IMG/VR virus record: IMGVR_UViG_3300029915_000005 | Length of the DNA: 64,000 nucleotides | Strand: one strand, 5' to 3' | DNA from: a virus | Shown here: positions 1 to 64,000 of the stretch, piece after piece | Layout: every line of letters begins with the position of its first letter | Numbering within the stretch: the first letter of the stretch is position 1 | Made by a program: the position numbers and the translations under genes | Notes under the pieces: model-generated | Seen by the model: only the letters and a program-made list of their open reading frames with translations | The model's database searches: none | What the model was told of the DNA's origin: nothing

Positions 1-20
1 AAATCGTAGGAGAAGAAAGA

Positions 21-908
21 ATGCTACTCCGAGAGTTTGATTTGGATATGTCAAAACTAAGTTCAGGAGATGTTAAAGAAATCAATGCTAATGTTGAATC
101 TTTATCTCTATGGATAAAAGATCATTGTTCAGAATTTTTGAAAATGAAAGGAGCAAATGATCTCGTTCGAGGTGTTAGAGAAAACTCACCAAGTATTTTT
201 ATGGGATATCCAAGAAAAAATAGAAGAAGTATTGAAGGAGAAATATCTACTGAGCTTACTAAAATAGTAGACAAATATATGCAAATGACTGGTTTTACTG
301 CTCTTCGAGGAAATAGTTTATTTTGTAATAGTGATCCTGAAATGGCTGAACCATGGGGTGAATTATATGTCATATTCCCTATAAATGGATTTACTTTTGC
401 GTATAGTAAACGACATACTTGTTGTTCAGGGGCAAGTTATATATTTCCAACAGAAGCTATTGACGAAAATTTACGCACATATGTAGACCAAATTTCTGAT
501 TTTTGGAATCGTAAAAAATACGATGTCCATGGATATTCAGAAAATATAAAAAAATTTTTAAAATATTGGTATACTCTTAATGAGTTTTATTCCAAAAAAG
601 TAAATTATTTTAATATTACTACAGTAATAAGAAATATTATTAAGACGTACAATTCTTTTACTAACGACGAAAAGGTTATGTTATCTGGTTCAGTAGTTGA
701 TCGTGCAATTATTGATCTTGGAAGAGAATTGAAACAGTTAGGAACAGATGAAATAATTGCTAAAAAATTCATAGTAAACAATAAATTGACCAATAAAAAT
801 TTGAAATGGGCTTTAGAAAATAGCTATGATGTGTGGATTCACGGAGCATATATTGCCATTGACAGAGAATTATATATACATAATTTTGATTTATTTGAAA
901 AACTATAA
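21..908 (+). CDS. ADP-ribosyltransferase-like protein (paralog family, 5 members in window)
   Basis: LVRG...GFTALRGNSLFCNS...WGELYVIFPINGF...DVWIHGAYIAI aligns with ORFs at 54076, 54701, 55400; R/S/acidic layout resembles R-S-E ARTs; N-terminus MLLREF. Confidence 0.5.
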   Translation: MLLREFDLDMSKLSSGDVKEINANVESLSLWIKDHCSEFLKMKGANDLVRGVRENSPSIFMGYPRKNRRSIEGEISTELTKIVDKYMQMTGFTALRGNSLFCNSDPEMAEPWGELYVIFPINGFTFAYSKRHTCCSGASYIFPTEAIDENLRTYVDQISDFWNRKKYDVHGYSENIKKFLKYWYTLNEFYSKKVNYFNITTVIRNIIKTYNSFTNDEKVMLSGSVVDRAIIDLGRELKQLGTDEIIAKKFIVNNKLTNKNLKWALENSYDVWIHGAYIAIDRELYIHNFDLFEKL

Positions 909-911
909 ATA
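904..911 (+). promoter_or_regulatory. T4-type late promoter TATAAATA
   Basis: Exact T4 gp55 late consensus 30 nt upstream of ATG 942. TAAATA cores also precede late genes at 19837, 29891, 32761, 37117, 39046, 41593, 42389, 45220, 48152, 49178, 54065, 60367 (+) and 7847, 29878, 52840, 54048 (-). Confidence 0.7.
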
Positions 912-941
912 CTAAAGAGAATAAATTATTGGAGTAACTAT

Positions 942-3900
942 ATGAAAAAGAAATCATTATTGGGATCAACAAAACCATACAGAAATCCAAAGTGGCTTGG
1001 CCCACAAGATAAAGTTGACAATCTTGGCCCAATTCTTGGAGCAAAACCAAAAAAATCAAAAGTTTTGAGCACAAAATTCATGGGATGCAGCAAAAATATG
1101 ACTAATAAAAATATCATTGCGGAAAATAATAAATATTCATCAAATGAAAAAGCACAACTGGCTGCTGTTCGACGAGATGGTTATGCAATTGAATGGATTG
1201 ACAATCCAAGCGAAGCTGTGCAAATGGCTGCTGTTAAACAAAATGGTTATGCAATTGGATACATCAGCAAGCCAAGCGAAGCTGTGCAAATGGCTGCTAT
1301 TCAACGAAATTATCGTGCAATTGAATACATCGACAAACCAAGCGAAGCTGTGCAAATGGCTGCTGTTCGACAAGATGGTTGGGCAATTGAATACATCGAC
1401 AATCCAAGCGAAGCTGTGCAACTTGCTGCTGTTCAACAAAATGGTCGTGCAATTCAATTCATAAAAAAGCCAACAATTAATGTCAAATTAATGGCTAAAT
1501 CAAAAGTTTTGAGCACGAAATTTCAAGGTTGTTCCATAGATCGCTCCAATAGCAATATTATTTCTGAATATAAAGATGATTATAATCCATCCAATGAAGA
1601 ATGGCTTAAAAATGAAATTGATTACGCCTATGAAATTTTTAATAATGAGGAATTTCCAAGAGTGGACAGAGAAGAAGCTCATCGAAGAATAAAGCTTTTA
1701 AATGCTGAAGCAAAAAAGAAAGGATATATTGATAAGTGGAATAAAGAAGCGCAAGAAGAAGCAGAAAAGACTCATATTAAACCAGAACTTTTAGATGTTC
1801 TTGATGATGTACGAGGCTATATTCATCACGGGAAAACTATAAACAAAGCTGATAGTAATATGTTACATAGTATGGGAATTAGTGAAGCTGTAAACAAATA
1901 TCCAATTTCTGCCAGAATAAATCCAAGATCATTAAAAAAATTATCTTTGTTGGGGCCAGAAGATAAACTTGGATTTGGAGCAGGATTAATAACAATCACT
2001 AATAAAGTATATATTGCAGCATGGCATTCAGAAATTCGTGCAAAACGTGGTTATGATATTTGTAGATTAAGTGAAGGAGCAATTAGAATTAGACAGGGTG
2101 GTTGGGATTGCGGAGATAATACAATAATTGAGTTTGGAAAATATGATGATGACACAATTTATAGACTTAAACAAATAATTCCATATGTTACTTCTCCAAC
2201 AAATAAATTTAAATTAGAGTGTGATGCTCGTGGAATAAATAATGATCATTTATATGTGACTGGAAATAAAGAATATATTATGGCAGAATTGGAAGAATGG
2301 TTAACTCCAAGACAAAAAGTTCCACTTCCAGGAAGTGTTATGGCATTTCATATGCAAGAATCAAAAGAAACTCCAAAATTAACATATAGAGAGTTTGCAA
2401 ACGCAAGCAAAGCAAAGAATAAGAAGTGCCCAACTTGTGAAAGCGAATTTAAGAATGTTCACTCAGCGAATCAAAAATATTGTTCCTCGGATTGTGAAGT
2501 GAAAGGAGAGACAGTTAAAAAATTACAAGAAGCGTTTGATAAATCAATAATAAGAAAAGCTGGATTTATTCCTTATTATTTTGATAACTTTGGAAAACTC
2601 AGAATGATGTTTGTTATGAGCAGTGATCCAACTTATGGCGGAAGCAAGTGGATGATAGCTAAAGGGCATATCGATGGAAAAGAAACAGATTTACAAGCTG
2701 CTTTACGAGAAGGAAACGAAGAGTGTGGGGTTAAGCAGTCAAATATTAAATTTATTAAACTTGGGTGGAAAGGTTTAATAAAAGGTTACACAGAATCTTC
2801 TGAAATGACAATTTATATTGGAGAAGTTAAAGACCCAGTTGATTTTGATAAACCAGGTAACGAAATAAAAGCTGTTAAATGGATAACTCCAGAAGAATTT
2901 AATTCGATTGGAAGAAATAGTCAAAAATTTATTGTTGAAGCATGTGTAAACAAAATTGGAGATAAAATGCGATTTTCTGAAATAAAAGAATCAAGAAAAT
3001 TTACAGTTTATAAAGATGGTGGTTTTTATGGCCCAAAATATGAATATGGATACATAGGAGTTCAAGACGAAGATGGGCATGATATGACTTATATTGGAAA
3101 GAAAAGTGTTCCCAATATGAATATACAGCAAGCAATATCAGCCCTTAAACAACAATTTCCAGGATGTGAAGTGAAAATTAAACTATCAAAAATATCTGAA
3201 GGTATGCTCAATGGACTAACTGTTATGTCTCTCGATCAATTTTTGGATGGCGAAAATCCAGAAGAAACTGAATTGGAAGACGAGATGTTGGGAGAAGCTG
3301 GAGAATTTGGTCTTGGTTCTAAATATCGAAACGCAAGTCATAAAGAAATGCAGGATTATCTTGATAGAACAGTATTCAAGAAGAAAAATAAACTTGATCC
3401 ATACACTATGCCATATATTCACCCAAGCAATGTAAAAAAGAATGCAGATGGTTCAGTTCCTATTATTGATGAAAATGGCGATAAGTATGATCTTGATGCT
3501 TTAAGAGATGCTATTACTAAAAGACCTAGTGGCTTACTTAAACAGAATGAGAAGATGAAACACAGTAATGGTACTGCCACAGTTTATTATAATGTTGGTT
3601 TGCCAGCATTAAAAGGATTGTCAGTTAATGAAGAAACAGGAGAATTTGTAGTTGTTGATACTTGCCCTGGTGCAGGTATTTGCAAAAATTATTGTTTCGC
3701 AATGAAAGGAAGCTATATTATGTTTCCTGGAGTTAGCATGAAGTCTGCGCAAACATTAAATTATTTATTGAATGATCCAGAAGGATTTAAAGCAGAATTA
3801 ATTGGTGAAATTTCAAAAGCAATCGCTAAATGGGATAATTTTACAGATAAAGATTTTAATAAAGGAGATGTTGAAGTTTCAATAAGGTGGCATGATTCAG

Positions 3901-4403
3901 GAGACTTCTTCAGTCCTGAATATATGGATATGGCTTGGGATGTTGCTAGAGAATTCCCAAATAATTTGTTTTATGCTTACACCAAAATAGCTGATGTTGC
4001 AAATTCAGAGGACAAGCCAGATAATTTTGTAATTAATTTTAGTGCTGGTGCATCTTCAACGCAAAGCAATTTAGTTAATATAAGTGCAGTTAAACATAGC
4101 CAAGTAGTGCCCAAAGATTTATTCTATGATTTAATTGCACGCAAAGGTATTAAGCTTATTAAAAATGCAGCAGGAGCCACACAATTTAGAGGTCCAGAAG
4201 AATGGAATGAATTAAAAGATAGATTGGCTGAAAAATATGATATAGATGTTGATACTATTTTAAGTTATGATGAATTTGTGGAAAAGAAGATGAATAAAAC
4301 GCTCGGCACTAAACCAAAATGGAATGTTACAGTTCTTCCTGGAGAAGGAGACGTTTCAGCAACAGATCCTACAGTAAAAGGTACATACTTAATGTTTCAC
4401 TAA
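942..4403 (+). CDS. Mosaic multidomain protein / putative polyprotein: DUF4116-like repeats, Cys4 zinc finger, NUDIX hydrolase, C-terminal GP88-like domain
   Basis: 5 x 22-aa NPSEAVQ(L/M)AAV repeats; CPTC..YCSSDC; Nudix box GHIDGKETDLQAALREGNEECG; TCPGAGICKNYCFA..RWHDSGDF..FYAYTK. Confidence 0.75.
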   Translation: MKKKSLLGSTKPYRNPKWLGPQDKVDNLGPILGAKPKKSKVLSTKFMGCSKNMTNKNIIAENNKYSSNEKAQLAAVRRDGYAIEWIDNPSEAVQMAAVKQNGYAIGYISKPSEAVQMAAIQRNYRAIEYIDKPSEAVQMAAVRQDGWAIEYIDNPSEAVQLAAVQQNGRAIQFIKKPTINVKLMAKSKVLSTKFQGCSIDRSNSNIISEYKDDYNPSNEEWLKNEIDYAYEIFNNEEFPRVDREEAHRRIKLLNAEAKKKGYIDKWNKEAQEEAEKTHIKPELLDVLDDVRGYIHHGKTINKADSNMLHSMGISEAVNKYPISARINPRSLKKLSLLGPEDKLGFGAGLITITNKVYIAAWHSEIRAKRGYDICRLSEGAIRIRQGGWDCGDNTIIEFGKYDDDTIYRLKQIIPYVTSPTNKFKLECDARGINNDHLYVTGNKEYIMAELEEWLTPRQKVPLPGSVMAFHMQESKETPKLTYREFANASKAKNKKCPTCESEFKNVHSANQKYCSSDCEVKGETVKKLQEAFDKSIIRKAGFIPYYFDNFGKLRMMFVMSSDPTYGGSKWMIAKGHIDGKETDLQAALREGNEECGVKQSNIKFIKLGWKGLIKGYTESSEMTIYIGEVKDPVDFDKPGNEIKAVKWITPEEFNSIGRNSQKFIVEACVNKIGDKMRFSEIKESRKFTVYKDGGFYGPKYEYGYIGVQDEDGHDMTYIGKKSVPNMNIQQAISALKQQFPGCEVKIKLSKISEGMLNGLTVMSLDQFLDGENPEETELEDEMLGEAGEFGLGSKYRNASHKEMQDYLDRTVFKKKNKLDPYTMPYIHPSNVKKNADGSVPIIDENGDKYDLDALRDAITKRPSGLLKQNEKMKHSNGTATVYYNVGLPALKGLSVNEETGEFVVVDTCPGAGICKNYCFAMKGSYIMFPGVSMKSAQTLNYLLNDPEGFKAELIGEISKAIAKWDNFTDKDFNKGDVEVSIRWHDSGDFFSPEYMDMAWDVAREFPNNLFYAYTKIADVANSEDKPDNFVINFSAGASSTQSNLVNISAVKHSQVVPKDLFYDLIARKGIKLIKNAAGATQFRGPEEWNELKDRLAEKYDIDVDTILSYDEFVEKKMNKTLGTKPKWNVTVLPGEGDVSATDPTVKGTYLMFH

Positions 4404-4411
4404 GGAAAAAT

Positions 4412-5025
4412 ATGAGACTAGATGAATATTCAAAACCAAGAGTTCCTGTAAAAGTTTTTAAAGTAGTTGATGATGAAGTTCGTACTTCATCATCTTCATT
4501 GAATATGGACCAAAAATTAGAAAAACTTGGTTGGGAATTTTTTAACGGAGGGTCTTTTGCAGCAGTATATACAAATCCTAAAAAACCATATATTCTAAAA
4601 ATCAATAAACAACCGGATAAAGCTTATGCTTATTATGTGTCAATAATAAGAAAATTGCATAATAAACATTTTCCAAAAATAAGTGATTTGAAATTTATAG
4701 AAGTTAATGGTGGTCGATATTACATATATCTTATTGAGAAATTACATAAGGCAAAATATGGAGTAGCAATAGCTAGTAGACTAGATTTTATTATGAATAA
4801 TTATGAAATTCCTCTGAAAAAATAGAGCAAGATTATTATAGATTATATGATACAAAAGCAGGATTTGAATATTTTGAAAAACATCTTGATTTATTTAAAG
4901 CTGCACAAATTATTGGAAAAAATAAAGAAACAAGTAATGTGCCAGGATTATTTTTTGATATGCATTCTGGAAATATTATGCAGAGAAAAGACGGAACAAT
5001 TGTTATAACTGATCCATACTTCTAA
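4412..5025 (+). pseudogene. Small Ser/Thr kinase-like protein, split by a 1-nt frameshift at A6 run 4817-4822
   Basis: Start MRLDEY after AAGGA. GGSFAAVY / YILK in frame 1; DMHSGNIMQRKDGTIVITDPYF* in the shifted frame. Could be a sequencing error. Confidence 0.75.
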
Positions 5026-5033
5026 GGATAACT

Positions 5034-5624
5034 ATGAATTTAAATGAATTATACAAACCGAAAATATCTAAAGATATTGATAATGAAATAAATTATCATT
5101 TCAATTATGGCGCTGGAAATACTCAGCAACTAAGAAATCGTCTTAAAAAATTTGGATGGATATATTTAGATGAAGGAGTTTATAGTTCAGTTTGGGGAAA
5201 TGTTAAAAAATCTTATATTCTTAAAATAAATAAAGTTCCTGATAGAGCATTCGATCATTATGTTAATATAATTAAGAAAAGTAAAAATCCTCATTTTCCA
5301 AAAATAAGTGATATGAGAGAAATAGCTATTGGACCTAAAATTTATTGTGCTTATTTAATTGAAAAATTATTTAAAATTCCTGGCCATTTTGTTGGTGATA
5401 ATTACTCAACTTTTTTCAATACAATTATTAATGCGGATCCAAAATATTCAATTTCTAAACTGTTTAATAACCATATTCCTACCATATTTAAAAAACAACC
5501 AAAACTAGTTGATGCATTATGCATAGTTGGTTCTGAACACAATAACTATTTTATTGATATGCATTCTGGAAATATTATGCAAAGAAAAGATGGAACAATT
5601 GTTATAACTGATCCTTATGCATAA
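5034..5624 (+). CDS. Small Ser/Thr kinase-like protein
   Basis: EGVYSSVW glycine loop, YILK, DMHSGNIM catalytic loop, ITDP. Confidence 0.8.
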   Translation: MNLNELYKPKISKDIDNEINYHFNYGAGNTQQLRNRLKKFGWIYLDEGVYSSVWGNVKKSYILKINKVPDRAFDHYVNIIKKSKNPHFPKISDMREIAIGPKIYCAYLIEKLFKIPGHFVGDNYSTFFNTIINADPKYSISKLFNNHIPTIFKKQPKLVDALCIVGSEHNNYFIDMHSGNIMQRKDGTIVITDPYA

Positions 5625-5648
5625 TTTTTATTAACTCTTTAATATCTT

Positions 5649-5705
5649 TTAACTTTCCATATAATAATCGATATCAATTTTTGGTTCTATTTCGTTTATT
5701 CTCAT
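5649..5705 (-). CDS. 18-aa tagged remnant MRINEIEPKIDIDYYMES
   Basis: Read by hand; N-terminus resembles kinase MNLNELYKPKISKDID. Confidence 0.35.
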   Translation of the reverse strand: MRINEIEPKIDIDYYMES

Positions 5706-5835
5706 TATTCCACCACAATGAATGATCACTCGTGTCTGGTTTACCAATGTACTCTAAATTTATTTCAACTTCTCCAGACGGTCTTTCTGGATATTCTCTA
5801 ATGAGATTCCATTTTGGAATTTCATCGATTTTCAT
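5674..5835 (-). CDS. 53-aa hypothetical protein MKIDEIPKWNLIRE...
   Basis: Read by hand; GGAG upstream; first 17 nt identical to the start of the 5822-6628 gene. Confidence 0.5.
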   Translation of the reverse strand: MKIDEIPKWNLIREYPERPSGEVEINLEYIGKPDTSDHSLWWNNENKRNRTKN

Positions 5836-6628
5836 TTCTTATTTTCTCCAGCCAATCCAGATAATTCATCATAGGATTTCGTATATACCATGCCAATGTT
5901 TTATAATCTCTAAATTTCGTTTTAAATAAATCCTCTTTCAAGCTTGGAAATGTATTGTTCACTTCTATATTCATTCCTGGAATTTTATGCTTTCTATAAT
6001 ACACCAATTCTTTGGCAGCTTTTCCAACATATTTTTTAAGAAAAGTTCCAATATTAATTAAATAATATTCATCACAATCAAAAATTAATTCATTTTTAGT
6101 AAAATTCTTGGGAAGTCCTTCTCTATATGTAGATGCCATAGATGCTGGAATTCTTCTATCATCTGTCATATGCCCCATATTTCCTGTAATTATCATTCCA
6201 TATTTGTCTGCATCTTCTCCAGCGACAGTATTACCACCAATATCAACCACTACTGGACTCCAAACAACTTTATAATTCTCTGTAGGAACAAAAATTCTAG
6301 CTTGGCCATGAAACAAATATAATTCGCTTGGAGTGATCATAGTACAAAAAGTTGGATTTTTTATGTCCAATTTTTTCATTATATCTGTAAGAGAACTTGC
6401 AAACATTCCTTTTGCGTTATATTCAAAATTTTTATTTTCATGATTGGTAACTTTGATAATAGGAGTTTCTGGTGTTGTAGCATTAAATGCTCTATATATT
6501 AAAGGATAATTTCCCATTCTATCGCAAAAACCTGCAACAATATTTGCACGGGCTCTAATATGCTGAATTTCAGCAGCATGTATAACAGCTTCTTCTAATT
6601 TCTCTTTTGTTATTTCATCGATTTTCAT
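5822..6628 (-). CDS. Divergent ADP-ribosyltransferase-like paralog
   Basis: LIYRA...PTFCT...FHGQARIFVP...NELIF..YYLI matches the family pattern; N-terminus MKIDEI..LEEA. Confidence 0.45.
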   Translation of the reverse strand: MKIDEITKEKLEEAVIHAAEIQHIRARANIVAGFCDRMGNYPLIYRAFNATTPETPIIKVTNHENKNFEYNAKGMFASSLTDIMKKLDIKNPTFCTMITPSELYLFHGQARIFVPTENYKVVWSPVVVDIGGNTVAGEDADKYGMIITGNMGHMTDDRRIPASMASTYREGLPKNFTKNELIFDCDEYYLINIGTFLKKYVGKAAKELVYYRKHKIPGMNIEVNNTFPSLKEDLFKTKFRDYKTLAWYIRNPMMNYLDWLEKIRNENR

Positions 6629-6640
6629 TATATTTTCCCA

Positions 6641-7231
6641 TCAGCTTGCATAAGGATCAGTTATAACAATTGTTCCGTCTTTTCTCTGCATAATATTGCC
6701 GCCATGCATGTCATTGGAAATATATGGATTTTTGATATTGTGTTTAAATTTTCCAATAATTCTGAGTGCTGTAACTAATTCTGGATTTTGTTTTAAATAA
6801 TCAAGTTGCGTATGAGATGTATTAAAAAATGTTAGTGATGAATATGGACAATCTATTATTTCACTAAAAACATTAGCTAAATGTTTCATTTCAGAACGTA
6901 CATCATCTAATTTCTCAATAAGATATATGTAATATCGACCACCATTAACTTCTATAAATTTCAAATCACTTATTTTTGGAAAATGTTTATTGTTATATTT
7001 CTTTATTAAAGATACATATTGTGCATACGCAGTATCTTGTCTATCATTAACTTTTAACACATAAGATTTTTTTGGATTTGAATATACTGTACTATAATAA
7101 CCAGCCCCTAGAAGAGTCCAACCCAATTTTTTTAATTTGCCTTCTATGGTATATTTATCAGTACTGCGATCAAACACAATTTTAGAAAATTTGGCTGGTA
7201 TTCTCGTTTTTGAATATTCGTCTAGTTTCAT
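6641..7231 (-). CDS. Small Ser/Thr kinase-like protein
   Basis: Start MKLDEY (7231); GAGYYSTVY, YVLK, DMHGGNIM, ITDP. Confidence 0.8.
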   Translation of the reverse strand: MKLDEYSKTRIPAKFSKIVFDRSTDKYTIEGKLKKLGWTLLGAGYYSTVYSNPKKSYVLKVNDRQDTAYAQYVSLIKKYNNKHFPKISDLKFIEVNGGRYYIYLIEKLDDVRSEMKHLANVFSEIIDCPYSSLTFFNTSHTQLDYLKQNPELVTALRIIGKFKHNIKNPYISNDMHGGNIMQRKDGTIVITDPYAS

Positions 7232-7841
7232 TATAACCCCCAATGTATGGATCAGTTATTACAATTGTTCCATCTTTTCTTTGCATAAAATTTTCGTCAT
7301 GCAAATCAATCCTAAAAAATGGTTTAGATTCATAGCTAACTATACGCAATGCTTTAATTAATTTTGGTTGTTTTTTGAATATTTCAGGAATTGCTCCATA
7401 CTCTTCAATTAGTGATTCTAAAGGTTTTTCTTCCATATTAAGATTAATTACAAAATTGAACATAGATGCATAATCTTCAGCAGTAGCTCTATTTGGAAAT
7501 TCCTCTAATTTTTCAATTAAATATGCATAATAACTTCTTCCTGTAATAAATATTTGTCTTCTATCACTAATTTTTGGAAAATGTGGATTTCTACTTCCTT
7601 TAATAACAGAAACATAATGATCAAATCCAGGATCTGGTATTTTATTTATTTTAAGGATATATGATTTTTTGGGATTACTCCAAACCGAACTATAAACACC
7701 GGATCCTTCCAATTTCCAACCAAATTTTTCAAGTTGATTTTTTAAATATGGAATATTAAGAGGATTATTGAAAAGATGATTCGTTATAGCATAAGTTGCG
7801 CTCTTAGATATTTTCGGTTTGTAGAATTCATTTATAAGCAT
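7182..7841 (-). CDS. Small Ser/Thr kinase-like protein
   Basis: Start MLINEFY 5 nt after TAAATA; GSGVYSSVW, DLHDENFM, ITDP. Confidence 0.8.
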   Translation of the reverse strand: MLINEFYKPKISKSATYAITNHLFNNPLNIPYLKNQLEKFGWKLEGSGVYSSVWSNPKKSYILKINKIPDPGFDHYVSVIKGSRNPHFPKISDRRQIFITGRSYYAYLIEKLEEFPNRATAEDYASMFNFVINLNMEEKPLESLIEEYGAIPEIFKKQPKLIKALRIVSYESKPFFRIDLHDENFMQRKDGTIVITDPYIGGYNETRRIFKNENTSQIF

Positions 7842-7924
7842 ATAAGTATTTATTGCTTTAATAAATATTATTGCTATTAAACACGACTCATGATACAATT
7901 AATTATAAACAAAGGAGCATTAAT

Positions 7925-8185
7925 ATGGCATTGACACAAGCATTAGGACCAGCAGAAATTCAAAGATTGAAAGATTTGGTATATGAAGGAGTTAAAGTAA
8001 AAGAGGAAGTGGAATCATTAAATGAAGGCATGAATGAAACAGTTAAAGCCATTTCAGAGGAACTTCAGATTCCAGCGAAGCTGTTAAAGACTGCTATTAC
8101 AGTGGCTCATAAAGGTAATTTTAAAGATCACGAAGAAGATTTAAAAGATTTGGAAGCTATTCTTACAGCTATTGGACGCAAATAA
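7925..8185 (+). CDS. DsbA/GapR-like small DNA-binding protein
   Basis: AGGAG RBS; helical EEVESLNEGMNETVKAISEELQIPAKLL pattern; position before polymerase. Confidence 0.55.
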   Translation: MALTQALGPAEIQRLKDLVYEGVKVKEEVESLNEGMNETVKAISEELQIPAKLLKTAITVAHKGNFKDHEEDLKDLEAILTAIGRK

Positions 8186-8200
8186 TACGGAAACTTAATA

Positions 8201-9349
8201 ATGCGGGCAAATACCACAGCGATCTTTATAAAAAAATCAAATATTGCTCATAATAGTAAATTTGGTTATCAAAAATCAGTATATATTAATAATAATACTA
8301 ATATATGCGTTATTTGCCCAATTCACGGAGATTTATTGGTTAATCCAGCAAATCATATGAAAGGTCATGACTGTTTTGAATGTTCTAAAAATAATCGTCC
8401 CAGAAAATCAGTAGACGAATTTATTACTTTTTGTAATTCTTTATATAACAATAAATATGATTATTCTAAAGTTACAGAAACATATTCTATTATTAGAAAT
8501 AAAGTATGTATAATATGCCTCATTCATGGAGAATTTTGGATTACTGCTGATAGTCATAAACATGGCCATGGTTGTATTCAATGTTCTAATAAACTTGGTG
8601 GAATTTTACGGCTAAAAACACTAGAACAATTTATTAAATATGCAAATAAAATTCACAATTTTAGATATGATTATTCAAAATCTATATATCTCGGTGATAA
8701 AGCTAATATAGAAATTATTTGTAAAACTCATGGAAGTTTCTGGCAAACTCCTAATAATCATTTAGCTGGAGAAAATTGCTTAGAGTGTGGGAGAGAATCT
8801 ACTAGTGATAAATTGAGAGGGAATATAGTTGATATTATCAATAGAGCAAATATAGTACATAATTTCAGATATCAGTATAATTTAATCAATGAATATAAAA
8901 AATTCAGTCAAAAAGTTAAAATAATATGTCCTGATCATGGAGTCTTTGTTCAAACAATTGGCAGTCATTTATCTGGAAATGGGTGCCAAAATTGTAAATT
9001 ATCTAATGGGGAATTATTGATTAGAAATTATTTAAAGACTAATAATATTAGCTTTAATTCGCAAATAAAATTTAATGATTGCAAGAATATAAAAAGTTTA
9101 CCATTTGATTTTGGTTTAAGAAATAAAGATAACAAATTAATAGCACTTATAGAATTTCAAGGTGGCCAGCATTACAAATCTATAGAATTGTTTGGTGGAG
9201 AAATAACATTTAAAAATCAACAAAGAAATGATCAAATAAAATTTGATTTTTGTTTTAATAATAAAATTCCTTTGTTATGTATTCCTTATTGGAAGCAAAA
9301 GACTATTAATAAAATACTCGACGAATTTATTCTAACTTTAAAATTTTAA
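8201..9349 (+). CDS. Putative homing endonuclease (CxxHG repeats plus PD-(D/E)XK-type C-terminus)
   Basis: 4 x ICPxHG..H..G..CxxC repeats; LPFDF..IEFQGGQHY..D..K..IPLLCIPYW. Confidence 0.75.
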   Translation: MRANTTAIFIKKSNIAHNSKFGYQKSVYINNNTNICVICPIHGDLLVNPANHMKGHDCFECSKNNRPRKSVDEFITFCNSLYNNKYDYSKVTETYSIIRNKVCIICLIHGEFWITADSHKHGHGCIQCSNKLGGILRLKTLEQFIKYANKIHNFRYDYSKSIYLGDKANIEIICKTHGSFWQTPNNHLAGENCLECGRESTSDKLRGNIVDIINRANIVHNFRYQYNLINEYKKFSQKVKIICPDHGVFVQTIGSHLSGNGCQNCKLSNGELLIRNYLKTNNISFNSQIKFNDCKNIKSLPFDFGLRNKDNKLIALIEFQGGQHYKSIELFGGEITFKNQQRNDQIKFDFCFNNKIPLLCIPYWKQKTINKILDEFILTLKF

Positions 9350-9362
9350 TAATTTATTTATC

Positions 9363-9391
9363 TTTACTTTAAATAAAATATAAGGTATAAT
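9363..9391 (+). promoter_or_regulatory. Sigma70-type promoter for leaderless polymerase mRNA
   Basis: TTTACT-17-TATAAT; ATG 6 nt downstream; no SD. Confidence 0.55.
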
Positions 9392-9397
9392 TTTACT

Positions 9398-12067
9398 ATG
9401 TCATATATATCAGCAATACAAAACAAAAAAACTAATTGCATAGATGTTGCGGAGAGAGTTAATGGAAAAAGGATATTTAATACATATCCTGTGGATTATT
9501 CTTTTTATATAGATGATCCAAATGGAAATCACAAAACAATTTATAATACTCCTGTAACTAAGATAATTCCGAAATCTAGTAGTGAATTTTATAAAGAACT
9601 TGCTATTTTAAAAGGAAAAAAACTTTGGGAGAGCGATCTAAATTTAGTTTTTAAATGTCTTTCTTCTAATTATAAAAGCAAACCAGCGCCAGATTTAAAT
9701 ATTTGCTTTATTGATATTGAATGCGATTTTGATCAAGAAAAAAGCGGTTATGCTCCAATTGAAGATCCTTTTAATATAATAACATCAATTACTTTGAAAT
9801 TAGAATGGTTAAATCAATTAGTTACATTGGCAGTTCCACCTAAAACAATTTCATTTGAAAAAGCACAAAAAATAGCTGAGAAATTTGAAAATACTTTTGT
9901 TTTTGAATCTGAAATTGAAATGCTCAACACAACATTGGATTTAATTCAAGATGCTGATATTTTGAGTGGTTGGAATTCTGAAGGATTTGACTTACCGTAT
10001 TTGATTAATCGAGTTGCCAGAATTATGAGCATCAACGATACGAGAAGATTTTGTTTTTGGAATGAAAAACCCAAAGCATCAAAAGTAGAAAAATATGGAA
10101 AAGAAATTAACACGTATGAGTTAGTTGGAAGAGTTCATATTGATCTTTTGGATTTATATAGAAAATATACATATGAAGAGCGCCACAGTTATAGTTTAAA
10201 TGCCATTGCTGAATATGAATTAGGAAAAAGTAAAACTGTTTATTCTGGTTCGTTGGATTCATTATATAATAATGATTTTGAAAAATTTATCGAATATAAT
10301 AGGCAAGATGTAATTCTTTTATCAGAATTAGAAGAAAAATTAAAATTCATTTTATTATTAAATGAAGTGGCGCATGACACAACAACTTTATTGCCAACTT
10401 GTTTGGGGACTGTTGCGACTTTTGATCAAGCAGTTGTTAATAGGGCTCATGAATTAGGATTGGTTGTTCCAAATAAAGGGAAATATATTGGTTCAAGTGA
10501 AGATCGTGGAATTGTTGGGGCTTATGTAGCTGATCCTAAAGTTGGAATGCACGAATGGATTGGGGTAATTGATATTAATAGTCTGTATCCCTCTGCATTG
10601 CGGGCAATGAATATGGGAATTGAAACCATTGTTGGCCAGTTACGTCCAGTTATAACAGATAATTATATTCAAGATAAATTTAAGAAAGTTTCAAATATGA
10701 CCTATGCTCATGCTTGGGAAGAACAATTTAGTTCTCTGGAATATCAAGCAGTAATGGACCAAAAATCAGGAATAGATATTACTATTGATTGGGAAGATTC
10801 AGGAAAAAGCGATACTATAACAGCAAAACAATGTTATGATTTGATTTTCAATAGTGATCAAAAATGGATGTTAAGCGCAAATGGTACAATTTTTACATAT
10901 GAAAGAGATGCTATAGTTCCAGGTCTTTTCGCTCACTGGTATAAAATTAGAAAAGAATATCAAAAAATTAAAGCAGAGTCAATCGTTCCAAGCGAAAAAA
11001 TATATTATGATAGATTGCAACATGTAAAAAAAATTCAACTTAATTCTGGATATGGGGCAATATCTAACCCAGCATCTAGATTTAGTGATAATAGGGTTGG
11101 ACAAAGTATTACGTTATCTGGTAGAACAATTTGTAAACATATGAATTCTTTTATTAATGAATGTATAACTGGAGAGTATAATTATAAAGGTGATGCAATA
11201 TGCTACGCTGATACTGATTCAAGCAATTTTTCAGCATGGCCAATAATGAAACCATTAGTTGCTGCTGGCCATACAGAGTGGAATAAAGAAATAGCAGTGC
11301 AACTTTATTTGGCAATTGGAGATAAAGTAAATGAATCATTCCAATCATTTATGGAGAAAGCATTTAATTGTCCAGAAAAATATGGGTCTTTAATTAAAGC
11401 AGTATGTGAATCTGTTGGTTATCGCGGAATTTATATGACAAAAAAACGTTATGCAATTTTAAATATGTTTAAAGATGGAAACTGGTATGATGATGACCAT
11501 CTTAAACTAAAAGCAATGGGATTGGATTTAAGACGTAGCGATACTCCAGAGATTTGCCAAAAATTTCTTACTGAAATTCTTTTAGATTTGCTGAAAGATG
11601 GCAGTGAAGAAATACTAATTCAAAAAATTAATAATTTTAGAAACAAATTTAAGAATTTGCCATTATGGGAACAAGGTACACCAAAGAGAGTCAATAATTT
11701 GACGATGTATACTGCTCAAGTTAAATCAGGAAAAGGAAGCAGAGTCCCAGGTCATGCAAGAGCAGCGATAAATTGGAATAATTTACGGGAAATGAATAAT
11801 GATAATATCCATACTCGCATAACAGATGGAATGAAATGTGTGGTAGTTCAGCTTAAAAATAATATTTTGGGGATGACTTCTGTAGCATATCCCATTGATG
11901 AAGCTCATTTGCCTGATTGGTTTACTAAACTTCCTATTGATTCTGATTCTGCGTTAGCTTCAGTGGTTGATAAAAAAATAGAAAATCTTCTTGGAAAACT
12001 ACCAAGTTGGGAAAGAATTAAAAAAGCAACTCAGCAACACACTACTTTTGAGGATTTCTTTTCATAA
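9398..12067 (+). CDS. gp43: Family B DNA polymerase (gp43-like)
   Basis: Exo DIE, SGWNSEGFDLPY, YNRQDV; pol DINSLYPS, KIQLNSGYG, YADTDS, KKRYA. Confidence 0.95.
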   Translation: MSYISAIQNKKTNCIDVAERVNGKRIFNTYPVDYSFYIDDPNGNHKTIYNTPVTKIIPKSSSEFYKELAILKGKKLWESDLNLVFKCLSSNYKSKPAPDLNICFIDIECDFDQEKSGYAPIEDPFNIITSITLKLEWLNQLVTLAVPPKTISFEKAQKIAEKFENTFVFESEIEMLNTTLDLIQDADILSGWNSEGFDLPYLINRVARIMSINDTRRFCFWNEKPKASKVEKYGKEINTYELVGRVHIDLLDLYRKYTYEERHSYSLNAIAEYELGKSKTVYSGSLDSLYNNDFEKFIEYNRQDVILLSELEEKLKFILLLNEVAHDTTTLLPTCLGTVATFDQAVVNRAHELGLVVPNKGKYIGSSEDRGIVGAYVADPKVGMHEWIGVIDINSLYPSALRAMNMGIETIVGQLRPVITDNYIQDKFKKVSNMTYAHAWEEQFSSLEYQAVMDQKSGIDITIDWEDSGKSDTITAKQCYDLIFNSDQKWMLSANGTIFTYERDAIVPGLFAHWYKIRKEYQKIKAESIVPSEKIYYDRLQHVKKIQLNSGYGAISNPASRFSDNRVGQSITLSGRTICKHMNSFINECITGEYNYKGDAICYADTDSSNFSAWPIMKPLVAAGHTEWNKEIAVQLYLAIGDKVNESFQSFMEKAFNCPEKYGSLIKAVCESVGYRGIYMTKKRYAILNMFKDGNWYDDDHLKLKAMGLDLRRSDTPEICQKFLTEILLDLLKDGSEEILIQKINNFRNKFKNLPLWEQGTPKRVNNLTMYTAQVKSGKGSRVPGHARAAINWNNLREMNNDNIHTRITDGMKCVVVQLKNNILGMTSVAYPIDEAHLPDWFTKLPIDSDSALASVVDKKIENLLGKLPSWERIKKATQQHTTFEDFFS

Positions 12068-12139
12068 TTTCATTGACATTTCTGCCAAATAAACATATAA
12101 TTAAAACATAGAATTTATATAAATAATAAAGGAAAAATT

Positions 12140-12862
12140 ATGATTGATGCATTAAAAGAAATATTGGAATATACAAATGGTTTGGGTTTTCTCGAACTAG
12201 TTAAAGTTACAGGGACTGATACAACAACTGAATTAAATAGCATTGCTGCTGATCAATCAGTGGTTTTGAATTCACAATTTATTAAACCAGTTTCTGAATT
12301 GGAAGGTGTTTTTGGGTTGCATGACCTTGGTAGATTGAACACAATTCTATCCATTCCTGAATATAAATCAAATGCATTTATTCAGATAACTAAAACAAAT
12401 GATGTTCCAGTTGGAATTTCATTTCAAAATGCTAATCGAGATTTCAGAAATGACTATCGATTTATGAGCAAAGAAGTAATTGAAACTCAAATTCCCACAA
12501 AAATTAGAAAGAATATCAATTGGGATGTTTCTTTTGTTCCGACGCAGAATGCTATTCAGAAATTAAAATTTCAGTCGCAAGCAGCAGGTGCTACAGAAGG
12601 GACATTTAATGCTAAGGTTGACAAGAATAATTTGTATTTTTCAATTGGCGATCATAGTACTCATACTGGCGAATTTGTATTTTCTTCTGGTATTCCTGGA
12701 AAACTAAATACTCCCCGAGATTGGCCACTTTCTCACGTTCAAGGGATTTTGAATCTCACTGGCGACAAAGTTATGAAGATTTCAGATGCTGGTGCAATGC
12801 AAATTACAGTAACGAGCGGTTTGGCAGTCCATCAATACACAATTCTTGCATCTTGCAAGTAA
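12140..12862 (+). CDS. Sliding clamp (gp45-like)
   Basis: 240 aa immediately after polymerase; alternating beta/alpha pattern, NDYRFM. Confidence 0.65.
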   Translation: MIDALKEILEYTNGLGFLELVKVTGTDTTTELNSIAADQSVVLNSQFIKPVSELEGVFGLHDLGRLNTILSIPEYKSNAFIQITKTNDVPVGISFQNANRDFRNDYRFMSKEVIETQIPTKIRKNINWDVSFVPTQNAIQKLKFQSQAAGATEGTFNAKVDKNNLYFSIGDHSTHTGEFVFSSGIPGKLNTPRDWPLSHVQGILNLTGDKVMKISDAGAMQITVTSGLAVHQYTILASCK

Positions 12863-12922
12863 ATGAGGTAACTATGGAACTACTTGTATTGGGATCCAAA
12901 AGATAGTAACTAGGAGAATATT

Positions 12923-14443
12923 TTGAATCAGGAAAAATTACCGCAGCATGATATGTGGCAAGAACAACTTGATTCAAATGGATTGAGTAAATGGGCAGCA
13001 TATCTTCCATCAGTGAGTAATTATTTCAGTGCATTTGTTGGACGACAAAGAGCTATGCAAAAGCACTTTGTCGATCCAGCAAGAATTCCTATTAATTTTG
13101 AAAATGGCATTGAAGGTCTTAATTGGACTAATAAGAATTTAGGATATTTTTATTATAAACCAAATCTTTTTAGTGCTGGTAATGCAAATTTAGATATTAA
13201 TAAATATGATTCTAAAGAATTAATGTTGCGAGATAGAGATAAAAAACAGAGTTTTGTTCTGGCAGATTCTGGTGGATTCCAAATAGCAAAGGGTAGTTGG
13301 GAAGCAGATTGGAAGGACATAAACTGCCCCAAAGCTAAAGAAAAGAGAGAGAAAGTTTTATCTTGGATGGAAGCTTATGCAGATTATGGTATTATTTTAG
13401 ATATTCCTTCATGGACTTGCTCTTCAGAAAAAAGCAGAAAAGCAACAGGAATTAATTCTATTAATGATGCAACTGTTGCAACTTTGATTAATAATGAGTA
13501 TTTTATAAAAAATAGGACTGGAGAATGCAAACTACTTAATGTTCTTCAAGGAAGTAATCATACTGAATCTGATAATTGGTATGGTATTATGAAGAAATTT
13601 TGCGATCCAAAACAATATAGCAATCATTTTGATGGTTGGTCGTTCGCAAGTCAAAATGCTTGGGAACCGCATTTGGCATTGAAAAGATTGGTTGATTGCC
13701 GATTTGATGGATTATTAGAACCTGGAGTTCATGATTGGGTGCATTTTCTTGGAAATTCTGATTTAGAATGGTCTTTGTTGCTGTCAGATATTCAAAGATC
13801 AATTAGAAAATATCACAATCCCAAATTAACAATTAGTTATGATTGTGCCACGCCGTTTTTAACGGCTGGATTTGGCGGAATATATTATGATACTATAGGT
13901 AAAGATAAAGATCATTGGACTTTTTCAGTTGCTAAAGGAATCGAAGGTAAAAAATATTCAACTGACTATCGATCATTAAAAGAGGTTGGAGAACAAGATG
14001 GTTATTATTCTAAGTTTGAAGATAGCCCAATTAGTGCAAGACTTAAAATTAGTGATGTGTGTTTTCACGGACCAAAATCACTAAATAAATCAGGAAAAGT
14101 ATCTAAAAATAGTTGGGACTCATTTTCATATGCTTTAATTCAAGCACACAATGTTTGGGAGCATATTGAAACTATACATTGTGCAAATAAAAAATATGAT
14201 AGTGGTATTTTTCCAGCAGTAATGACTACTTTAACCAGTAATAAAAAAAATGGGTCCATTCTTTATTATGATAAATTATTTTGTAGTGATATCATAGACA
14301 GTATTTTTCAAACAAGTCATTATGATGAAGCTATGAAATTAATAGATGATTATGATCGATATTGGATGTGCTTTCGTGGTCGTGGGAAGTGCGGATTAAA
14401 ATCTAAAAATTCACAAACTACTTTTAATAAGATATTTTATTAA
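12923..14443 (+). CDS. TGT-fold 7-deazaguanine DNA transglycosylase (DpdA-like)
   Basis: LADSGGFQI, ILDIP, NVLQG, WVHFLG, ISYDCATPF; next to folE and queE. Confidence 0.75.
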   Translation: MNQEKLPQHDMWQEQLDSNGLSKWAAYLPSVSNYFSAFVGRQRAMQKHFVDPARIPINFENGIEGLNWTNKNLGYFYYKPNLFSAGNANLDINKYDSKELMLRDRDKKQSFVLADSGGFQIAKGSWEADWKDINCPKAKEKREKVLSWMEAYADYGIILDIPSWTCSSEKSRKATGINSINDATVATLINNEYFIKNRTGECKLLNVLQGSNHTESDNWYGIMKKFCDPKQYSNHFDGWSFASQNAWEPHLALKRLVDCRFDGLLEPGVHDWVHFLGNSDLEWSLLLSDIQRSIRKYHNPKLTISYDCATPFLTAGFGGIYYDTIGKDKDHWTFSVAKGIEGKKYSTDYRSLKEVGEQDGYYSKFEDSPISARLKISDVCFHGPKSLNKSGKVSKNSWDSFSYALIQAHNVWEHIETIHCANKKYDSGIFPAVMTTLTSNKKNGSILYYDKLFCSDIIDSIFQTSHYDEAMKLIDDYDRYWMCFRGRGKCGLKSKNSQTTFNKIFY

Positions 14444-14552
14444 AAAATTTCTTAATACGTTTTTCTATTTTATTTTTATTACAATAAGAAATGATTAATA
14501 TTGGAATTTTATTGGCTCTTTCTATGAAATATTCCGTTGTATAAATAAACAT
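14424..14552 (-). pseudogene. Internally deleted homing endonuclease remnant (42 aa)
   Basis: MFIYTTEYFIERANKI joined to IPILIISYCNKNKIEKRIKKFF, i.e. the N-terminal repeat start and C-terminus of the 8201-9349 family. Confidence 0.6.
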
Positions 14553-14620
14553 ATGCTGATGTTCTCCTATCGAACGTTAGAGTCAGTAGATGTTCTCGCA
14601 TCGTGGCTGGCATTATTTAT
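14541..14620 (-). ncRNA. Structured leader element, copy A
   Basis: ATAAATA-at-GCCAG-CCAC-GATG(cgagaa)CATC-TA-CTGAC-TCTAA-c-GTTC(gatagga)GAAC-a-TCAGC-at-ATG-tt-TATTTAT. Confidence 0.7.
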
Positions 14621-14672
14621 GCTTGACTTTGATAAGTTTCTTTGATAATATTAGATATAAGGAAAAATAATA

Positions 14673-15347
14673 ATGAGCGAAGGAAAAGCTGATCCATTGT
14701 TGGGAATGATTATTAAAAAAATTCTGCAAGAAAAAGGTGTGGAAACTCCTACGTCAGATTCTTCTATTTTTAATAGTGATTATCAAAAAATTGAATCAAT
14801 AGAAATAAATTTTCGTAATATAATGAAGATGTTGAACTTAGATTTATCTGATGATAGTTTGAAAGAAACTCCCAGAAGATTTGCTAAAATGTTAGTGTAT
14901 GAAACAATGTGGGGATTGGACTATAATAATTTTCCAAAATGTACAACTGTCGAAAATAGGATGCTATATGACGAAATGGTAACAGTAAAAGATATAACAG
15001 TTCATTCAGTTTGTGAACATCATTTCCAAAATTTTGATGGATATGCAACCATTGCTTATATACCACATAATAAGATTTTGGGATTGAGTAAATTTCCTAG
15101 AATTGTTGATTTCTTTTCTAGAAGACCACAAATTCAAGAGAGATTAACAGAACAAATATTTTATGCTCTTAACTACATTTTAGAAACAGACAATATTGCT
15201 GTAGCAATAAATGCAGAGCATTCATGTGTTCGCAATCGCGGTATTCGTGACCAAAATAGTAGTACCATTACTTCTAGACTGGGTGGAGTATTTAAAGAGA
15301 ACCCTAGCGCTAAAGCAGAATTTATGGCATTTTTTAATTCTAAATAA
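14673..15347 (+). CDS. folE: GTP cyclohydrolase I
   Basis: ETPRR, SVCEHH, GLSKFPRIV, RRPQIQERLT, HSCVRNRG. Confidence 0.95.
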   Translation: MSEGKADPLLGMIIKKILQEKGVETPTSDSSIFNSDYQKIESIEINFRNIMKMLNLDLSDDSLKETPRRFAKMLVYETMWGLDYNNFPKCTTVENRMLYDEMVTVKDITVHSVCEHHFQNFDGYATIAYIPHNKILGLSKFPRIVDFFSRRPQIQERLTEQIFYALNYILETDNIAVAINAEHSCVRNRGIRDQNSSTITSRLGGVFKENPSAKAEFMAFFNSK

Positions 15348-15411
15348 ATGCTTGACTGATAGCAAAGACTATCTGGTGGAGGCAATCACATTAAATCGTG
15401 ATGTCCTAAAT

Positions 15412-15440
15412 AAAAGGGAATGAGTAACACATTCCCTTTT
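15412..15440 (+). terminator. Intrinsic terminator
   Basis: AAAAGGGAATG-agtaaca-CATTCCCTTTT. Confidence 0.7.
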
Positions 15441-15459
15441 AATTGGAGAAAATATAGTT

Positions 15460-15624
15460 ATGTATCATACTTTGTATTATTTGTTTTCTAAACCAGCCAA
15501 AGGAGTAAGTTTATGGACTGCATTTTGGTGTCGTTTAAAAGGGCATTCGTGTGGAGTTATTTTGTTTACTAGCAATTTTGAACCAGATATGCGTTGTAAA
15601 AATTGCAATGATGATTTAGGATAA
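15460..15624 (+). CDS. Small Cys/His hypothetical protein (54 aa)
   Basis: GGAG RBS; WCRLKGH...RCKNC. Confidence 0.5.
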   Translation: MYHTLYYLFSKPAKGVSLWTAFWCRLKGHSCGVILFTSNFEPDMRCKNCNDDLG

Positions 15625-15627
15625 ATT

Positions 15628-15987
15628 ATGTTGAATGAAAAATTTAATCTAAAAAACGATCTGAAAAATAGTGCATATATAAAAGAGAAAATTAAAGATG
15701 ATAATTATGCTCAAAATTTATATGCTGCATTAATATGCAAATGGCAACCATTGGATATTGAGTCTATATTAGTTGGTGAATATTGGTCAACTTCATGGAG
15801 AGGTTCAGGATCAGTGGTTGCTGAATTGAGAGATTGCGGCGAAACTTATATAAATTATTATTGTTCTGGAATGGGTTCTGACGACATTATTAAATTACGA
15901 TATCCAAAGTTTGTTAATGAAGAAGTGGTTACTGATGAAATTAGAACTGATTTATTAAAGCTGGGATGGAAGCAACTAAAGGATTAA
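15628..15987 (+). CDS. Hypothetical phage protein
   Basis: YAQNLYAAL..WSTSWRGSG..YYCSG; operon spacing. Confidence 0.6.
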   Translation: MLNEKFNLKNDLKNSAYIKEKIKDDNYAQNLYAALICKWQPLDIESILVGEYWSTSWRGSGSVVAELRDCGETYINYYCSGMGSDDIIKLRYPKFVNEEVVTDEIRTDLLKLGWKQLKD

Positions 15988-15988
15988 T

Positions 15989-16387
15989 ATGACAAGTTGG
16001 CATTTTGGTGGTAATTGTTACTTTAAATATCGTTCAGGATCGATTTATTTAATTGATCGACCATGGTGGTTAGCATTGGTTGTATGGTTCAGTGATGAAA
16101 TTCTTGGAAGAATATGCGATTTATTGATGTGTATTCCTCTTCCCAAATATGGAAGAATAGTAGAGCAAGGCCAAGTTTTCACGATTAAAGAATATTATGG
16201 AACAGTTGGTGATTTATTCCATATTTATATTCATGATCCAGTATTTACTTGGTGTTGGACACATAAAAAGAAAAAAGAAATTATAGTTGACGTTGGATAT
16301 GATAAATTAAAAGAATTATTCAATGACTATGATGGCAAGTATTTTAAAGATATAGAAGATAGACATAAGGAATATGATGGCAATTAA
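15989..16387 (+). CDS. Hypothetical protein
   Basis: RBS and tight operon spacing. Confidence 0.55.
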   Translation: MTSWHFGGNCYFKYRSGSIYLIDRPWWLALVVWFSDEILGRICDLLMCIPLPKYGRIVEQGQVFTIKEYYGTVGDLFHIYIHDPVFTWCWTHKKKKEIIVDVGYDKLKELFNDYDGKYFKDIEDRHKEYDGN

Positions 16388-17243
16388 AATAGCAGAAATT
16401 TTTGGTGGTAATAAAAAAGGTGGAACAATTCAAGGCGAAGGATATAGTGGAACTCCTAGTGTATTCGTTCGTGTTTTTGGGTGCAACAAAACTTGTGCTG
16501 GATTTAATATGCCACTGGGAGAAAAAAGCACAGAAAGATTTCAAGTTGATCCAACCAAATATACTGATTTTAAGCAATTACCAATATTAAATTTTGGATG
16601 CGATTCTTACAGTTCTTGGGACCCTCGTTTTAAAGATTTAAGTCCAGAACAAACCATAGAACAAATAGTTGATAGAATTCAAAATTTGCTTAGAGATGGA
16701 AAATTCAATCAGGATTGCCATTTGATTTTAACTGGCGGAGAACCCTTACTTGGATGGCAAAAGCAGTATCCAGAGTTATTAAAAGAAATTTATAATAGAA
16801 ATATGAATCTCACTGATCTTACTTTTGAAACTAACGGAACAAAGAAAATTTCCAGTGAATTAAGAAGAGGATTATGTGATTGCTATAATTTTCATCATTT
16901 AAATACATTATTTTCAGTTAGTGCAAAATTGCCTTGTTCTGGAGAAACTTGGGAATCATCTATTTTACCAGAAGTAGTGATGGATTATACAACTATTCCA
17001 GGAAGTAAAGTTTATTTGAAATTTGTGGTTTCTAATGATGAAGATTTGAATGATGTAAAACAAGCAGAAAAAGAATATAGAGATGCTGGATTCAAAGGAT
17101 CTATATATTTGATGGCAGAAGGATCAAATAATGTAAATAATTCTCATAATGCTACAAAAGTAGCAGAAATGGCAATTGAAAATGGTTATAGATATTCACC
17201 AAGATTACAATGTTCTTTGTGGAATAACAAGTGGGGATTTTGA
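16374..17243 (+). CDS. queE: 7-carboxy-7-deazaguanine synthase (radical SAM)
   Basis: TIQGEG..G.PSVFVR.FGCNKTC...GCDS, LTGGEPL, FETNGT, YSPRLQ. Confidence 0.9.
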   Translation: MMAIKIAEIFGGNKKGGTIQGEGYSGTPSVFVRVFGCNKTCAGFNMPLGEKSTERFQVDPTKYTDFKQLPILNFGCDSYSSWDPRFKDLSPEQTIEQIVDRIQNLLRDGKFNQDCHLILTGGEPLLGWQKQYPELLKEIYNRNMNLTDLTFETNGTKKISSELRRGLCDCYNFHHLNTLFSVSAKLPCSGETWESSILPEVVMDYTTIPGSKVYLKFVVSNDEDLNDVKQAEKEYRDAGFKGSIYLMAEGSNNVNNSHNATKVAEMAIENGYRYSPRLQCSLWNNKWGF

Positions 17244-17320
17244 TTAATGCAAACATTGTAATGAGAACACAATAAAAGATGATGGATATAATTTAATAAC
17301 TAAGGGGAAATAATAGAAAT

Positions 17321-17527
17321 ATGGACGAAATTAAATTAGTGACTCTTGAAGAATGGAACAAGATGCCCCCAAAAACACAAGGCTATGTGTTTTATATGCA
17401 AGCTGAATGGCCAGAAAGTGAATTAAAATCAAAATCTAATCCATATGAGAAAAAATCAAAAGAATTTAATTTATTTGAAGAAGGCGAAGAAAGAGCTTAT
17501 ATTGATGTATTGGATATGGAGGAATAA
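17321..17527 (+). CDS. Hypothetical protein
   Basis: ORF with RBS. Confidence 0.5.
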   Translation: MDEIKLVTLEEWNKMPPKTQGYVFYMQAEWPESELKSKSNPYEKKSKEFNLFEEGEERAYIDVLDMEE

Positions 17528-17881
17528 ATGAATTTTATAAAGAAATTTTTTGAAAGAAGAAAATCTAGAAAAGAACAAAAATCAGCGAAAGAAACTGCGA
17601 CACTAAATCATGAGCCATGGGTTGATATAATTGGATTTAATATCGATCCTAATAATTTATCGGATGGCGCATTTGATTTAGATTGGAATGATGTATTTCT
17701 GGCCAAATTAGTAAAAGCTGGATATAGGGGAAGAAACGATCATGCAATAGTAGAACAATGGTTTAATGATATTTGTAGATCAGTTATTACTGAAGAATAT
17801 GAGCAAGAAACTGCTGACCCAGATAAAAGAAAAATTATCAAAAGAAAGCAATTAGAAGATGGCAGAACTGAACATTCATAA
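17528..17881 (+). CDS. Hypothetical phage protein
   Basis: EPWV..GAFDLDWND.F...L..AGY. Confidence 0.6.
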   Translation: MNFIKKFFERRKSRKEQKSAKETATLNHEPWVDIIGFNIDPNNLSDGAFDLDWNDVFLAKLVKAGYRGRNDHAIVEQWFNDICRSVITEEYEQETADPDKRKIIKRKQLEDGRTEHS

Positions 17882-17889
17882 AGGAAATA

Positions 17890-18339
17890 ATGAAAATAAT
17901 TATTATTGTTATGTCAATAATGTTATTCTTAGCATTGGGAATTTTCATACAATTTTATGTGGGAATTATTCCAAATAAAAAAACTGATTTATTGCCAGAT
18001 AATCCAACAATTGTAAGCATAAATGGAAAACAATGGTATATATGGAACGTAGATGATTTAGGTCAAGGATTTTTCGATCATCTAAAAGATAGAAAAGCAG
18101 TAGCAGCTACAGATTGTGAAAATTTTCAAATAATATATTCATATACTTTGGGTCATAGGGATTTGAGAAATACATTATGGCATGAAATTTTTCATGCTGG
18201 AGCTTGCCCGCATGATGCTTCTTATTGGAACAGCAAGAGTGATAAAGATGAAGAGCACGAAGGAATACAACATCTTGCAGATTTTATAGAAAATTTCACA
18301 AGAGCAAATCCAGAATTTACGAAATGGGAGATGCAATGA
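17890..18339 (+). CDS. Membrane-anchored HExxH metallopeptidase-like protein
   Basis: N-terminal TM helix; TLWHEIFHA...EE. Confidence 0.55.
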   Translation: MKIIIIVMSIMLFLALGIFIQFYVGIIPNKKTDLLPDNPTIVSINGKQWYIWNVDDLGQGFFDHLKDRKAVAATDCENFQIIYSYTLGHRDLRNTLWHEIFHAGACPHDASYWNSKSDKDEEHEGIQHLADFIENFTRANPEFTKWEMQ

Positions 18340-18508
18340 ATACATTAAGAAATATTATTCTTATATAAGATTTGGGTGCAAAGTGCATGAACATCATTTT
18401 ATTCATGCTGGTTCTAATACTTTCAGGTGTGATATTAAATGATGTATTGCTTTGTATTGTGAGCAAAATTGGACTTAATTTCTTGACAAGGATAAAGGAT
18501 CATAGTTT

Positions 18509-19495
18509 ATGAATAAATTTTTATTGATCGATAGTAATCATCTCTTGCATCGGGTAAAACATATGATTAAAGGTACGCCAGAAGAAATAGTTGGCATGTC
18601 TTTACATATGCTATTTGCGAGTATTGGTAAAATTTGGCGGGTTCGATCTGGTACACATTTAGTGTTCTCATTTGATGGCAACAGTTGGAGAAAAAGTGTA
18701 TATCCCCCATATAAAAGAAATAGAGCAGAAGCTAAAAAAAAATGTACTCCAAAAGAGCAAGAATTAGATCAATTGTTTTTTGATGCTTTTGATATTTTTC
18801 AGAAATTTATTACAGAAAAAACCAACTGCACAGTATTATATAATCCTATTTTGGAAACAGACGATAATTTTTCAGGTTTCATTCAGGCACACCCAAATGA
18901 CTATCATATTATTGTAAGCAGCGATAAAGATTTTGAACAATTGCTTGCACCCAATGTAATTATGTATAACGGAATTGCAGACCAAACAATAACAACTCAA
19001 GGAGTGTTTGATTATAAAGGAAATGTAGTTAAAGATAAAAAGACCAATCTTCCAAAAGTTCCCCCAGACCCAGAATGGTCAGTATTTGAGAAAGCAGTTC
19101 GTGGGTGTACTACTGATAACATATTCAGTAGTTTTCCAGGAATTCGAGAAAAAGGAAGCAAAACAAAAGTTGGTTTGCGAGAAGCATTTGAAGATAGATA
19201 TAAACAAGGATTTGCATGGTCCTCAATGATGATGACGAGATGGCTAGATCATAATGGAATTGAACACAAAGTTTTGGATGATTATAATAGGAATGTTGGA
19301 TTGGTTAATCTTACTATGCAACCAGATCATATTAAAGAATTAATATTTGAGACTATTGCTGATGCGTGCGTTCCAAAGAATCGTTCGAGTATTGGAATAT
19401 TTTTTCTAAAGTTTTGCGGAAAATACGAACTAACCAAAATTAGCGATCAAGCAAATTATTTTTCGCAATTATTGAGTGCTTCATATCCAGAATAA
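18509..19495 (+). CDS. rnh: RNase H / 5'-3' exonuclease (T4 rnh-like)
   Basis: LLIDSN, FDG.SWRK..YP.YK.NR, ETDD, SSDKDF.QL, DNI. Confidence 0.85.
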   Translation: MNKFLLIDSNHLLHRVKHMIKGTPEEIVGMSLHMLFASIGKIWRVRSGTHLVFSFDGNSWRKSVYPPYKRNRAEAKKKCTPKEQELDQLFFDAFDIFQKFITEKTNCTVLYNPILETDDNFSGFIQAHPNDYHIIVSSDKDFEQLLAPNVIMYNGIADQTITTQGVFDYKGNVVKDKKTNLPKVPPDPEWSVFEKAVRGCTTDNIFSSFPGIREKGSKTKVGLREAFEDRYKQGFAWSSMMMTRWLDHNGIEHKVLDDYNRNVGLVNLTMQPDHIKELIFETIADACVPKNRSSIGIFFLKFCGKYELTKISDQANYFSQLLSASYPE

Positions 19496-19499
19496 ATAA

Positions 19500-19880
19500 T
19501 TGATGCTAACAAAACTACAATGGGAAGTAAAAATATATCAAGACTATCGTGATATTTATAAAATGGAACTTCCTATTTTAGATAATTTAAGTTGGTGGAT
19601 TAAAGGAAAAGGAATGCATCTAACAGCAGATGGATTTTTTAGATTTAATCAAGTAAAAATAGAATTTTATAAATTTGAAATAGATTATAATACTATATGG
19701 TCTGGATCAATAGTATTGGGATTGGCAAAAATGCCTTGCCCATATTATTGTGATCATAATAAAAATCAAAAGTCTTCTCTATTATATATAGTCGAACAAC
19801 AATATGCTGTTTTATTGAAAATGTTAGATTTGGACTTAAATACTTTTACAAAGGAATTTATTAAAAATGAAATCGTTTAG
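19500..19880 (+). CDS. Hypothetical protein
   Basis: ORF in operon. Confidence 0.5.
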   Translation: MMLTKLQWEVKIYQDYRDIYKMELPILDNLSWWIKGKGMHLTADGFFRFNQVKIEFYKFEIDYNTIWSGSIVLGLAKMPCPYYCDHNKNQKSSLLYIVEQQYAVLLKMLDLDLNTFTKEFIKNEIV

Positions 19881-20361
19881 TGATTTTTATAAAATAATGG
19901 AAGCAGCAGAAAAAAAGAAAGGAACATACTCTTCTTTCCAGTTGAATAGTGAAAGTAGAAAAAAATTGCATGATTGGTTGGAAACCAATAAAATAGAAAA
20001 TTTGGTCGATCTAGATGAATATCATGTTACAGTTACTTATTCTCGAAAAGCTGTTCCAGAAATTTATGATATAAAACCAAAATTGCCAATAAAAGTAAAA
20101 GCTATTGGTTGGGAAGTTTTTGGTGATTTGTTGGTGCTAAAATTGGAAAAAGATAAATTAATTGGAATTTATTCCCAATCTATAGAATTAGGAGCAGAAT
20201 CAGATTATGATGAATATATTCCTCATGTTTCTGTGGCCAAAAAATATACAGGAGAAGTTCCAAAGACATATCCAAAATTTTATATTACGTTGAATGAATT
20301 TAAAGTTGAAGAATTAGATTTTGATTTTAGTTATTCATTTTCAGAGGATGAAAAAGAATAA
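19867..20361 (+). CDS. 2H phosphoesterase, Acb1/gp57B-like
   Basis: YHVTVTYSR and YIPHVSVA (two HxT/S motifs), GAESDYDEY. Confidence 0.75.
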   Translation: MKSFSDFYKIMEAAEKKKGTYSSFQLNSESRKKLHDWLETNKIENLVDLDEYHVTVTYSRKAVPEIYDIKPKLPIKVKAIGWEVFGDLLVLKLEKDKLIGIYSQSIELGAESDYDEYIPHVSVAKKYTGEVPKTYPKFYITLNEFKVEELDFDFSYSFSEDEKE

Positions 20362-21005
20362 TGGAAGATTGGAAATCAACCCCGATTTATATAACTAATT
20401 TTAATAATCTGGAAAGAGGATTTAGAAAATTGGTTAATTGGCTTTGGGACGCAGGTATGACAAATATTGCTGTGATTGATAATGCATCAACATGGGAACC
20501 ATTGCTTTGTTATTACAAAACATCAGGATTGAATATTATCAATAGAACTTCCAATCTTGGCCATGATGCATTTTGGAAACTTAATATAGTTCAAAATACA
20601 AGATTTATAGTAACTGATCCTGATGTTGTTCCAGATGCAAATTGTCCAGCAGATTTGGTAAGAAAAATGCACGAAGTTGCTGATAGATATGCTCCTGCAA
20701 AAGTTGGCCCTGGATTACGAATAGATAATCTTCCAGATCATTATCATAGAAAACAATTAATGTTGGACAGTGAAGTAAATTATTGGACTAGAAAAACTGC
20801 TGATAATGATTCTTACTTTGCTCTTATAGATACAACTTTTGCTTTATATAATCCAGGATGGGGAATTTGGCCATCAGCGACACACATAAGGCTTGATTTT
20901 CCATATGTTATGGAGCACTTGCCATGGTATGAAGATAGCAATGCAATTAATGAAGAACGAGATTTTTATAAAAGAACAGCATTGCCAGGAATTAGCAATG
21001 CATAA
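20361..21005 (+). CDS. GT-A glycosyltransferase-like protein
   Basis: VIDNAST, NLGH, VTDPDV, IDTTFALY. Confidence 0.7.
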   Translation: MEDWKSTPIYITNFNNLERGFRKLVNWLWDAGMTNIAVIDNASTWEPLLCYYKTSGLNIINRTSNLGHDAFWKLNIVQNTRFIVTDPDVVPDANCPADLVRKMHEVADRYAPAKVGPGLRIDNLPDHYHRKQLMLDSEVNYWTRKTADNDSYFALIDTTFALYNPGWGIWPSATHIRLDFPYVMEHLPWYEDSNAINEERDFYKRTALPGISNA

Positions 21006-21015
21006 CGGAGATTGA

Positions 21016-21510
21016 ATGAGAATCACTAAATTATTTAATTATACACAAACATCTGATCCATATGCAACACATATGAATATGTTATCTGCTATGGGAGATG
21101 ATGTAAAGAGTATTTTGGAGTTAGGCGCTGGCAGATATAGTACTGGAATGTTTTTGAATCGTGAATTATTTCCACTTTTGAAAAAATTGGTAACTGTTGA
21201 AAATGATCCAAATTGGGCTGCTGTTGCAAAAGTTGAAGATAGCAGACATACTATGATTGTAGTTCCAGAACCAATAGAAACATTTTTGGATTCTTTGGAT
21301 TTAGAATTGTTTGATCTAATTTTTGTAGATAATTCTACTTCTGGTGATCGTAGATGTGATACTATAAAATATATCTCAGAAAAAGTTAAGCAGCCATTAG
21401 TAGTAATGCACGATTTTCAAGTTCCTTCTTATGCGGCTGCTGCGAAAGCATTTAAGCATATCATTGTAGACAATCGACAAGAACCATACACAGCTTTGGG
21501 ATGGAATTAG
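21016..21510 (+). CDS. SAM-dependent methyltransferase-like protein
   Basis: ILELGAGRYST, FDLIFVD, VVMHD. Confidence 0.7.
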   Translation: MRITKLFNYTQTSDPYATHMNMLSAMGDDVKSILELGAGRYSTGMFLNRELFPLLKKLVTVENDPNWAAVAKVEDSRHTMIVVPEPIETFLDSLDLELFDLIFVDNSTSGDRRCDTIKYISEKVKQPLVVMHDFQVPSYAAAAKAFKHIIVDNRQEPYTALGWN

Positions 21511-21519
21511 GAGGAAATA

Positions 21520-22041
21520 ATGCACAGATCAGCATTGATAAGTGGAAAAAAGTTTTTTGATAAGTACGTTCAATCAGGAACCATTGTTGAAATAGGAAGC
21601 CAAGAAGTGGTTCCAGCACAAGGATCGTTACGACAAGTGGCATCTCCAAATTGCAAATATATTGGTCTTGACTGTTCTGCTGGAATTGGCGTAGATATTG
21701 TCACAGATGATTCATATGTATTGCCATTGGAAAATAATTATGCAGATGTAGTAGTGTCGTCTTCAGCATTTGAGCATATGGAACTTTTTTGGGTTATGTT
21801 TTTAGAAATGGCAAGAGTAGTAAAAAGTGGTGGATATATTTATATCAATTCGCCGAGTAATGGTTATGTTCATCGGCATCCAGTGGATTGCTGGAGATTT
21901 TATCCAGATGCAGGAAATGCATTGACCAAATGGGCTGTTAGAAATGGTTATGATCTGGAATTAGTTGAAACATATATTGGTGCTCCAGATGAAGATATCG
22001 CTCATTGGGAAGATTGGGTAAGTATTTGGAAGAAGAAATAA
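21520..22041 (+). CDS. Class I SAM methyltransferase
   Basis: IVEIGS, YIGLD, DVVVSSSAFEH, RVVKSGG, HPVDCWRF. Confidence 0.85.
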   Translation: MHRSALISGKKFFDKYVQSGTIVEIGSQEVVPAQGSLRQVASPNCKYIGLDCSAGIGVDIVTDDSYVLPLENNYADVVVSSSAFEHMELFWVMFLEMARVVKSGGYIYINSPSNGYVHRHPVDCWRFYPDAGNALTKWAVRNGYDLELVETYIGAPDEDIAHWEDWVSIWKKK

Positions 22042-22080
22042 AATACCGCACAATTTGCGGTATTTTATTTCTTCTTCCAA
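22026..22080. terminator. Bidirectional terminator with 25-bp perfect arms
   Basis: TTGGAAGAAGAAATAAAATACCGCA-caatt-TGCGGTATTTTATTTCTTCTTCCAA between convergent genes. Confidence 0.8.
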
Positions 22081-22107
22081 TTTAGTATATGTAAATTGAT
22101 TTCTCTT

Positions 22108-22537
22108 TTAATACTTCACGAAAATTGTCCAATTCTTCTGTGCCATAGCATTCCCAAGAAACAGAAAATCACATCTATTTTGTGCATCCCAACTCCATCT
22201 ATCAGCAATATATTTTGTTTCTATCAACCCATATTTGTAGTAATTATAAGTGGGTCCATCATTTTTATCAATAATTTGAGATGAACGAATTGCTTTAATT
22301 ACATTGATCTTGTTAATCATTGGAACCGTCCAACGCAACGTTACATTTAAATTATCTCTGCAAAGAATACGCATCATTGCCATTCCTGATGCATCCCCTA
22401 GACATGCATCTATATTATTGAATAATTCTGACGCAAGATTGGGTCCATATGCATTTTTAAAACAGACCTCATTTTTAAACCAGATTCAACAATACAGTTA
22501 AGCTGGCTTTCGTCAATTCTGGATGATTTTCGCGCAT
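22108..22537 (-). pseudogene. Early protein with L7/L12-CTD-like motif, frameshifted near 22475
   Basis: Promoter TTGATT..TAATAT then ATG 22537; removing one T joins it to ORF 22108-22383, which contains NKINVIKAIRS..YGLIETKYIAD. Confidence 0.45.
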
Positions 22538-22579
22538 GTAAAAATATTATCAAACTTTGGAATAAAATCAACATAAATA

Positions 22580-22608
22580 TTGACAAATAAATTTATTTAG
22601 GATATTCT
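22580..22608 (+). promoter_or_regulatory. Sigma70 promoter, leaderless
   Basis: TTGACA-17-TATTCT, ATG 6 nt later; near-duplicate at 23408-23436. Confidence 0.7.
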
Positions 22609-22614
22609 TTATAT

Positions 22615-23382
22615 ATGAATGAAAAAGAACAACTAGCTGCTGTTCAACAAAATGGTTGGGCAATTGAATACATCAGAAATCCAAGCGAAGCTGTGCAACT
22701 GGCTGCTGTTCAACAAAATGGTTGTGCAATTTACCACATCAGCAAGCCAAGCGAAGCTGTGCAACTGGCTGCTGTTCAACAAAATGGTTGTGCAATTGAA
22801 TACATCAGAAATCCAAGCAAAGCTGTGCAACTAGCTGCTGTTCAACAAAATGGTTGGGCAATTGAATACATCAGAAATCCAAGCGAAGCTGTGCAACTAG
22901 CTGCTGTTCAACAAAATGGTTATGCAATTGAATACATCAGAAATCCAAGCGAAGCTGTGCAACTGGCTGCTGTTCAACAAAATGGTTATGCAATTCGAGG
23001 CATCAGCAAGCCAAGCGAAGCTGTGCAACTGGCTGCTGTTCAACGAAATGGTTGGGCAATTGAATACATCAGAAATCCAAGCGAAGCTGTGCAACTAGCT
23101 GCTGTTCAACAAAATGGTTGTGCAATTTACCACATCAGCAAGCCAAGCGAAGCTGTGCAACTGGCTGCTGTTCAACAAAATGGTTGTGCAATTAAATACA
23201 TCAGGAATCCAAGCGAAGCTGTGCAACTGGCTGCTGTTCAAGAAGATGGTTGGGCAATTTGCTACATCGACAAGCCAAGCGAAGCTGTGCAACTGGCTGC
23301 TATTCAACGAAATTATCAGGCAATTCAACACATAAAAAAGCCAACAATTAATGTCAAATTAATGGCTAAATTGCTGTCTTAA
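22615..23382 (+). CDS. DUF4116-like tandem-repeat protein (11 x 22 aa)
   Basis: 66-bp near-identical units AAVQQNGxAIxxIxxPSEAVQL. Confidence 0.8.
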   Translation: MNEKEQLAAVQQNGWAIEYIRNPSEAVQLAAVQQNGCAIYHISKPSEAVQLAAVQQNGCAIEYIRNPSKAVQLAAVQQNGWAIEYIRNPSEAVQLAAVQQNGYAIEYIRNPSEAVQLAAVQQNGYAIRGISKPSEAVQLAAVQRNGWAIEYIRNPSEAVQLAAVQQNGCAIYHISKPSEAVQLAAVQQNGCAIKYIRNPSEAVQLAAVQEDGWAICYIDKPSEAVQLAAIQRNYQAIQHIKKPTINVKLMAKLLS

Positions 23383-23442
23383 AATATTCAAAACAAAGCA
23401 CTTATTGTTAACAAATAAATTTATTTAGGATATTTTTTATAT

Positions 23443-23682
23443 ATGAATGAAAAAGCACAAATGGCTGCTGTTCAACAAAATGGTTATGCAATTGAATACA
23501 TCAGCAAGCCAAGCAAAGCTGTGCAAATGGCTGCTGTTCAACGAAATTATCGTGCAATTCAATACATCGACAAGCCAAGCAAAGCTGTGCAAATGGCTGC
23601 TGTTCAACAAAATGGTTGGGCAATTGAATATATAAAAAATCCAACAGAAACAGCAAAATTGGCATCAAAAAGAAACTCTTGA
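23443..23682 (+). CDS. DUF4116-like repeat protein (3 units)
   Basis: Same repeat; duplicated promoter and start. Confidence 0.75.
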   Translation: MNEKAQMAAVQQNGYAIEYISKPSKAVQMAAVQRNYRAIQYIDKPSKAVQMAAVQQNGWAIEYIKNPTETAKLASKRNS

Positions 23683-23877
23683 CAATCATCCCAAACTTTG
23701 TTATGCTATATTTGTAGTCGAAAGGACATGAAATGCGTAATCTTTACAACAGTGTTGGAGTCTGGTATTTGACAAACGTTTTTCCAACTGTTCTACAAAT
23801 CAGTCTATCCTTTTAAAATCAACAACTTAGCCTGTGGAAAAGAAAAGCTTGACAAACAACCCAAACATTGATACCAT
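23679..23877 (+). promoter_or_regulatory. Cluster of sigma70 early promoters with an IHF-consensus site
   Basis: TTGACA-17-TATGCT (23679), TTGACA (23769), TTGACA-17-TACCAT (23849); AATCAACAACTTA at 23817-23829. Confidence 0.65.
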
Positions 23878-23914
23878 TAAAGAGTAGCAAAAATACGAAA
23901 GGATAACACAAAAA

Positions 23915-25105
23915 ATGGCAAAGATTGACACAACTGCATCGTACACGCTGAATGAATTGGTTCCTCTGATCAAGCGATGCTTGAAGAAACAGCGCCCGCT
24001 TTTTCTGTGGTCTGGTCCTGGAATTGGCAAGTCGTCAGTTATAGCGCAAATTGCCAAGCTTCTTGGTGGAATTTCTATTGATCTTCGTTTGAGTCAGATG
24101 CAGCAATCTGATCTCATTGGTATTCCATATTTAAATCCAACTGCAAATAACGGTGCTGGCGCTATGCGCTGGGCGCCTGACGAGCGTATGCCGACTGCTG
24201 AATTTGCTGCTGAGTATCCAATTGTCATTTTGTTTTTGGACGAAATGAATAGTGCTGCTCCTGCTGTGCAAGCTTCTGCATATCAGTTGGTTCAAGACCG
24301 AGCTGCTGGAACGTATAAGCTTCCTGACAATGTGGTTATTGTCGCCGCTGGAAATCGTGAGACAGACCGCGGAGTAACTTTCCGTATGCCTTCTCCGCTT
24401 GCAAATCGTTTTGTTCACTTTCAAGTTAAGCCTGATTTTGATTCTTGGTTGGATTGGGCTTTGAGCGAAAATATCAATCCTGATGTTGTTGCTTTTTTGT
24501 CAACCTTCAAAGACAAGTTGTATGAGTTTGATCCTACGAGCGCTGATAAGTCTTTTCCGACTCCGCGTAGTTGGGAATTTGTAAGCCAGCTTATCACTAC
24601 TGATAAAGATGAAGCTTCTCTGTCAGATAGTGTAATTCGAGATTTGGTTGCATCTGCTGTTGGTTCTGGTACCGCTACATCGTTCATGGCGTATATGAAG
24701 ATTGGCAAGACTCTTCCACATCCTGCTGATATTCTGTCTGGTAAAGTGACAGAGATTAAGACAACTGAAATCAGCGCACATTATCAGATCATTATGAGCA
24801 TGTTGTACGAGTTGCGTAATTTTTGGTTTGATCACAGCGATGGGACTGGTGTTATGGAAAAGGTAGCAGATCGCCAAGTTGAAAAGCGTGATTGGCGCAC
24901 GGACAAGCCATATTTGAAGACTTGGGCTACAATGCTTGAGAATTTTAACAATTTTGTTCTTACGCAAGTGAAGACTGAAGTTGGAATTATGGCAGTTCGT
25001 ATGGCTTTCAAGAATTACAATTTCATGAAGTCTATGCCAATGACCAATTTGAAGTCTTGGACCAAGATCGCAGAGCAGTGGGGAAAGTTTATCTTCTCTG
25101 CTTAA
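23915..25105 (+). CDS. MoxR-like AAA+ ATPase
   Basis: GPGIGKS, LFLDEMN, AAGNR, PLANRF, PTPRSWE. Confidence 0.9.
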   Translation: MAKIDTTASYTLNELVPLIKRCLKKQRPLFLWSGPGIGKSSVIAQIAKLLGGISIDLRLSQMQQSDLIGIPYLNPTANNGAGAMRWAPDERMPTAEFAAEYPIVILFLDEMNSAAPAVQASAYQLVQDRAAGTYKLPDNVVIVAAGNRETDRGVTFRMPSPLANRFVHFQVKPDFDSWLDWALSENINPDVVAFLSTFKDKLYEFDPTSADKSFPTPRSWEFVSQLITTDKDEASLSDSVIRDLVASAVGSGTATSFMAYMKIGKTLPHPADILSGKVTEIKTTEISAHYQIIMSMLYELRNFWFDHSDGTGVMEKVADRQVEKRDWRTDKPYLKTWATMLENFNNFVLTQVKTEVGIMAVRMAFKNYNFMKSMPMTNLKSWTKIAEQWGKFIFSA

Positions 25106-25112
25106 TCAAACC

Positions 25113-25157
25113 AAAAACCAGAAATTTGACAGTCCAATAGTCAAATTTCTGGTTTTT
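25113..25157 (+). terminator. Intrinsic terminator
   Basis: AAAAACCAGAAATTTGAC-agtccaata-GTCAAATTTCTGGTTTTT. Confidence 0.75.
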
Positions 25158-25363
25158 AACTTGTTGATTCTAAAGGGACAAAATTGGCTAAATTGCCCTA
25201 TAACCCGCTCTAAGCCCCTCAGACATGTCCAAGTGCCATAAAGCAAATAATATTGCTTAAAAGGCATTTTTAAGCTCTTTGTTTTGTGTTTGTTACAAAT
25301 TGTTGATTGCAAAGCACTTATTTTCTTATTGACATTTAACTTGAAAGCGAGTAATATTTAACT

Positions 25364-26740
25364 ATGGCAAACACATTAAACAAGAATCAATCTCCAGAAA
25401 AGCTTGGTCGTATTACTGATCAACCAATTCCGCATGAGTTGGCAGTTCGTGTTGCAGACAAGATCACGCAGGCTCGGGTAAGTATGTTGTTCAATCAGCA
25501 ATTTTTTGGAACAATCGCAATGCGCATGGAACTAATGCCTGCTGATAAATGGTTGCCAACCATGGCAGTTGACGGCAAGTATATGTATTATAATCATAAT
25601 TTTGTTGATGAATTGTTTCAAGACGAGCTGATTTTTGTGGTATCTCATGAAGTTCTTCATTTGGTTTATGACCATTTGGGAAGAAATGAGTTTCGTGACC
25701 GTCAGCTTTACAATATTGCTGCTGATTATGTCGTGAATGATGAATTGATCTTGGCTAAAGTTGGAAAATTTCCAACTCATAAAATCCAGAAAAAGGACTC
25801 TTATGGTTCGATGCGAACAGTCGAAGAGCCAATTGGTTTGCATGATGTAAAATATCGTGACTGGAACAGCGAGAAAGTCTATGACGATCTTTTGCAACAG
25901 CAGGAGAAAAATGGCTCTGGCAAGGGTAAAAATTCTGATGGTAGTGGAACTATGAATGGTCAGGGTTTAAGCGAATTGCTTGATAAGTTGCTGGATGAGC
26001 ATATTTCTCCTGGTGCTGGAAAAGATGGAGAACCGTCAAAGTCTGATGGAAAAGCGAGTGCAGATGGTCCTGCGACATTTGGAGATGAAGAACGCAAGCA
26101 ATTGAAAGCAGAGTTGACGGACCAGATTGTAAATTTGGCCAAGTCTTGTAATCCTGGAAATTTGCCGTCTGGTGTTCAAAGAATTATTGAACAAATGACA
26201 GCACCAAAGATGGATTGGAGAGCATTATTGCAGTCCAATCTCGATAGCATTCTTCCTATTGACTATAACTATATGAAAATTAGTAGAAAGAGTACTCATC
26301 TCAATGTAATTCTTCCTGGGATTGTCAATGATCAGTTGCTGAATATCGCAGTTGCAATTGATATGTCAGGAAGTATTGGAGAGAAAGAAGCTGCTGAATT
26401 TTTGAGTGAAATCAATGGAATTATGGGACAATACCAATCCTATGAAATTTTGGTTTTTTGTTTTGATACCAAGTGTTATAATCAACAGATATATTCTTCA
26501 GATAATGGAGAAAATATTAATACATATGTTCCAATGGGCGGCGGTGGAACTGATGGTTCCTGCATTTTTGAGTATTTGAAAAATGAAGGAATTGAGCCAA
26601 TGAAACTTGTGGTTTTCACTGATGGTTATGTTGGAAACTGGGGCGATGAATTCTATTGTCCGACAATTTGGTGCATCAAGGGAAGTAAAGAAGTTCCTCC
26701 ATTTGGACAGGTAGCTTATTTGGATGATCAAATGAACTAA
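25364..26740 (+). CDS. Metallopeptidase plus VWA domain protein (DUF2201-like), MoxR partner
   Basis: TMAVDG, HEVLH, NIAADYVVN; DMSGS, GGGGTD, FTDG; preceded by TTGACA-17-TAATAT. Confidence 0.9.
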   Translation: MANTLNKNQSPEKLGRITDQPIPHELAVRVADKITQARVSMLFNQQFFGTIAMRMELMPADKWLPTMAVDGKYMYYNHNFVDELFQDELIFVVSHEVLHLVYDHLGRNEFRDRQLYNIAADYVVNDELILAKVGKFPTHKIQKKDSYGSMRTVEEPIGLHDVKYRDWNSEKVYDDLLQQQEKNGSGKGKNSDGSGTMNGQGLSELLDKLLDEHISPGAGKDGEPSKSDGKASADGPATFGDEERKQLKAELTDQIVNLAKSCNPGNLPSGVQRIIEQMTAPKMDWRALLQSNLDSILPIDYNYMKISRKSTHLNVILPGIVNDQLLNIAVAIDMSGSIGEKEAAEFLSEINGIMGQYQSYEILVFCFDTKCYNQQIYSSDNGENINTYVPMGGGGTDGSCIFEYLKNEGIEPMKLVVFTDGYVGNWGDEFYCPTIWCIKGSKEVPPFGQVAYLDDQMN

Positions 26741-26758
26741 TTTTTGAAATATTGAATT

Positions 26759-26803
26759 AGAAATAAAAAATCCACTCTAAATTAGAGTGGATTTTTTATT
26801 TCT
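26759..26803. terminator. Palindromic bidirectional terminator (22-bp arms)
   Basis: AGAAATAAAAAATCCACTCTAA-A-TTAGAGTGGATTTTTTATTTCT. Confidence 0.75.
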
Positions 26804-27105
26804 TGGTTGTGTAATAAGGCAGAAAACATTTTAGCTTTAATTTTTCCTTCAAACATTTTGGTAAGTAGATGATGGCAAATAAAATGTTCTTTGGCAGTAA
26901 GAAAAACTTGATTTTCTTTTATTTTGGGATGTACTAATCCGAAAGATTTTGGAATTATGTGATGAGACTCGATATAGCCAAGTGTGGATTTGACAATTTT
27001 TTTATTTGTTCCACGAAAAATTGCTTTAGAACAAATATTGATATAAATTTTAGTATATTTGTTAAATATAGCAATATTTTGAATTTGAGATATATAAATA
27101 GACAT
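26782..27105 (-). CDS. HNH endonuclease, probably C-terminally truncated
   Basis: ESHHIIPKS..NQVFLTAKEHFICHHLL; ends inside the terminator. Confidence 0.75.
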   Translation of the reverse strand: MSIYISQIQNIAIFNKYTKIYINICSKAIFRGTNKKIVKSTLGYIESHHIIPKSFGLVHPKIKENQVFLTAKEHFICHHLLTKMFEGKIKAKMFSALLHNQEIKNPL

Positions 27106-27171
27106 ATGCTGGTGTCCTATGAGACATTAGAATTGGTGGGTGATCTTAACACCGCGACCAATAATATTTAT
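27094..27171 (-). ncRNA. Structured leader element, copy B
   Basis: ATAAATA-tt-ATTGGT-CGC-GGTG(ttaagat)CACC-C-ACCAAT-TCTAA-TGTC(tcatag)GACA-CCAGC-at-ATG-tc-TATTTAT. Confidence 0.7.
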
Positions 27172-27254
27172 CTTGACAAAATATAATTTATGCTCTAATA
27201 TTAAAGATATACAAGTTTAGAAAAGATAAATAAACACAGGAGAAACAAAACAAT

Positions 27255-27863
27255 ATGAGCAATAATATTTGCAAGCACGTTGGATTACATAATGCCAAGA
27301 AAATTTTAATTTTATGGAATAAAGTTCCTGGAGAATCTCATATGGCATTGGTTCTATTCGCTGATAAGATTCCCGCAGCATATTCTGAATTGGTTCATAA
27401 AACATTGGTAAGTGAAGCTGGGCAAAAAGCAAAAAATTTCGCAGATGCATTGAATGAAGTAAAGTTGCCTGACGGAAGAAATTTACTTAATGCTTTGCAC
27501 ACTGAATCGCATATTAAAAAAGTTCAAACGAATCAGACATTTGTTACACCTGACTCAATTAACAAGATTAAGTTAAATGAACTCAATGATATGATGGATA
27601 AAATTGAAGAAGGCGGGGATGCTAAGAAAAAATTAGAAGATTTAGATTTATATAAAGGAATGAATAAAAGAAAACGACGAAATGGGCTGTCAACCACTCC
27701 CAGTGATTTAGATATTTCTGATAAAAAGATGGTGGTAGCCTTGCAAGAGCAAGTCAAGCAATTGACTGGTGCTGTAGAAGCATTACTTGTTGAAGTTAGA
27801 CAATTGAAAGGGGACAGATCAGAACCTGCTTCAGTTGCTCCCAAAACACGAAAAATAATTTAA
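27255..27863 (+). CDS. Hypothetical phage protein
   Basis: AGGAG RBS; KHVG.H..K. Confidence 0.65.
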   Translation: MSNNICKHVGLHNAKKILILWNKVPGESHMALVLFADKIPAAYSELVHKTLVSEAGQKAKNFADALNEVKLPDGRNLLNALHTESHIKKVQTNQTFVTPDSINKIKLNELNDMMDKIEEGGDAKKKLEDLDLYKGMNKRKRRNGLSTTPSDLDISDKKMVVALQEQVKQLTGAVEALLVEVRQLKGDRSEPASVAPKTRKII

Positions 27864-27873
27864 GCACAAATTA

Positions 27874-27903
27874 AAAAAGCCCAGCAAATTTGCTGGGCTT
27901 TTT
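27874..27903. terminator. Bidirectional terminator
   Basis: AAAAAGCCCAGCAAATTTGCTGGGCTTTTT palindrome. Confidence 0.8.
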
Positions 27904-27905
27904 AT

Positions 27906-28928
27906 TTAAATTATTGGCATTCCAAATTTTTTACTAGTTTCTATGTTTTCTTGAATGATTTTAGATATAGATTCCCTCTCAAAAGCTGTAAGATAATAAG
28001 CTTCAGAATATGAAATACTCCCACGCATATACCATATTAACTTTAATAACTCAGCCTTAATATTTTTTGTTTCTGAATTCATCTTTTCAAGCATTTCAAT
28101 AATTTCAGATTCAAACGCAGTGATAAGTTTATTTCTAAATTGAGTACAAAAATCTAAATCAATTGGCACTGATAATTGTTCTTGACATTTGGAACAAGTT
28201 ATTTCTACATTTGGCAAATAGCATTGCTTAATTGATTCTGCAATATAACTACTAATTTCATTTTGAGATTGAATATCAAGTTGTTTGAACCATTCTTGAA
28301 TATGATATTGAGAAGTAACTGTATTATTTGATTTAGAAATAATAATTTTATTTATAGATTGTGAATGAAATGAGTACAATAAATTTTTTTGTTGTGCAAT
28401 TAATGAAATTAATATTTCTTCATATCCTTCTATTGAATTTAATTTGGATATTTGATAAATTTGTTTTCTTAATTTAAAATCAGCAATTGAAAATATATTG
28501 AATTGTTTATATGTTGGTGGACTAAAATATATAATTAGATCATTCATTATTAATGGAGTAAACCACTTGTTGGCTGATAAAGAATTTATATATGAAGATA
28601 AATTAATTTCGTAAGGATCTTGAAAAGAACATTTGGGACAAGTAATTAATAATTCAACTTTCATACCAGTTGTTGCAATTTTTATATTTGCCAATATTTG
28701 TTGAATATCACAAATTAACAAATTTTCAGGCTCAATAATTTCAGGACAGCAATTTTTAATTATTTCTTCAGTTGCTTTTCCAGACAATAAAGCGTCTGGT
28801 GTTCTTAAAGTAAATTCATCCAATATAACCATCGAGTGAACAGAAATTTGCTTAGTGTTTCCAGTTATGGAATCACTAAGCAAATTTGTATAAAGTTTTG
28901 GTCGATTAAATGATATTTTGTTTTGCAT
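27906..28928 (-). CDS. Baseplate hub assembly protein (gp26/gp51-like)
   Basis: TPDALLSG, CPKC, CSKC; C-terminal WYMRGSISYSEAY..ER. Confidence 0.65.
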   Translation of the reverse strand: MQNKISFNRPKLYTNLLSDSITGNTKQISVHSMVILDEFTLRTPDALLSGKATEEIIKNCCPEIIEPENLLICDIQQILANIKIATTGMKVELLITCPKCSFQDPYEINLSSYINSLSANKWFTPLIMNDLIIYFSPPTYKQFNIFSIADFKLRKQIYQISKLNSIEGYEEILISLIAQQKNLLYSFHSQSINKIIISKSNNTVTSQYHIQEWFKQLDIQSQNEISSYIAESIKQCYLPNVEITCSKCQEQLSVPIDLDFCTQFRNKLITAFESEIIEMLEKMNSETKNIKAELLKLIWYMRGSISYSEAYYLTAFERESISKIIQENIETSKKFGMPII

Positions 28929-29862
28929 TTTGCTCTGGAAGAAATGAAGATCCCATAAATGTTATTTCAGCTTGCCATTCAGGTGGCGCACCAGCTTTTA
29001 ATTCGTCTAAGGTGCTATGTTGAAGTGGTATTGAAAAAGCATATTTTTTTCTTTGTGCTTCCAAATGATCACGAATAGCATTAAAAAATTCAATATCCAT
29101 TCCACGAATAATTTGATTAATTTGCTTTTCATCTTGAGGAGTGGAAGATGTGAGAGAAACAATTGTGTTATTATTGGAATCAATTAGTTCAAGAGTTTTA
29201 ATACTGTCACATACTAAATTTATTGCAGTATTGGATAATTGATTTATACTATCAGTGAATAATTTTTCATCTTTAATATTTTCATTTGAATCAAAATTTT
29301 TTGTTAATGCTTTTTTCTGCTGGCTAATATCTTTAGAAATATTAAATAAATATTTTAGTGAAATTGGATAAATTGTAAGTGATATTTTTTGCCCATCTTC
29401 GCTTTCTATGATAATAGAATCATCCCATTTATCTTTTCGTGATAAAAGTTCACACAAAAAAGTTGTTAATGATATTTTAAGTGTTCTTACTAATTTAGTA
29501 TTTGGTACTGAGACATTTAATTCAAAATCATCTCCATAACTGGCCAATCTTATAGCTAACAAAATAGTATCTACATCAATATTTGGTATATTTTCAGGAT
29601 TCAATATTCCAGGTAGGCATTCTTTGATTAGATCATATGTAGATTTTCCAGAAAGACTAATATCTCCTGCCCTAAATTTTATATCAGCATCAGCAGTCAT
29701 GGCAAATACTGACAAACTTCCATCTTTATCTAAAGATAGACTATTTTCTGGATACCATTGTCCTTTGCTTGGAAGAAATAATGATAATTTCTTTTTTCTA
29801 AAAAAAGAAGTAAGCGGATTTATTTCTGGAGTTTCATTATTTGATGAAGTAATTGTTTTCAT
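28906..29862 (-). CDS. Baseplate hub protein (gp26-like paralog)
   Basis: NPL..FFR....LPSKG.WY, VFAMTA, DVDTILLAIRLASYG. Confidence 0.7.
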   Translation of the reverse strand: MKTITSSNNETPEINPLTSFFRKKKLSLFLPSKGQWYPENSLSLDKDGSLSVFAMTADADIKFRAGDISLSGKSTYDLIKECLPGILNPENIPNIDVDTILLAIRLASYGDDFELNVSVPNTKLVRTLKISLTTFLCELLSRKDKWDDSIIIESEDGQKISLTIYPISLKYLFNISKDISQQKKALTKNFDSNENIKDEKLFTDSINQLSNTAINLVCDSIKTLELIDSNNNTIVSLTSSTPQDEKQINQIIRGMDIEFFNAIRDHLEAQRKKYAFSIPLQHSTLDELKAGAPPEWQAEITFMGSSFLPEQNAKQNII

Positions 29863-29926
29863 TGTAAACCTCTGAAGTATTTATGTGAGCTAAATACATA
29901 AGAATATAATTTTTTAATGGTGATAA

Positions 29927-32056
29927 ATGGCAACAGTAAGAATAGTTTCTAAGGGCAATACGCTGGATGGGTCAGAACTCGACAATATTGCGTCTGAGGA
30001 GACACTGTTAGCATTGCTTGAGCAATTGAAAATTATTAATGGCGGAGCTTCAGAAATTAAAAAAGAATCAACAAAAACAAAAACAAATACTGATAAGCAT
30101 TTTGACTTACTGGGGAAAGTAATTGGTAAAAATAAAGCAGATACAGTTCAACACATATTTAATGCAATTAAAGGAGTTGGGGCTGGCGAGGCTGGTAGTG
30201 CGGGTGGCTTGATAGCTAAAATTGCTCCAGAATTGGCTGTTATGACTGCTTTTATTGCTGTATTGGACGTAGCAAAAAATACATTTTTTGGATTAGTTAA
30301 TACTTCAGCATTATTGGTTAAATCATTTGTTGATGGCCAGTCATCGTTGTCTGATTATACCAAAGCTTTAGCAGCAGGAACACAGCATATTTTGATTATT
30401 GGCACATTGGTTGGTCTTTTTTCTAAAGGAATAGAAATTATTGATTCTTGGAATAATAAGTTATATGAACTTAACACTGTTGGTGCTGGATTTAATAATA
30501 GTCTTATTGAAATGAGACAGCGTGCGGCTGATGCTGGCTTATCGTTAGAAGATTACTCCAAAATAATTATCGCAAACAAAGATAATTTTGCTACTTTTGG
30601 TTCCATAATGAATGGAGTTAATACTTATAATAAAATAGCCACTATTTCTATGAGAGATTATACAGATCAATTAGCTAATATGGGTATTTCTTTATCGCAG
30701 TATCAAGAAGAGTTACCAGGGGTATTATCTCTTTTCGGGGCATCTATGAAAGCTCATGGGGCAAGTGATAAACAATTAGCTTCTAGCGCCATTGAATTGA
30801 CCAGTCAATTTGATGCAATGGCAAAATTAACAGGAAAAACTCGTGAACAGCAAGTGGCTGATATGCAAAAATTAACTGCTGACGCTGCTTGGAAATTAAA
30901 ATTATCTGAAATGAGCGATTCAGAAAGAACACAAGAACTTGCAGCATTAAATGAAGTAAATTCAACAATGGGAGCAACTGCTGCTGAATTATACAAAATG
31001 AAAGTTCTTGGTATTGTTCCATTAGGGAAAGAAATGCAAATATTAATGGCAACTGTTCCTGGATTAGATAGACAATTTACAGAAATGTCTCAATTAGCAG
31101 CACAAGGAAAACTTCTTCCTGGAGAAATGGATAGAAGAATTGCTGAAATGGTTGGTTCAGGCTTACGCGCTGGTAAAGGATTGGAACAAATTCTTAAAGC
31201 AGCCACATCAGGTATCGGAGGAACACCAGAAACTATTGCAAAGATTCAAAGTGAATTAATGGCTAATAGCCAATCATTTCTTGATAAAAATGGTGTTTTT
31301 AATGAAGAATTATTTAGACAAAATCTTGCAACTGTAAGAGCACAAGCTGATAAAGAAGATGGAATTCGCAAATCATTGGCTGAGTGGAATTCATCAGTTA
31401 AACTATTGCAAGATTTTTTCTTTCAAAAAATATTACAACCAATAATGTATAAACTTGCCCCAATTATATCGAATATAGTTAAAAAATTTGAAGCCAAGCA
31501 AGGATCTTTACAAGGATTGATAGATGGAGTAGTTAATATTGTTGTTGGATTTGTTGGTATTGTTGGAAGTATTGTATCATTCGTAATGAATAATTGGGGG
31601 TTGATTAAAATTATTTTTGATGTATTGTTGGTTTTGGGTGTAGCATTCTTAGGAGCGGTTATTGGCATAACACTGGCTGCTGTAGGATTGAGTATAGCTC
31701 TTGCGCCTGCTGCACTAATAACTGGTGCTCTTCTTGGCGGGTTAGTTGCATTAGTTGCATTGTTGGCGTCTATCGGGCTTATTAGTATGCCAACATTACC
31801 ATCAGTTGCAGGGATTACTAGCGCAAAAATTCCATCAATGCCAAAGCTATCTTCAATGGAAAATGCTACTTCAGAAAATACATCAGTTTTTCAACCACCA
31901 ACTAATGTTCAATCAATAACAAGTGAAAACTCTTCATCAACTATAGGATCAAAATTGGATGATCATTATGCCATTTTACAACAAATAAGAGATTCAATAC
32001 AACAAACAGCAAATAATACTCATAAATTACATCAAATAACTGTGGCTGGCCAATAA
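29927..32056 (+). CDS. Tape-measure-like protein
   Basis: ASEETLLALL, LAKLTG-like MAKLTGKTRE, long Ala/Gln helices, hydrophobic C-terminal segment; next to hub genes. Confidence 0.6.
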   Translation: MATVRIVSKGNTLDGSELDNIASEETLLALLEQLKIINGGASEIKKESTKTKTNTDKHFDLLGKVIGKNKADTVQHIFNAIKGVGAGEAGSAGGLIAKIAPELAVMTAFIAVLDVAKNTFFGLVNTSALLVKSFVDGQSSLSDYTKALAAGTQHILIIGTLVGLFSKGIEIIDSWNNKLYELNTVGAGFNNSLIEMRQRAADAGLSLEDYSKIIIANKDNFATFGSIMNGVNTYNKIATISMRDYTDQLANMGISLSQYQEELPGVLSLFGASMKAHGASDKQLASSAIELTSQFDAMAKLTGKTREQQVADMQKLTADAAWKLKLSEMSDSERTQELAALNEVNSTMGATAAELYKMKVLGIVPLGKEMQILMATVPGLDRQFTEMSQLAAQGKLLPGEMDRRIAEMVGSGLRAGKGLEQILKAATSGIGGTPETIAKIQSELMANSQSFLDKNGVFNEELFRQNLATVRAQADKEDGIRKSLAEWNSSVKLLQDFFFQKILQPIMYKLAPIISNIVKKFEAKQGSLQGLIDGVVNIVVGFVGIVGSIVSFVMNNWGLIKIIFDVLLVLGVAFLGAVIGITLAAVGLSIALAPAALITGALLGGLVALVALLASIGLISMPTLPSVAGITSAKIPSMPKLSSMENATSENTSVFQPPTNVQSITSENSSSTIGSKLDDHYAILQQIRDSIQQTANNTHKLHQITVAGQ

Positions 32057-32763
32057 TGAAGATATGTGAACTTAGATTTAGTTTCAATTCAACCACCAAA
32101 AAATATATGTTTGGTGATTTGAAAAAACAATGGGATTTTATGGAAATTGCTCCCATAACTATCGGAAAAATTGGTGGATATAATTTGTTTTTAAAAAGAG
32201 AAAAAAATAACGAATTAATTCAAGTATTAGATACTATAAATGATAAGGACGCTGGATATATATCATTCATAATTAAAGGAAAAGCACATTCTATAAGCGA
32301 AACTGCATTTGATAATCTATATTTGGGGCTAGGGTTGGCTACTACAGTTTATGCATTTCTTATTCTAAAAAAGAATTATATTCTATGGAGCGAAGATGCT
32401 CAGACAAAAGGTGGAAAATCTATTTGGGATAAGTTAGCAAAAGTTAATGGAATTACTGTGTTTGCTTGGGATAAGAAAAATAAAGAAGCAATAAGCCTTG
32501 ATAAAAATGATTTAAATAGTGATGTTGAGATATATGACATTGATGTTGAATGGGATAAAAGTAAATATGCTAAATTATGGAAAGAATTCAATACATATTT
32601 TTATACAATTGCAAAATTGAAGAAAATGAAAAAATTATCTCCAAATATTCTTGAGCTTCAAAAGAAAATGATGGCAGTTTATCGAAAAATGCAAAATATT
32701 AGAAAAGAAGAATTAAATATAGAAAATAATATGACATTAGTTGCTCAAAAGAGGATAAGATAA
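32056..32763 (+). CDS. GNAT-like acetyltransferase
   Basis: YLGLGLATTVY..LWSEDAQTKGGKSIWDKL; N-terminus MKICEL. Confidence 0.55.
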   Translation: MKICELRFSFNSTTKKYMFGDLKKQWDFMEIAPITIGKIGGYNLFLKREKNNELIQVLDTINDKDAGYISFIIKGKAHSISETAFDNLYLGLGLATTVYAFLILKKNYILWSEDAQTKGGKSIWDKLAKVNGITVFAWDKKNKEAISLDKNDLNSDVEIYDIDVEWDKSKYAKLWKEFNTYFYTIAKLKKMKKLSPNILELQKKMMAVYRKMQNIRKEELNIENNMTLVAQKRIR

Positions 32764-32771
32764 ATATTGGA

Positions 32772-33935
32772 ATGAAAGAAGTTATTGAAGCATACAATTA
32801 TGCAAAAGAAAATAAGATTTCTTTAAGAAAAACTTCAATTGAATTAAGAAAAAATCCAATTGTGTTAGACTGGATAGATACACATTGCGATCCAAAACTT
32901 AATAAGAGACAACATGCCAAAAAATTGTATTCAGCAGTTCATAATGGATTTTCATTTATTTGCATACATGGATTTGAATTTGGAATATCTGAATATATTG
33001 AGTTGAAATTTCCAAATAATATGAAAAATGGATGTTGTTCATGTTATGAAGCATATATAAAATCAGATTATATGATTAAAAAAGTAGTTAATTCAAATAA
33101 GTTACAGAAGCAAACAAAGATAAAAAAATATGGCGAATCATATGCTAAAGTTATTTCTAAAAAATGCATTAAAACTAATTTAAAGAAATATGGGGTTGAG
33201 TGGTCATCTCAAAATGAAGATATTCATATGAAGTCGAAGCAAACTTGCAGAGAAAGATATGGAGCAGAGTTTCCATTGCAGTGCAATGATATTAAAGATA
33301 AAATGAAAATCGATTCTTTACAAATATATGGAGTTGAATATCCAATGCAAAGCAATGTTGTTAAACAACATGTAATTGAAAATAATATTAAAGAACATGG
33401 GTGCCATCCTACACAATTGCATATCGATGAAAAAGTAAGAGAAATTCTACAAAATAAAAATAAATTTTCAACATTATTGCAAGTTAATTCAGTTCATTCT
33501 TTGGCTAAACAGTTCAAAGTTAGTGATTATTTAATTTTAAAAACACATAATAATTTTAAGCTTGATATTATCAAATCCAATTTAAGTTTATATGAAAATG
33601 AAATAGCGAATTGGTTACAAAGTATAAATTTAATATTTAAACGAAAAGATAGAAAACATATTGGCAGAAAAGAATTAGATTTTTATTTTCCAGATTATCA
33701 ATTTGCCATTGAATTCCAAGGAACTTTTTGGCATGGGCATGAAAGTTTATTTAAAGAAACAGATATTCACCCTATTTCTGGGAAATTAATTAAAGATATA
33801 AGAGAAGCAGATAACTTAAAAGCAAAATTATGTGAAGAAAAAGAGATCGATTTATTTTGTATATGGGAACATGAGTGGAAACTAAATAAAGAAGAGATCA
33901 AGAAGCAAATTCTTGTCAAATTAGGATTGGTGTAA
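32772..33935 (+). CDS. Putative homing endonuclease (KTNLKKYGVE repeats plus ELDFY..EFQG nuclease)
   Basis: Repeats; YENEI..KELDFYFP..AIEFQGTFWH..IWEHEW. Confidence 0.75.
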   Translation: MKEVIEAYNYAKENKISLRKTSIELRKNPIVLDWIDTHCDPKLNKRQHAKKLYSAVHNGFSFICIHGFEFGISEYIELKFPNNMKNGCCSCYEAYIKSDYMIKKVVNSNKLQKQTKIKKYGESYAKVISKKCIKTNLKKYGVEWSSQNEDIHMKSKQTCRERYGAEFPLQCNDIKDKMKIDSLQIYGVEYPMQSNVVKQHVIENNIKEHGCHPTQLHIDEKVREILQNKNKFSTLLQVNSVHSLAKQFKVSDYLILKTHNNFKLDIIKSNLSLYENEIANWLQSINLIFKRKDRKHIGRKELDFYFPDYQFAIEFQGTFWHGHESLFKETDIHPISGKLIKDIREADNLKAKLCEEKEIDLFCIWEHEWKLNKEEIKKQILVKLGLV

Positions 33936-33937
33936 TT

Positions 33938-36900
33938 ATGGCCTGGAAAAAATATTTCAAAAAAGCAACGCCAAATCAAGATGGGGTTTTTAGTCCTCTT
34001 TCTCGACGCGGTGGCAGAAGCACTGGAGAAGACGCAGTTGGTGTAAATAGTTATCCAAATCTTATTCAAGAGTCATATCTTGGATGCCCAAATCGTATAG
34101 AAAGATATCAGAATTTTGAAAGTATGGATCAGGATTCAGAAGTGAACTCTGCCCTTGATATTTTAGCTGAATTTAGCACTCAAAGCAATGAGCAAGATAA
34201 TATGTGTTTTAACGTAAAATTTAAAGAACCTCCGACAGAAACTGAATCTAAAATTATCAAAAAGCAATTGCAGTCATGGTATTATTTGAATGAATTCAAT
34301 AAAAGAGCATTTAGATTGTTTAGAAATGTTATTAAATATGGTGACCAAATCTTCCTTCGTGACCCAGAAACATTTAAATTATTTTATGTAGAAATGGATA
34401 ATGTTATTAAAGTAATTGTAAATGAAAGCAAAGGTAAGAAGCCAGAACAATATATTATTCGTAATATGGCTCCAAATTTTGAAAATTTAACAGCAACACA
34501 AGTTACAGCAAATAATCTTTATAATGTTGTTCCCAGTGGGCCAGGATTTAATGCTGCTGGTTCTGGATATAATGCTCCCAATAGTCCTTACAGTTCTAGT
34601 AGTAGATTTACAAAAGGATTAAATGAACATGCTATTAATGCAGAACATATTCTTCATCTTTCATTGACTGAAGGACTTGATCCCAATTGGCCATTTGGTA
34701 ATAGTATTTTGGAGTTAATTTTTAAAGTTTATAAACAGAAGGAGTTACTGGAAGATAGTATTATCATTTATCGTGTTCAGAGAGCGCCAGAACGTAGAGT
34801 GTTCAAAATTGATGTTGGAGATATGCCTCAGCATTTGGCAATGGCATTCATTGAAAAAGTAAAAAATGAAATGCACCAACGTAGAATTCCAGGAAGATCA
34901 GATGGTGGAAATTTTCAAGATTCTACATATTTTAGTATGGCTCCAAATGCTGATTTTTTCTTTCCCATCACTTCCAGCGGTCGAGGATCTTCAGTTGAGC
35001 AATTGGCAGGTGGCTGCTTAAAAATGGATACTAAAGTTCCATTATTAGATGGTAGAACGCTTTCATTAATTGAATTAACTGAAGAATTCCAAGAAGGTAA
35101 AGAGAATTGGGTGTATAGTTGTAATCCAGAAACAGGAGAAGTAGTACCAGGAATTATTTCTTGGGCAGGAGTAACTCATGAGTCTGCCCAAGTAATGAAA
35201 ATAACTCTTGATAATGAGGAAGAAATTATTTGTACTCTTGATCATAAATTTCCCATCCTAGAAAAAGGATTCGTTGAAGCAAAAGATTTGAGTATTGGAG
35301 AAAGATTTATTCCTTTTAATATTCAAAATAGAGAAATATTAAAAACTAGAAAAAAACAATATACACAAGTATATCAAAATAATACTAAAAAATGGGAATT
35401 TGTTCATAGAATGATAGCTCATTGTTTAGCATTAGAAAATTTTGTTTTTGATGAGCAATATAAAAATAGTAAAAAAGATGTAATTCACCATAAAAATTTT
35501 AACAGATTTGATAATTCTCCTTCTAATTTGGTTAGAATGGCATTTAAAGATCATACTGATTTTCATTCTTATTATGGATTTAGTAAGGATAGTCAAGTTC
35601 TTGGTACTATTGCTGCAAAAGAAAAAATGGAATTTATTAAAATTAACTATCCAGAAAAATATAAAAAGTTAATGAAAGAAAAAGGAAAGCGTCATAAAGA
35701 ATTTTGGGCTTCTTTAAATATAGAAGAAAGGCAGCAATATATTGATATTAAAAAAATCGGATTGCAGAATTATTTTAAAAATTTAACAGATAAAGAAAGA
35801 AATATTCGTATTGAAGAAATGATGCCAACTATTAATAGTTTAATTAAAGCATCTAAAGATAAGTTAGAAAAAATGAATACAGATGAAGATTATTATAACT
35901 GGGTTTGCGAGCATCAGCAAAAAGGTTGGGATAAATTTAAGAAAACACCAGAAGCAAAAATTCGTGGAAAGAAAATTGGAAATGATAATCGTTTAAGATT
36001 TTCTCGCCCTGGTTATACAGAGAATGTTTTTAAAAACCAAAGAGTAAAAGTTGATAAACAAACATTGGATTATGTTCAAAGTTTGGTTTTACAAAAAAAT
36101 AAAATTAAAATAGTTGAAGCAATTAAATTATTTAATGACACAGATGAATATTTGAATTATTATTTAAATTTAAATAAAGAAACTTGCTGCGCAAATTGGA
36201 ATAATGATAGATTGACTGGAAGCCAATTAAGAAATGCATTGAAAATTCGTGGATATAAAAATTGGAAGCAATTCAGAGATGAAGTTAGATTATATAACCA
36301 TGCCATAGTATCAATTGAATATTTGTCTGAGCCAATACAAGTTGGAACTTTAACTATTGATAAAGATGAAAAATATCATAATTATCATACTTTTGCTTTG
36401 GCTAGTGGAATTTTTACAAAAAATTCTAATTTGAATGAAATTGATGATTTAAAATACTTTAATAATAAGATGATGCGTGGATTAAGAATTCCGAGTAGTT
36501 ATCTTCCAACTGGTCAAGATGATAGCCCTTCAACAATAAATGATGGAAGAGTTGGCACAGCATTAATTCAAGAATACAGATTTAATCAATATTGTGAAAG
36601 ACTCCAAAAATTGGTTTGTGATCCTTTAGATTTGGAATTTAAAGCATATTTAAAATGGAGCGGAATTAATATTGATTCAAGTATGTTTCAATTGACTTTT
36701 AATCCACCACAAAATTTTGCTCACTATAGACAAGCAGAATTAGATAGTTCTAAAATTAGCACATTTACTCAATTAGAAGGATATCAATATTTTAGTAAGA
36801 GATTTTTGATGGAACGATATCTTGGTATGACTTCTGAAGAAATCAATGAAAATCAAAAATTATGGAGAGAAGAAAATGTATCTCCTGATCAAATTGAATC

Positions 36901-37099
36901 AGAGCCTTCTGACTTGAGAAATCTTGGTATAACTGCTGGTGGTATTGATTCAGACTTACAAAACTTTGGTGGTGAAGAAGGTATGGGAGAAGAAATGCCA
37001 GAAGGCGGAGAAGAAGCTGCTCCTGGGGAAGGCACACCAGAAGGAGCTAATACTCCAGTTGCTGCTCAAGGCCCTGCACCAACTAGCTCAGGCGCTTAA
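33938..37099 (+). CDS. gp20: Portal protein gp20 containing an intein
   Basis: MDQDSEVNSALDI, LLEDSIIIYRVQRAPERRVFKIDVG, DDLKYF..L.IPSSYL. Confidence 0.95.
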   Translation: MAWKKYFKKATPNQDGVFSPLSRRGGRSTGEDAVGVNSYPNLIQESYLGCPNRIERYQNFESMDQDSEVNSALDILAEFSTQSNEQDNMCFNVKFKEPPTETESKIIKKQLQSWYYLNEFNKRAFRLFRNVIKYGDQIFLRDPETFKLFYVEMDNVIKVIVNESKGKKPEQYIIRNMAPNFENLTATQVTANNLYNVVPSGPGFNAAGSGYNAPNSPYSSSSRFTKGLNEHAINAEHILHLSLTEGLDPNWPFGNSILELIFKVYKQKELLEDSIIIYRVQRAPERRVFKIDVGDMPQHLAMAFIEKVKNEMHQRRIPGRSDGGNFQDSTYFSMAPNADFFFPITSSGRGSSVEQLAGGCLKMDTKVPLLDGRTLSLIELTEEFQEGKENWVYSCNPETGEVVPGIISWAGVTHESAQVMKITLDNEEEIICTLDHKFPILEKGFVEAKDLSIGERFIPFNIQNREILKTRKKQYTQVYQNNTKKWEFVHRMIAHCLALENFVFDEQYKNSKKDVIHHKNFNRFDNSPSNLVRMAFKDHTDFHSYYGFSKDSQVLGTIAAKEKMEFIKINYPEKYKKLMKEKGKRHKEFWASLNIEERQQYIDIKKIGLQNYFKNLTDKERNIRIEEMMPTINSLIKASKDKLEKMNTDEDYYNWVCEHQQKGWDKFKKTPEAKIRGKKIGNDNRLRFSRPGYTENVFKNQRVKVDKQTLDYVQSLVLQKNKIKIVEAIKLFNDTDEYLNYYLNLNKETCCANWNNDRLTGSQLRNALKIRGYKNWKQFRDEVRLYNHAIVSIEYLSEPIQVGTLTIDKDEKYHNYHTFALASGIFTKNSNLNEIDDLKYFNNKMMRGLRIPSSYLPTGQDDSPSTINDGRVGTALIQEYRFNQYCERLQKLVCDPLDLEFKAYLKWSGINIDSSMFQLTFNPPQNFAHYRQAELDSSKISTFTQLEGYQYFSKRFLMERYLGMTSEEINENQKLWREENVSPDQIESEPSDLRNLGITAGGIDSDLQNFGGEEGMGEEMPEGGEEAAPGEGTPEGANTPVAAQGPAPTSSGA
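35015..36424 (+). mobile_element. Intein (470 aa) with HNH endonuclease
   Basis: GG|CLKMDTKV, block B CTLDHKF, VHRMIA..IHHKNFNRFDNSPSNL, HTFALASGIFTKN|S. Confidence 0.9.
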
Positions 37100-37138
37100 T
37101 TATTTGGGATATTGAATAAATACTTTATGAGGTGAAAT

Positions 37139-37690
37139 ATGAATTTAACTGAAGAAATGACAAAATATAAAAATGTTATTAATGAGGATATCTTTGATTC
37201 TGTTAATGATTTTTTTAGTCCGATAACTAATATTATTCAACCACAAACAGTTACGATGATTTACAAAAAAGATGGCAAGTATTATGAAAAATCTTTGCAT
37301 ATCAAAACTGGTATTCGCTTAGAAAGACTTAAAAATTGGTGCGACGATTATCTTGAAGGGTTTGGAGCAACTCCAGTTAGATTGACTGCTGAAAATGGAG
37401 CTTTTTTGGCCGGCAATAATAAGCTTCCTCCTCCAGAATTAATCAATATTGAAGAAAGTTTCGAAAGTGTGCGAGATGAAAAAGATGAACATTTTTATGG
37501 AAAAGAAAATGATGATAAAAATTTAAATAATGCTTTAAATGCCCCAATTAAGAAAAATAAATCTTATAAAGAAGGATATGAGGCTGCATTGGGTGAATTT
37601 TGGAATGAATATAGAAATATAATTGACAATTTAATCAAAAGGGATGAAGTAAAATCAATTTTATATAAATTGCTAGATAAAAACAAGTAA
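37139..37690 (+). CDS. Tagged hypothetical protein (putative internal head protein)
   Basis: MNLTEEMTKYKNVINE; module shared with 38276. Confidence 0.6.
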   Translation: MNLTEEMTKYKNVINEDIFDSVNDFFSPITNIIQPQTVTMIYKKDGKYYEKSLHIKTGIRLERLKNWCDDYLEGFGATPVRLTAENGAFLAGNNKLPPPELINIEESFESVRDEKDEHFYGKENDDKNLNNALNAPIKKNKSYKEGYEAALGEFWNEYRNIIDNLIKRDEVKSILYKLLDKNK

Positions 37691-37704
37691 TTATGAGATA
37701 AAAT

Positions 37705-37932
37705 ATGCAACTAAAAGAAATGTTTTCTGAATACGACACTGGTTATACATCTCCAGAAGATGATAATAGTATTCCCAGACTAAGTGATCTTAGAAAAACT
37801 AAGCTAACTCTTGGTCAAATTAATCGTCTTAGAAAGATCGAAGATGTTAGAAGATTTGAGCAACAAGAAAATTTAGAAAATATTCAAAGACAATATGGCA
37901 AACCAGCAGAAAGTGCTGGTGGAATGATGTAA
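37705..37932 (+). CDS. Small head-module protein
   Basis: MQLKEMF; RKTKLTL.QINRLRK..QYG. Confidence 0.65.
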   Translation: MQLKEMFSEYDTGYTSPEDDNSIPRLSDLRKTKLTLGQINRLRKIEDVRRFEQQENLENIQRQYGKPAESAGGMM

Positions 37933-38279
37933 TGAAGATATTTGAAATTGCTGCTAGATCAATTAATGATCCACTTGGCTATAAAACGCATCAATTAACT
38001 CTCCCTGATGATATTCATGGTCAAACTTTTCATTTAGAGTTTGTGGGATCCAGTAAAAAATTTCCAAATACAGTTAGAGCCAAATATGATAATGAAGAAT
38101 TATATAATAAAGAATATATTGTTACAGTTTATGATCGTTTGACTAATGAAGTTGAAGTAATTCATTTGGGTCAAAATCATTTGAAAGTTACTTATGATTT
38201 CGCCAATCCTGAAGAAGCACAAGAGTATTTGGATGAATTTCATATTAAATTACTAATTGGAAAGGGGTATATAAAATGA
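37932..38279 (+). CDS. Tagged hypothetical protein
   Basis: MKIFEI; overlapping operon spacing. Confidence 0.6.
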   Translation: MKIFEIAARSINDPLGYKTHQLTLPDDIHGQTFHLEFVGSSKKFPNTVRAKYDNEELYNKEYIVTVYDRLTNEVEVIHLGQNHLKVTYDFANPEEAQEYLDEFHIKLLIGKGYIK

Positions 38280-39010
38280 ACCTTATTGAAGAGATTTTTA
38301 AATATCGAGCAGTTATTATTAACGAAGAAAAAGAATTTTATCTTGATGCGTTGAAAAGATTATTGAAAACTTCTGCTAAGAAAGGAGATACTGCTGCATA
38401 TTTTTATTATGACCAATTATCAAATAAACCAAATGTAGTTGCATTCACAGAATTTGATAACTTTATTCATAGTTGGGCAGGAGGACTATGGAGAAGAAGA
38501 TATAAGAATGAAATCCAAAATTTAGCAGATAAATTAAATAGTGAAGATGCGAGCAGAGGTCTATCAAAAAAATGGATAGTTGAAAGTTTTGATAGTGTGA
38601 GAAATGAAAAAGATGAGCATTTTTATGCTCAAGAAAACGACGATAAGAACTTAAAAAATGCTATTAACGATAATAACGATGAATTAAAAGAAATTGTCGA
38701 TAAACATGCAAAGAATGGAATTAAAATTTCACTTTCAGTGCGACCAGATAGAATAATAGTTAACGTGATTAATGTAAAACCAGAAAATCGTAATAAAGGA
38801 TTTGGCACAGCTCTTATGAAAGATTTATGCTCTTATGCTGACAAAGTTCAAAAAACGATGTTTTTAACACCCAGTAAAGATTTTGGAGCAACGTCTGTCA
38901 ATAGATTAAAAAAATTTTATAGTGAATTTGGATTTAAAAGTAATAAAGGAAAAACTATAGATTTTTCTGCAAAAGAGACAATGATTAGAAAACCAACGAA
39001 ACATAAGTAA
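38276..39010 (+). CDS. Modular protein with C-terminal GNAT domain
   Basis: VKPENRNKGFGTALM...RLKKFYSEFGF; MNLIEEIFKY. Confidence 0.7.
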   Translation: MNLIEEIFKYRAVIINEEKEFYLDALKRLLKTSAKKGDTAAYFYYDQLSNKPNVVAFTEFDNFIHSWAGGLWRRRYKNEIQNLADKLNSEDASRGLSKKWIVESFDSVRNEKDEHFYAQENDDKNLKNAINDNNDELKEIVDKHAKNGIKISLSVRPDRIIVNVINVKPENRNKGFGTALMKDLCSYADKVQKTMFLTPSKDFGATSVNRLKKFYSEFGFKSNKGKTIDFSAKETMIRKPTKHK

Positions 39011-39110
39011 TTCGTGCTTAATTAAAAGAAATGCATAAATCATAATAAATAACTTTAAGAGTTGATTTATGCGTAATCAAACAATTTTAAAGTAACACAG
39101 GAGAATTAAG

Positions 39111-40022
39111 ATGGCATCCAACAAATTTGAGAAGTTAATTGAATACGTGGTAGCTAATGATGAAAAGAAAGCTCGTCAGCTTTTCCACAAAATCGTAGTT
39201 GAAAAGAGTCGCAAAATTTACGAGGATTTAGATATTGAAGATAATTCTCGGGCTTTTGACGAGGTTGAATCAGATGAAACTTCATTAGATGACGCTGCTG
39301 GTCCAGTTGATGAATTTGGCGGGGACGAAGTAGACGATCTAGAGCATGATACATTTTCAGAAGAAGGCGATGAAGATTTTGGTGAAGGATTGCCAACTGA
39401 TGACGAATTTGGAGCAGAAGGCGAATTGACACCAGAAGTGGATGATCGTCTTGCTGATTTGGAATCAAGTTTCGATGAATTGAAAGCTGAATTTGAAGCA
39501 TTGCTTGGCGATGAAGAAAAAACAGATGAAGATATTATCGATAAAAACGAAGACGAAGAAGAAGATATCGAAATTGAAGATGAAAATCTTGAAGACGATG
39601 AAGAAGCTGAAGAAGATTTAGAATCTGACGATTTAGAATCTGAAGATTTAGATAGTGACGAAAAAGAAGAAGACGAAGACGAAGAAGAAGAGAAAGTTGA
39701 AGAAGATGAGCCAGTTGACGAAAGCGTAATTCGTGAGTATGTTGACAAAGTAACTAAAGGTCTTGCCAATACTACAGAAGAGCCATCAACTAATAAGAAA
39801 TCAGTAGTTGCTGGAAAGAATCCTCTTGGTGCAGGCTCTGCTAGTCCAAAGAACATTGTTGCTGGCGGAACTGAAAAAGGACGCACTGCTCCAACATCTG
39901 GTAAGTTTACCACAGAACCAATTGTAAACGTTCCTGGTGGAAAAGCTAAGTTAAAACCAGTTGCAAAACCAGTTACAACTAAAGAAGCAGAAGGAACAAA
40001 CAAAAAGAGTAATTTGTCATAA
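39111..40022 (+). CDS. Acidic prohead core protein
   Basis: Highly D/E-rich; between portal and protease. Confidence 0.65.
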   Translation: MASNKFEKLIEYVVANDEKKARQLFHKIVVEKSRKIYEDLDIEDNSRAFDEVESDETSLDDAAGPVDEFGGDEVDDLEHDTFSEEGDEDFGEGLPTDDEFGAEGELTPEVDDRLADLESSFDELKAEFEALLGDEEKTDEDIIDKNEDEEEDIEIEDENLEDDEEAEEDLESDDLESEDLDSDEKEEDEDEEEEKVEEDEPVDESVIREYVDKVTKGLANTTEEPSTNKKSVVAGKNPLGAGSASPKNIVAGGTEKGRTAPTSGKFTTEPIVNVPGGKAKLKPVAKPVTTKEAEGTNKKSNLS

Positions 40023-40035
40023 TTGTTAAGCAATG

Positions 40036-40076
40036 AAATTGTGGCGAGGTGATTTTACATCGCCTCGCCACAATTT
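40036..40076 (+). terminator. Strong GC-rich hairpin (terminator/attenuator before protease)
   Basis: AAATTGTGGCGAGGTGAT-tttac-ATCGCCTCGCCACAATTT followed by TT. Confidence 0.7.
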
Positions 40077-40093
40077 TTAAGAGGGGAAATAAA

Positions 40094-40744
40094 ATGGAAA
40101 GAATTCCACTATTTGAATATCAACATCAAAGTGCAGTAGCTACAGAATTACTAGAAGCAGTAGATCCTTTGACTGGTGCTAAGAAAAAAGATTTATATAT
40201 GAAAGGAATTTTCATTCAAGGTGACATAAGAAACCAAAATCAAAGAGTTTATCCAGTTTATGAGATTAAGAAAGCTGTTGATTCTATTACGGCATTAATA
40301 AATGAAAATATTTCAATTTTCGGCGAAGGGGACCATCCGGCTGATTTAAAGATTAATCTTGATCGAGTGTCTCATGTTATTACAGGTATGTGGATGGAGG
40401 GAGCTAATGGTTTTGGAAAATTAAAAGTATTACCTACTCCAATGGGAAATATTATTAAAGCTATTCTTGAAAGTGGATGTAAATTGGGAGTTAGTTCTCG
40501 TGGTTCAGGAAATGTAAATGAATCTACAGGACAAGTTTCGGATTTTGAGATTATAACAGTGGATTGTGTATGTCAGCCAAGTGCTCCAAATGCATACCCT
40601 GTTCCAATTTACGAATCTCTAAAAAATTACAAAAGAAATGGAGATAATTTATTGGAAATGGCAGCAGAGGTAAATTCAGATACTAAAGTACAAAAATATT
40701 TACAAAATGAAATAATTAGATTCATTAAGGACTTAAAATTATAA
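40094..40744 (+). CDS. gp21: Prohead protease gp21
   Basis: GIFIQG..NQNQRVYP, GEGDHP, VSH, LGVSSRGSG, PSAPNAY. Confidence 0.95.
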   Translation: MERIPLFEYQHQSAVATELLEAVDPLTGAKKKDLYMKGIFIQGDIRNQNQRVYPVYEIKKAVDSITALINENISIFGEGDHPADLKINLDRVSHVITGMWMEGANGFGKLKVLPTPMGNIIKAILESGCKLGVSSRGSGNVNESTGQVSDFEIITVDCVCQPSAPNAYPVPIYESLKNYKRNGDNLLEMAAEVNSDTKVQKYLQNEIIRFIKDLKL

Positions 40745-41595
40745 TGAGAGAAACAAAAGCATTTGTTTATAAATGGACTGAACTTTCTACAGGAAAATGG
40801 TATATAGGTTCACGAACTAAAAAAGGATGTAATCAAGATGATGGTTATATTTGTTCTAGTAAAATTGTAAAACCATTAATATTAGAAAATAAGTTTAATT
40901 GGTTTAGAGAAATATTATTTGAAGGAGAACCAAAAGAAGTAAGAGAATATGAAACAAAATTATTAGTATCATTAAATGCAGCATATGATATTAATAGTTA
41001 TAATCAGCATAATAGTGATGGCAAATGGCACACAATAGGAAAAGAACCATGGAATAAAGGAAAACATGGAGTTCAATCTCCAGTTTGGAACAAAGGATTA
41101 CCAGCAGAAATGCAACCATTTTATGGAAAAGTTTTTTCAGTAGAACATAGAAAGAATTTAAGTGAATCAAGTATAGAATACTGGAAAGAACATGAAGGAA
41201 GAGAACCATGGAATAAAGGATTAATTTTGGGTTCACAATCTGTAGAAGTAATTAAAAAGAGAACATCATGGCAAAAAGGTTGTAAACGATCAGAATTAGT
41301 AGGAAGAAAAATTAGTGAAACTAAAAATATGAAGAGAAAGGAACGAGAACTTTCTGGTATTAAATTATTTTCCTGGGAAGAAAAATATTCTCAAGAATAT
41401 ATTGAAAAAAGAAAATCAAAACTTGCAGAAAAATTTAAAGTTAATAATCCTAATTCTAAAAATAAAGGAAAATCATGGGACGAAATAATGGGACCAGAAC
41501 GAGCAGAAGAGAGAAGAAATAAATTGAAAAATCCTAAAAGACCAAGAAAGAAAAGAAATGATATAGGACTGACAAGAAATAAAAATATTACATAA
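40744..41595 (+). CDS. GIY-YIG homing endonuclease with PWNKG/NUMOD3-like repeats
   Basis: FVYKW..GKWYIGSR..Y.CSS..E..YN. Confidence 0.8.
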   Translation: MRETKAFVYKWTELSTGKWYIGSRTKKGCNQDDGYICSSKIVKPLILENKFNWFREILFEGEPKEVREYETKLLVSLNAAYDINSYNQHNSDGKWHTIGKEPWNKGKHGVQSPVWNKGLPAEMQPFYGKVFSVEHRKNLSESSIEYWKEHEGREPWNKGLILGSQSVEVIKKRTSWQKGCKRSELVGRKISETKNMKRKERELSGIKLFSWEEKYSQEYIEKRKSKLAEKFKVNNPNSKNKGKSWDEIMGPERAEERRNKLKNPKRPRKKRNDIGLTRNKNIT

Positions 41596-41620
41596 ATATA
41601 AATGAAATGGGAGTTATGTC

Positions 41621-42337
41621 ATGAATTTAACAGAAGAAATTTCTAAATATAAAAATATCGTTAAAGAAGAATGGGATTATGGCAAGGGAATTTATGATAA
41701 AGCTCCTGTAAAAACAGTGTCATCTTCAACAAATGGCCCGCTGAAGAATGTTAAAGCAGAAGATAAAGAACCAACTCCAGCCAAACTAACCCCAGTTAAG
41801 AAAGAAGAAATAGTACAACCCAAAGAATTTCGATCAGCAAGAGACAAAAAGCCAGGTCCATTTACTAAAAAAGCAAAAGTTGAAGAAGCATGGAACAAAG
41901 AAATGAAAACCCCAGAAAGCAAGAAAGGCATGTTCAAGGGAAAAACAAAAGATGAATTAAAATCTGAATTATCAGCAGCTAAAGAACGCTCCAAGAAATT
42001 ACATGATGCAGATAAGTCAGAGCCAGAATCATTGAAGACTAAAATTAAAGAACTTGAATTTGCTTTAAGAGCGAAGAATAAGTTTGGTAAAGTAAGTGAA
42101 TCTGTTGATATGAAAAGATGCAAAGGGTGTGGAAAGAAAACAAAATCGAAATATTGCTCAGATGACTGTCGTGCTGAATATCTTAAATCCTATCTTAACT
42201 CAATGACTAAAGCTCCTTCAATCGCTAATGAGCGAGAATTTAATCAAGGTTGGTCGGCTGCTTTAGATGAAGTATGTGAATATATTATTGGTGCTGGCTA
42301 TCCAAAGTTGGCCAAAGAATTAAGAGAGAATTTTTAA
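41621..42337 (+). CDS. Tagged modular protein with Cys4 finger (putative internal head protein)
   Basis: MNLTEEISKY; VEEA, VSES; CKGC..YCSDDC. Confidence 0.6.
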   Translation: MNLTEEISKYKNIVKEEWDYGKGIYDKAPVKTVSSSTNGPLKNVKAEDKEPTPAKLTPVKKEEIVQPKEFRSARDKKPGPFTKKAKVEEAWNKEMKTPESKKGMFKGKTKDELKSELSAAKERSKKLHDADKSEPESLKTKIKELEFALRAKNKFGKVSESVDMKRCKGCGKKTKSKYCSDDCRAEYLKSYLNSMTKAPSIANEREFNQGWSAALDEVCEYIIGAGYPKLAKELRENF

Positions 42338-42414
42338 GAATAAGTATAAGTTTTTTAAGCTTATATGTATGAAAATATGTATTAGATGTAAATATTATTA
42401 ATGGGAGACATATT

Positions 42415-43500
42415 ATGTTAGAGATCCTAAAACCACTTCTTGAAAGTGGATTAGTAAATGAAGAAACTCGCACAGCCATTAATGAAGCATGGCAAAGCAA
42501 GCTCAAAGAAGTTAAGTCTCAAGTAAGGACTGAAATTCGTGAAGAGTTTGCTGGTCGTTACGAGCATGATAAAGCAACTATGATTAAAACTCTTGATAAA
42601 ATGGTTTCAGAGACACTAAGCAATGAAGTCAAACAAATCAAAGAAGAGCGCAATCAAGTAGCTAAATTGAAAATTCAAACAATCAAAGAAACTAAACAAG
42701 CAGCAGCAAAATTTAATAAATTTGCAACAAGAGCATTAGCTGAAGAATTGGCTGAATTTGCTCAAGAACGCAAATTAAGTGAAGCACACAAGAATAAATT
42801 AGAAAAATTTATTATGAGTTCTCTCGCAGAAGAAATTAATGAGTTTGCTCAAGACAAAAAGAATTTAGTTGAAACAAAAGTTAAACTTATTTCAGAAGCA
42901 AAGAATCAATTAAATCTTTTGAAACAGAAATTTGTTGCAAGAAGCAGCAAAGCCGTAAGCGAGATAGTTGCACAAACATTGAATCATGAGCTAAAGCAAC
43001 TACACGAAGATATTAAGATCGCCCGCCAAAATAATTTCGGACGTAAGATTTATGAAGCGTTCGCAACTGAATTCACTGGAACTTATCTTAACGAAAACGC
43101 AGAAGTTAAGAAACTGCGTAACGAAATTGAAAGAGTTACTAATAAATTAACAGAAGCAAAGAAAGAAGTAGTAACAAAAACTAAATTAGTTGAATCAAAA
43201 GACAAAGACTTAACAATTATTAAAAATAGAGCAGAAAGATCAAAGATTTTATCTGAATTATTTTCTCCTCTTGAAAAAAGCAAAAAAGAAGTAATGACTC
43301 AATTGTTAGAAAATGTGCAGACAAATCAGTTAAGATCAGCATATGATAAGTATTTGCCAGCAGTTTTAAATAATAGAACTAAGCCAGTTATTGAGACTGG
43401 TAAAGATTTGTTAAATGAATCAACTGGTAATAAAAACAAAGTAGTACCCGTCGAAGCGGATTCTTTAGTAGATATTAAACGTTTGGCAGGGCTAAAGTAA
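42415..43500 (+). CDS. gp22: Prohead scaffold gp22
   Basis: Coiled coil with many L/I-x-E sites; NNFGRKIYEAF; precedes gp23. Confidence 0.85.
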   Translation: MLEILKPLLESGLVNEETRTAINEAWQSKLKEVKSQVRTEIREEFAGRYEHDKATMIKTLDKMVSETLSNEVKQIKEERNQVAKLKIQTIKETKQAAAKFNKFATRALAEELAEFAQERKLSEAHKNKLEKFIMSSLAEEINEFAQDKKNLVETKVKLISEAKNQLNLLKQKFVARSSKAVSEIVAQTLNHELKQLHEDIKIARQNNFGRKIYEAFATEFTGTYLNENAEVKKLRNEIERVTNKLTEAKKEVVTKTKLVESKDKDLTIIKNRAERSKILSELFSPLEKSKKEVMTQLLENVQTNQLRSAYDKYLPAVLNNRTKPVIETGKDLLNESTGNKNKVVPVEADSLVDIKRLAGLK

Positions 43501-43515
43501 ATAAAGGAGAATACA

Positions 43516-44700
43516 ATGTCAACACCATTATTGGAAAATCGTTGGGCTGATACAAAAGCTGCCCTGCTCGAAGGACTTCAAGGTAATCGTAAGTCAGTTA
43601 TGAGTACAGTCCTAGAGAACACTCGCAAATATTTGTCAGAAAGTGCAACAACTGGTTCTACTACTGCTGGCAATATTGCTACACTAAATCGCGTAATTCT
43701 GCCTGTAATTCGTCGAGTTATGCCAACAGTTATTGCCAACGAACTTGTTGGTGTTCAGCCAATGACTGGACCAGTTGGACAGATTCAGACTTTGCGTGTT
43801 CGTTATGCACAGACTGATAATGTTACTGCTCCTTATCCTTGGAATACTGGAACTACAGCAGGAGATGAAGCATTAAGCCCATTCAAGATTGCAACAGCTT
43901 ACTCTGGTAGTGCATCTACTGGTATGGCTGATTATACAGCTAATCTTGAAGGACAAGCTGGTAATAAAATTAACGTTCAAATTCTACGTCAGACAGTTGA
44001 AGCCAAGAGCCGCAAGCTATCTGCCCGCTGGACATTTGAAGCAGCACAAGATGCACAAGCAATGCACGGCATCGATGTGGAAGCTGAAATTATGGCTGCT
44101 CTTGCTCAAGAAATCACTGCTGAAATCGACCAAGAAATCATTGGTTCATTGCAAGCACTTTCTGGAACAGATCAGACTTATGATCAGTCTCTAGTTTCTG
44201 GAACTGCAACTTATGTTGGTGACGAACATGCTGCTCTAGCAGTTATGATTAATCGTGCAGCTAACTTAATTGCACAACGCACTCATCGTGGCGCTGGCAA
44301 CTGGGCAGTTGTAAGTCCAACAGCATTAACAGTATTGCAAAGTGCAACAACTTCAGCTTTTGCAAGAACCACTGAAGGAACATTTGAAGCACCAACAAAT
44401 ACAAAATTAGTTGGCACATTAAATGGATCAATGAAAATTTATGTAAATGGATATGCTCCAGATTCTCAGCCAGTGCTTGTAGGTTATAAAGGCGCTTCTG
44501 AGTCAGATGCAGCAGCTTTCTATTGTCCATATATTCCATTGATGAGTTCTGGAGTTGTTCTTGATCCAGTCACATTCGAGCCAGTAACTAGCTTCTTGAC
44601 TCGTTATGGATACGTTGAATTAACTAACAGCGCAAGTTCTTTGGGTAATGCTGCTGACTATCTCAGCAGTATCAACGTGGCAAATCTTTCATTTAGCTAA
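43516..44700 (+). CDS. gp23: Major capsid protein gp23
   Basis: GVQPMTGP, AKSRKLSARWT.EAAQD, FYCPYIPL, TRYG. Confidence 0.97.
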   Translation: MSTPLLENRWADTKAALLEGLQGNRKSVMSTVLENTRKYLSESATTGSTTAGNIATLNRVILPVIRRVMPTVIANELVGVQPMTGPVGQIQTLRVRYAQTDNVTAPYPWNTGTTAGDEALSPFKIATAYSGSASTGMADYTANLEGQAGNKINVQILRQTVEAKSRKLSARWTFEAAQDAQAMHGIDVEAEIMAALAQEITAEIDQEIIGSLQALSGTDQTYDQSLVSGTATYVGDEHAALAVMINRAANLIAQRTHRGAGNWAVVSPTALTVLQSATTSAFARTTEGTFEAPTNTKLVGTLNGSMKIYVNGYAPDSQPVLVGYKGASESDAAAFYCPYIPLMSSGVVLDPVTFEPVTSFLTRYGYVELTNSASSLGNAADYLSSINVANLSFS

Positions 44701-44714
44701 TAAACAGTAATATA

Positions 44715-44750
44715 AAATAAAAGCCTCAGGGAAATCTGAGGCTTTTATTT
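44715..44750 (+). terminator. Terminator after capsid gene
   Basis: AAATAAAAGCCTCAG-ggaaat-CTGAGGCTTTTATTT. Confidence 0.8.
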
Positions 44751-44753
44751 TAT

Positions 44754-44962
44754 TCAGAAAAGAAATCACAGTAGCTTTAGCTCTGTGGATGAATTTTCTG
44801 TTGCAATTAATATAAATCGAGAAGGACTTAGAATAATAGGGATGGAATGTCCCAAATATACACTTGTGGAGATACCACCGCTGGGCAATATTGATGAAAA
44901 TCAATCTTGTAAGTATGTGTCAGAGAAACAGGAAGCAAACTGCCTTAGTATGTGTGATTCAC
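44754..44962 (+). mobile_element. Miniature IS200/IS605 derivative (left-end hairpin plus tnpB 3' end/omegaRNA region plus right end)
   Basis: CACAG-T-AGC(TTTA)GCT-CTGTG hairpin; AININREGLRIIG..YTLVE..SEKQEA resembles a TnpB C-terminus; ends CAGGAAGC...TTCAC. Confidence 0.6.
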
Positions 44963-45212
44963 ACAGCAATACATCCAAATGAAAAATATTGTGTACTTGT
45001 GGGTCTGGGAAATTACGAAAATATATTTCTCTTTCTAAAAGATTGTCGTTTTGCGAAAAAGCCAATTTTTTCTACTCTGCTAAAGAATGTATCAGCAAAA
45101 AATGTATTGAAGCTGCAAAATTGTGAGACAAAGAACTTGCAAAAACACGACGAGCAAAAACTAATTTAATAAAATATGGGGTTAAAAATAGCAGGCAAGA
45201 TGCTTGGCTATG
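44963..45212 (+). pseudogene. Degraded homing endonuclease fragment
   Basis: Frameshifted TAIHPNEK / CTCGSGKLRKY / RAKTNLIKYGVKN resembles the 32772, 52823, 56933 family. Confidence 0.55.
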
Positions 45213-45243
45213 AAATAGATAAATATATAAGAGGATTAAATAA

Positions 45244-48024
45244 ATGAAGAAGTTACTTATTTTTTCAGCAATATTATCATTAATTACATTACCTTCAATA
45301 TTTCTTGGTCAGCAAGTTCAGGCTCCTGGTGGAGTAAATTTTGGTAATAAAAATATACTTACTGAAATATCTGGAAATGGTGTGCCAACAGGTAGTTGTT
45401 CATATAGAGCCCGATATATTCAATTGGATGCTGTAGCAGGAGCTAACTCTTGGGAATGTATTAACGGAGGATGGGTAAATCAAGGAGGAAGCAGCAGTAG
45501 TGGCGTAGCCAGTGTAACGGCTATATTACCTCTTTTAGTCAATGGTGGCGCTGGCCCAGTCACTGGAGCAGCTACTGTGTCCTGCCCTACGTGTGGTGGA
45601 GGTAGTGGGGGTGTTCCCAGTGTCAATGGAATCACCAGTGCAGTGACTATTCTGGCTGGAGCAAACATGGGCGTAGCTACAGTCGGCGACAACATCACTC
45701 TTAGTAGTACAGGCGGCGGCGCGGGTGTTCCCAGTGTCAATGGAATCACTAATGCGGTGACTATTCTGGCTGGCGCGAACATGGGAGTAGCTACAGTTGG
45801 CGACAACATCACGCTTAGTAGTACAGGCAGCGGAGGGGGTTATATATTGCCTCCTGCAACTACATCTACTTTGGGAGGAGTAAAAGCAGATGGTGTTACA
45901 ACAACTGTGGCAGTCGATGGTACTATATCTTCAACTAGTGGCTTATATACTATTCCAGTAAACACAAATGTATTGGTCGGATTTGATTCTAGAAATTTAG
46001 TGTCAACAACATGCCAAAGTACTGGGCTGTCCGTATCTGGAGATGGCTCAATTACATCAGGAAGTATTGCAGGAGGAGTGTTCACAGCCACTTCAATTAA
46101 CAACGATATTCCTGGAACCATTTTAACTCTGAGCCAGTTTACAGGTGCAGCATCAGTATTGAACGGCCAAGTAATTACTCTATTACCAACTCCTACTCCT
46201 ACCAGTTTTACTGCTAATGTGACTGGAATTACTACTCTCAGCAGCACAGGAAGCGGCATGTCTGTCTGTACAAATATAGTACCAACGCAACTTAGTCGGG
46301 AGCCTGTTGCATCTCATGCAAATGTAATAAACGTATCATCAGGAAATTATACTACTACGATGTTTATTGCCAACTTTGCATCCATAGTAGGACCCTACTA
46401 TCCGTCTGTCACTGGAAAGCCAGCTTTAGCAATACTACAAGGCGGCGCGTTCGATGCACTTAGTTGTGATACAGCAGCAAGTATCGAGGCAAATCTACAG
46501 ACAATTTGGGGTCTTTATCATTCACAAGGAATTCCTGTTATGCAATCAACTCTCATTCCAGTACAGATTAATGATTTCTGTCCTGTTGCTCAGATGACTA
46601 TTTACCAAGTAAATAATTGGCTTAAAACTCAGGGACCCACCCAAGTTGCCACTGGTAATTCATCTTGGGATAACTTAGTCGATCTTGGGGGATTAATATG
46701 GGATCCATATAACCCATTGTTCATGCTTCAAACAGGAACAGTTGATCATCCTACTGATGCAGGAGCATCTAGAATTGCTGATGCTCTTAATGCTGGAATT
46801 GCTAATCCAGGAAGTATGGCTAATATTCCAGGGGGTGTTATTATTGTAAGTGCAGTAGAACAAGGCTCGTATTATCAAGGATTCCAATTAATTGATCCTC
46901 CAAATAACGGGTCAATGATGATCTTTCCTGCTGGAGATGGTAGCACAGGGACAAGTATTGACGGCTGGGGTGAGTTGGTCAATGATTTTCTTTTTGATTT
47001 CTTAGCTATTCGACCTTCCTACACTGCTAGGGTAATGCCAAGTTCACTTGGTGCTTATGGTTTTGCAAATAGTGTAAGCGGTCGATTGGATAATTTCCCT
47101 CCTTCTTTATGCATGATGGCTGATTCCAGTATGAATGGAATATTTAGTTTTGGCTGGTCTGGAGGATATGGAAATGACTGTGTGCCATTTGCTAAGAATG
47201 CTGGTATGGGATTTGGATACTGGTATGGTCCTGCTACTGCTCCTACTGGCGCTTGTAATACTTCAGTTACATCTCCAATAGGATCTTGGATTTCAAGCCG
47301 TGATGGAAAATTGACTTACTGTAATAGTTCCAGTGTTTATCAAGATGAAACTCCTGGTTCAACTATATCTGGAGTATCTTCAATTATTCCATCAAGAGGA
47401 ATCATTTGCAGTCCTTTGGATTTGGTATCAGGTACATGTAGTGGTGTTGTAACTTTAAGCAGCTCATCTCCTTCTATCAGTTATGGCGTGGGTGCTCCTA
47501 CAGCTTTTATTGGAACTCACTCATATTGGCGTGTAACTGTGGACGCAGTACGTGGTTCTTTTGCTGTGATTGGAGAGTTACAATTTAGAGAAGTTTCAGG
47601 AGTAAACGAAATTCCAGTAGGTGGCTCTCCTATCGAAAGCAGTGAATATAGCAGTGGTTGGAGTGATGTTTTGGCTTACGATGGTGACTTTACAACAGGT
47701 TGGGCGCCTACAACCACAATAAGTGAGTGGATTGGATACCATTTTGGAACAGCTAGGAGCGTTTCTCAACTAGCCATCGCTCCAATGACTGGGCGCGAGT
47801 CTGATGTTCCTTCTGGATTTACTGTATCTTTTTCAGATGACAATGTGGCGTATACCAATGTTTTGTCAGAAACCAGCGTGCCAATTGGAATCACTGGAGT
47901 ATTTAATACATATACAATTCCAGGAGGAACTCCCAACAATGAAAATGATATATATTACGATACAAGTGGCGCATCTTATATTATGTATGTATTTCATTTA
48001 GGAGCATGGCATCAAATAAACTAA
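45244..48024 (+). CDS. Fibre-like protein with signal-peptide-like N-terminus, SGNH hydrolase domain and C-terminal carbohydrate-binding-like domain
   Basis: MKKLLIFSAILSLI; LPPATTSTLGGVK; GFDS, QGGAFD, VDHPT; 114-bp tandem duplication 45610-45837. Confidence 0.6.
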   Translation: MKKLLIFSAILSLITLPSIFLGQQVQAPGGVNFGNKNILTEISGNGVPTGSCSYRARYIQLDAVAGANSWECINGGWVNQGGSSSSGVASVTAILPLLVNGGAGPVTGAATVSCPTCGGGSGGVPSVNGITSAVTILAGANMGVATVGDNITLSSTGGGAGVPSVNGITNAVTILAGANMGVATVGDNITLSSTGSGGGYILPPATTSTLGGVKADGVTTTVAVDGTISSTSGLYTIPVNTNVLVGFDSRNLVSTTCQSTGLSVSGDGSITSGSIAGGVFTATSINNDIPGTILTLSQFTGAASVLNGQVITLLPTPTPTSFTANVTGITTLSSTGSGMSVCTNIVPTQLSREPVASHANVINVSSGNYTTTMFIANFASIVGPYYPSVTGKPALAILQGGAFDALSCDTAASIEANLQTIWGLYHSQGIPVMQSTLIPVQINDFCPVAQMTIYQVNNWLKTQGPTQVATGNSSWDNLVDLGGLIWDPYNPLFMLQTGTVDHPTDAGASRIADALNAGIANPGSMANIPGGVIIVSAVEQGSYYQGFQLIDPPNNGSMMIFPAGDGSTGTSIDGWGELVNDFLFDFLAIRPSYTARVMPSSLGAYGFANSVSGRLDNFPPSLCMMADSSMNGIFSFGWSGGYGNDCVPFAKNAGMGFGYWYGPATAPTGACNTSVTSPIGSWISSRDGKLTYCNSSSVYQDETPGSTISGVSSIIPSRGIICSPLDLVSGTCSGVVTLSSSSPSISYGVGAPTAFIGTHSYWRVTVDAVRGSFAVIGELQFREVSGVNEIPVGGSPIESSEYSSGWSDVLAYDGDFTTGWAPTTTISEWIGYHFGTARSVSQLAIAPMTGRESDVPSGFTVSFSDDNVAYTNVLSETSVPIGITGVFNTYTIPGGTPNNENDIYYDTSGASYIMYVFHLGAWHQIN

Positions 48025-48032
48025 CTTAGTAT

Positions 48033-48067
48033 GCATCAGTAACTATAACTGATCTAGTTACTGATGC
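48033..48067 (+). terminator. Hairpin after fibre-like gene
   Basis: GCATCAGTAACTA-taactgatc-TAGTTACTGATGC. Confidence 0.55.
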
Positions 48068-48231
48068 GTAACTGGCGCACTATCCAATTTATAATGTAAC
48101 AGTGTTTTAGATAGAATTATTTACTTTACAACCAAAAATTATATAAATTGATAAATACTAATGACTAATAAATATTAGTTTTATGAAGTAAGTAATCTTC
48201 GTAGGGAGTAGAACTCCAAAGAGGTAATATA

Positions 48232-49116
48232 ATGGGTCGCCCGTTAAAAAGACAAAAATATTTTGATCACGTTGATGCAAATAAAACCAATGTAGTTCAT
48301 CAAATTCAATCAACAACTTGGGGACCAGCAGATTCATCTGCGCTTCCTGGTTATTTAACAAAGCAAAATAGCACAAATAGATTCCGTGCTCATACAGTCA
48401 ATGGAAATAGTTTAACCACTCTTTCTAATGGGACACCCACTTCTGCTGGTTATTCAGCAGTTAAAGTTTTTCCAGTTGGGTCAGATCCTGTTGTTTATGC
48501 AAATGCTACTGCAAAGTTAAAAATTATTAATGCTACAGTGGTAAATGGTGGAAATAATTATCATGCTAATGATGTTCTAAGTGTTTCTGGTGGAACATTT
48601 GGTAATTCAGCAACAATAACAGTCAATTCAGTGTTTGGTAATAGTGCTGTAAATGCAATCACTCTAAATGCTGTGGCAAATCAAGGATATTCTGCTTTGC
48701 CAGCAAATATTGCTGGAGTTGCAACTGTTGATACAACCAATGCAAATGGAATTGGAGCAATATTCAGCGTTAATTTTGGTCTTGAAAGCGTGAATGTTGT
48801 TTCTGGTGGAAACAATTATTCCAGCGCAACTCTAGTATTTCCAGGATCCCAAACAGCCCCAACAGTTACTTCATTTGTTGTTGCTGGATCACTTGTTAAC
48901 AACGTAGCTGTGAATACACCTGGAGTTATCAATGTTAACCCAACTGTTACTGTTGAAGGAACATCAGGAACAACTGAATATGTTAAACAGATTCAATCTG
49001 AACACCAAGTTCTTACGTTCGGAGGAAATGTATATAATTGGTTGCCAAAAGGAGTAACTCCTCCTGCTGATTATGCAAATCTTAACATTAAATTGGCTTA
49101 CTTAGACACTTTGTAA
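48232..49116 (+). CDS. Putative virion structural protein
   Basis: MGRPLK start, beta-rich V..GG.NY repeats, late promoter. Confidence 0.6.
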   Translation: MGRPLKRQKYFDHVDANKTNVVHQIQSTTWGPADSSALPGYLTKQNSTNRFRAHTVNGNSLTTLSNGTPTSAGYSAVKVFPVGSDPVVYANATAKLKIINATVVNGGNNYHANDVLSVSGGTFGNSATITVNSVFGNSAVNAITLNAVANQGYSALPANIAGVATVDTTNANGIGAIFSVNFGLESVNVVSGGNNYSSATLVFPGSQTAPTVTSFVVAGSLVNNVAVNTPGVINVNPTVTVEGTSGTTEYVKQIQSEHQVLTFGGNVYNWLPKGVTPPADYANLNIKLAYLDTL

Positions 49117-49130
49117 ATAATTGTGATAAT

Positions 49131-49165
49131 TTTATAGGCATGAATAAATTATTCATGCCTATAAA
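49131..49165. terminator. Palindromic terminator
   Basis: TTTATAGGCATGAATAA-A-TTATTCATGCCTATAAA. Confidence 0.7.
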
Positions 49166-49201
49166 TTTGTTTTTATATAAATAACATTAGAGGGTATAAT
49201 A

Positions 49202-49573
49202 ATGTCAGACTCTAATGTTACGGTAACCACATCTGCAACACTATCAGAAACAACTTCAACAGCAAATATAGCTGAAACAGATGATAATGGCGTTGAAGTT
49301 TATAATCCATCTATAAACAATTGGGATAAAAGATTCTGGCGTTCAGTAGTTTCAGTCCCAAATGGCACTGGAAGCACTTCAAAAGTAGCTACATTATCTA
49401 TAGTATGGATAACATTAGGGATTTTGATTTATCTTATTGCAATAACTCATGGTATACCAGATCATATAATGCTATTGAGTTATTTTAGTAGTTTGCTTAT
49501 CTGTGTAATTTATAGCCCAGCAAAAATTATTGAATTATTACAACTACGATTTGGTAATGGAAGTAAAAAATAA
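49202..49573 (+). CDS. Two-TM membrane protein (holin-like candidate)
   Basis: Two hydrophobic helices, basic C-terminus, late promoter. Confidence 0.45.
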   Translation: MSDSNVTVTTSATLSETTSTANIAETDDNGVEVYNPSINNWDKRFWRSVVSVPNGTGSTSKVATLSIVWITLGILIYLIAITHGIPDHIMLLSYFSSLLICVIYSPAKIIELLQLRFGNGSKK

Positions 49574-49993
49574 TTATTTGGAAAATAAGCTTTCAGCTAA
49601 TTGAATTTTTTCTTTGATGGTAGCAATTGATAACGAATTAAAAAGTCCAGGATGCAAAGGTTTCGGGAATTTTTCTAATGCAGTCCAACAATAACCATCA
49701 TGCTCACTATTTAAAGTAGGAATAAATTCCCTTTCAATAATAAAAATGAATGAATGATATCTAAATTCTTCATCAAAACTAGTAAATGTTTCTAGAGGAA
49801 TATATTTTTCTATTTCTGGAATACTTCCCAATTCTTCAAGCAATTCTCGATTTAATCCAACAATAGTATTTTCATCTAGATTTAATTTTCCACCAGGCAA
49901 CCCCCAAGTCCCTCTTGTTTTCGTATTATTGCGAAGAAGGAATAAAAATCGTTTTGTTGATTTTGAATAGAAGAGTGCTCCAGCAGCAATCAT
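49574..49993 (-). CDS. NUDIX hydrolase
   Basis: WGLPGGK..E....GLNRELLEELG; LNSEHDGYCW; PLHPG. Confidence 0.9.
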   Translation of the reverse strand: MIAAGALFYSKSTKRFLFLLRNNTKTRGTWGLPGGKLNLDENTIVGLNRELLEELGSIPEIEKYIPLETFTSFDEEFRYHSFIFIIEREFIPTLNSEHDGYCWTALEKFPKPLHPGLFNSLSIATIKEKIQLAESLFSK

Positions 49994-51336
49994 TAGATTA
50001 TTAATCTCCAGTTTTCAGCAGTATAGGGACCGTTCCATCCATTCACCCATGCATTTCCATTCCATTGAATTTGAGAACTGGTATTATTGTCGTATACAAA
50101 CTGAATATTTCCAATATTGTTATTGGCAGAAAAGGTAGTGATCCATGAATTTCCATTATAACTTATAATATCATTGACTTTTGCAGATGCGTTACTATTT
50201 ACAGTATTATATGGCCAATTTGTCCCAATATCACTAGTTAGTAAATAACTTTGGCCAATGTTAGCATTGGGCAATCCAATATTTGGTGCTTCACTTTCAG
50301 GATTTATAATTGCAGTAATTGCTGGCAAAGTGTTTATTGGCAAAGTTGCTATATTGGCGTTGAAAAGAACAATTGTAGAATCAGAAGGATTAACAGTTAT
50401 GGTTCCAATAATTTCATTTGTGTCTCCAGCATAAGTTAACCCAATTTCTGATACCCCTTGTCTAATATTTCCATAAACTCCAAGAATTCCATTCCAATCC
50501 AACGGCTGTCCGTAGACTCCAGCCACATTGGATGAATTGACTCCTTGATTAAGAATTCTTATTTGATTATTATTTACAAACAGTCCATAATTATTGTATG
50601 TTACTACTTGTCTAGTTCCATATACAATATCATTAATTCCTGCCAATTCGCCAATATTGGAAATAACTTTGAATATAACTCCCATTTTACTAACATGAGC
50701 AGGGAGAGTTAACCAAATAGGAGATTCAAATTGTAACGTACTTATATCATAAGAAGTGTCATTTCCTTGACCAACTGGAATAGTTCTATTTGACCAAGTG
50801 GTATCGTTTAATTCCAAATAACTTAAACTTTCCCAATCTTCATAATTGTCAGTTTTTTGAATTTCTATTGATGGGTTAAATAATGGCAATATTTGTTCTA
50901 AAATTTGTAATTTTTGTTGTGTATTGCTAGTAACAATGTCGAGACGCACTTCTAATTTATATGGAACAGGCATGAATTTTTTAACTGTGTAAGCATTTCC
51001 TTGAGCAGGAAGATAAGTTCCGCAAGCAGGAGAAAATACTCTAGTTCTCACTGTAGATGAATCTACATATGTTGGGGTTTGAGTTCTTGGTCTGTCAAAT
51101 TTTAGATTATTAATGTATATGGAAATCATCGGGATACTAGGTAAAATATTCTCGCTGTTTAATCTTTGAATTGTCGCTGCTTGTATAGAGCCATCTCCCC
51201 ATATAACAGGAACAGATGAATATAATTGATTTCCAGATGCATCCAATCCATATTGCACTTGGAATTCGCTGAATACTCGCATAATCTGCAAAATCCATTT
51301 TCTTATTTGGGCTGAATATTGAAAAGTTTGTGCCAT
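49993..51336 (-). CDS. gp15: Tail terminator / sheath stabiliser gp15 with C-terminal extension
   Basis: YSAQIRK, VPVIWGD, PVPYKL, QKLQILEQILPLFNPS. Confidence 0.85.
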   Translation of the reverse strand: MAQTFQYSAQIRKWILQIMRVFSEFQVQYGLDASGNQLYSSVPVIWGDGSIQAATIQRLNSENILPSIPMISIYINNLKFDRPRTQTPTYVDSSTVRTRVFSPACGTYLPAQGNAYTVKKFMPVPYKLEVRLDIVTSNTQQKLQILEQILPLFNPSIEIQKTDNYEDWESLSYLELNDTTWSNRTIPVGQGNDTSYDISTLQFESPIWLTLPAHVSKMGVIFKVISNIGELAGINDIVYGTRQVVTYNNYGLFVNNNQIRILNQGVNSSNVAGVYGQPLDWNGILGVYGNIRQGVSEIGLTYAGDTNEIIGTITVNPSDSTIVLFNANIATLPINTLPAITAIINPESEAPNIGLPNANIGQSYLLTSDIGTNWPYNTVNSNASAKVNDIISYNGNSWITTFSANNNIGNIQFVYDNNTSSQIQWNGNAWVNGWNGPYTAENWRLII

Positions 51337-51348
51337 TATTCCTCAAAT

Positions 51349-52821
51349 TTATATAGATATATCATTTGTCATGGTAGTTGAAGCTAAAAATTGATTAAGT
51401 ATTGGTTGATAAACAAAAGATTGGCTGCTAAATGTATTGGGATTTGCGGTAGCTGCATTGGAAGAAATTTCCCCTGCTCCAATAAAATTTGTCGGCCAAT
51501 TAAATGAATGTTGACCTATACTATCTTGAATAATTATAAATGTAAATTCTCTTGGGCATGGATTAATGATTATTGCGTTTGCATCTCCAGTTAGTGTTAT
51601 GACTTGTATCGATCCAAGAGTTAAGTCAAAAATTGGATTGGGATAGTAGGGTACAATATTTTCCATTGAAATGTCTCCGTCTTCTGGATAATTTTTCCCA
51701 ATATTGAAAAGACTGTCCAAAGATTGTAAGATTGGTTCTGATATATTAGAGTTATTAACAAAAGTATTTGAATTATTTATAAATGTATCTTTTTGAGTTT
51801 TTCCTTTTCCTGGAGTTAATTGAGTCCTAACATCTTTATTTACAAATTGCCACATACTTCCATTCCATCTAAATAGTCTCGCTGGAAAATAATCTTGGCG
51901 AAGAATATATTGTCCAACAGTTGGCGACGGAGGAAATTCAGTAGCTGGGTAAACTGAATAACCATCAATTGCTTCTCCATTTCCCACCAAATAACCAGTA
52001 AATTTTTGTTCAGGACTTGACCCTAATGGCGCTGGACCATTTTTGGGATTTCCGCCAATATATAATGGTGCCCATAATGGATTGGTATCATAACCTGACT
52101 CAGGAACTTCGTGCTCTGCTTGTTTTATAATGGCAACATCCATAGTTTCATATGTATTTATTGAACTACTAATATTACCATAAGTAGTAGTATTTCCATT
52201 TATTAACACTGGACTTCCATTCACTCCAATAACTGTTTGGTTTAAAATATCTGCATATTCTTGAGAATCTACCATTGGAATACATTTAACTCTCCAAAGA
52301 TGAGGCCACCAATCCCAGCCGTACCCCAATGCACTTTTGGTAGCATCTTGAATTACATAATATCTTTTTAATGCTACTGGTACAGTTTCGTCGAGGCTAT
52401 AAAATTCTTTAAGATTGGGAAGTTCCAAAACATCCCCAGACATTAACTTTCTTCCAATAGTATTAACCATTTCATTGAGATGAAAAGTAATAAATAATGT
52501 TCCAGAAGAAATCATCAATCCCCATTGGCTCAAATCTAAATCCAATTCAGAGATAGAATAATGGCATCTCAAACGAAATATATCTTGTCTATATTTTCTA
52601 TCTCTATTTTCAAGAAACAGCACATCTTGAATATTCTGAGCACTCAAATTTGGATAGTTAGGTTGAGTTGCATCGTTTGTAACATTGGGATTTTCTGCAC
52701 CAAGGTATAAATGAATATAAGAATCCACTCCACCAACAGTGAATTGTTCATTAATTTGTCTATCTAGCCACTTTGAATCAGTGCCATATTTTTCATTTTT
52801 CCAACCACTGATTCTTGACAT
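51349..52821 (-). CDS. gp14: Neck protein gp14 with C-terminal extension
   Basis: IQDVLFLENRDRKY, DLSQWGL, GDVLELP, WWPHLWRVK. Confidence 0.8.
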   Translation of the reverse strand: MSRISGWKNEKYGTDSKWLDRQINEQFTVGGVDSYIHLYLGAENPNVTNDATQPNYPNLSAQNIQDVLFLENRDRKYRQDIFRLRCHYSISELDLDLSQWGLMISSGTLFITFHLNEMVNTIGRKLMSGDVLELPNLKEFYSLDETVPVALKRYYVIQDATKSALGYGWDWWPHLWRVKCIPMVDSQEYADILNQTVIGVNGSPVLINGNTTTYGNISSSINTYETMDVAIIKQAEHEVPESGYDTNPLWAPLYIGGNPKNGPAPLGSSPEQKFTGYLVGNGEAIDGYSVYPATEFPPSPTVGQYILRQDYFPARLFRWNGSMWQFVNKDVRTQLTPGKGKTQKDTFINNSNTFVNNSNISEPILQSLDSLFNIGKNYPEDGDISMENIVPYYPNPIFDLTLGSIQVITLTGDANAIIINPCPREFTFIIIQDSIGQHSFNWPTNFIGAGEISSNAATANPNTFSSQSFVYQPILNQFLASTTMTNDISI

Positions 52822-52822
52822 A

Positions 52823-53980
52823 TTATATTACCTCTATCGTATTTATGGATTTATTTGAAATATATTGTAGTATATCATTTTTGATTTCTTCTTTTTTAGA
52901 ATTCCAGTCCAATTCCCATATGATCATTAAATCAATTTCTTTTTCTTTGCACAATTTTGATTTTCGCGCATCTCTTTCCCATATTTTTTGAGCACTTCCC
53001 TTGCATTTATTAATATCGTGTTCATTATATTTTCTAGGGTCCATGTGCCAATAAGTTCCTTGAAATTCAATAGCGAAATTTATATTGGGACAGTAAAAAT
53101 CAAGTTCAAATTTTTTTAAGGGTTTCCAAGTATTTGATACAAATTGTATATTATTTTCATTTAAAAAATTGGAAAGCTCAAGCTCATAACTTGAAGTCCC
53201 AGTATCTGTTATAATATTTAAATTATATCGTTTATGATAATTGTAAATAGTTACTGGAGTACATCCTAATATTTTTGATAATTTAATAACTCCATATTTT
53301 ATTAGCATTTTAGTAAAAACATCTTTATTTTCAAGTATTTTAATAGTTTCTTGAGAGAAATGTTTTTGAGCATAAAAAGAAACTCCATTATTTTCTATAC
53401 AAGTATCAATTTTTTGTTGTTTAACTTTTGGATTTTTAGATGGATTATCATAACCAGAATTTTTCATACAGGTATTTTTGATAATTTTTTGAACTTTTTC
53501 TTCTCTCATGGGATGGCCACTAACATAGTTTTTTATAAATGTTTCTTTTATTCGAGTTTTGATAATAGAAGATTTTGATGGATTATTGACTCCCCAATTT
53601 TTAATAAACTTTTGTTTATTTTCTTCTTTAATTTTTTCTGATTTTCCAGGATTATCTGTTCCATATTTTTCTAAACAGGTTTCTTTAGTTCTATATTGAA
53701 TACATTTACAGCCACGTTTACAGCTAAATTTATGTGTCGATGGCCTGTATTTTTGTTTATTTCCATATGAACAAATTAATTCAAAATTAGGATTTAAAAT
53801 TAAAAAAATTTTTGATCCCAAAGAATCATTAAAATTAGAATATAAATTATTAATTTCGTCATTTATCCATTTTAATAAATCTTTATGATCATTGTTTCTA
53901 ATTAAATTAATAAAATATGGAGATTCCTTTTTTAATTTTAAAATTTCTCCAACAGCATTTTCACGAGTATAAATATTCAT
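52823..53980 (-). CDS. Putative homing endonuclease (repeat plus ELDFY..EFQG family)
   Basis: Start MNIYTRE after GGAG; TCLEKYGTDNP repeats; SSYELE..ELDFY..AIEFQGTYWH. Confidence 0.8.
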   Translation of the reverse strand: MNIYTRENAVGEILKLKKESPYFINLIRNNDHKDLLKWINDEINNLYSNFNDSLGSKIFLILNPNFELICSYGNKQKYRPSTHKFSCKRGCKCIQYRTKETCLEKYGTDNPGKSEKIKEENKQKFIKNWGVNNPSKSSIIKTRIKETFIKNYVSGHPMREEKVQKIIKNTCMKNSGYDNPSKNPKVKQQKIDTCIENNGVSFYAQKHFSQETIKILENKDVFTKMLIKYGVIKLSKILGCTPVTIYNYHKRYNLNIITDTGTSSYELELSNFLNENNIQFVSNTWKPLKKFELDFYCPNINFAIEFQGTYWHMDPRKYNEHDINKCKGSAQKIWERDARKSKLCKEKEIDLMIIWELDWNSKKEEIKNDILQYISNKSINTIEVI

Positions 53981-54054
53981 AAGCTGATACTTCTCCATAC
54001 ACAGTATTAGAGTAGTCGAGGACCCCTATTCCTGTGGTCTGCATTAGTATTTAT
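53969..54054 (-). ncRNA. Structured leader element, copy C
   Basis: ATAAATA-ctaat-GCAG-ACCAC-AGGA(atagggg)TCCT-CGA-CTAC-TCTAA-TACT(gtgtatggaga)AGTA-TCAGC-tt-ATG-aa-TATTTAT. Confidence 0.7.
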
Positions 54055-54075
54055 GGATTTTAAATAAATACTTAT

Positions 54076-54704
54076 ATGATTATTAATGAGATAATAAAAC
54101 ATGGATTAATAAATCCTGGTGATATTTCGAGAATACACGAATCTAAAAGATTTGTGGGAGTTTCTAAATATATTCAAAATCATTGCTCTGATATTCTAAA
54201 AATATATAGAGAAACAGACAATTATTTATTTCGTGGATGGGCAGGTGATAAGCCATCAATTTTTATGGGCAATCCAAGAATAGATAGACAGCCAAAAGAT
54301 GTAGCTTATAACATTCAAGTAGGAGTCGATGAAAAATTAAAAGATGCAGGATTTACTGCATTAAGAAGCAATAGTATTTTTTGTACTTGTGAAAGAAATC
54401 ACGCTGGAAAGTATGGAGCTGTATATGTGATTTTTCCAATTAATGGATTTAATTATACATGGGCTCTTGGATTATATGATTTATATATGAAGAAATATAT
54501 TGTCAAAGGGACTCTTGACTTTACTCCAAAACAGTTTGTTAAACAGTGGAATTTTAAAAAACGGGAATAGAAACATTATTAAAAAATCATATTGGAATTG
54601 AAATTTATATCAATGGGCCATATATTGCAGTTGAAAGAGATTTTCTCTATGGAAAGCCAGATACCACGAAACCATTATTTGATATTTTAGGATTGAAAAT
54701 ATGA
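54076..54704 (+). pseudogene. ADP-ribosyltransferase-like paralog, 1-nt frameshift at A6 run 54556-54561
   Basis: YLFRG..ALRSNSIFCT; shifted frame gives GIEIYINGPYIAV and ends in an ATGA overlap with the next gene. Confidence 0.65.
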
Positions 54705-55378
54705 TAATATCAGAAGTTATAAATCATGAAAAATTAACACCTGGTCAAGAGCAATGGATGTTAAGCACGCAGCGAAAAGAACTCGCAGAGTTTATGAAGA
54801 AGAATTGCTCAAATATTATTGAAACATATAATTATGAAAATAGATATTTGTATCACGGTATGCGGAGCACACATTCACATATTTTTATGGCTCAAACCAG
54901 AGAAGATAGGCTCCCAAGGGATACTCCAGAATATGTGCAAATTAAACTAGATAAAATACTGGCTTCTCAAGGATTTACTGCATTAAGAAGCAATAGTATT
55001 TTTTGTACTTCTGATTTTAAGTTTGTGCATGATTACGGTTCTCCTTTTATGATTTTTCCAATCAATGGTTTCACTTATACTTGGAATACTACTGCCAAAG
55101 ACTTGTTTCAAAGATATGAATTACGATATGATTCTTCATTGTTGACTACAGAGATGAATAAACCAGATTTAGATCCCAAAAAATTTATCAGCGATTTCAA
55201 TTTTAAAAATAATGAAGGATTATTAACAGCGTTAAGAAAAGAAAATGAAGTTTGTATTCATGGATCATATATAGGTATAGAGTGTGAATCAAATATAATT
55301 CAGATAATGTTACCTATATTGGGATTAAACCATCCTAATTTGGAAGACTATTATGGTCATTATGAAAGAAAGAGATAA
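54701..55378 (+). CDS. ADP-ribosyltransferase-like paralog
   Basis: YLYHG..ALRSNSIFCTS..YG..IFPINGF..NEVCIHG. Confidence 0.55.
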   Translation: MIISEVINHEKLTPGQEQWMLSTQRKELAEFMKKNCSNIIETYNYENRYLYHGMRSTHSHIFMAQTREDRLPRDTPEYVQIKLDKILASQGFTALRSNSIFCTSDFKFVHDYGSPFMIFPINGFTYTWNTTAKDLFQRYELRYDSSLLTTEMNKPDLDPKKFISDFNFKNNEGLLTALRKENEVCIHGSYIGIECESNIIQIMLPILGLNHPNLEDYYGHYERKR

Positions 55379-55399
55379 AAACTTTTTAAGGAATGAGTA

Positions 55400-56110
55400 A
55401 TGAAACTTTTTGAAATCATAAATTACGAAGAATTAAAATCAGGTCAGATTCAGCGCATACTTGGTCAAAAGAGTAAATCTATTTCCAACTTTATTGAGAA
55501 TCATTGTTCTCAAATTTTAGATATATATTGGAAAGAACAAAAATATTTATATCGTGGTGTAAACTTAATTAGCACGTCACAATTTATGCTGGGAAATTCA
55601 AGAGATAACAGATCACCGAAAGATACACCAAAAGAAGTCCAATTATTAATTGATAAAAGATTGCAAGAAGCAGGATTTGAGGCCCGAAGATCAAACAGTA
55701 TTTTTTGCACTTCAAATTTATATACAGCAGAGGCATATGCAATACCATTGAGAAATGTTTTTATAATTTTTCCAATTAATGGATTTTCATTTACATATAA
55801 TTCAATGGCTAGGGATTTGTATACATATTATGGTTTAAAAAGACAATTAGATAGAACTGATTCAGTGTCTTCTTTTATGAGAGAACTAAACGATGATTCT
55901 ATTTCTTCAGATATTTTTTGCAGTAAATATGGATTTGAAAAAACTAACTTGGGATATGGTATTAGTAACTTGAGAGAAATATATATTAATGGAAAATATG
56001 TTGCTATTAAAATTAAAACAAAATTATTAGATCATGTTTTGGAAGATTTAAATCTATCAGAAAAAACAAAAGTTAACATAGATCAAGATGGTGTAGTAGC
56101 AGGAGAATAA
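55400..56110 (+). CDS. ADP-ribosyltransferase-like paralog
   Basis: YLYRG..RSNSIFCTS..A.AY..IFPINGF..REIYING. Confidence 0.55.
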   Translation: MKLFEIINYEELKSGQIQRILGQKSKSISNFIENHCSQILDIYWKEQKYLYRGVNLISTSQFMLGNSRDNRSPKDTPKEVQLLIDKRLQEAGFEARRSNSIFCTSNLYTAEAYAIPLRNVFIIFPINGFSFTYNSMARDLYTYYGLKRQLDRTDSVSSFMRELNDDSISSDIFCSKYGFEKTNLGYGISNLREIYINGKYVAIKIKTKLLDHVLEDLNLSEKTKVNIDQDGVVAGE

Positions 56111-56111
56111 A

Positions 56112-56882
56112 ATGTCTGAAGAAATAGAAGTAGTAGATATAAAAAAATTACGAGATAAAGTATTTGATTATGTATTGAATAGATTAGGTCAAGGTATGAT
56201 TGACGTTGAACTTGATCCTGTCCATTTACAAAATGCTTTAGATCGAGCCATCGAAGTTTTTCGTACTCGAAGCAGTGCTGCTGTTGAAGAATCTTTTGCA
56301 TTTTTAACAACTCAAAGAAATGTGCAAATTTATACTCTCCCAGAAGAAACAGAAACAGTGTTAAAAATATGGCGCAGGTCTTTGGGAGATTTGGGAAATG
56401 GCGGAAGTCAATTTGATCCATTTTCTCAAGGGTATCTGAATGTATACATTCTAAATGCTGGCAGAAGCGGGGGATTATTGTCGTATGAATTATTTTCAGA
56501 TTTCCAATTTCAAGTTGATCGTATGTTTGGTGGACAGATAGATTTCAATTTTAACTCAGTAACTAAAAAGTTAACATTAGTTAGAAGACCAGAAGGAAGT
56601 GGCGAGCATCTATTACTTCAGATTTATGTAAAAAAACCAGAATGCCAGTTACTTTCTGATTATAAGTCATTAACTTTTCTTAAAGATTATGTTCTTGCTC
56701 TTTCTAAGATAACTCTCGGTGAAGCAAGAGAGAAATTTGGAACAATTCCAGGTCCATCTGGAGGGACAAATTTAAATGGCGCTGCATTAAAGACAGAAGG
56801 TCAAGCTATGATCGATAAACTTCACGAAAATATTCAAAATTATCAATATGGCGAAATTCCACTCGGACTTCTTATAGGTTAA
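56112..56882 (+). CDS. gp13: Neck protein gp13
   Basis: LGQGMIDVELD, KDYVLA..K..LGEAREKF..GP.GGT.LNG. Confidence 0.85.
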   Translation: MSEEIEVVDIKKLRDKVFDYVLNRLGQGMIDVELDPVHLQNALDRAIEVFRTRSSAAVEESFAFLTTQRNVQIYTLPEETETVLKIWRRSLGDLGNGGSQFDPFSQGYLNVYILNAGRSGGLLSYELFSDFQFQVDRMFGGQIDFNFNSVTKKLTLVRRPEGSGEHLLLQIYVKKPECQLLSDYKSLTFLKDYVLALSKITLGEAREKFGTIPGPSGGTNLNGAALKTEGQAMIDKLHENIQNYQYGEIPLGLLIG

Positions 56883-56932
56883 TTAAATAAAAGCTTGCTA
56901 ATTAGTAAGCTTTTATTTTATAATATTGATAT

Positions 56933-58210
56933 ATGAAATTAAAAGAAATATTAAAACAACTGGAAGAATTAAAATTAGAGTCCCCATATTATATCACTTT
57001 GATTAATCAAATGCCAAAATATTTGAAATTAAAAAATAGCATTAATAATGAATTCAAAAAGTTGTATCCAAATATAAAAGAAAAATCTCTTGTAGCTAAA
57101 ATTTTCGCCATTAGAAATCCAGAGATAAGTATAATTTGCCCATACACGCAAAAGAAAAAGAAATATAATTATTCCCAAAAAAGATATGTTTGTCCAAATA
57201 CTTGCCAATGTACCAAAGATTATACTATAGAAAGATGTATGACAAAACACGGAGTTACTTCAACTAATAAATTGGCTGTAACAAAAGAAAATAAAAAGAA
57301 TGCGTATATTAGATTATGGGGTGTTGATAATCCATCTAAAGTTCCAGAAATTCAAGAACAGAAAAAGATAACAAGTATTAAAAATTGGGGTTGTGAATTT
57401 CCATTACAATCAGAAGAAATAAAAGAGAAAGGAAGAAAAACTAATTTATCAATTCGTGGTGTGGAATATGGTATGCAGGACTCAGTAATTAGAGAGAAAG
57501 CCAGAAAAACTAATTTAAAAATTAGAGGAGTGGAATATCCTTCCCAAGATAAATCAGTAAAAGATAAGATTAAACAAACAAATTTAAAAAATTGGAATTA
57601 CGAAAATACTTCTAAATCTCCTCCAATAAAACAAAAGAAAATAGAAACATCATTGCGTAATTTTAATAGAGAATATGGAACACAACGTCATTTAACTTTG
57701 GAAGCTATTGATATTATCAATGATAAAGAAAAATTTGCGAAAGTTTTATTAAAATATGGGTCAAGTGGGGCAGTTGGTATATTGGGAATTAATCAATCAT
57801 CCATTAGTAGAATACATTCAAAATATGGTTTAGCTATATTAAAAAATCGATATAGTTCTTATGAAAATGAAATTGAAACTTGGTTAAATGATAATAATAT
57901 TGATTACCTAAGAAATGATAGAATTCAAATTGGACCAAAAGAATTAGATTTTTATTTTCCTAGACATAATGTAGCAGTAGAATTTCAAGGAGATTATTGG
58001 CATATGAATCCTTCTTTATATGAAGCTGATGATTTAAATGCTCAAACAAATAAACAAGCAAAAGATATATGGAAATATGATCAAGATAAATTTAATAAAT
58101 GTAAATCTAATGGTATTAAATTAATAATTATATGGGAATCTCAATGGGAAGATAATAAAGAGCAAATAAAAGAAAATATTCTTGCTATTCTCAAAGAAAA
58201 GGAGTTATAA
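56933..58210 (+). CDS. Putative homing endonuclease (same family as 32772/52823)
   Basis: KTNL.IRGVEY repeats; SSYENEI..KELDFY..AVEFQGDYWH. Confidence 0.8.
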   Translation: MKLKEILKQLEELKLESPYYITLINQMPKYLKLKNSINNEFKKLYPNIKEKSLVAKIFAIRNPEISIICPYTQKKKKYNYSQKRYVCPNTCQCTKDYTIERCMTKHGVTSTNKLAVTKENKKNAYIRLWGVDNPSKVPEIQEQKKITSIKNWGCEFPLQSEEIKEKGRKTNLSIRGVEYGMQDSVIREKARKTNLKIRGVEYPSQDKSVKDKIKQTNLKNWNYENTSKSPPIKQKKIETSLRNFNREYGTQRHLTLEAIDIINDKEKFAKVLLKYGSSGAVGILGINQSSISRIHSKYGLAILKNRYSSYENEIETWLNDNNIDYLRNDRIQIGPKELDFYFPRHNVAVEFQGDYWHMNPSLYEADDLNAQTNKQAKDIWKYDQDKFNKCKSNGIKLIIIWESQWEDNKEQIKENILAILKEKEL

Positions 58211-58216
58211 TAAAGT

Positions 58217-58480
58217 ATGATTAACAAAATTGAAGTAACCAGCGAACTAATAGATGAATTGCGAGCTAAAACAAAATTGGCAACCCCTGGATTTTGGTCT
58301 TGGGAAGACTCACCGCCAACTTTATACTCAAATAGAAATTATAATATGCATGGCATGAATCTTCTTGGTAGATTGGATTTGGATTGGAATGGAAAAAATA
58401 ACTTGGATTTTATAGCAGCAACAGGACCAGAAATTATTAATGCTTTATTGGATAAAATTGAGGAACTGGAAAATAAATGA
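58217..58480 (+). CDS. Ead/Ea22-like protein
   Basis: ATPG.W...NLDFIAA..P.II.ALLDKIEELE. Confidence 0.6.
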   Translation: MINKIEVTSELIDELRAKTKLATPGFWSWEDSPPTLYSNRNYNMHGMNLLGRLDLDWNGKNNLDFIAATGPEIINALLDKIEELENK

Positions 58481-59109
58481 AATCAACAGAAATAACAGAT
58501 TATTCTAAAACAGATCGATCATTATTCAATGAGTCATTTTTATTGGAGATGCCACAACTTCATGATCCAGCAGAATATTTTGATAATTTAAATATGGAAG
58601 TTCAAGAATATATAGCTGATAATATAACTCCAATAAATTTAGGTAATAATCTATATAAAATAGAATTGGAAACAATTGTTTTTTATTGGTTTGAAAAAAA
58701 TGGCTCTCCTTCAATAATTATCGAATTAGAAAAGACACCAAGAACTTTAGTCGTGAGATTATTGGGTAAAAAAGATAAAAAAAGTCCTTATGCAGTTGAT
58801 TTATATTTGGGAATTCTAAAAGATGTTGGAAAAAATATAACAATAATGAGTGATAATCAAATAACAGAAAAAGGATTTAATGTTTGGGAGAGACTATTTG
58901 CTGCTGGTCATAAGATTACAATTTATGACAAAAATTCTCCTGGTTCTACTTGGAAAACTGTAAAGTCATTGAAAGAATTTGGTGAGGAATATAAATATAG
59001 AACATACAGATATGTTTTAAGTGAATCTAAATTTGTAAATGAAACTCGCTCATATTTTAGATTGAGACAGATTAGAGAAGAAAACAAATCTGCATTGGAG
59101 GACTACTGA
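58477..59109 (+). CDS. Tagged protein, degenerate GNAT-like
   Basis: MKSTEI..LLEMP; YAVDLY..IMSDNQITEKGFNVWERL parallels 32056. Confidence 0.45.
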   Translation: MKSTEITDYSKTDRSLFNESFLLEMPQLHDPAEYFDNLNMEVQEYIADNITPINLGNNLYKIELETIVFYWFEKNGSPSIIIELEKTPRTLVVRLLGKKDKKSPYAVDLYLGILKDVGKNITIMSDNQITEKGFNVWERLFAAGHKITIYDKNSPGSTWKTVKSLKEFGEEYKYRTYRYVLSESKFVNETRSYFRLRQIREENKSALEDY

Positions 59110-59687
59110 TGAAAAGCAAAGAATTATTTGAATCTAAATCTACAAATGTTGTAGTCTGCGATGTTCAGCCAGAATATGATAAATGGTGTAATAGAATAGT
59201 TGCCCCTCTATGCAATTTTCTTAACAATCAAACTGGAAAAATATATGTATGGTTCAATGGACAAGGAATGTCCAGCGATGAGATGGGAGATGTAAAGAAC
59301 TATTATGAAGAGAATGGTTTGGACACTGAAGTAAATGATAGAATAATTTTTATTGAAAAAGAATATGGATTTTTAAGAAACTGGATTGATGGTGGAGTTC
59401 CAGATAGAATAATTATCAAAGTTATTAGAGCAATGGTCCAAAATAAAGTTGATTACAGTAGATTGCTTAATTTAAATAGTGTTTTAAATGATATAGAGCA
59501 AGAAGAATTAAATAATTGGGAAGATGACGGAATTTATTTCCCTTATTGGTTTGAAGTAAATGAAATCAGAAATATGTCTCCGTTTTATATTTGCGGCGGC
59601 GGAAAAGATGAATGTCTTAAAGAAATTGAATTAATATGCAATGCATTAAATATTAAATATAAACGAATTAATAATTTAGTTTATTGA
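59109..59687 (+). CDS. Isochorismatase/cysteine-hydrolase-like protein
   Basis: VVVCDVQPEY, EKEYG, CGGGKDECL (D-K-C triad); N-terminus MKSKELFES. Confidence 0.55.
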   Translation: MKSKELFESKSTNVVVCDVQPEYDKWCNRIVAPLCNFLNNQTGKIYVWFNGQGMSSDEMGDVKNYYEENGLDTEVNDRIIFIEKEYGFLRNWIDGGVPDRIIIKVIRAMVQNKVDYSRLLNLNSVLNDIEQEELNNWEDDGIYFPYWFEVNEIRNMSPFYICGGGKDECLKEIELICNALNIKYKRINNLVY

Positions 59688-59696
59688 AGGATTAAA

Positions 59697-60326
59697 ATGA
59701 TCATTGGTGTTTTGGGGTTAATAAATAGTGGCAAAACTACAATAAGTAGCATTTTGGAAAAGAATCATAACTTTAAACAATTATCATTTGCTGACTCGTT
59801 AAAAGAAGCAGTTTCGTCTATTTTTGGCTGGCCGTTAGAAATGATTCAAGGCAATACACCAGAAAGTAGATTATGGAGAGATGATGTTGATGAATGGTGG
59901 GCGAATAGACTACAGATTCCAGAATTAACTCCAAGATGGATTTTGCAGCAATGGGGTACTACAATAGGAAGAAATAGTTTTCATAATGATATATGGATTG
60001 CTTCGCTTCAGAGAAAATTGATTAATAATAAAGATAATATAGTTATCAATGATTGCAGATTTGCAAATGAAATAGAAGCAATACGAGAAAGCGGAAGTAA
60101 ATTCATTAAAGTCATTCGAGGTGATTCACCTGAATGGTTGAATACAGCAGTTGATGTTCTCAATAATCCAAAGACAAGCACTAATAATATGTCATTGTTA
60201 TATCCAACAGTTCATATTTCTGAATGGGGTTGGGCTAATCAAGAAGTGGATTTTATTATTGAAAATAATTCTGATTTTAAAGATTTGGAAATAAAAATAA
60301 ATGATTTGATTAATAGTTTGCAATGA
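59697..60326 (+). CDS. Deoxynucleoside monophosphate kinase
   Basis: GLINSGKTT, SFADSLKE, TPRWILQQWGT, DCRFANE, HISE. Confidence 0.9.
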   Translation: MIIGVLGLINSGKTTISSILEKNHNFKQLSFADSLKEAVSSIFGWPLEMIQGNTPESRLWRDDVDEWWANRLQIPELTPRWILQQWGTTIGRNSFHNDIWIASLQRKLINNKDNIVINDCRFANEIEAIRESGSKFIKVIRGDSPEWLNTAVDVLNNPKTSTNNMSLLYPTVHISEWGWANQEVDFIIENNSDFKDLEIKINDLINSLQ

Positions 60327-60431
60327 AATATGTTCTTCTAAAACAGGTATTTTAAAAGAAATAAGCTAAATATCTTCAGTGAGTATCATATGTTATCGAT
60401 ATTAATCAAGCTTAACAAGTGAGGAAATCAA

Positions 60432-63400
60432 ATGAGTACAAATTTAATATCTCCTGGAGTGAAAACTTCTATAGTAGATCAAAGTCAGTATTTGACTGCT
60501 CCAGCAGGATCAATTCCTTTTATTTTAATTGCAACTGAAGAAAATAAAATTAATCCAAGCGGAGTAGTTGCTCAATATACTACTTCAAATACTGCTGGTC
60601 AAGTATTTTTGGAAACTAGTCAACGCAGTTTAATAAATGACTTCGGCGCACCAGTATTTCAAACTATTCAAGGATCGCCAGTAAATGCAGATGAACAAAA
60701 TGAATATGGATTGCTCGCAGCATATTCTACTTTAGGAGTTTCAGATGCTGCATATATTATGAGAGCACCAATTGATTTAAATTCTCTATCTGGTTCTTTG
60801 GTTCCCCCTTCTTCTTCTCCTGCCAATGGAACTCTTTGGTTAGATACTACTGAAACTAATTGGGGAATTTTACAATACAATGCTGCATTACAAACATTTA
60901 TCCCAATTGCTACAACTAATGTATCAGGAAATGGAAAACTTTGGGTAATTACAAATACTGCTCAAACCAGTGATTTTGCTTTTAGTGTTCCATTGTCATC
61001 AATCGGAAAACCTGGTGATTATGCAGTAGTAACAACCAATGTTAATAATCCAGTTTGGTATAACAATTATGCTGGAGTTTGGGTAGAAGTTGGAACCGTT
61101 ACTTGGCAAGCAAGTATTCCAACAGCAATAGGAACAGTTGTTAATCCAACTGTCACTGGAAATCTTGTATTGAATAACACAAATGTTGTTATATCTTCAG
61201 CCAATGTTACTGTTGCTGCCGCAGATGTAAATTCAGCATTGATCACTGGGGTTGGCGCAATTGTAGTTGGTAATAGGCTTGGATTAACTGCCACTAGTTC
61301 GGCTGCTAATGGAGCAGTATTAGTGTCAGGCACAGCAGCAACACAAGTTGGAATAACTTCTGGAACATATTATGCTCCTGCGTTTCAAGCAAGTCCATAC
61401 ACACAAGTTCCACAATGGAATATCACTGATGCCACCCCAGAACCAACTGGAAGCGTATGGCTTAATACTACACCACAACAAAATGGAGCAAATATTTCAC
61501 TTCAACTTTACAACGCAACTAGTAATGTTTGGATAGTTGAACCAGTTTCCATCGGAGCAAATGATGCAGTAATAAATTATCAACTTGATCCTCTTGGTGG
61601 AGGAATTAATATTCCAGCAGGAACTTTTTACGCAGAAACTGGAATAAATTTTACAACAGTATTATTAGAAAGAAAGTCAGGAGTTACAGAAGTAACAGGA
61701 ACTAACGCAAACATTTCAGCATTGGCTTCTGGAGTTAATACAATTAATATTAGCACTAGTACACCAGGAAGTTCATTATTTTCTGGAAATGTTGCTATTT
61801 CATTTTCTGGACCAAGTACAGCTAATTTAGTATCTGCTATTAATAGCGCAGCAATTACTGGAATATCAGCAAGTTTAACTAACAATTTAGTTGAAATTCA
61901 AAATTCCAATGGAGGCACGTTCTTCTTATATGATGGTTCAAATGCTCCATTGGCAGCAGTCGGAATAGCATCAGGAAAAGTTAGCAATTGGTTTGCTCCA
62001 TCCTATGTTGTAAATCCTTTTGCACCAACTGCTGATCCTATAAATGGTACATTATGGTATTATGATGATCCAACGCAAGTTGATATTATGATTAATACTG
62101 GTGCTGCATGGGTTGGTTATCATACTCTTACTAATGATTCTCGCGGCGCAAATTTAGCATTAACAGATACAAATGGACCAATCATCAGTGCTTCTGTTCC
62201 AACAACTCAGAGTACAGGAAATGCAGTAGTAAATGGTGATTTATGGATTAACACTTCAAATCTAGATAATTTGCCAAGTATTTATAGATTGCAAGGAGCA
62301 ACTGGGCCAGGTGCAAATATTGGCGGAACTTGGACACAAATCAACAATACTGATCATACAAGCAGCAATGGTATAGTATTTGCAGATGCAAGATGGTCTA
62401 CAACAGGATTGGTTGATCCAGCATCAGAACCTTTTCCAGCAATCAGTACATTAGTAAATAGTAATTATCTGGATTCAGATGCACCTTCATTCTCATTATA
62501 TCCACGAGGAACATTATTATTCAATACTCGCAGAAGCGGAATGAATGTAAAATCATTCGCAACAAATTACTTAACTGGTTCGCCAGTAACTTCAACTTGG
62601 GTTACTGCAAGCGGAAATAATGAATTAGGAGTAGCATTTCAAGGAAGTTCAGCACAAAGAAATATGGTGGTTGAATCTCTTATTTCAGCAATTAGAAATA
62701 GTAATCAATTAATGGAAGAATTTTATAACTTCTCATTAATTTCTTGTCCAGGATATATAGAATTATTGTCAGTATTAGCAGAACTAAATGTGGATCGTGG
62801 GGAAACAGCATTTATCGTAAGTGATAGTCCATTAACATTACAAGCAAATGCAAATGTGTTAAACACATGGGCAAATAACTTGAATGGTGCTACAACAGAT
62901 GGTGTTGATGGATTGGTAACCTTCTATGATTATGCTGCAACATATTATTCTGCTGGATTAACTACTGATTTGAGCGGGAACAGCGTTGTTGTTCCAGCAA
63001 GTCATATGGCCATTCCAGCAATTATTCAAAGTGATGCAGTTTCATTTCCATGGTTTGCTCCTGCTGGCTCTAGAAGAGGATTAATTAATAATGCAACATC
63101 AGTTGGTTATGTTGATGGGACAACTGGTAACTTTATTGTTAACAGTGTTGGCAAAGCATTACGAGATGTTCTCTATCCTGCCGCAGTAAATCCAATTAGC
63201 AATATTCCAGGTTCTGGCATTGAACTTTATGGTCAAAAAACTCGTGCTGCATTAGTGGGAGGAGAACTAACTGAATTAAGCAGAATTAATGTTGCTAGAT
63301 TGGCAATTTATGTTCGCAGTCAACTAGCAATTATTGCAAATTCATTCTTATTTGAGCAAAATGATAGCATAACTCGCAAAACTATTGCTTTCCAGATAGG

Positions 63401-63611
63401 AGAATTCTTGACTAGCATTCAAGCAAATCGCGGAATTTCTGATTGGGCAGTTGTTTGCAATTCAACAAACAATACTCCTGCAACAATTGATGCGAATGAA
63501 CTACATGTTGATGTCGCAATCTCGCCTATTACAAGCGTGGAATTCATCTACATTCCAATAACTATCGTTGGTAGTGGAGTTATTACATCCAGTGGTGTAT
63601 CTGCTGCTTAA
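60432..63611 (+). CDS. gp18: Tail sheath protein gp18 (large, with insertion domains)
   Basis: LISPGV, FPWFAPAG.RRG, NPI, GQKT, RINVARL, FEQND, VEFIYIPI. Confidence 0.93.
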   Translation: MSTNLISPGVKTSIVDQSQYLTAPAGSIPFILIATEENKINPSGVVAQYTTSNTAGQVFLETSQRSLINDFGAPVFQTIQGSPVNADEQNEYGLLAAYSTLGVSDAAYIMRAPIDLNSLSGSLVPPSSSPANGTLWLDTTETNWGILQYNAALQTFIPIATTNVSGNGKLWVITNTAQTSDFAFSVPLSSIGKPGDYAVVTTNVNNPVWYNNYAGVWVEVGTVTWQASIPTAIGTVVNPTVTGNLVLNNTNVVISSANVTVAAADVNSALITGVGAIVVGNRLGLTATSSAANGAVLVSGTAATQVGITSGTYYAPAFQASPYTQVPQWNITDATPEPTGSVWLNTTPQQNGANISLQLYNATSNVWIVEPVSIGANDAVINYQLDPLGGGINIPAGTFYAETGINFTTVLLERKSGVTEVTGTNANISALASGVNTINISTSTPGSSLFSGNVAISFSGPSTANLVSAINSAAITGISASLTNNLVEIQNSNGGTFFLYDGSNAPLAAVGIASGKVSNWFAPSYVVNPFAPTADPINGTLWYYDDPTQVDIMINTGAAWVGYHTLTNDSRGANLALTDTNGPIISASVPTTQSTGNAVVNGDLWINTSNLDNLPSIYRLQGATGPGANIGGTWTQINNTDHTSSNGIVFADARWSTTGLVDPASEPFPAISTLVNSNYLDSDAPSFSLYPRGTLLFNTRRSGMNVKSFATNYLTGSPVTSTWVTASGNNELGVAFQGSSAQRNMVVESLISAIRNSNQLMEEFYNFSLISCPGYIELLSVLAELNVDRGETAFIVSDSPLTLQANANVLNTWANNLNGATTDGVDGLVTFYDYAATYYSAGLTTDLSGNSVVVPASHMAIPAIIQSDAVSFPWFAPAGSRRGLINNATSVGYVDGTTGNFIVNSVGKALRDVLYPAAVNPISNIPGSGIELYGQKTRAALVGGELTELSRINVARLAIYVRSQLAIIANSFLFEQNDSITRKTIAFQIGEFLTSIQANRGISDWAVVCNSTNNTPATIDANELHVDVAISPITSVEFIYIPITIVGSGVITSSGVSAA

Positions 63612-63626
63612 TTTAAAATAAAACAA

Positions 63627-63658
63627 AAAATGAGCCAGATTTATTCTGGCTCATTTTT
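63627..63658 (+). terminator. Terminator after sheath gene
   Basis: AAAATGAGCCAGA-tttat-TCTGGCTCATTTT. Confidence 0.75.
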
Positions 63659-63707
63659 ATGCTTATATGGTATAATTAAAGTTAATAGAGAGGTTGTTAA
63701 CATAAAT

Positions 63708-64000
63708 ATGGTGTATACAAAAGAATTAGCAATAAAAGAAATTAACAGACTTAAAAAAATTTTTACTAAACCAAGTGTTGAAGCAAAAAAAGACAAAGAT
63801 TTAGTTAATTGGATCAATAAAGAAATAGAGAAAAATTATCCCAATTTAAATGAATCATTATCTGCAAAAATGTGGTTGGTTCTGCATGAAGGATATAAAT
63901 TAATATGTCCTTATGGAAATAAAAGAAAATTTTGTAGACGAAGTAGAAATGAGCCACAATTTAATTGTGTTACTTCATGCCAATGTACTATTGAAAATAG
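63708..64000 (+). CDS. Partial homing endonuclease (paralog of 52823-53980)
   Basis: MVYTKELAIKEI..KDLVNWIN..SLSAK..ICPYGNK aligns with MNIYTRENAVGEI..ICSYGNK; runs off the window. Confidence 0.65.
   Translation, partial: MVYTKELAIKEINRLKKIFTKPSVEAKKDKDLVNWINKEIEKNYPNLNESLSAKMWLVLHEGYKLICPYGNKRKFCRRSRNEPQFNCVTSCQCTIEN

What the first reader, a model, noticed from the sequence alone, without database searches (positions are those of the whole stretch)
21..59687. Shared N-terminal tag on about 20 unrelated enzymes: a putative head-packaged effector arsenal
Seen N-termini: MLLREF, MRLDEY, MNLNEL, MRINEI, MKIDEI (x2), MKLDEY, MLINEF, MKICEL, MNLTEE (x2), MQLKEM, MKIFEI, MNLIEE, MIINEI, MIISEV, MKLFEI, MKSTEI, MKSKEL, internal MRFSEI, and the variant MKSFSDF..IMEA. 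The carriers are 4 kinases, 5 ART-like proteins, 2-3 GNAT-like proteins, a 2H phosphoesterase, a cysteine hydrolase and unknowns, several directly behind TAAATA late promoters. The replication and early genes lack the tag. Established: T4 internal proteins use a short N-terminal capsid-targeting sequence removed by gp21 at L/I-x-E, and the ART Alt is packaged and injected. Inference: this phage injects a panel of protein-modifying and signal-erasing enzymes at infection.
Basis: partly seen in the sequence, partly recalled or inferred. Interest (0 to 1): 0.8.

Follow-up and report, generated by a model that had tools for sequence, protein, structure and literature searches.

The report
Head-loading tags on jumbo-phage enzymes
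About a quarter of the genes in this stretch of an uncultured giant phage begin with the same five-residue tag (Met-x-Leu/Ile-x-Glu), which most likely loads kinases, ADP-ribosyltransferase-like enzymes and other proteins into the phage head for delivery with the DNA, as phage T4 does with Alt and its internal proteins; this has not been measured for this phage.

Summary
Of 66 called genes, 17 start M-x-[LI]-x-E and 2 more have Ser at position 3. The internal rate of the motif is 1.4%. After collapsing paralogues, 10 to 12 of 54 families carry it (p about 1e-9).

The window comes from an uncultured Rak2/GAP32/Atu_ph07-like jumbo myophage with a T4-type S77 prohead protease. All tagged genes lie in the late and structural blocks. 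None lies in the replication block.

The tag is kept in distant homologues while the linker behind it varies. It is disordered in an AlphaFold model. It matches the start of the small conserved protein after the portal (T4 gp67 position) and resembles T4 Alt (MELITELF).

In the cultured relative Atu_ph07, homologues of the ART-like and GNAT cargo carry an analogous 8-residue tag ending L-x-E. Of 22 proteins with that tag, 21 are in the published virion proteome, against a baseline of 131 of 714.

So head packaging is well supported by analogy. Packaging, cleavage and injection are unmeasured for this phage.

The bodies are less "unrelated" than claimed: 4 kinases, 4 ART-like proteins, 1 GNAT, and the rest unknown. 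Acb1 is not tagged. One tagged gene is a homing endonuclease, probably by chance.

This scan has reported similar tags before on other DNA. I rate it a new variant of the known T4 capsid-targeting mechanism.

The parts
21..908 (+). Tagged cargo gene, MLLREF, 295 aa, ART-like (phrog_11975 family)
   Evidence: PHROG hit at 8.5e-21. Paralogue of 54076, 54701 and 55400. Hits Atu_ph07 virion proteins gp54, gp57 and gp61-63.
942..4403 (+). Untagged 1153-aa multidomain (polyvalent-type) protein with DUF4116 repeats, NUDIX and GP88 domains. It has an internal MRFSE|I and a repeated junction ending N-I-I-[AS]-E.
   Evidence: Pfam; sequence; ATAAATA at -37. The repeats hit the tagged Atu_ph07 virion protein gp394.
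4412..4825 (+). Tagged, MRLDEY, 137 aa, N-terminal part of a kinase paralogue (truncated)
   Evidence: BLASTP to 6641-7231c, 61% identity over 111 aa; weak phrog_15752 hit.
5034..5624 (+). Tagged, MNLNEL, 196 aa, minimal protein kinase
   Evidence: phrog_15752. AF2 pLDDT 91.8. Foldseek finds 232 kinase chains at E<=1e-3. 22 of 29 homologues are tagged.
5674..5835 (-). Tagged short ORF, MKIDEI, 53 aa, possibly a decayed copy
   Evidence: An 18-codon MRINEI remnant lies inside it at 5705c.
5822..6628 (-). Tagged, MKIDEI, 268 aa, body unknown
   Evidence: No Pfam, PHROG, NCBIfam or PDB hit.
6641..7231 (-). Tagged, MKLDEY, 196 aa, kinase
   Evidence: phrog_15752 at 2.7e-16.
7182..7841 (-). Tagged, MLINEF, 219 aa, kinase. 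First gene of a minus-strand four-gene tagged operon. ATAAATA lies 12 nt before the ATG.
32056..32763 (+). Tagged, MKICEL, 235 aa, body unknown. Directly follows the 709-aa protein 29927-32056, taken from its position before the portal to be the counterpart of CBB_251.
33938..37099 (+). Portal protein, interrupted by an intein-like insert of about 465 aa with an HNH nuclease
   Evidence: phrog_213 plus HNH. Split match to the Atu_ph07 portal. Junctions GG|CLK and TKN|S.
37139..37690 (+). Tagged, MNLTEE, 183 aa, between portal and protease. ATAAATA at -23.
   Evidence: Shares a 14-residue N-terminal cassette with 38276 and 41621.
37705..37932 (+). Tagged, MQLKEM, 75 aa. Conserved small head-module protein in the position of T4 gp67/gp68.
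   Evidence: phrog_13986. 24 of 27 distinct orthologues in relatives start M-x-[LI]-x-E. Hits Atu_ph07 gp199, which is in the virion list.
37932..38279 (+). Tagged, MKIFEI, 115 aa, unknown
38276..39010 (+). Tagged, MNLIEE, 244 aa, C-terminal GNAT acetyltransferase domain
   Evidence: PF13508 at 27.5 bits against a cut-off of 27. Hits the N-terminal part of the Atu_ph07 virion protein gp63.
39111..40022 (+). Untagged 303-aa protein in the position of CBB_254 (not tested by sequence), with L-I-E at residues 9-11
40094..40744 (+). Prohead protease, Peptidase_S77 (T4 gp21 family). True start reads MERIPLFE.
   Evidence: PF03420 at 1.2e-24; phrog_207; start read.
41621..42337 (+). Tagged, MNLTEE, 238 aa, between protease and scaffold. 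ATAAATG lies at -22; the ATAAATA at -29 reported lies inside the upstream homing-endonuclease gene.
42415..43500 (+). Scaffold-like protein, L-L-E at residues 8-10
   Evidence: phrog_10922. Hits the Atu_ph07 gene annotated as the gp22 counterpart.
43516..44700 (+). Major capsid protein, N-terminus MSTPLLE|N
   Evidence: PF07068 at 6.5e-96. LLE is present at the N-terminus in all but one of the N-terminal variants listed from relatives, behind a lead of variable length.
54076..54570 (+). Tagged, MIINEI, 164 aa, ART-like. ATAAATA lies 12 nt before the ATG.
   Evidence: phrog_11975 at 1.4e-31.
54701..55378 (+). Tagged, MIISEV, 225 aa, ART-like (His replaces the conserved Arg of Y-R-G)
   Evidence: AF2 pLDDT 84.6 with residues 1-20 below 50. 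Weak ART-fold matches.
55400..56110 (+). Tagged, MKLFEI, 236 aa, ART-like
   Evidence: phrog_11975 at 4.6e-28.
56933..58210 (+). Homing endonuclease starting MKLKEI, probably a chance match
   Evidence: phrog_3339 at 2.2e-39. Paralogues 32772 and 52823c lack the motif.
58477..59109 (+). Doubtful variant, MKSTEI (Ser at position 3), 210 aa, unknown
59109..59687 (+). Doubtful variant, MKSKEL, 192 aa, unknown
19867..20361 (+). Acb1-type 2H phosphoesterase. Not tagged in this sense (MKSFSDF..IMEA). Lies in the replication block.
   Evidence: PF23474 at 9.5e-21.

Best explanation
The tag M-x-[Leu/Ile]-x-Glu followed by a hydrophobic residue is a short N-terminal address. It makes late-expressed proteins co-assemble with the scaffolding core of the prohead. 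The cargo includes four minimal protein kinases, four ADP-ribosyltransferase-like proteins, a GNAT acetyltransferase and several unknowns.

The tag copies the N-terminus of the conserved small core protein encoded just after the portal. It ends in the [LI]-x-E motif that T4-type S77 prohead proteases cut. The likely course is as follows. The tagged proteins are made late. They bind the core through the tag. The shell closes around them. The protease removes the first five residues, or another short N-terminal piece. The freed enzymes stay in the head and leave with the DNA at the next infection.

Shown here: the enrichment of the tag, its gene context, its conservation and disorder, the presence of the protease, and virion presence of tagged homologues in a cultured relative. 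Inferred: binding to the core, the exact cut site, ejection, and action on host targets.
For: 1. Enrichment: 17-19 of 66 genes and 10-12 of 54 families, against 1.4% expected. Control genomes show 1-5%.
2. Selection at the protein level: seven codons at position 3. The same residues are kept in relatives with 36-51% G+C.
3. Context: all tagged genes lie in 0-8 kb, 32-42 kb and 54-60 kb. They sit beside the portal, protease, scaffold, MCP, neck and sheath genes. None of the 27 genes in the 8-32 kb replication block is tagged (Fisher p 4.4e-6). Four tagged genes lie between portal and protease and one between protease and scaffold, where CBB and Vibrio phage 2.275.O have only the two conserved genes.
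4. Late promoter: ATAAATA, the motif proposed as the late promoter of Rak2-like phages (PMC5259590), precedes the first gene of three tagged units (7841c, 37139, 54076).
5. Protease: S77 family. [LI]-x-E also sits within the first 11 residues of the MCP, the scaffold-like protein, the CBB_254-like protein and the protease itself, here and in CBB, Atu_ph07 and T4.
6. Conservation: all 11 database homologues of the ART-like protein (29-63% identity) start M-x-[LIFV]-x-E. M1 and E5 are invariant, while residues 7-30 vary in sequence and length. 22 of 29 kinase homologues are tagged.
7. Structure: the tag lies outside the fold. Residues 1-20 of the ART-like model have pLDDT below 50.
8. Core protein: the small protein after the portal starts M-x-[LI]-x-E in 24 of 27 distinct orthologues.
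9. T4 precedents read from the T4 record: Alt MELITELF, gp67 MEGLIE, gp68 MLLIPE, gp21 ..LLIE, IPII/III MKTYQEFIAE. T4 biology is taken from PMC9026906, PMC3012670 and PMC8442874.
10. Atu_ph07: an array gp53-gp63 holds homologues of the window's ART-like and GNAT genes, all starting M-[RK]-W-x-Q-L-x-E or a close variant. Genome-wide, 21 of 22 ORFs with that tag are in the ESI-MS/MS virion list, against 131 of 714 overall. The odds ratio is about 99 and p 5.6e-14 on the 19-of-20 count.
11. Spread: in IMG/VR loci around ART-like relatives, 178 of 1484 ORFs and 27 of 554 families carry the tag, on proteins of 76 to 960 aa.
Against: - There are no virion data for this phage or for any phage that uses the 5-residue tag.
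- In Atu_ph07 the bare M-x-[LI]-x-E motif is not enriched among detected virion proteins (about 4-5 of 24). A family of roughly 100-aa proteins with that start was not detected.
- The Atu_ph07 virions were only partially purified, and the list includes replication proteins.
- Beyond position 6, the cargo tags are not significantly more like the small core protein than untagged N-termini are (p 0.21).
- The residue after Glu is hydrophobic. In the capsid and scaffold sites it is Ser, Gly or Asn. So the tag may be an address that is not cut at Glu5.
- A homing endonuclease also carries the motif.
- Kinases of the T7 0.7 type are classically early, unpackaged enzymes.
- The late promoter is inferred from a 7-mer that is common in 31% G+C DNA.
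Confidence: 0.65

Rival explanations
1. The tag directs proteins into the virion but not into the head interior. Destinations could be the tail, the baseplate or the hair-like fibres typical of this phage group. Alternatively the tagged proteins are structural parts of an inner body rather than injected enzymes.
For: The Atu_ph07 proteome does not say where in the virion a protein sits. Phages of this group carry unusual whisker or hair fibres, and phAPEC6 has an inner body. Three tagged ART-like genes lie next to the neck gene, and two doubtful ones lie just before the sheath gene.
Against: The tag ends in the prohead-protease motif and copies the N-terminus of a head-module core protein. Five tagged genes are inside the portal-to-capsid module. 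The bodies are enzyme folds, not fibre or repeat proteins.
Confidence: 0.12
2. The motif is a recognition signal for regulated proteolysis or timing. One example would be an N-terminal degron for a phage or host Clp-type protease that limits the lifetime of potentially toxic enzymes. On this view it is not a packaging signal.
For: Relatives encode ClpP and ClpX homologues (CBB_104; Atu_ph07 CDS 2). From my own knowledge, some ClpX N-terminal signals start Met-basic-hydrophobic.
Against: No Clp gene was seen in this window. Tagged homologues are stable enough to be found in virions with 3-31 peptides. The conserved Glu and the match to [LI]-x-E sites of head proteins are not explained.
Confidence: 0.07
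3. The motif reflects shared ancestry of 5' gene ends or a translation-start preference of an A+T-rich genome. It would then have no sorting function.
For: Within the kinase, ART-like and MNLTEE groups the tag is inherited with the gene. Lys, Asn and Glu codons are A-rich. One homing endonuclease has the motif.
Against: Ten to twelve families with no detectable similarity carry it. Position 3 uses seven codons. Untagged genes of the same genome, and the A+T-rich genomes CBB and Atu_ph07, do not show it above 1-3%. It persists in relatives with up to 51% G+C.
Confidence: 0.06

Closest known systems
Phage T4 Alt (ADP-ribosyltransferase packaged in the head and injected), with its short N-terminal propeptide
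   Same: It is an enzyme cargo with an ART-type body. It has a very short N-terminal piece ending [LI]-x-E followed by hydrophobic residues: MELITELF in T4 against M-x-[LI]-x-E-[ILF] here. It is processed by an S77 protease (PMC9026906).
   Different: The tag here is one residue shorter. There is no detectable sequence similarity of the bodies to Alt. There are several ART-like paralogues per genome. Processing and injection are not shown.
T4 capsid targeting sequence (CTS, MKTYQEFIAE) of internal proteins IPI-III
   Same: A portable N-terminal address on otherwise unrelated, fast-changing proteins. It is removed at [LI]-x-E by the prohead protease. T-even phages share only the CTS across a diverse set of internal proteins (PMC3012670; PMC8442874).
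   Different: The sequence differs and is half as long. The cargo here consists of enzymes of 115-295 aa rather than small basic inhibitors. The genes are spread over at least three late blocks, including insertions inside the head module, rather than one IP locus. The host clade is Rak2-like jumbo phages.
T4 gp67/gp68 prohead core proteins and their positional counterpart after the portal in Rak2-like phages (CBB_253, Atu_ph07 gp199)
   Same: Window gene 37705-37932 has the same position and a similar size. Its N-terminus carries [LI]-x-E within six residues (MEGLIE and MLLIPE in T4; MKLTELF in Atu_ph07).
   Different: No Pfam hit and no measured similarity to T4 gp67. Its role in the core is inferred from position only.
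Atu_ph07 virion proteins gp53-gp63 and other proteins starting M-[RK]-W-x-Q-L-x-E
   Same: They are homologues of the window's ART-like and GNAT bodies. They share an N-terminal tag ending L-x-E. Their presence in virions has been measured.
   Different: Their tag has eight residues and a different start. The published paper does not mention the tag. The 5-residue form is not predictive in that phage.
Polyvalent proteins of phages (Iyer et al. 2017, PMC5512222)
   Same: Both deliver ART, GNAT, NUDIX and other conflict enzymes with the DNA. The untagged 1153-aa protein 942-4403 has such a multidomain build.
   Different: Most cargo here consists of separate single-domain genes, each with its own tag, rather than one giant chain. 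Polyvalent proteins are proposed to be cut by their own MPTase domain.

Membership tests
T4-type capsid-targeted, prohead-protease-processed head cargo (IPs, Alt) | Short N-terminal sequence shared by otherwise unrelated proteins | tested here: met
   10-12 families of 54, p about 1e-9.
T4-type capsid-targeted, prohead-protease-processed head cargo (IPs, Alt) | The tag ends in the [LI]-x-E cleavage motif | tested here: met
   17 genes have L or I at position 3 and E at position 5. Two have Ser and are doubtful.
T4-type capsid-targeted, prohead-protease-processed head cargo (IPs, Alt) | The phage encodes a gp21-family (Peptidase_S77) prohead protease | tested here: met
   40094-40744, PF03420 at 1.2e-24.
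T4-type capsid-targeted, prohead-protease-processed head cargo (IPs, Alt) | Sequence similarity to the T4 CTS MKTYQEFIAE | tested here: not met
   The sequence and length differ. The nearest T4 N-termini are Alt MELITELF and gp67 MEGLIE.
T4-type capsid-targeted, prohead-protease-processed head cargo (IPs, Alt) | Late expression together with head genes | tested here: inconclusive
   Co-location with structural genes and ATAAATA motifs. No transcript data.
T4-type capsid-targeted, prohead-protease-processed head cargo (IPs, Alt) | Physical presence in the head, and removal of the tag | not testable with these tools
   Indirect evidence only: tagged homologues are in the Atu_ph07 virion proteome.
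ADP-ribosyltransferase superfamily | ART fold and an R-S-E type catalytic triad | tested here: inconclusive
   R in Y-R-G is conserved (His in 54701). The R-S-N-S motif and a late E-[VI]-x-I-H-G are conserved. Foldseek gives nothing at E<=1e-3. VIA-align gives BC2332 at Z 5.7 and Arr at Z 4.9, then cholix toxin, DarT and PARP at Z 2-3.
Protein kinase fold (T7 gp0.7-like phage kinases) | Kinase fold with a conserved catalytic Lys and Asp/Asn loop | tested here: met
   phrog_15752 up to 2.7e-16. Invariant K64, D175, N180 and D193. 232 kinase chains at E<=1e-3.
GNAT acetyltransferase | Pfam GNAT domain above the gathering score | tested here: met
   38276-39010: PF13508 at 27.5 against 27, and PF00583 at 20.7 against 20.7. 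This is marginal. 37139 and 41621 have no GNAT hit.
Acb1 anti-CBASS 2H phosphoesterase | Pfam Acb1 domain, and the tag of this finding | tested here: not met
   The domain is present (PF23474 at 9.5e-21). The N-terminus is MKSFSDF and the gene lies in the replication block. It is Acb1, but not a tagged cargo.

The most novel reading that the evidence does not exclude
A minimal address of five or six residues (M-x-[LI]-x-E-hydrophobic) is enough to load more than ten unrelated protein families into the heads of a widespread clade of uncultured Rak2-like jumbo phages. The cargo would include protein kinases, which are not known as virion cargo. The address changes by lineage (5 residues here, 8 in Atu_ph07). 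If so, the injected proteome of such phages could be read from sequence alone.
Probability: 0.5. Interest if true: 0.7.

Novelty: new variant of a known kind. Interest (0 to 1): 0.6.

Why it matters
If the tag works as proposed, it gives a sequence rule for listing the proteins a large group of uncultured giant phages deliver into the cell ahead of gene expression. Here those would be kinases, ART-like enzymes and an acetyltransferase, which are candidate host-takeover or counter-defence tools. It would extend the T4 capsid-targeting principle to a distant clade, to a much shorter tag and to new cargo classes. It would also explain an unremarked array of tagged virion proteins in Atu_ph07. A five-residue loading tag would be a convenient tool for packaging foreign proteins in phage heads. 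The idea itself is not new, and this scan has reported comparable tags on other phage DNA, so the value lies in breadth and in the link to a published virion proteome.

Tried and rejected
- No whole genome is held for this window, so no genome-wide count was possible.
- Megablast of 24 kb against the phage collection found nothing.
- CBB proteome: I fetched 150 kb of CBB to use its virion proteome, but only 3 of 250 ORFs carry the motif and none is in the virion list. CBB cannot test the tag.
- Extended similarity: I tested whether cargo tags resemble the small core protein beyond position 5, using a position matrix on residues 6-8. The result was not significant (p 0.21).
- Atu_ph07 5-mer: the bare 5-residue motif is not enriched among detected virion proteins.
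- Unknown bodies: PDB sequence searches for 54701, 5822c and 32056 found nothing. Pfam, PHROG and NCBIfam left 5822c, 32056, 37139, 37932, 41621, 58477 and 59109 unnamed.
- ART fold: Foldseek on the ART-like model gave no match at E<=1e-3.
I used the search for related loci instead.
- Prior description: the searched literature (CTS, polyvalent proteins, jumbo-phage review, Atu_ph07 paper) does not describe this tag in Rak2-like phages. The library is incomplete.
- Acb1 as variant tag: rejected, for lack of the motif and because of its position.
Full report
**What the window is.** The DNA has 29-41% G+C across the 4-kb composition windows, about 32% overall, and no tRNA genes. Its major capsid protein (43516-44700, Pfam Gp23) is 67-71% identical to those of Vibrio phage 2.275.O, GAP32, CBB and their relatives. 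It is 75-80% identical to those of 80 uncultured IMG/VR contigs. The window also holds:
- a portal gene with an intein-like HNH insert;
- a Peptidase_S77 prohead protease (40094-40744);
- a scaffold-like gene, and neck, sheath and sheath-stabiliser genes;
- a family B DNA polymerase, an RNase H-like gene (18509-19495; homologous to an Atu_ph07 gene; CBB_272 starts similarly) and several homing endonucleases.

It is therefore part of an uncultured Rak2-like jumbo myophage, distantly related to T4. No whole genome is held.

**The observation.** I called 66 genes. Seventeen start M-x-[LI]-x-E and two more start M-K-S-x-E. The same pattern occurs at 1.38% of internal positions (binomial p 3e-17).

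Many carriers are paralogues: four kinases, four phrog_11975 proteins, and the pair 37139/38276. After collapsing to 54 families, 10 carry the strict tag and 12 the tag with the Ser variants (p 3e-9 and 7e-10). Position 6 is hydrophobic in 9 of 10 families (p 4e-4). Position 3 is encoded by seven different codons.

Control genomes show no such excess. CBB has 3 of 250 ORFs. Head-module loci of 80 relatives have 50 of 990, nearly all from one conserved gene. The tag is real and far above chance.

- MRINEI is an 18-codon remnant.
- MRFSEI is internal to the 1153-aa protein 942-4403.
- I find four ART-like genes, not five.
- Only one GNAT is supported.
- No cysteine hydrolase was found.
- Acb1 (PF23474) lacks the tag.

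**The bodies.** The four kinases hit the PHROG of T7 0.7-type kinases. A model of 5034-5624 (pLDDT 91.8) matches 232 protein-kinase chains, and the catalytic Lys and Asp/Asn positions are invariant in the family.

The phrog_11975 proteins conserve Y-R-G, R-S-N-S and a late Glu. Their model (pLDDT 84.6) gives only weak structural matches, many of them ARTs: Arr, cholix toxin, DarT and PARP. "ART-like" is therefore plausible but not proven.

38276-39010 has a marginal GNAT domain. 56933-58210 is a homing endonuclease whose two paralogues lack the motif, so that match is probably chance.

**Context.** All tagged genes lie in three blocks of late or structural character.
- 0-8 kb. This includes a minus-strand operon of four tagged genes that starts 12 nt after ATAAATA.
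- 32-42 kb. One tagged gene lies before the portal, four between portal and protease, and one between protease and scaffold.
- 54-60 kb. Three ART-like genes lie ahead of the neck gene.

None of the 27 genes in the replication block at 8-32 kb is tagged (Fisher p 4.4e-6). ATAAATA is the motif proposed as the late promoter of Rak2-like phages (PMC5259590). In CBB and Vibrio phage 2.275.O the portal-to-protease interval holds only two genes. The extra tagged genes here are therefore insertions into the head module.

**The tag is a separate, conserved module.**
- All 11 database homologues of 54701-55378 (29-63% identity) begin M-x-[LIFV]-x-E. In the alignment M1 and E5 are invariant, while residues 7-30 vary in sequence and length.
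- Residues 1-20 of the model have pLDDT below 50.
- 22 of 29 kinase homologues are tagged. Of the seven without the strict tag, three are truncated fragments, one carries the motif at an internal Met, one has Thr at position 3, and two distant homologues lack it.
- Three head-module genes with different bodies share a 14-residue N-terminal cassette, MNLTEE.sKYkN.
- Around ART-like relatives in IMG/VR, 178 of 1484 ORFs and 27 of 554 families carry M-[KR]-[IL]-x-E-[ILF], on proteins of 76-960 aa.

**Link to head assembly.** The small gene right after the portal (37705-37932) sits in the position of T4 gp67/gp68. Its orthologues include CBB_253 and Atu_ph07 gp199. It starts M-x-[LI]-x-E-[LM]-[FY] in 24 of 27 distinct orthologues, across contigs of 36-51% G+C.

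The capsid protein keeps L-L-E behind a lead of variable length in all but one of the N-terminal variants listed. The scaffold-like protein, the CBB_254-like protein and the protease itself also carry [LI]-x-E within their first 11 residues. The same holds in CBB and Atu_ph07.

I read the T4 record directly. It gives gp67 MEGLIE, gp68 MLLIPE, gp21 ..LLIE, Alt MELITELF and IPII/III MKTYQEFIAE. The literature states several relevant points (PMC9026906, PMC3012670, PMC8442874):
- T4 propeptides of 7 to 65 residues are removed by gp21.
- The CTS alone loads foreign proteins into the head.
- T-even internal proteins share only the CTS.

The tag here is closest in form to Alt, a packaged and injected ART.

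**Experimental anchor in a relative.** A tblastn search with the ART-like protein found Agrobacterium phage Atu_ph07. There an array gp53-gp63 starts M-[RK]-W-x-Q-L-x-E or a close variant. These proteins are homologous to the window's four ART-like proteins. gp63 is also homologous to the GNAT domain of 38276.

I mapped the published ESI-MS/MS virion table (PMC6102473, Table S5) to ORFs by molecular weight and position. Across the whole genome, 22 ORFs carry this 8-residue tag at their true start. They belong to several unrelated size classes from 13 to 87 kDa. Twenty-one of them are in the virion list, against 131 of 714 proteins overall. On the 19-of-20 count the odds ratio is about 99 and p is 5.6e-14. 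The paper does not mention N-termini, cleavage or these gene products.

Caveats:
- The virions were only partially purified, and the list includes some replication proteins.
- The table does not separate head from tail.
- The bare 5-residue motif is not predictive in Atu_ph07 (about 4-5 of 24 detected).
- A family of small proteins with that start was not detected.

**Mechanism and confidence.** My best reading (0.65) is that the tag is a lineage-specific, very short capsid-targeting propeptide. It brings late-made enzymes into the scaffolding core and ends in the S77 protease motif. The cargo would stay in the filled head and enter the next host with the DNA.

Several steps remain inferred.
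- Whether the cut is after Glu5 is open. The residue after Glu is hydrophobic, unlike the Ser, Gly or Asn after the capsid and scaffold sites.
- Similarity to the core protein beyond position 6 is not significant.
- Ejection is not shown.
- The targets of the enzymes are unknown.

The rivals are another virion location, a degradation signal, and ancestry or translation bias. Each has less support.

**Novelty.** The principle is established for T4 and T-even phages. Other reports in this scan describe comparable tags in other uncultured phages. One of them also cites a 19-of-20 virion match in a cultured relative. I reached the Atu_ph07 result independently, before reading that note.

New relative to the literature I could search are:
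- the 5-residue form of the tag;
- its spread in Rak2-like jumbo phages;
- protein kinases as presumed cargo;
- the tagged virion array in Atu_ph07.

I rate it a new variant of a known kind, with interest 0.6.

Noticed in passing
window 33938-37099: The portal gene is about 465 aa longer than in its relatives. The insert starts GG|CLK and ends TKN|S and holds an HNH nuclease domain. It looks like an intein with a homing endonuclease. The penultimate His of typical inteins is replaced by Lys.
   Followed up: partly
window 7842-7853 (minus strand) and 54064-54075: The 18 bases before the ATG differ at only two positions upstream of two first-in-operon tagged genes, and the last 14 (AAATAAATACTTAT) are identical. 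Only five bases separate the ATAAATA box from the start codon and there is no Shine-Dalgarno sequence, which suggests leaderless or near-leaderless late mRNAs.
   Followed up: no
window 942-4403: A 1153-aa multidomain protein with DUF4116 repeats, NUDIX and GP88 domains. It has a twice-repeated junction (KSKVLSTKF.GCS ... N-I-I-[AS]-E) and an internal MRFSE|I. It could be a protease-cut polyprotein. Overall [LI]-x-E sites number 16 against about 11.5 expected, which is not a striking excess.
   Followed up: partly
window 22615-23382 and 23443-23682: Two genes built of 22-residue DUF4116 repeats with near-identical upstream sequences. Their repeats match the tagged Atu_ph07 virion protein gp394.
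   Followed up: partly
window 4412-5008 and 5650-5835 (minus strand): There are signs of gene decay in the cargo island. One is a truncated kinase (137 aa) followed by a 53-aa ORF. Another is a 53-aa MKIDEI ORF with an 18-codon MRINEI remnant inside it.
   Followed up: no
window 32772-33935, 52823-53998 (minus strand), 56933-58210, 40744-41595, 25364-26740: Five homing or HNH endonuclease genes lie in 64 kb. Three are paralogues (phrog_3339). One sits directly behind the prohead protease.
   Followed up: no
window 40042-40072: A G+C-rich inverted repeat (GTGGCGAGG ... CCTCGCCAC) lies just upstream of the protease ribosome-binding site. It is terminator-like or regulatory. The longest-ORF GTG start at 40049 falls inside it and is probably not the real start.
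   Followed up: partly
L085 and L087-L112 (Atu_ph07, MF403008): A second shared N-terminus occurs in three Atu_ph07 virion proteins: gp33, gp206 and gp594. They read M-S-..-[RK]-K-[FY]-.-N-I-[LI]-[NS]-E-S-Y, also ending [LI]-x-E. The protease starts MSTKLTE, and gp196 carries MRW plus K-L-T-E.
   Followed up: partly
window 19867-20361: An Acb1-type anti-CBASS phosphoesterase has a 17-residue N-terminal extension that contains I-M-E|A. It lies in the replication block between the RNase H-like gene and unknown genes.
   Followed up: no

Follow-up and report, generated by a model that had tools for sequence, protein, structure and literature searches.

Apparent in-frame capture of a DUF4116 repeat gene behind the leader of a probable late cargo polyprotein in an uncultured jumbo T4-like phage

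That phages pack host-modifying proteins into their heads is known, and how new cargo of this kind is recruited has mostly been guessed. In T4, the gp21 protease strips N-terminal targeting peptides from the internal proteins and from Alt inside the prohead, as described in PMC9958956. A second relevant concept is that of the polyvalent proteins of phages and conjugative elements, in which two to fifteen effector-type domains are joined in a virion or late context (Iyer et al., 2017, PMC5512222). The third concerns the PeSL cassettes of T4-type phages, characterized by a repeated strong sigma70-like promoter together with a stem-loop terminator (Arbiol et al., 2010, PMC2839356; PMC4122927), for which circles of 400–800 bp were reported (PMC2839356; PMC4122927) and small-circle integration has a precedent (PMC2839356). 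The locus described below has the logic of T4 CTS cargo, of polyvalent proteins and of PeSL shuffling, and it departs from every one of these systems in one or more defining features.

The DNA analyzed here (the window, 64,000 nt of the virus record IMGVR_UViG_3300029915_000005) encodes a DNA polymerase, a tail sheath, a portal protein with an endonuclease-bearing insertion, a gp21-family head protease, a scaffold-like protein and a major capsid protein, the latter sharing 67–71% identity with its counterparts in the 350-kb GAP32, CBB and Vibrio 2.275.O group. This myovirus gene content, together with the capsid identity, assigns the window to an uncultured jumbo T4-like phage, which the capsid protein marks as GAP32/Rak2-like. 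A blastn comparison of positions 1–8000 with INPHARED (50,697 phage records) gave no match. The ORF in question, P0001, has the module order leader, NNKYSS, DUF4116, linker 2, X1, X2, Zn ribbon (a Cys4 ribbon), NUDIX, X3 (a short module) and GP88 (PF17338). Its features are as follows.

904..911, + strand: T4-type late-promoter-like box TATAAATA, 31 nt 5' of the ATG at 942
942..4403, + strand: ORF P0001, a 1153-aa multi-module late ORF
942..1124, + strand: conserved 61-aa leader, ending in NIIAE (E61)
1053..1124, + strand: linker L1, the last 24 aa of the leader
1053..1072, + strand: 20-bp direct repeat, copy 1, AAATCAAAAGTTTTGAGCAC (codons K S K V L S plus AC)
1125..1142, + strand: 6-codon spacer NNKYSS between the putative cleavage motif of L1 and the cassette
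1143..1496, + strand: DUF4116 cassette (cap NEKAQ, five 22-aa units, native tail TINVKLMA(K))
1460..1500, + strand: 41-nt tract, 41/41 identical to 23331-23371 near the end of gene 22615-23382; also exact in family tails from other phages
1497..1516, + strand: 20-bp direct repeat, copy 2, AAATCAAAAGTTTTGAGCAC, opening linker L2
1497..1568, + strand: linker L2, residues 186–209, corresponding to the leader's last 24 aa only and ending in NIISE (E209)
1569..2480, + strand: modules X1 and X2 followed by the first part of the Zn ribbon; collinear with the homolog P0085

Compared with the T4 cargo proteins IPI-III and Alt (PMC9958956, citing Mullaney and Black 1996), P0001 is similarly a late-type gene with an N-terminal peptide that has a hydrophobic-x-Glu end. 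Both linkers end in an [LIV]-x-E motif, IIAE at E61 and IISE at E209. The terminal ..IIAE is presumably the only part of the leader that resembles the end of the T4 tag. As in the T4 system, a gp21-family protease is encoded in the head gene cluster and the cargo is of a host-modifying type, here NUDIX. Unlike T4 CTS cargo, P0001 has a 61-aa leader whose sequence shows no relation to that of the 10-aa T4 tag, and it combines several cargo modules, with putative internal sites, in one chain. The leader had no Pfam or PHROG family match and no tblastn match in the 50,697 phage records. Boxes of the ATAAATA type are also found 10–30 nt 5' of head, scaffold, MCP and sheath-cluster genes. Overall enrichment of TATAAATA was considered and rejected, the whole window containing 14 occurrences versus 12 expected.

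The resemblance to polyvalent proteins lies in the many unrelated effector-type modules on one polypeptide, predicted to be packaged and injected, and in a module content that varies between relatives (PMC5512222). P0001 carries DUF4116, a Zn ribbon, NUDIX, GP88 and three further modules behind a late-type promoter. Pfam and PHROGs searches of P0001 matched only DUF4116, NUDIX and GP88, with no peptidase, ParB-like or MuF-type domain. In contrast to polyvalent proteins, its processing would be carried out by the head protease at coded joints and not by a peptidase domain of its own, and DUF4116 is not mentioned in PMC5512222. For GP88, no informative solved-structure relative was found, and remote matches were limited to actinophage records. 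In the nearest GP88 relatives (63–66% identity), GP88 is a stand-alone gene of 410 aa with a separate NUDIX gene nearby. Other GP88 homologs form long chains, with repeated GVAEG motifs linking their modules, which indicates that stringing modules onto GP88 is common in this group.

DUF4116 proteins (Pfam PF13475; PHROGs 5925, 17056, 25923 and 35305) are multi-copy in large phages and consist of 22-aa helical repeats with framework residues, and the cassette of P0001 shares these properties. Unlike the other members, however, it is located inside a late polyprotein and is not free-standing. Two free-standing genes of the family are also present in the window.

22615-23382 (22580..23382 with promoter), + strand: free-standing DUF4116 gene 1, 11 units
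23443-23682 (23408..23682 with promoter), + strand: free-standing DUF4116 gene 2, 3 units

Gene 1 has the sigma70-like promoter TTGACA-17-TATTCT at 22580-22608, and gene 2 stands behind the same promoter cassette (TTAACA-17-TATTTT); no terminator-like site was called on the + strand in 22300-24000. Many free-standing DUF4116 genes occur in related phage contigs, with at least 8 loci in one contig of 127 kb. Of the copies examined there, most are preceded by a nearly unchanged promoter block (TTGACA, 17 nt, TATTCT, then the ATG after another 6 nt), and most begin with the cap M[ND]EK.Q and close with the tail IKKPTINVKL[MV]AKLLS-stop. Judging from the sigma70-like consensus matches, the free-standing genes are probably expressed early. 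Having this repeated promoter directly 5' of each gene makes the family similar to PeSL cassettes (PMC2839356; PMC4122927), as does its conservation between phages (87–94% DNA identity, with core genes at about 70%), which is what shuffled mobile cassettes would be expected to show. The repeat-bounded gain of 444 nt described below also has the size of the reported circles. The difference from PeSL shuffling is that the gene was taken up without its promoter cassette, in a coding-to-coding join that keeps the frame.

The cassette is a 118-aa helical-repeat module composed of five 66-nt units, all unique in sequence, followed by the family's own non-repeat tail. Relative to a free-standing member of the family, it extends from codon 2 to codon -4, cap and tail included, so that only the start codon, the last three codons and the stop are missing. 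At 1143, the cassette opens with AATGAAAAAGCACAA, the same 15 nt that follow the ATG in gene 23443, and the 3' end lies in the 41-nt tract, whose last 4 nt (AAAT) overlap repeat copy 2 at the 3' junction. In every free-standing copy, the tail continues as TGCTGTCTTAA (LLS, stop). The first-pass annotation had described a nearly whole gene copied in frame, with both of these matches, between copies of a 20-bp direct repeat, the first of them 70 nt before the cassette, and these sequence features were all confirmed. The Pfam DUF4116 match of P0001 reached 43.1 bits, compared with 108 bits for gene 1 and 42.9 bits for gene 2, all three above the PF13475 gathering cut-off of 24.9 bits. AF2 run with an 11-sequence alignment produced five helix-pair units and a capping helix with pLDDT of 71–85, whereas the flanking linker residues were below 50; a single-sequence run on residues 1–353 had a mean pLDDT of 45. 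The module is thus predicted to fold on its own, with flanks of low confidence.

Each copy of the 20-bp repeat starts a 24-codon linker of the form KSKVLSTKF-x-GCS...N-I-I-x-E. Between copy 1 and the cassette lie 70 nt (1073-1142), and the two copies are spaced by 444 nt, exactly 148 codons, with the frame kept at both junctions; in silico removal of these 444 nt results in an intact frame of 1005 aa with a single linker. No further copy of the repeat is present in the window, even allowing 3 mismatches (0.07 expected), and the exact 20-mer had no match in IMG/VR. The repeat carries a 13-bp near-palindrome, TCAAAAGTTTTGA. All six codons of the repeat are identical between the linkers, for which P = 0.0026 assuming independent codon choice under the phage's own codon usage. 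Past the repeat, the same codon is used at 5 of the 11 positions with a shared amino acid, while 6.1 are expected by chance. Since synonymous sites are saturated outside the repeat, L1 and L2 must be old, diverged homologs, and the sharp patch of identity amid saturated linker codons indicates that the repeat is a recombination joint and not the product of a recent local duplication. The alternative of a merely conserved coding sequence was rejected by the same codon statistics. Hence, of the duplicated linker proposed initially, the two copies of KSKVLSTKF-x-GCS... are real, and the fresh duplication is not. At the 3' junction, the family tail (..GCTAAAT followed by TGCTGTCTTAA) and the leader (..AAAAAAT followed by CAAAAG..) have AAAT in common in the same frame, which makes the 3' join a microhomology join.

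Relatives of the leader and of X1/X2 were collected by an exhaustive profile-free search and two word-based searches. Five of them, P0085, P0080, P0079, P0083 and P0077, have one KSK[VI]LS.KF.GCS linker each and lack the cassette, with P0084 as the sole exception among the leader relatives. In P0085, the full leader with one linker (..KFQGCSVD..NVISE) leads straight into X1, X2, NUDIX and X3, and from L2 onward this protein and P0001 are collinear (43% identity, covering 92% of the query). In P0080 and P0083, the Zn ribbon and NUDIX come right after the leader with its one linker, and in P0079 a different module stands between the single linker and the Zn ribbon with NUDIX. P0079 ends just ahead of an internal MRFSEIKE start. 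In P0077, a Cys-rich finger module lies between one full linker and a degenerate partial one (KF..SI..NIISE), which is followed by X1. The single linkers of P0085 and P0077 are the closest to L2, while the N-terminus and L1 of P0001 are closest to P0080 and P0079. More distantly, P0071, P0078, P0076 and the L081 ORF have the same element of about 55 aa, followed by other modules. Metagenome scans based on P0077 and on the leader had no matches, nor did protein-based IMG/VR scans with X1/X2 and with P0085; the IMG/VR scan with the leader alignment matched only the distant L081.

The exception, P0084, is a protein of 145 aa consisting of the leader, L1, 3 units and the native stop, with the same NNKYSS spacer. 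It is 100% identical to P0001 through the leader, L1 and units 1–2, and ends at the native ..VAKLLS. It is encoded on a 3.7-kb contig that diverges from P0001 inside a repeat unit, and it could represent an intermediate before fusion, a variant in its own right or a short contig of chimeric origin. As for GP88, DUF4116 is absent from all 67 other homologs, which leaves P0001 alone among 68. The expectation formulated at the outset that homologs without the cassette should have one linker holds in P0085, P0080, P0079, P0083 and P0077. Altogether, the single-linker, cassette-free relatives, the collinearity of P0085 from the linker on and the existence of a free-standing gene family argue for capture into the ORF, and on comparative sequence grounds the proposal that a repeat gene was captured is well supported.

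Two other elements of the first-pass annotation, a donor gene 21 kb away and a recent date of capture, could not be upheld. The cassette is 85–87% identical to the two local genes (85.5% in the best register of gene 1; 85–94% unit by unit), and its identity to copies from contigs of other phages is 88–90%. These foreign copies likewise contain the 41-nt tail without a mismatch, and exact matches extend to 52–56 nt, so the tract is family-wide and its identity was rejected as a mark of a local donor. The synonymous difference between the cassette and free-standing units, 0.07–0.11, is the same as within the family, and together with the 85–90% identity to family copies speaks against a recent event. 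The non-synonymous difference is higher (0.13–0.18), apparently as in other repeat families under diversifying pressure. When the window was compared with related contigs, only the DUF4116 genes and their promoter blocks aligned at 87–94%. Other matches in the 16 kb tested, which included the portal gene, were few, short and about 69–74% identical. With this DNA identity of 87–94%, versus about 70% elsewhere, the DUF4116 family behaves like a circulating pool of mobile cassettes, from which the cassette of P0001 was drawn.

Overall, with moderate confidence, P0001 is read here as a cargo polyprotein that this jumbo T4-like phage expresses late, and in which a DUF4116 member was captured in frame behind the leader. 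A member of the gene family would have been joined in frame right behind the 61-aa leader, the gain relative to cassette-free homologs being the 444 nt flanked by the perfect 20-bp direct repeat. The 3' join would have gone through the 4-nt AAAT microhomology between the gene tail and the linker, and the added DNA would have brought or kept an old, diverged linker copy, placing the module between two [IV]-[IV]-[AS]-E motifs. By the insertion route, a 444-nt piece (the remainder of L1, the spacer and the cassette) would enter at the repeat, either through two crossovers, one homologous and the other illegitimate, or as a small circle that integrates there.

The head gene cluster includes the following gene.

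40094..40744 (ORF start 40049 or 40094), + strand: head maturation protease of the T4 gp21 family (phrog_207, E 1e-53)

The leader end has the pattern hydrophobic-hydrophobic-[ASG]-E in 12 of 12 examples, with adjoining residues varying, and in three head-cluster genes the conserved N-termini end in KN[VI][IV]xE. Motifs of the [LIV]-x-E type are also frequent by chance in an AT-rich proteome. From these patterns we infer only that the linkers are cleavage sites and that the cargo is packaged in the head; the gp21-type protease is the presumed enzyme. A cut after E61 and after E209 would free residues 62–209 inside the head as a 148-aa helical-repeat protein with short flexible ends. With a late box in front of the ORF and sigma70-like promoters in front of the free copies, capture would add a ready-made, injected dose of a product otherwise made after infection.

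The joint itself also allows another history, since insertion and a fusion of two genes lead to the same product. In the latter case, to which we give a minor but appreciable probability, a P0084-like, leader-tagged DUF4116 gene was fused to the next leader-bearing gene (leader, L2, X1, X2 and so on) by a deletion from AAAT in the DUF4116 tail to AAAT at codon 38 of the downstream leader, and L2 is the stump of the second gene's own leader. The complete identity of P0084 through the leader, L1 and units 1–2 together with its native C-terminus ..VAKLLS fits such a precursor, as do the AAAT microhomology and the composition of L2, which comprises the leader's C-terminal 24 aa only and is of the P0085/P0077 type, the N-terminus and L1 being of the P0080/P0079 type. 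However, the 3.7-kb contig of P0084 departs inside a repeat unit, where shared k-mers ease chimeric assembly, and a separate downstream gene from a close strain was looked for in the homolog searches and none was found. Moreover, fusion alone leaves unexplained that the upstream leader is matched exactly over the 16 nt behind AAAT when the next codons are saturated. The opposite direction of transfer, with the module ancestral in the polyprotein and the free-standing genes excised from a P0001-type ORF, is the least credible of all the explanations. Sequence similarity by itself is symmetric, and nothing specific favors this direction; free-standing copies with a common promoter, cap and tail are numerous in several phages, the module occurs in no relative of the ORF except P0084, a 100%-identical variant of the ORF's own start, and what is missing from the cassette is precisely the start codon and the codons next to the stop.

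It is also rather unlikely, slightly more so than the two-gene history, that P0001 is an uncut multidomain fusion in which the DUF4116 solenoid is an N-terminal binding domain for NUDIX and GP88 and the linkers are flexible spacers. The cleavage reading is, indeed, derived from sequence patterns, the [LIV]-x-E motif is short and common, and the leader does not match known targeting sequences. Nevertheless, all relatives preserve hydrophobic-hydrophobic-[ASG]-E at the leader end although the adjacent residues vary, and the same motif closes the conserved N-termini of the three head-cluster genes. In relatives, the modules stand as separate genes or in other orders, and GP88 homologs elsewhere string modules with repeated GVAEG joints. 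A repeat-induced chimera in the assembly, which would have put the DUF4116 gene inside the ORF artificially, is very improbable. Such a chimera would be helped by the many near-identical family copies with exact runs of 40–56 nt, and the P0084 variant could be an alternative path in another assembly; yet the stretch that the 5' junction shares with other copies is only 15 nt long, and the overlap of tail and linker at the 3' junction, 4 nt, is too short for a k-mer join. Furthermore, all five cassette units are unique, the frame is kept at both junctions, and the identical 1153-aa protein was found on 6 contigs from two sources (JGI/IMG and ENA).

Within the capture reading, the place behind the leader is occupied by DUF4116 in P0001, by the Cys-rich finger in P0077 and by another module in P0079; P0085, P0080 and P0083 have no cargo there. 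A doubtful extension is that this is a dedicated cargo slot with the linker DNA (the 20-bp repeat with TCAAAAGTTTTGA) as a docking sequence, where cassettes recombine in frame, perhaps as small circles, and come to be flanked by cleavage sites. The two repeat copies could then recombine with each other and so eliminate cassettes again.

The locus preserves a legible record of one recruitment event, with the donor family, both junctions, the 4-nt microhomology, the 20-bp joint and the cassette-free homologs all at hand, and it provides an example, read from DNA and protein sequences, of how phages may add cargo to head-loaded proteins. The rule it suggests is that a module inserted between the leader's protease site and a second site becomes a separately released passenger. 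If this rule is true, the 61-aa leader family would mark a set of injected proteins in uncultured jumbo T4-like phages, and a product made after infection from its own promoter could turn into a pre-made, injected one.

In the 16 kb of the window tested (20000-36000), an 87-94% DNA identity to other phages (IMG/VR contigs 3300028854_000008, 3300029915_000079 and 3300029915_000038) was confined to the free-standing helical-repeat DUF4116 genes and their promoter blocks. The remaining matches, including that of the portal gene, were few, short and about 69-74% identical. Because the high identity is limited in this way, the comparison suggests that DUF4116 cassettes travel between phages as promoter-plus-gene units. 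The block AAAGCACTTATTTTCTTATTGACA at 25311-25334 recurs in other phages, where it precedes DUF4116 genes. In three window genes the sigma70-like -10 box stops only 6 nt short of the ATG, and their mRNAs may therefore be leaderless.

22579-23645, segment matching the other-phage contigs at 87-94%
25154-25343, second such segment
22580-22617, sigma70-like promoter to ATG
23408-23445, sigma70-like promoter to ATG
25328-25366, sigma70-like promoter to ATG

Selfish nucleases are numerous in the head module, where homing-endonuclease genes occupy two sites. The portal protein carries a central insertion (residues about 462-569) matching HNH endonuclease families, with portal-like sequence on both sides; it resembles an intein that contains a homing endonuclease. 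The motif MNL[TI]EE..KY[KR]..[VI][IV].E is the common N-terminus of three head-cluster genes and a candidate tag for capsid targeting, with a terminal protease site.

32772-33935, homing-endonuclease gene immediately ahead of the portal gene
33938-37099, portal gene (1053 aa)
40744-41595, homing-endonuclease gene between the head maturation protease gene and the next head gene
37139-37190, 38276-38327 and 41621-41672, shared N-termini of head-cluster genes

ORF 37932 starts with MKIFEI, resembling the MKIFEV start of many polyproteins bearing the GP88 domain. Within the window's own GP88-bearing multi-module ORF (942-4403), an internal MRFSEIKE (2967-2990), with GGAGATAAA ahead of it, falls at the exact end point of the homolog P0079, after the NUDIX domain of the latter; this position is consistent with the in-frame fusion of a tagged gene that once stood alone. 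In GP88 homologs from other metagenomes (P0003, P0008, P0009, P0012 and P0013; chains of 800-1050 aa), repeated GVAEG-type motifs divide unrelated modules ahead of the GP88 domain. Such chains make up a widespread polyprotein family, in which the cutting signal appears to be fixed.

Follow-up and report, generated by a model that had tools for sequence, protein, structure and literature searches.

A repeated cassette at the starts of ORFs

The stretch of DNA analyzed here, 64,000 nucleotides (nt) long and called the window below, contains three copies of one module, all on the minus strand, at 14541-14620, 27094-27171, and 53969-54054. Each copy is a cassette of ~85 to 95 bp with a common order of elements: an ATAAATA box, an outer stem, CRC, an inner stem, TCTAA, a second hairpin with GGAG or AGGA, YCAGC, 2 nt, and the ATG of an open reading frame (ORF). 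The conserved block extends past the start codon into the ORF, as ATG nnT ATT TAT. The pattern TCTAA N12-26 CAGCWTATG occurs three times in the window, against an expectation of 0.03, and a covariance model built from relatives recovers exactly these three when scanned across the window (Table 1); the next match in the window scores 10.3 bits. A preliminary description of this DNA had reported the three copies, their shared element order, and covariation of their stems, and all of this is borne out.

The ORFs behind the copies differ (Table 1). Copy 3 heads a full-length gene, and ORF2, behind copy 2, corresponds to the N-terminal third of the phrog_655 homing endonuclease family. Copy 1 is effectively a solo cassette. 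The nuclease labels previously given to the three downstream genes are only partly correct: ORF1 matches no family, and ORF2 and ORF3 belong to homing endonuclease families. When downstream genes are compared, as had been proposed, the cassette always heads homing endonuclease genes. These belong to many unrelated families, including HNH, several GIY-YIG types, NUMOD-type, zinc finger, and DUF7487, and all start with M-x-I-Y.

Table 1. Coordinates of the cassette elements, ORFs, and neighboring features in the window
Feature	Position	Strand	Basis or remark
Copy 1, sense late-promoter-like box ATAAATA	14614..14620	-	Sequence; box placement in relatives
Copy 1, two-hairpin core, fold antisense to ORF1	14555..14613	+	Covariance model, 51.5 bits; MFE
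Copy 1, embedded antisense late-type box ATAAATA (ORF1 codons 2-4 on the minus strand)	14541..14547	+	
ORF1 behind copy 1, 42 aa	14424..14552	-	No family match; overlaps the 3' end of the plus-strand gene 12923-14443
Sigma70-like promoter TTGACT-17-TAATAT	14623..14651	+	Abuts copy 1; ahead of the GTP cyclohydrolase I gene 14673-15347
Copy 2, sense late-type box ATAAATA	27165..27171	-	
Copy 2, two-hairpin core	27108..27164	+	Covariance model, 56.1 bits; folding
Copy 2, embedded antisense late-type box ATAAATA	27094..27100	+	
ORF2 behind copy 2, 107 aa, truncated homing endonuclease	26782..27105	-	Alignment covers positions 22-93 of the phrog_655 profile (343 positions)
Sigma70-like promoter TTGACA-17-TAATAT	27173..27201	+	Abuts copy 2; ahead of gene 27255-27863
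Copy 3, sense late-type box ATAAATA	54048..54054	-	
Copy 3, two-hairpin core	53983..54044	+	Covariance model, 46.0 bits
Copy 3, embedded antisense late-type box ATAAATA	53969..53975	+	
ORF3 behind copy 3, 385-aa full-length homing endonuclease, starts MNIY	52823..53980	-	phrog_3339/DUF7487
Divergent neighbor of copy 3	54076..54570	+	Start codon 22 nt beyond the cassette

Distribution of the cassette

The cassette is widespread in uncultured T4-related phages and travels with selfish DNA-cutting genes. The module is present in >100 IMG/VR phage contigs, with up to 13 copies per genome. Among the cultured phages searched with the model, Pseudoalteromonas phage vB_Psh_XG4 (PP712099.1, flagged UNVERIFIED_ORG) is the only record with the cassette, in one copy at 56142-56205. 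No copy was found in the whole genomes of Synechococcus phages S-SRM01, S-N03, ACG-2014f, and B23, and we dropped the idea that the cassette is a cyanophage feature. PA5oct, Phosso, Atu_ph07, Vibrio 2.275.O, and GAP32 likewise had no copy, which removed the PA5oct transcriptomes as a means of settling the matter; among the cultured phages searched, those with transcriptome data all lack the cassette. Against 50,697 phage records, neither megablast with the region nor blastn with a 100-nt cassette gave a match. Among prokaryote genomes, the pattern matched 60 times; matches on three MAG contigs (L272, L281, and L283) are true by the model, and the remainder are chance.

The preliminary description could name no matching Rfam family, and none was found: Rfam 15 gave no hit at the gathering score over the whole window, and at an E value of ≤5 copy 2 gave only a 14-bit chance match to ES036, outside the core. 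Literature searches for a published endonuclease-associated RNA motif of this kind found none. The cassette is undescribed, and its RNA family is missing from Rfam.

The antisense strand carries the selected fold

Selection for the fold acts on the strand opposite the nuclease gene, the plus strand of the window. On that strand, 98.8% of alignment cells are paired, double changes occur at 15 of the 19 pairs, and the observed score was reached by none of 500 shuffles. Read in the same direction, G·U outnumbers A·C by 228 to 6; the counts are 125:2 for copies with a divergent neighbor and 74:4 for copies co-oriented with the upstream gene. Since the co-oriented copies show the same bias, the fold is retained even in contexts whose antisense strand could be transcribed only from an internal promoter. 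Typical pair series of the antisense strand are U-A, U·G, and C-G at 23, 22, and 20, and G-C, A-U, and G·U at 33, 22, and 16, with none unpaired. The mean MFE is −19.4 kcal/mol for the antisense strand versus −13.9 kcal/mol for the sense strand, and the antisense strand folds better in 105 of 106 copies; for copy 1 the values are −21.9 (z, −3.3) on the plus strand and −11.4 (z, −0.5) on the minus strand. In its pairing, double changes, and ratio of G·U to A·C, the fold has the properties expected of a stable, structured antisense RNA of the IS10 RNA-OUT type.

The antisense fold consists of two hairpins linked by a single A, with conserved nucleotides gathered at the junction. Hairpin B has one R-Y pair between two bulged Gs, and half of the sequence complementary to the Shine-Dalgarno (SD) element lies in the loop of hairpin A. 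CRC, TCTAA, and CAGC had been taken for unpaired segments, a view that we revise: TCTAA and CAGC pair together on the opposite strand (C-G, U-A, and G·U), and the R of CRC pairs with Y across an internal loop. On the other hand, the wider proposal of one covarying module that is common to unrelated selfish nucleases, goes beyond simple SD occlusion, and has conserved nucleotides outside its stems is upheld. The conserved junction nucleotides and bulged Gs are superfluous for simple antisense pairing and hint at a binding partner. Inspection by eye found no consistent intramolecular loop-loop pairing of the two hairpins across copies; some hairpin B loops are mutually reverse complementary between copies (e.g., TTGGCG and CGCCAA).

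The preliminary description had placed the fold in the nuclease mRNA, as a sense-strand leader that would occlude the SD and bind a protein or ligand. The SD does lie in or adjoining the second hairpin, SD-sequestering hairpins are used by T-even endonucleases (PMC2988022), and hairpin 1, with double changes at 10 of 10 pairs among 72 relatives, pairs almost fully on either strand. A late start on the sense strand would, moreover, fall at or 1 to 4 nt inside the outer stem. However, hairpin 2 read in the sense direction has 4 to 5 Watson-Crick pairs over 1 to 3 A·C mismatches and falls short of a stable SD-sequestering hairpin; its base carries a constant A·C, with a further A·C in 30 and C·A in 22 of the 72 relatives, and G·U pairs are nearly missing. 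The weaker sense fold also argues against this reading. Finally, the sense box lies 2 to 5 nt upstream of hairpin 1 in 90 of 102 relatives and >40 nt upstream of the SD hairpin. Since it precedes both hairpins, late transcripts would keep the SD hairpin, and the logic of I-TevI, a late start inside that hairpin, does not apply. We consider a sense-strand leader improbable.

Two late-type boxes face each other

Codons 2 to 4 of the ORF (nnT ATT TAT) are the complement of a second late-promoter-like box, ATAAATA, which is conserved at the nucleotide level. In 33 covariance-model matches outside the seed pattern, codon 2 ends in T in all 33, with eight different codons represented (background, 33%). 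Ile at codon 3 is encoded by ATT in 28 of 30 cases (background, 39%), and TAT occupies codon 4 in 31 of 33 matches (background, 63%). The cassette accounts for the M-x-I-Y start of the ORF regardless of nuclease family. The embedded box precedes the fold by 5 to 7 nt in 101 of 105 copies, which agrees with a T4-type box at the −10 position (PMC2988020).

In T4-type late promoters, which lack a −35 element, a TATAAATA-like box precedes the start by roughly one turn of the helix (PMC2988020); the cassette boxes read [A/C]TAAATA. Many structural genes of the window have the TAAATA core 10 to 40 nt ahead of them, and TATAAATA is not enriched across the window as a whole (14 observed versus 12.3 expected). 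Judged from these motifs, the cassette contains two facing putative late promoters, whose geometry would suit convergent transcripts over the mRNA 5' end, the SD, and the AUG. The bases that follow the sense and antisense boxes are weakly associated (G with G in 31 of 39), and relatedness confounds the association. No canonical intrinsic terminator, of the kind that would yield a discrete small RNA, was found at hairpin B in any of the three window copies; a U-rich UAUUUA lies 2 to 5 nt beyond an interrupted stem and might allow weak termination.

In the put RNA of HK022, too, a promoter is closely followed by two hairpins with one base between them. The cassette RNA might similarly act on polymerase or bind a phage protein, making late transcription from the embedded box resistant to termination, and its hairpins with their one-A linker directly after a promoter-like box, as well as the conserved nucleotides at the junction and bulges, would fit such a role. 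Yet it has no Rfam match, co-oriented copies have nothing downstream for read-through, and a put-like role would leave the restriction to endonuclease genes unexplained; we regard it as highly unlikely.

The cassette belongs to the inserted unit

Comparison of filled and empty alleles reveals that the inserted unit is the cassette plus the ORF, in either orientation. One insert of 712 bp is reverse oriented (L161 versus L162 and L163; flanks 99.6% identical), and another of 571 bp is co-oriented (L300 versus L303; flanks 95 to 97% identical). Within the insert, the cassette occupies one extreme end, the 5' edge of the nuclease insertion. Otherwise nearly identical alleles thus differ by the presence or absence of an insert located between genes, which identifies these as free-standing homing endonuclease insertions. 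The earlier suggestion of a mobility signal is therefore right insofar as the cassette is part of the inserted unit and in no further sense. A search for the empty site of copy 2 through gene 25364-26740 returned only relatives of ~40% identity with a different gene order, and between diverged filled alleles the insert was not clearly more conserved than the flanks.

The position at the extreme insert edge might also point to a signal in DNA: single-stranded hairpins formed in replication or recombination and recognized by a nuclease or recombinase, as in integron attC sites and IS200/IS605 ends. DNA hairpins tolerate G·T, the extrahelical G is confined to one strand, and hairpin B loops of some copies are reverse complementary, as noted by eye. 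However, no recombinase gene accompanies the cassette, and homing endonucleases move by double-strand-break repair, for which end structures are unnecessary. A DNA signal also leaves the placement of promoter boxes at both feet of the fold without explanation, and we think it quite improbable.

Among 95 classified copies, 57 have a divergent neighbor; in the other 38 the upstream gene runs in the same direction and ends a few nucleotides before the cassette. In 27 of the 57 divergent copies the neighbor starts ≤36 nt past the fold, and genes for the tail tube, the baseplate hub, and the DNA end protector start ≤25 nt past the cassette, with only an SD in between. All three window copies have a divergent neighbor. 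In an empty allele, the baseplate hub gene lies 22 nt after its upstream gene, and the insert replaces this spacer and its SD.

These arrangements, with late structural genes among the neighbors, raise the possibility that the cassette is simply an outward late promoter with a stabilizing 5' leader for the displaced neighbor gene and does not regulate the nuclease. Such embedded promoters for neighboring genes are known in T4 segG, segA, segE, mobB, and mobC (PMC2988022). But the 38 co-oriented copies keep both the box and the G·U asymmetry with no gene to serve, and the window neighbors at 14673 and 27255 possess sigma70-like promoters of their own (Table 1). We therefore find a purely outward role rather unlikely.

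A proposed antisense RNA over the nuclease start

The explanation that we favor, with a probability of about 0.5, is that an antisense RNA covers the ribosome site of the nuclease, as RNA-OUT does in IS10, and in divergent contexts also leads late transcripts into the neighbor gene. The cassette forms the 5' edge of free-standing homing endonuclease insertions of T4-related phages. It gives the nuclease strand a putative late-promoter box, the SD, and the start codon together with the first three codons; read on the opposite strand, codons 2 to 4 would act as the second box, facing back toward the fold. RNA begun at this embedded box would carry the fold at its extreme 5' end and be fully complementary to the nuclease mRNA leader, SD, and AUG. 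Its most likely action would be restraint in cis of nuclease translation and mRNA stability, comparable to that of RNA-OUT on transposase. Next to a divergent neighbor, the antisense transcript would double as promoter and stable 5' leader for that gene, a service that may lower the cost of insertion. Because both boxes are of the late type, the antisense RNA would provide no obvious temporal switch.

In large phages the main selfish elements are homing endonucleases, and the cassette bears on how they stay harmless and how their insertions spare host operons; a single portable cassette across many nuclease families would be a general answer to both questions. With its very strong covariation, the module would give Rfam another well-supported phage RNA family, and it gives annotators a marker for endonuclease starts. 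More tentatively, the RNA could represent a new family of folded cis-antisense RNAs, each a "dumbbell" whose two hairpins meet at a conserved junction and which starts from a promoter within the first codons; such an RNA would be a universal portable governor of homing endonucleases in T4-related phages, recognized by a dedicated phage or host factor. If so, unrelated selfish nucleases would have one common throttle, within a bidirectional late-promoter unit that mends the transcriptional damage of insertion.

Comparison with known systems

Late-promoter and ribosome-binding-site hairpin control is known for I-TevI, I-TevII, I-TevIII, segB, and Aeh1 mobE (PMC2988022). In T-even endonucleases, a late start inside the SD-sequestering hairpin makes late transcripts translatable (PMC2988022). 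The cassette is unlike this type in having its box upstream of both hairpins, so that late transcripts would not lose the 5' arm of the SD hairpin, and in its weak sense SD hairpin and a fold selected on the other strand.

Coding regions of T4 seg and mob genes hold promoters of neighbor genes, e.g., gene 32 promoters inside segG, and antisense transcripts can arise from invading endonucleases (PMC2988022). As would be the case for the cassette, a promoter within the endonuclease ORF there serves a host gene and favors retention of the element. Whereas the seg and mob promoters are co-oriented, locus specific, and unstructured, the cassette box occupies codons 2 to 4, is directed outward and opposite to the ORF, has a conserved fold after it, and can be carried by different nuclease families.

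As far as Millard et al. 2010 is cited in PMC10690425, the antisense RNA CfrI of cyanophage S-PM2 lies opposite the homing endonuclease F-CphI. On that account, CfrI and the predicted cassette RNA are alike as antisense RNAs over a free-standing homing endonuclease gene of a T4-like phage; four T4-like cyanophage genomes other than S-PM2 have no cassette copy. The PeSL cassettes of T4-type phages, attributed to Arbiol et al. in 2010, reportedly pair early promoters with one stem-loop and lie beside small ORFs of diverse kinds. They resemble our cassette as repeated, mobile promoter-plus-stem-loop regulatory modules of T4-type genomes and differ from it in being tied neither to endonuclease starts nor to an antisense fold.

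A further close analogy is with the RNA-OUT/RNA-IN system of IS10/Tn10, reportedly described by Simons and Kleckner in 1983, in which antisense RNA controls the transposase. Differences lie in the two hairpins with their conserved junction, the T4-type late boxes, the many unrelated nuclease families, and an antisense RNA that is predicted from sequence. In IS10, as is predicted for the cassette, the element's own gene is faced by an inward-overlapping promoter inside its first codons, and the predicted cassette RNA, like RNA-OUT, would be a stable stem-loop complementary to the mRNA 5' end, SD, and AUG. The outward promoter of IS10 can also drive adjacent genes, as that of the cassette may do.

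Cassette copies in the window

The three minus-strand copies claimed in the preliminary description are present in the window, where TCTAA N12-26 CAGCWTATG has 3 matches versus 0.03 expected. R1, a covariance model built from relatives, recovers exactly these copies from the 64 kb (56.1, 51.5, and 46.0 bits), and its next-best match scores 10.3 bits. The order of elements described previously holds, but the module does not end at the ATG; in the alignment, the conserved block runs on as ATG nn TATTTAT(A). For all three, the next gene on the + strand is divergent. Copy 1 is a solo cassette, and the cassettes of the two decayed ORFs score as high as that of the intact one, consistent either with recent decay or with some use beyond the nuclease. 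The copy 3 endonuclease has a cassette-free paralogue, which shows that the module and the protein family are separable. Upstream of this paralogue, TAAATA is followed by a simple hairpin (AAAGCTT...AAGCTTTT) that has a T run.

Cassette copies and other features
Feature	Position	Strand	Remarks
Copy 1	14541-14620	minus	42-aa ORF overlapping the end of gene 12923-14443; nothing else headed
Copy 2	27094-27171	minus	ORF, N-terminal third of a phrog_655 endonuclease
Copy 3	53969-54054	minus	ORF, intact phrog_3339/DUF7487 endonuclease
phrog_3339/DUF7487 homing endonuclease	56933-58210	+	Paralogue of the copy 3 ORF; no cassette
T4-type portal gene (Portal_T4)	33938-37099	+	1053 aa
GTP cyclohydrolase I gene	14673-15347	+	Adjoins a 506-aa ORF without a Pfam or PHROG family (region 12923-15347)
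Palindrome	26760-26802		Perfect, 20 bp, flanked by A and T runs; between gene 25364-26740 and the 3' end of the copy 2 truncated endonuclease
vB_Psh_XG4 copy (locus L150)	PP712099.1:56142-56205	minus	Record unannotated, flagged UNVERIFIED_ORG

Judged from its sequence, the source of the window (GC, 32%) is a T4-related jumbo myovirus; its genes include those for a T4-type portal and a family-B polymerase, and its tail sheath is ∼40% identical to the PA5oct and Atu_ph07 sheaths. The portal has an intein-splicing match and an HNH endonuclease domain (residues ∼462-569) and is probably interrupted by an intein with an internal homing endonuclease. GTP cyclohydrolase I and the adjoining ORF might be members of a 7-deazaguanine DNA-modification pathway, and the palindrome looks like a bidirectional terminator.

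Strand of the conserved fold

On the ORF-sense strand, double changes in 10/10 pairs of hairpin 1 bear out the stem covariation reported earlier. The second stem-loop proposed for that strand is mismatched at its base, where hairpin 2 has one constant A.C, followed by A.C in 30/72 and C.A in 22/72 sequences. On the opposite strand, these positions read G.U, A-U/G.U, and U-A/U.G/C-G, the classic RNA-helix series. A sense-strand leader, which hairpin 1 would suit and hairpin 2 would not, is thus improbable. A signal in single-stranded DNA is also improbable. Written on the antisense strand, the structure has 98.8% of 1339 cells paired and double changes in 15/19 pairs; its covariation score was reached by 0/500 shuffles, and slid controls drop to 32-46% paired. 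In the CRC segment, taken for an unpaired bulge, the R instead pairs with a Y on the opposite side of the loop (G-C, 33; A-U, 22; G.U, 16; unpaired, 0), leaving two bulged G residues.

Among 106 distinct copies, G.U:A.C is 228:6 on the antisense strand, and the mean MFE is -19.4 kcal/mol versus -13.9 kcal/mol on the sense strand, with antisense better in 105/106. Fold z-scores of the window copies are -3.3, -2.2, and -0.8 on the + strand versus -0.5, -1.7, and -0.8 on the minus strand. Since a strand mutational bias big enough for the G.U/A.C asymmetry is implausible and the U of G.U pairs is found on either arm, we ascribe this asymmetry to selection for + strand folding.

TCTAA, described as invariant, varies in G003, a 134-kb phage record in which 5/8 copies have CTAG for CTAA (TCTAG in L121, L124, L130, and L139; ACTAG in L133), so that the foot of hairpin A has G-C where G.U is near-constant. 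This genome-specific variant reflects either homogenisation within the genome or co-evolution with a factor. Hairpin B loops are sometimes exact reverse complements between copies (TTGGCG/CGCCAA; e.g., loci L015 and L061), resembling a loop flipped between its inverted arms.

Facing late-promoter-like boxes

Codons 2-4 contain TATTTAT, which reads ATAAATA on the opposite strand. As the seed pattern demanded TATTTAT, codons were analyzed only in the 33 model matches outside it, a sample in which bias, if any, runs against a perfect box. The third base of codon 2 is T in 33/33, over 8 different codons (background, 33%); Ile at codon 3 is ATT in 28/30 (background, 39%), and Tyr at codon 4 is TAT in 31/33 (background, 63%). 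Thus, nucleotides, not amino acids, are conserved here. In some GIY-YIG genes the cassette I-Y doubles as the GIY motif (MIIYRITN...); others have a second, true GIY after it (MSIYSIYKATN...). The embedded box may have originated as GIY codons (GGn ATT TAT) and later spread to other nuclease families.

The embedded box ends 5-7 nt ahead of the first fold base in 101/105 copies, and the sense box ends 2-5 nt ahead of hairpin 1 in 90/102. In T4 late promoters, the 8-bp TATA box at -10 is the only element needed (PMC2988020); RNA from the embedded box would start 0-2 nt ahead of hairpin A. In the window, the late-box 8-mer has no overall enrichment. Many structural genes, including the sheath, the portal neighbourhood, and virion proteins, have TAAATA 10-40 nt upstream, making a T4-type late promoter plausible in this phage.

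Distribution and insertion

Scanning IMG/VR with a 19-base pattern found at least 114 loci; among the matches listed, 84 sequences were distinct and 74 passed a crude stem check, 3 of which were judged chance by eye. The model gave 113 matches (106 distinct) on 100 sources, and whole-record searches of five phage contigs (134-361 kb) gave 13, 8, 8, 1, and 0 copies. In prokaryote genomes (596 Gb), the cassette occurs in three MAG contigs only, and among 14 cultured phage genomes searched only in Pseudoalteromonas phage vB_Psh_XG4. As anticipated, the ORFs that follow the cassette encode homing endonucleases from many unrelated families (several HNH types, classic and YVYAYLR-type GIY-YIG, NUMOD-type, zinc-finger, DUF7487); all share an M-x-I-Y start.

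Filled and empty alleles, compared in two cases, establish that cassette plus ORF is the inserted unit, in either orientation. Locus L161 differs from L162/L163 by 712 bp (a reverse-oriented 209-aa endonuclease plus cassette) in place of the 22-nt spacer, with its SD, that separates the baseplate hub gene from the gene ahead of it; the flanks are 99.6% identical. Locus L300 carries 571 bp (a co-oriented 162-aa HNH, phrog_99, plus cassette) inserted after the stop codon of an ATPase-like gene and before the ATG of an SbcC-like gene; in L303 these two genes adjoin (TAGTATG). The L300 sense box begins 4 nt past the upstream stop. In L342-L344:1328-1384, a reverse-oriented cassette lies ∼117 nt upstream of the ATPase-like gene start; with the L300 insert, this makes two independent insertions next to that gene.

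Neighbouring genes and proposed mechanism

Relative to the cassette, the upstream gene is divergent in 57 copies and co-oriented in 38 (58 and 40 in another count). In 27 cases a divergent neighbour starts ≤36 nt past the fold, with the SD alone intervening; among them are tail tube (twice), baseplate hub, DNA end protector, clamp loader, and nuclease genes. A sigma70-like TTGAC...TATAAT promoter abuts ∼20/106 copies, window copies 1 and 2 among them. The cassette could be purely a promoter and leader for its neighbour. We consider this unlikely: G.U:A.C is 125:2 where the neighbour is divergent and 74:4 where it is co-oriented, an equal asymmetry, and retention of the fold with no neighbour to serve points to a role for the endonuclease itself and to transcription of that strand from inside the cassette.

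We favor, at a probability of about 0.5, two facing late promoters, the inner of which yields a structured antisense RNA that restrains the nuclease and leads the divergent neighbour. RNA from the embedded promoter would carry the conserved two-hairpin fold at its 5' end, would be complementary to the leader, SD, and AUG of the nuclease, and would restrain the nuclease as IS10 RNA-OUT restrains transposase. Where the neighbour is divergent, the antisense unit would also provide it with a promoter and a stable leader. No terminator was called after hairpin B in the window copies, so this RNA may be long instead of a discrete small RNA. The conserved junction (GCUG/UUAGAGU/bulged G) exceeds what antisense pairing alone explains, which suggests a binding partner; that the transcript is a put-like RNA modifying polymerase seems very improbable.

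Comparison with known systems

The cassette has no counterpart in Rfam, and a literature search found no description of it. It lacks both defining features of I-TevI-type control, an SD-sequestering hairpin on the mRNA strand and a late promoter sited so that late transcripts lack the hairpin 5' arm. Its putative embedded promoter takes up a theme of the T4 seg/mob genes (PMC2988022), and in its proposed working it would resemble IS10 RNA-OUT/RNA-IN.
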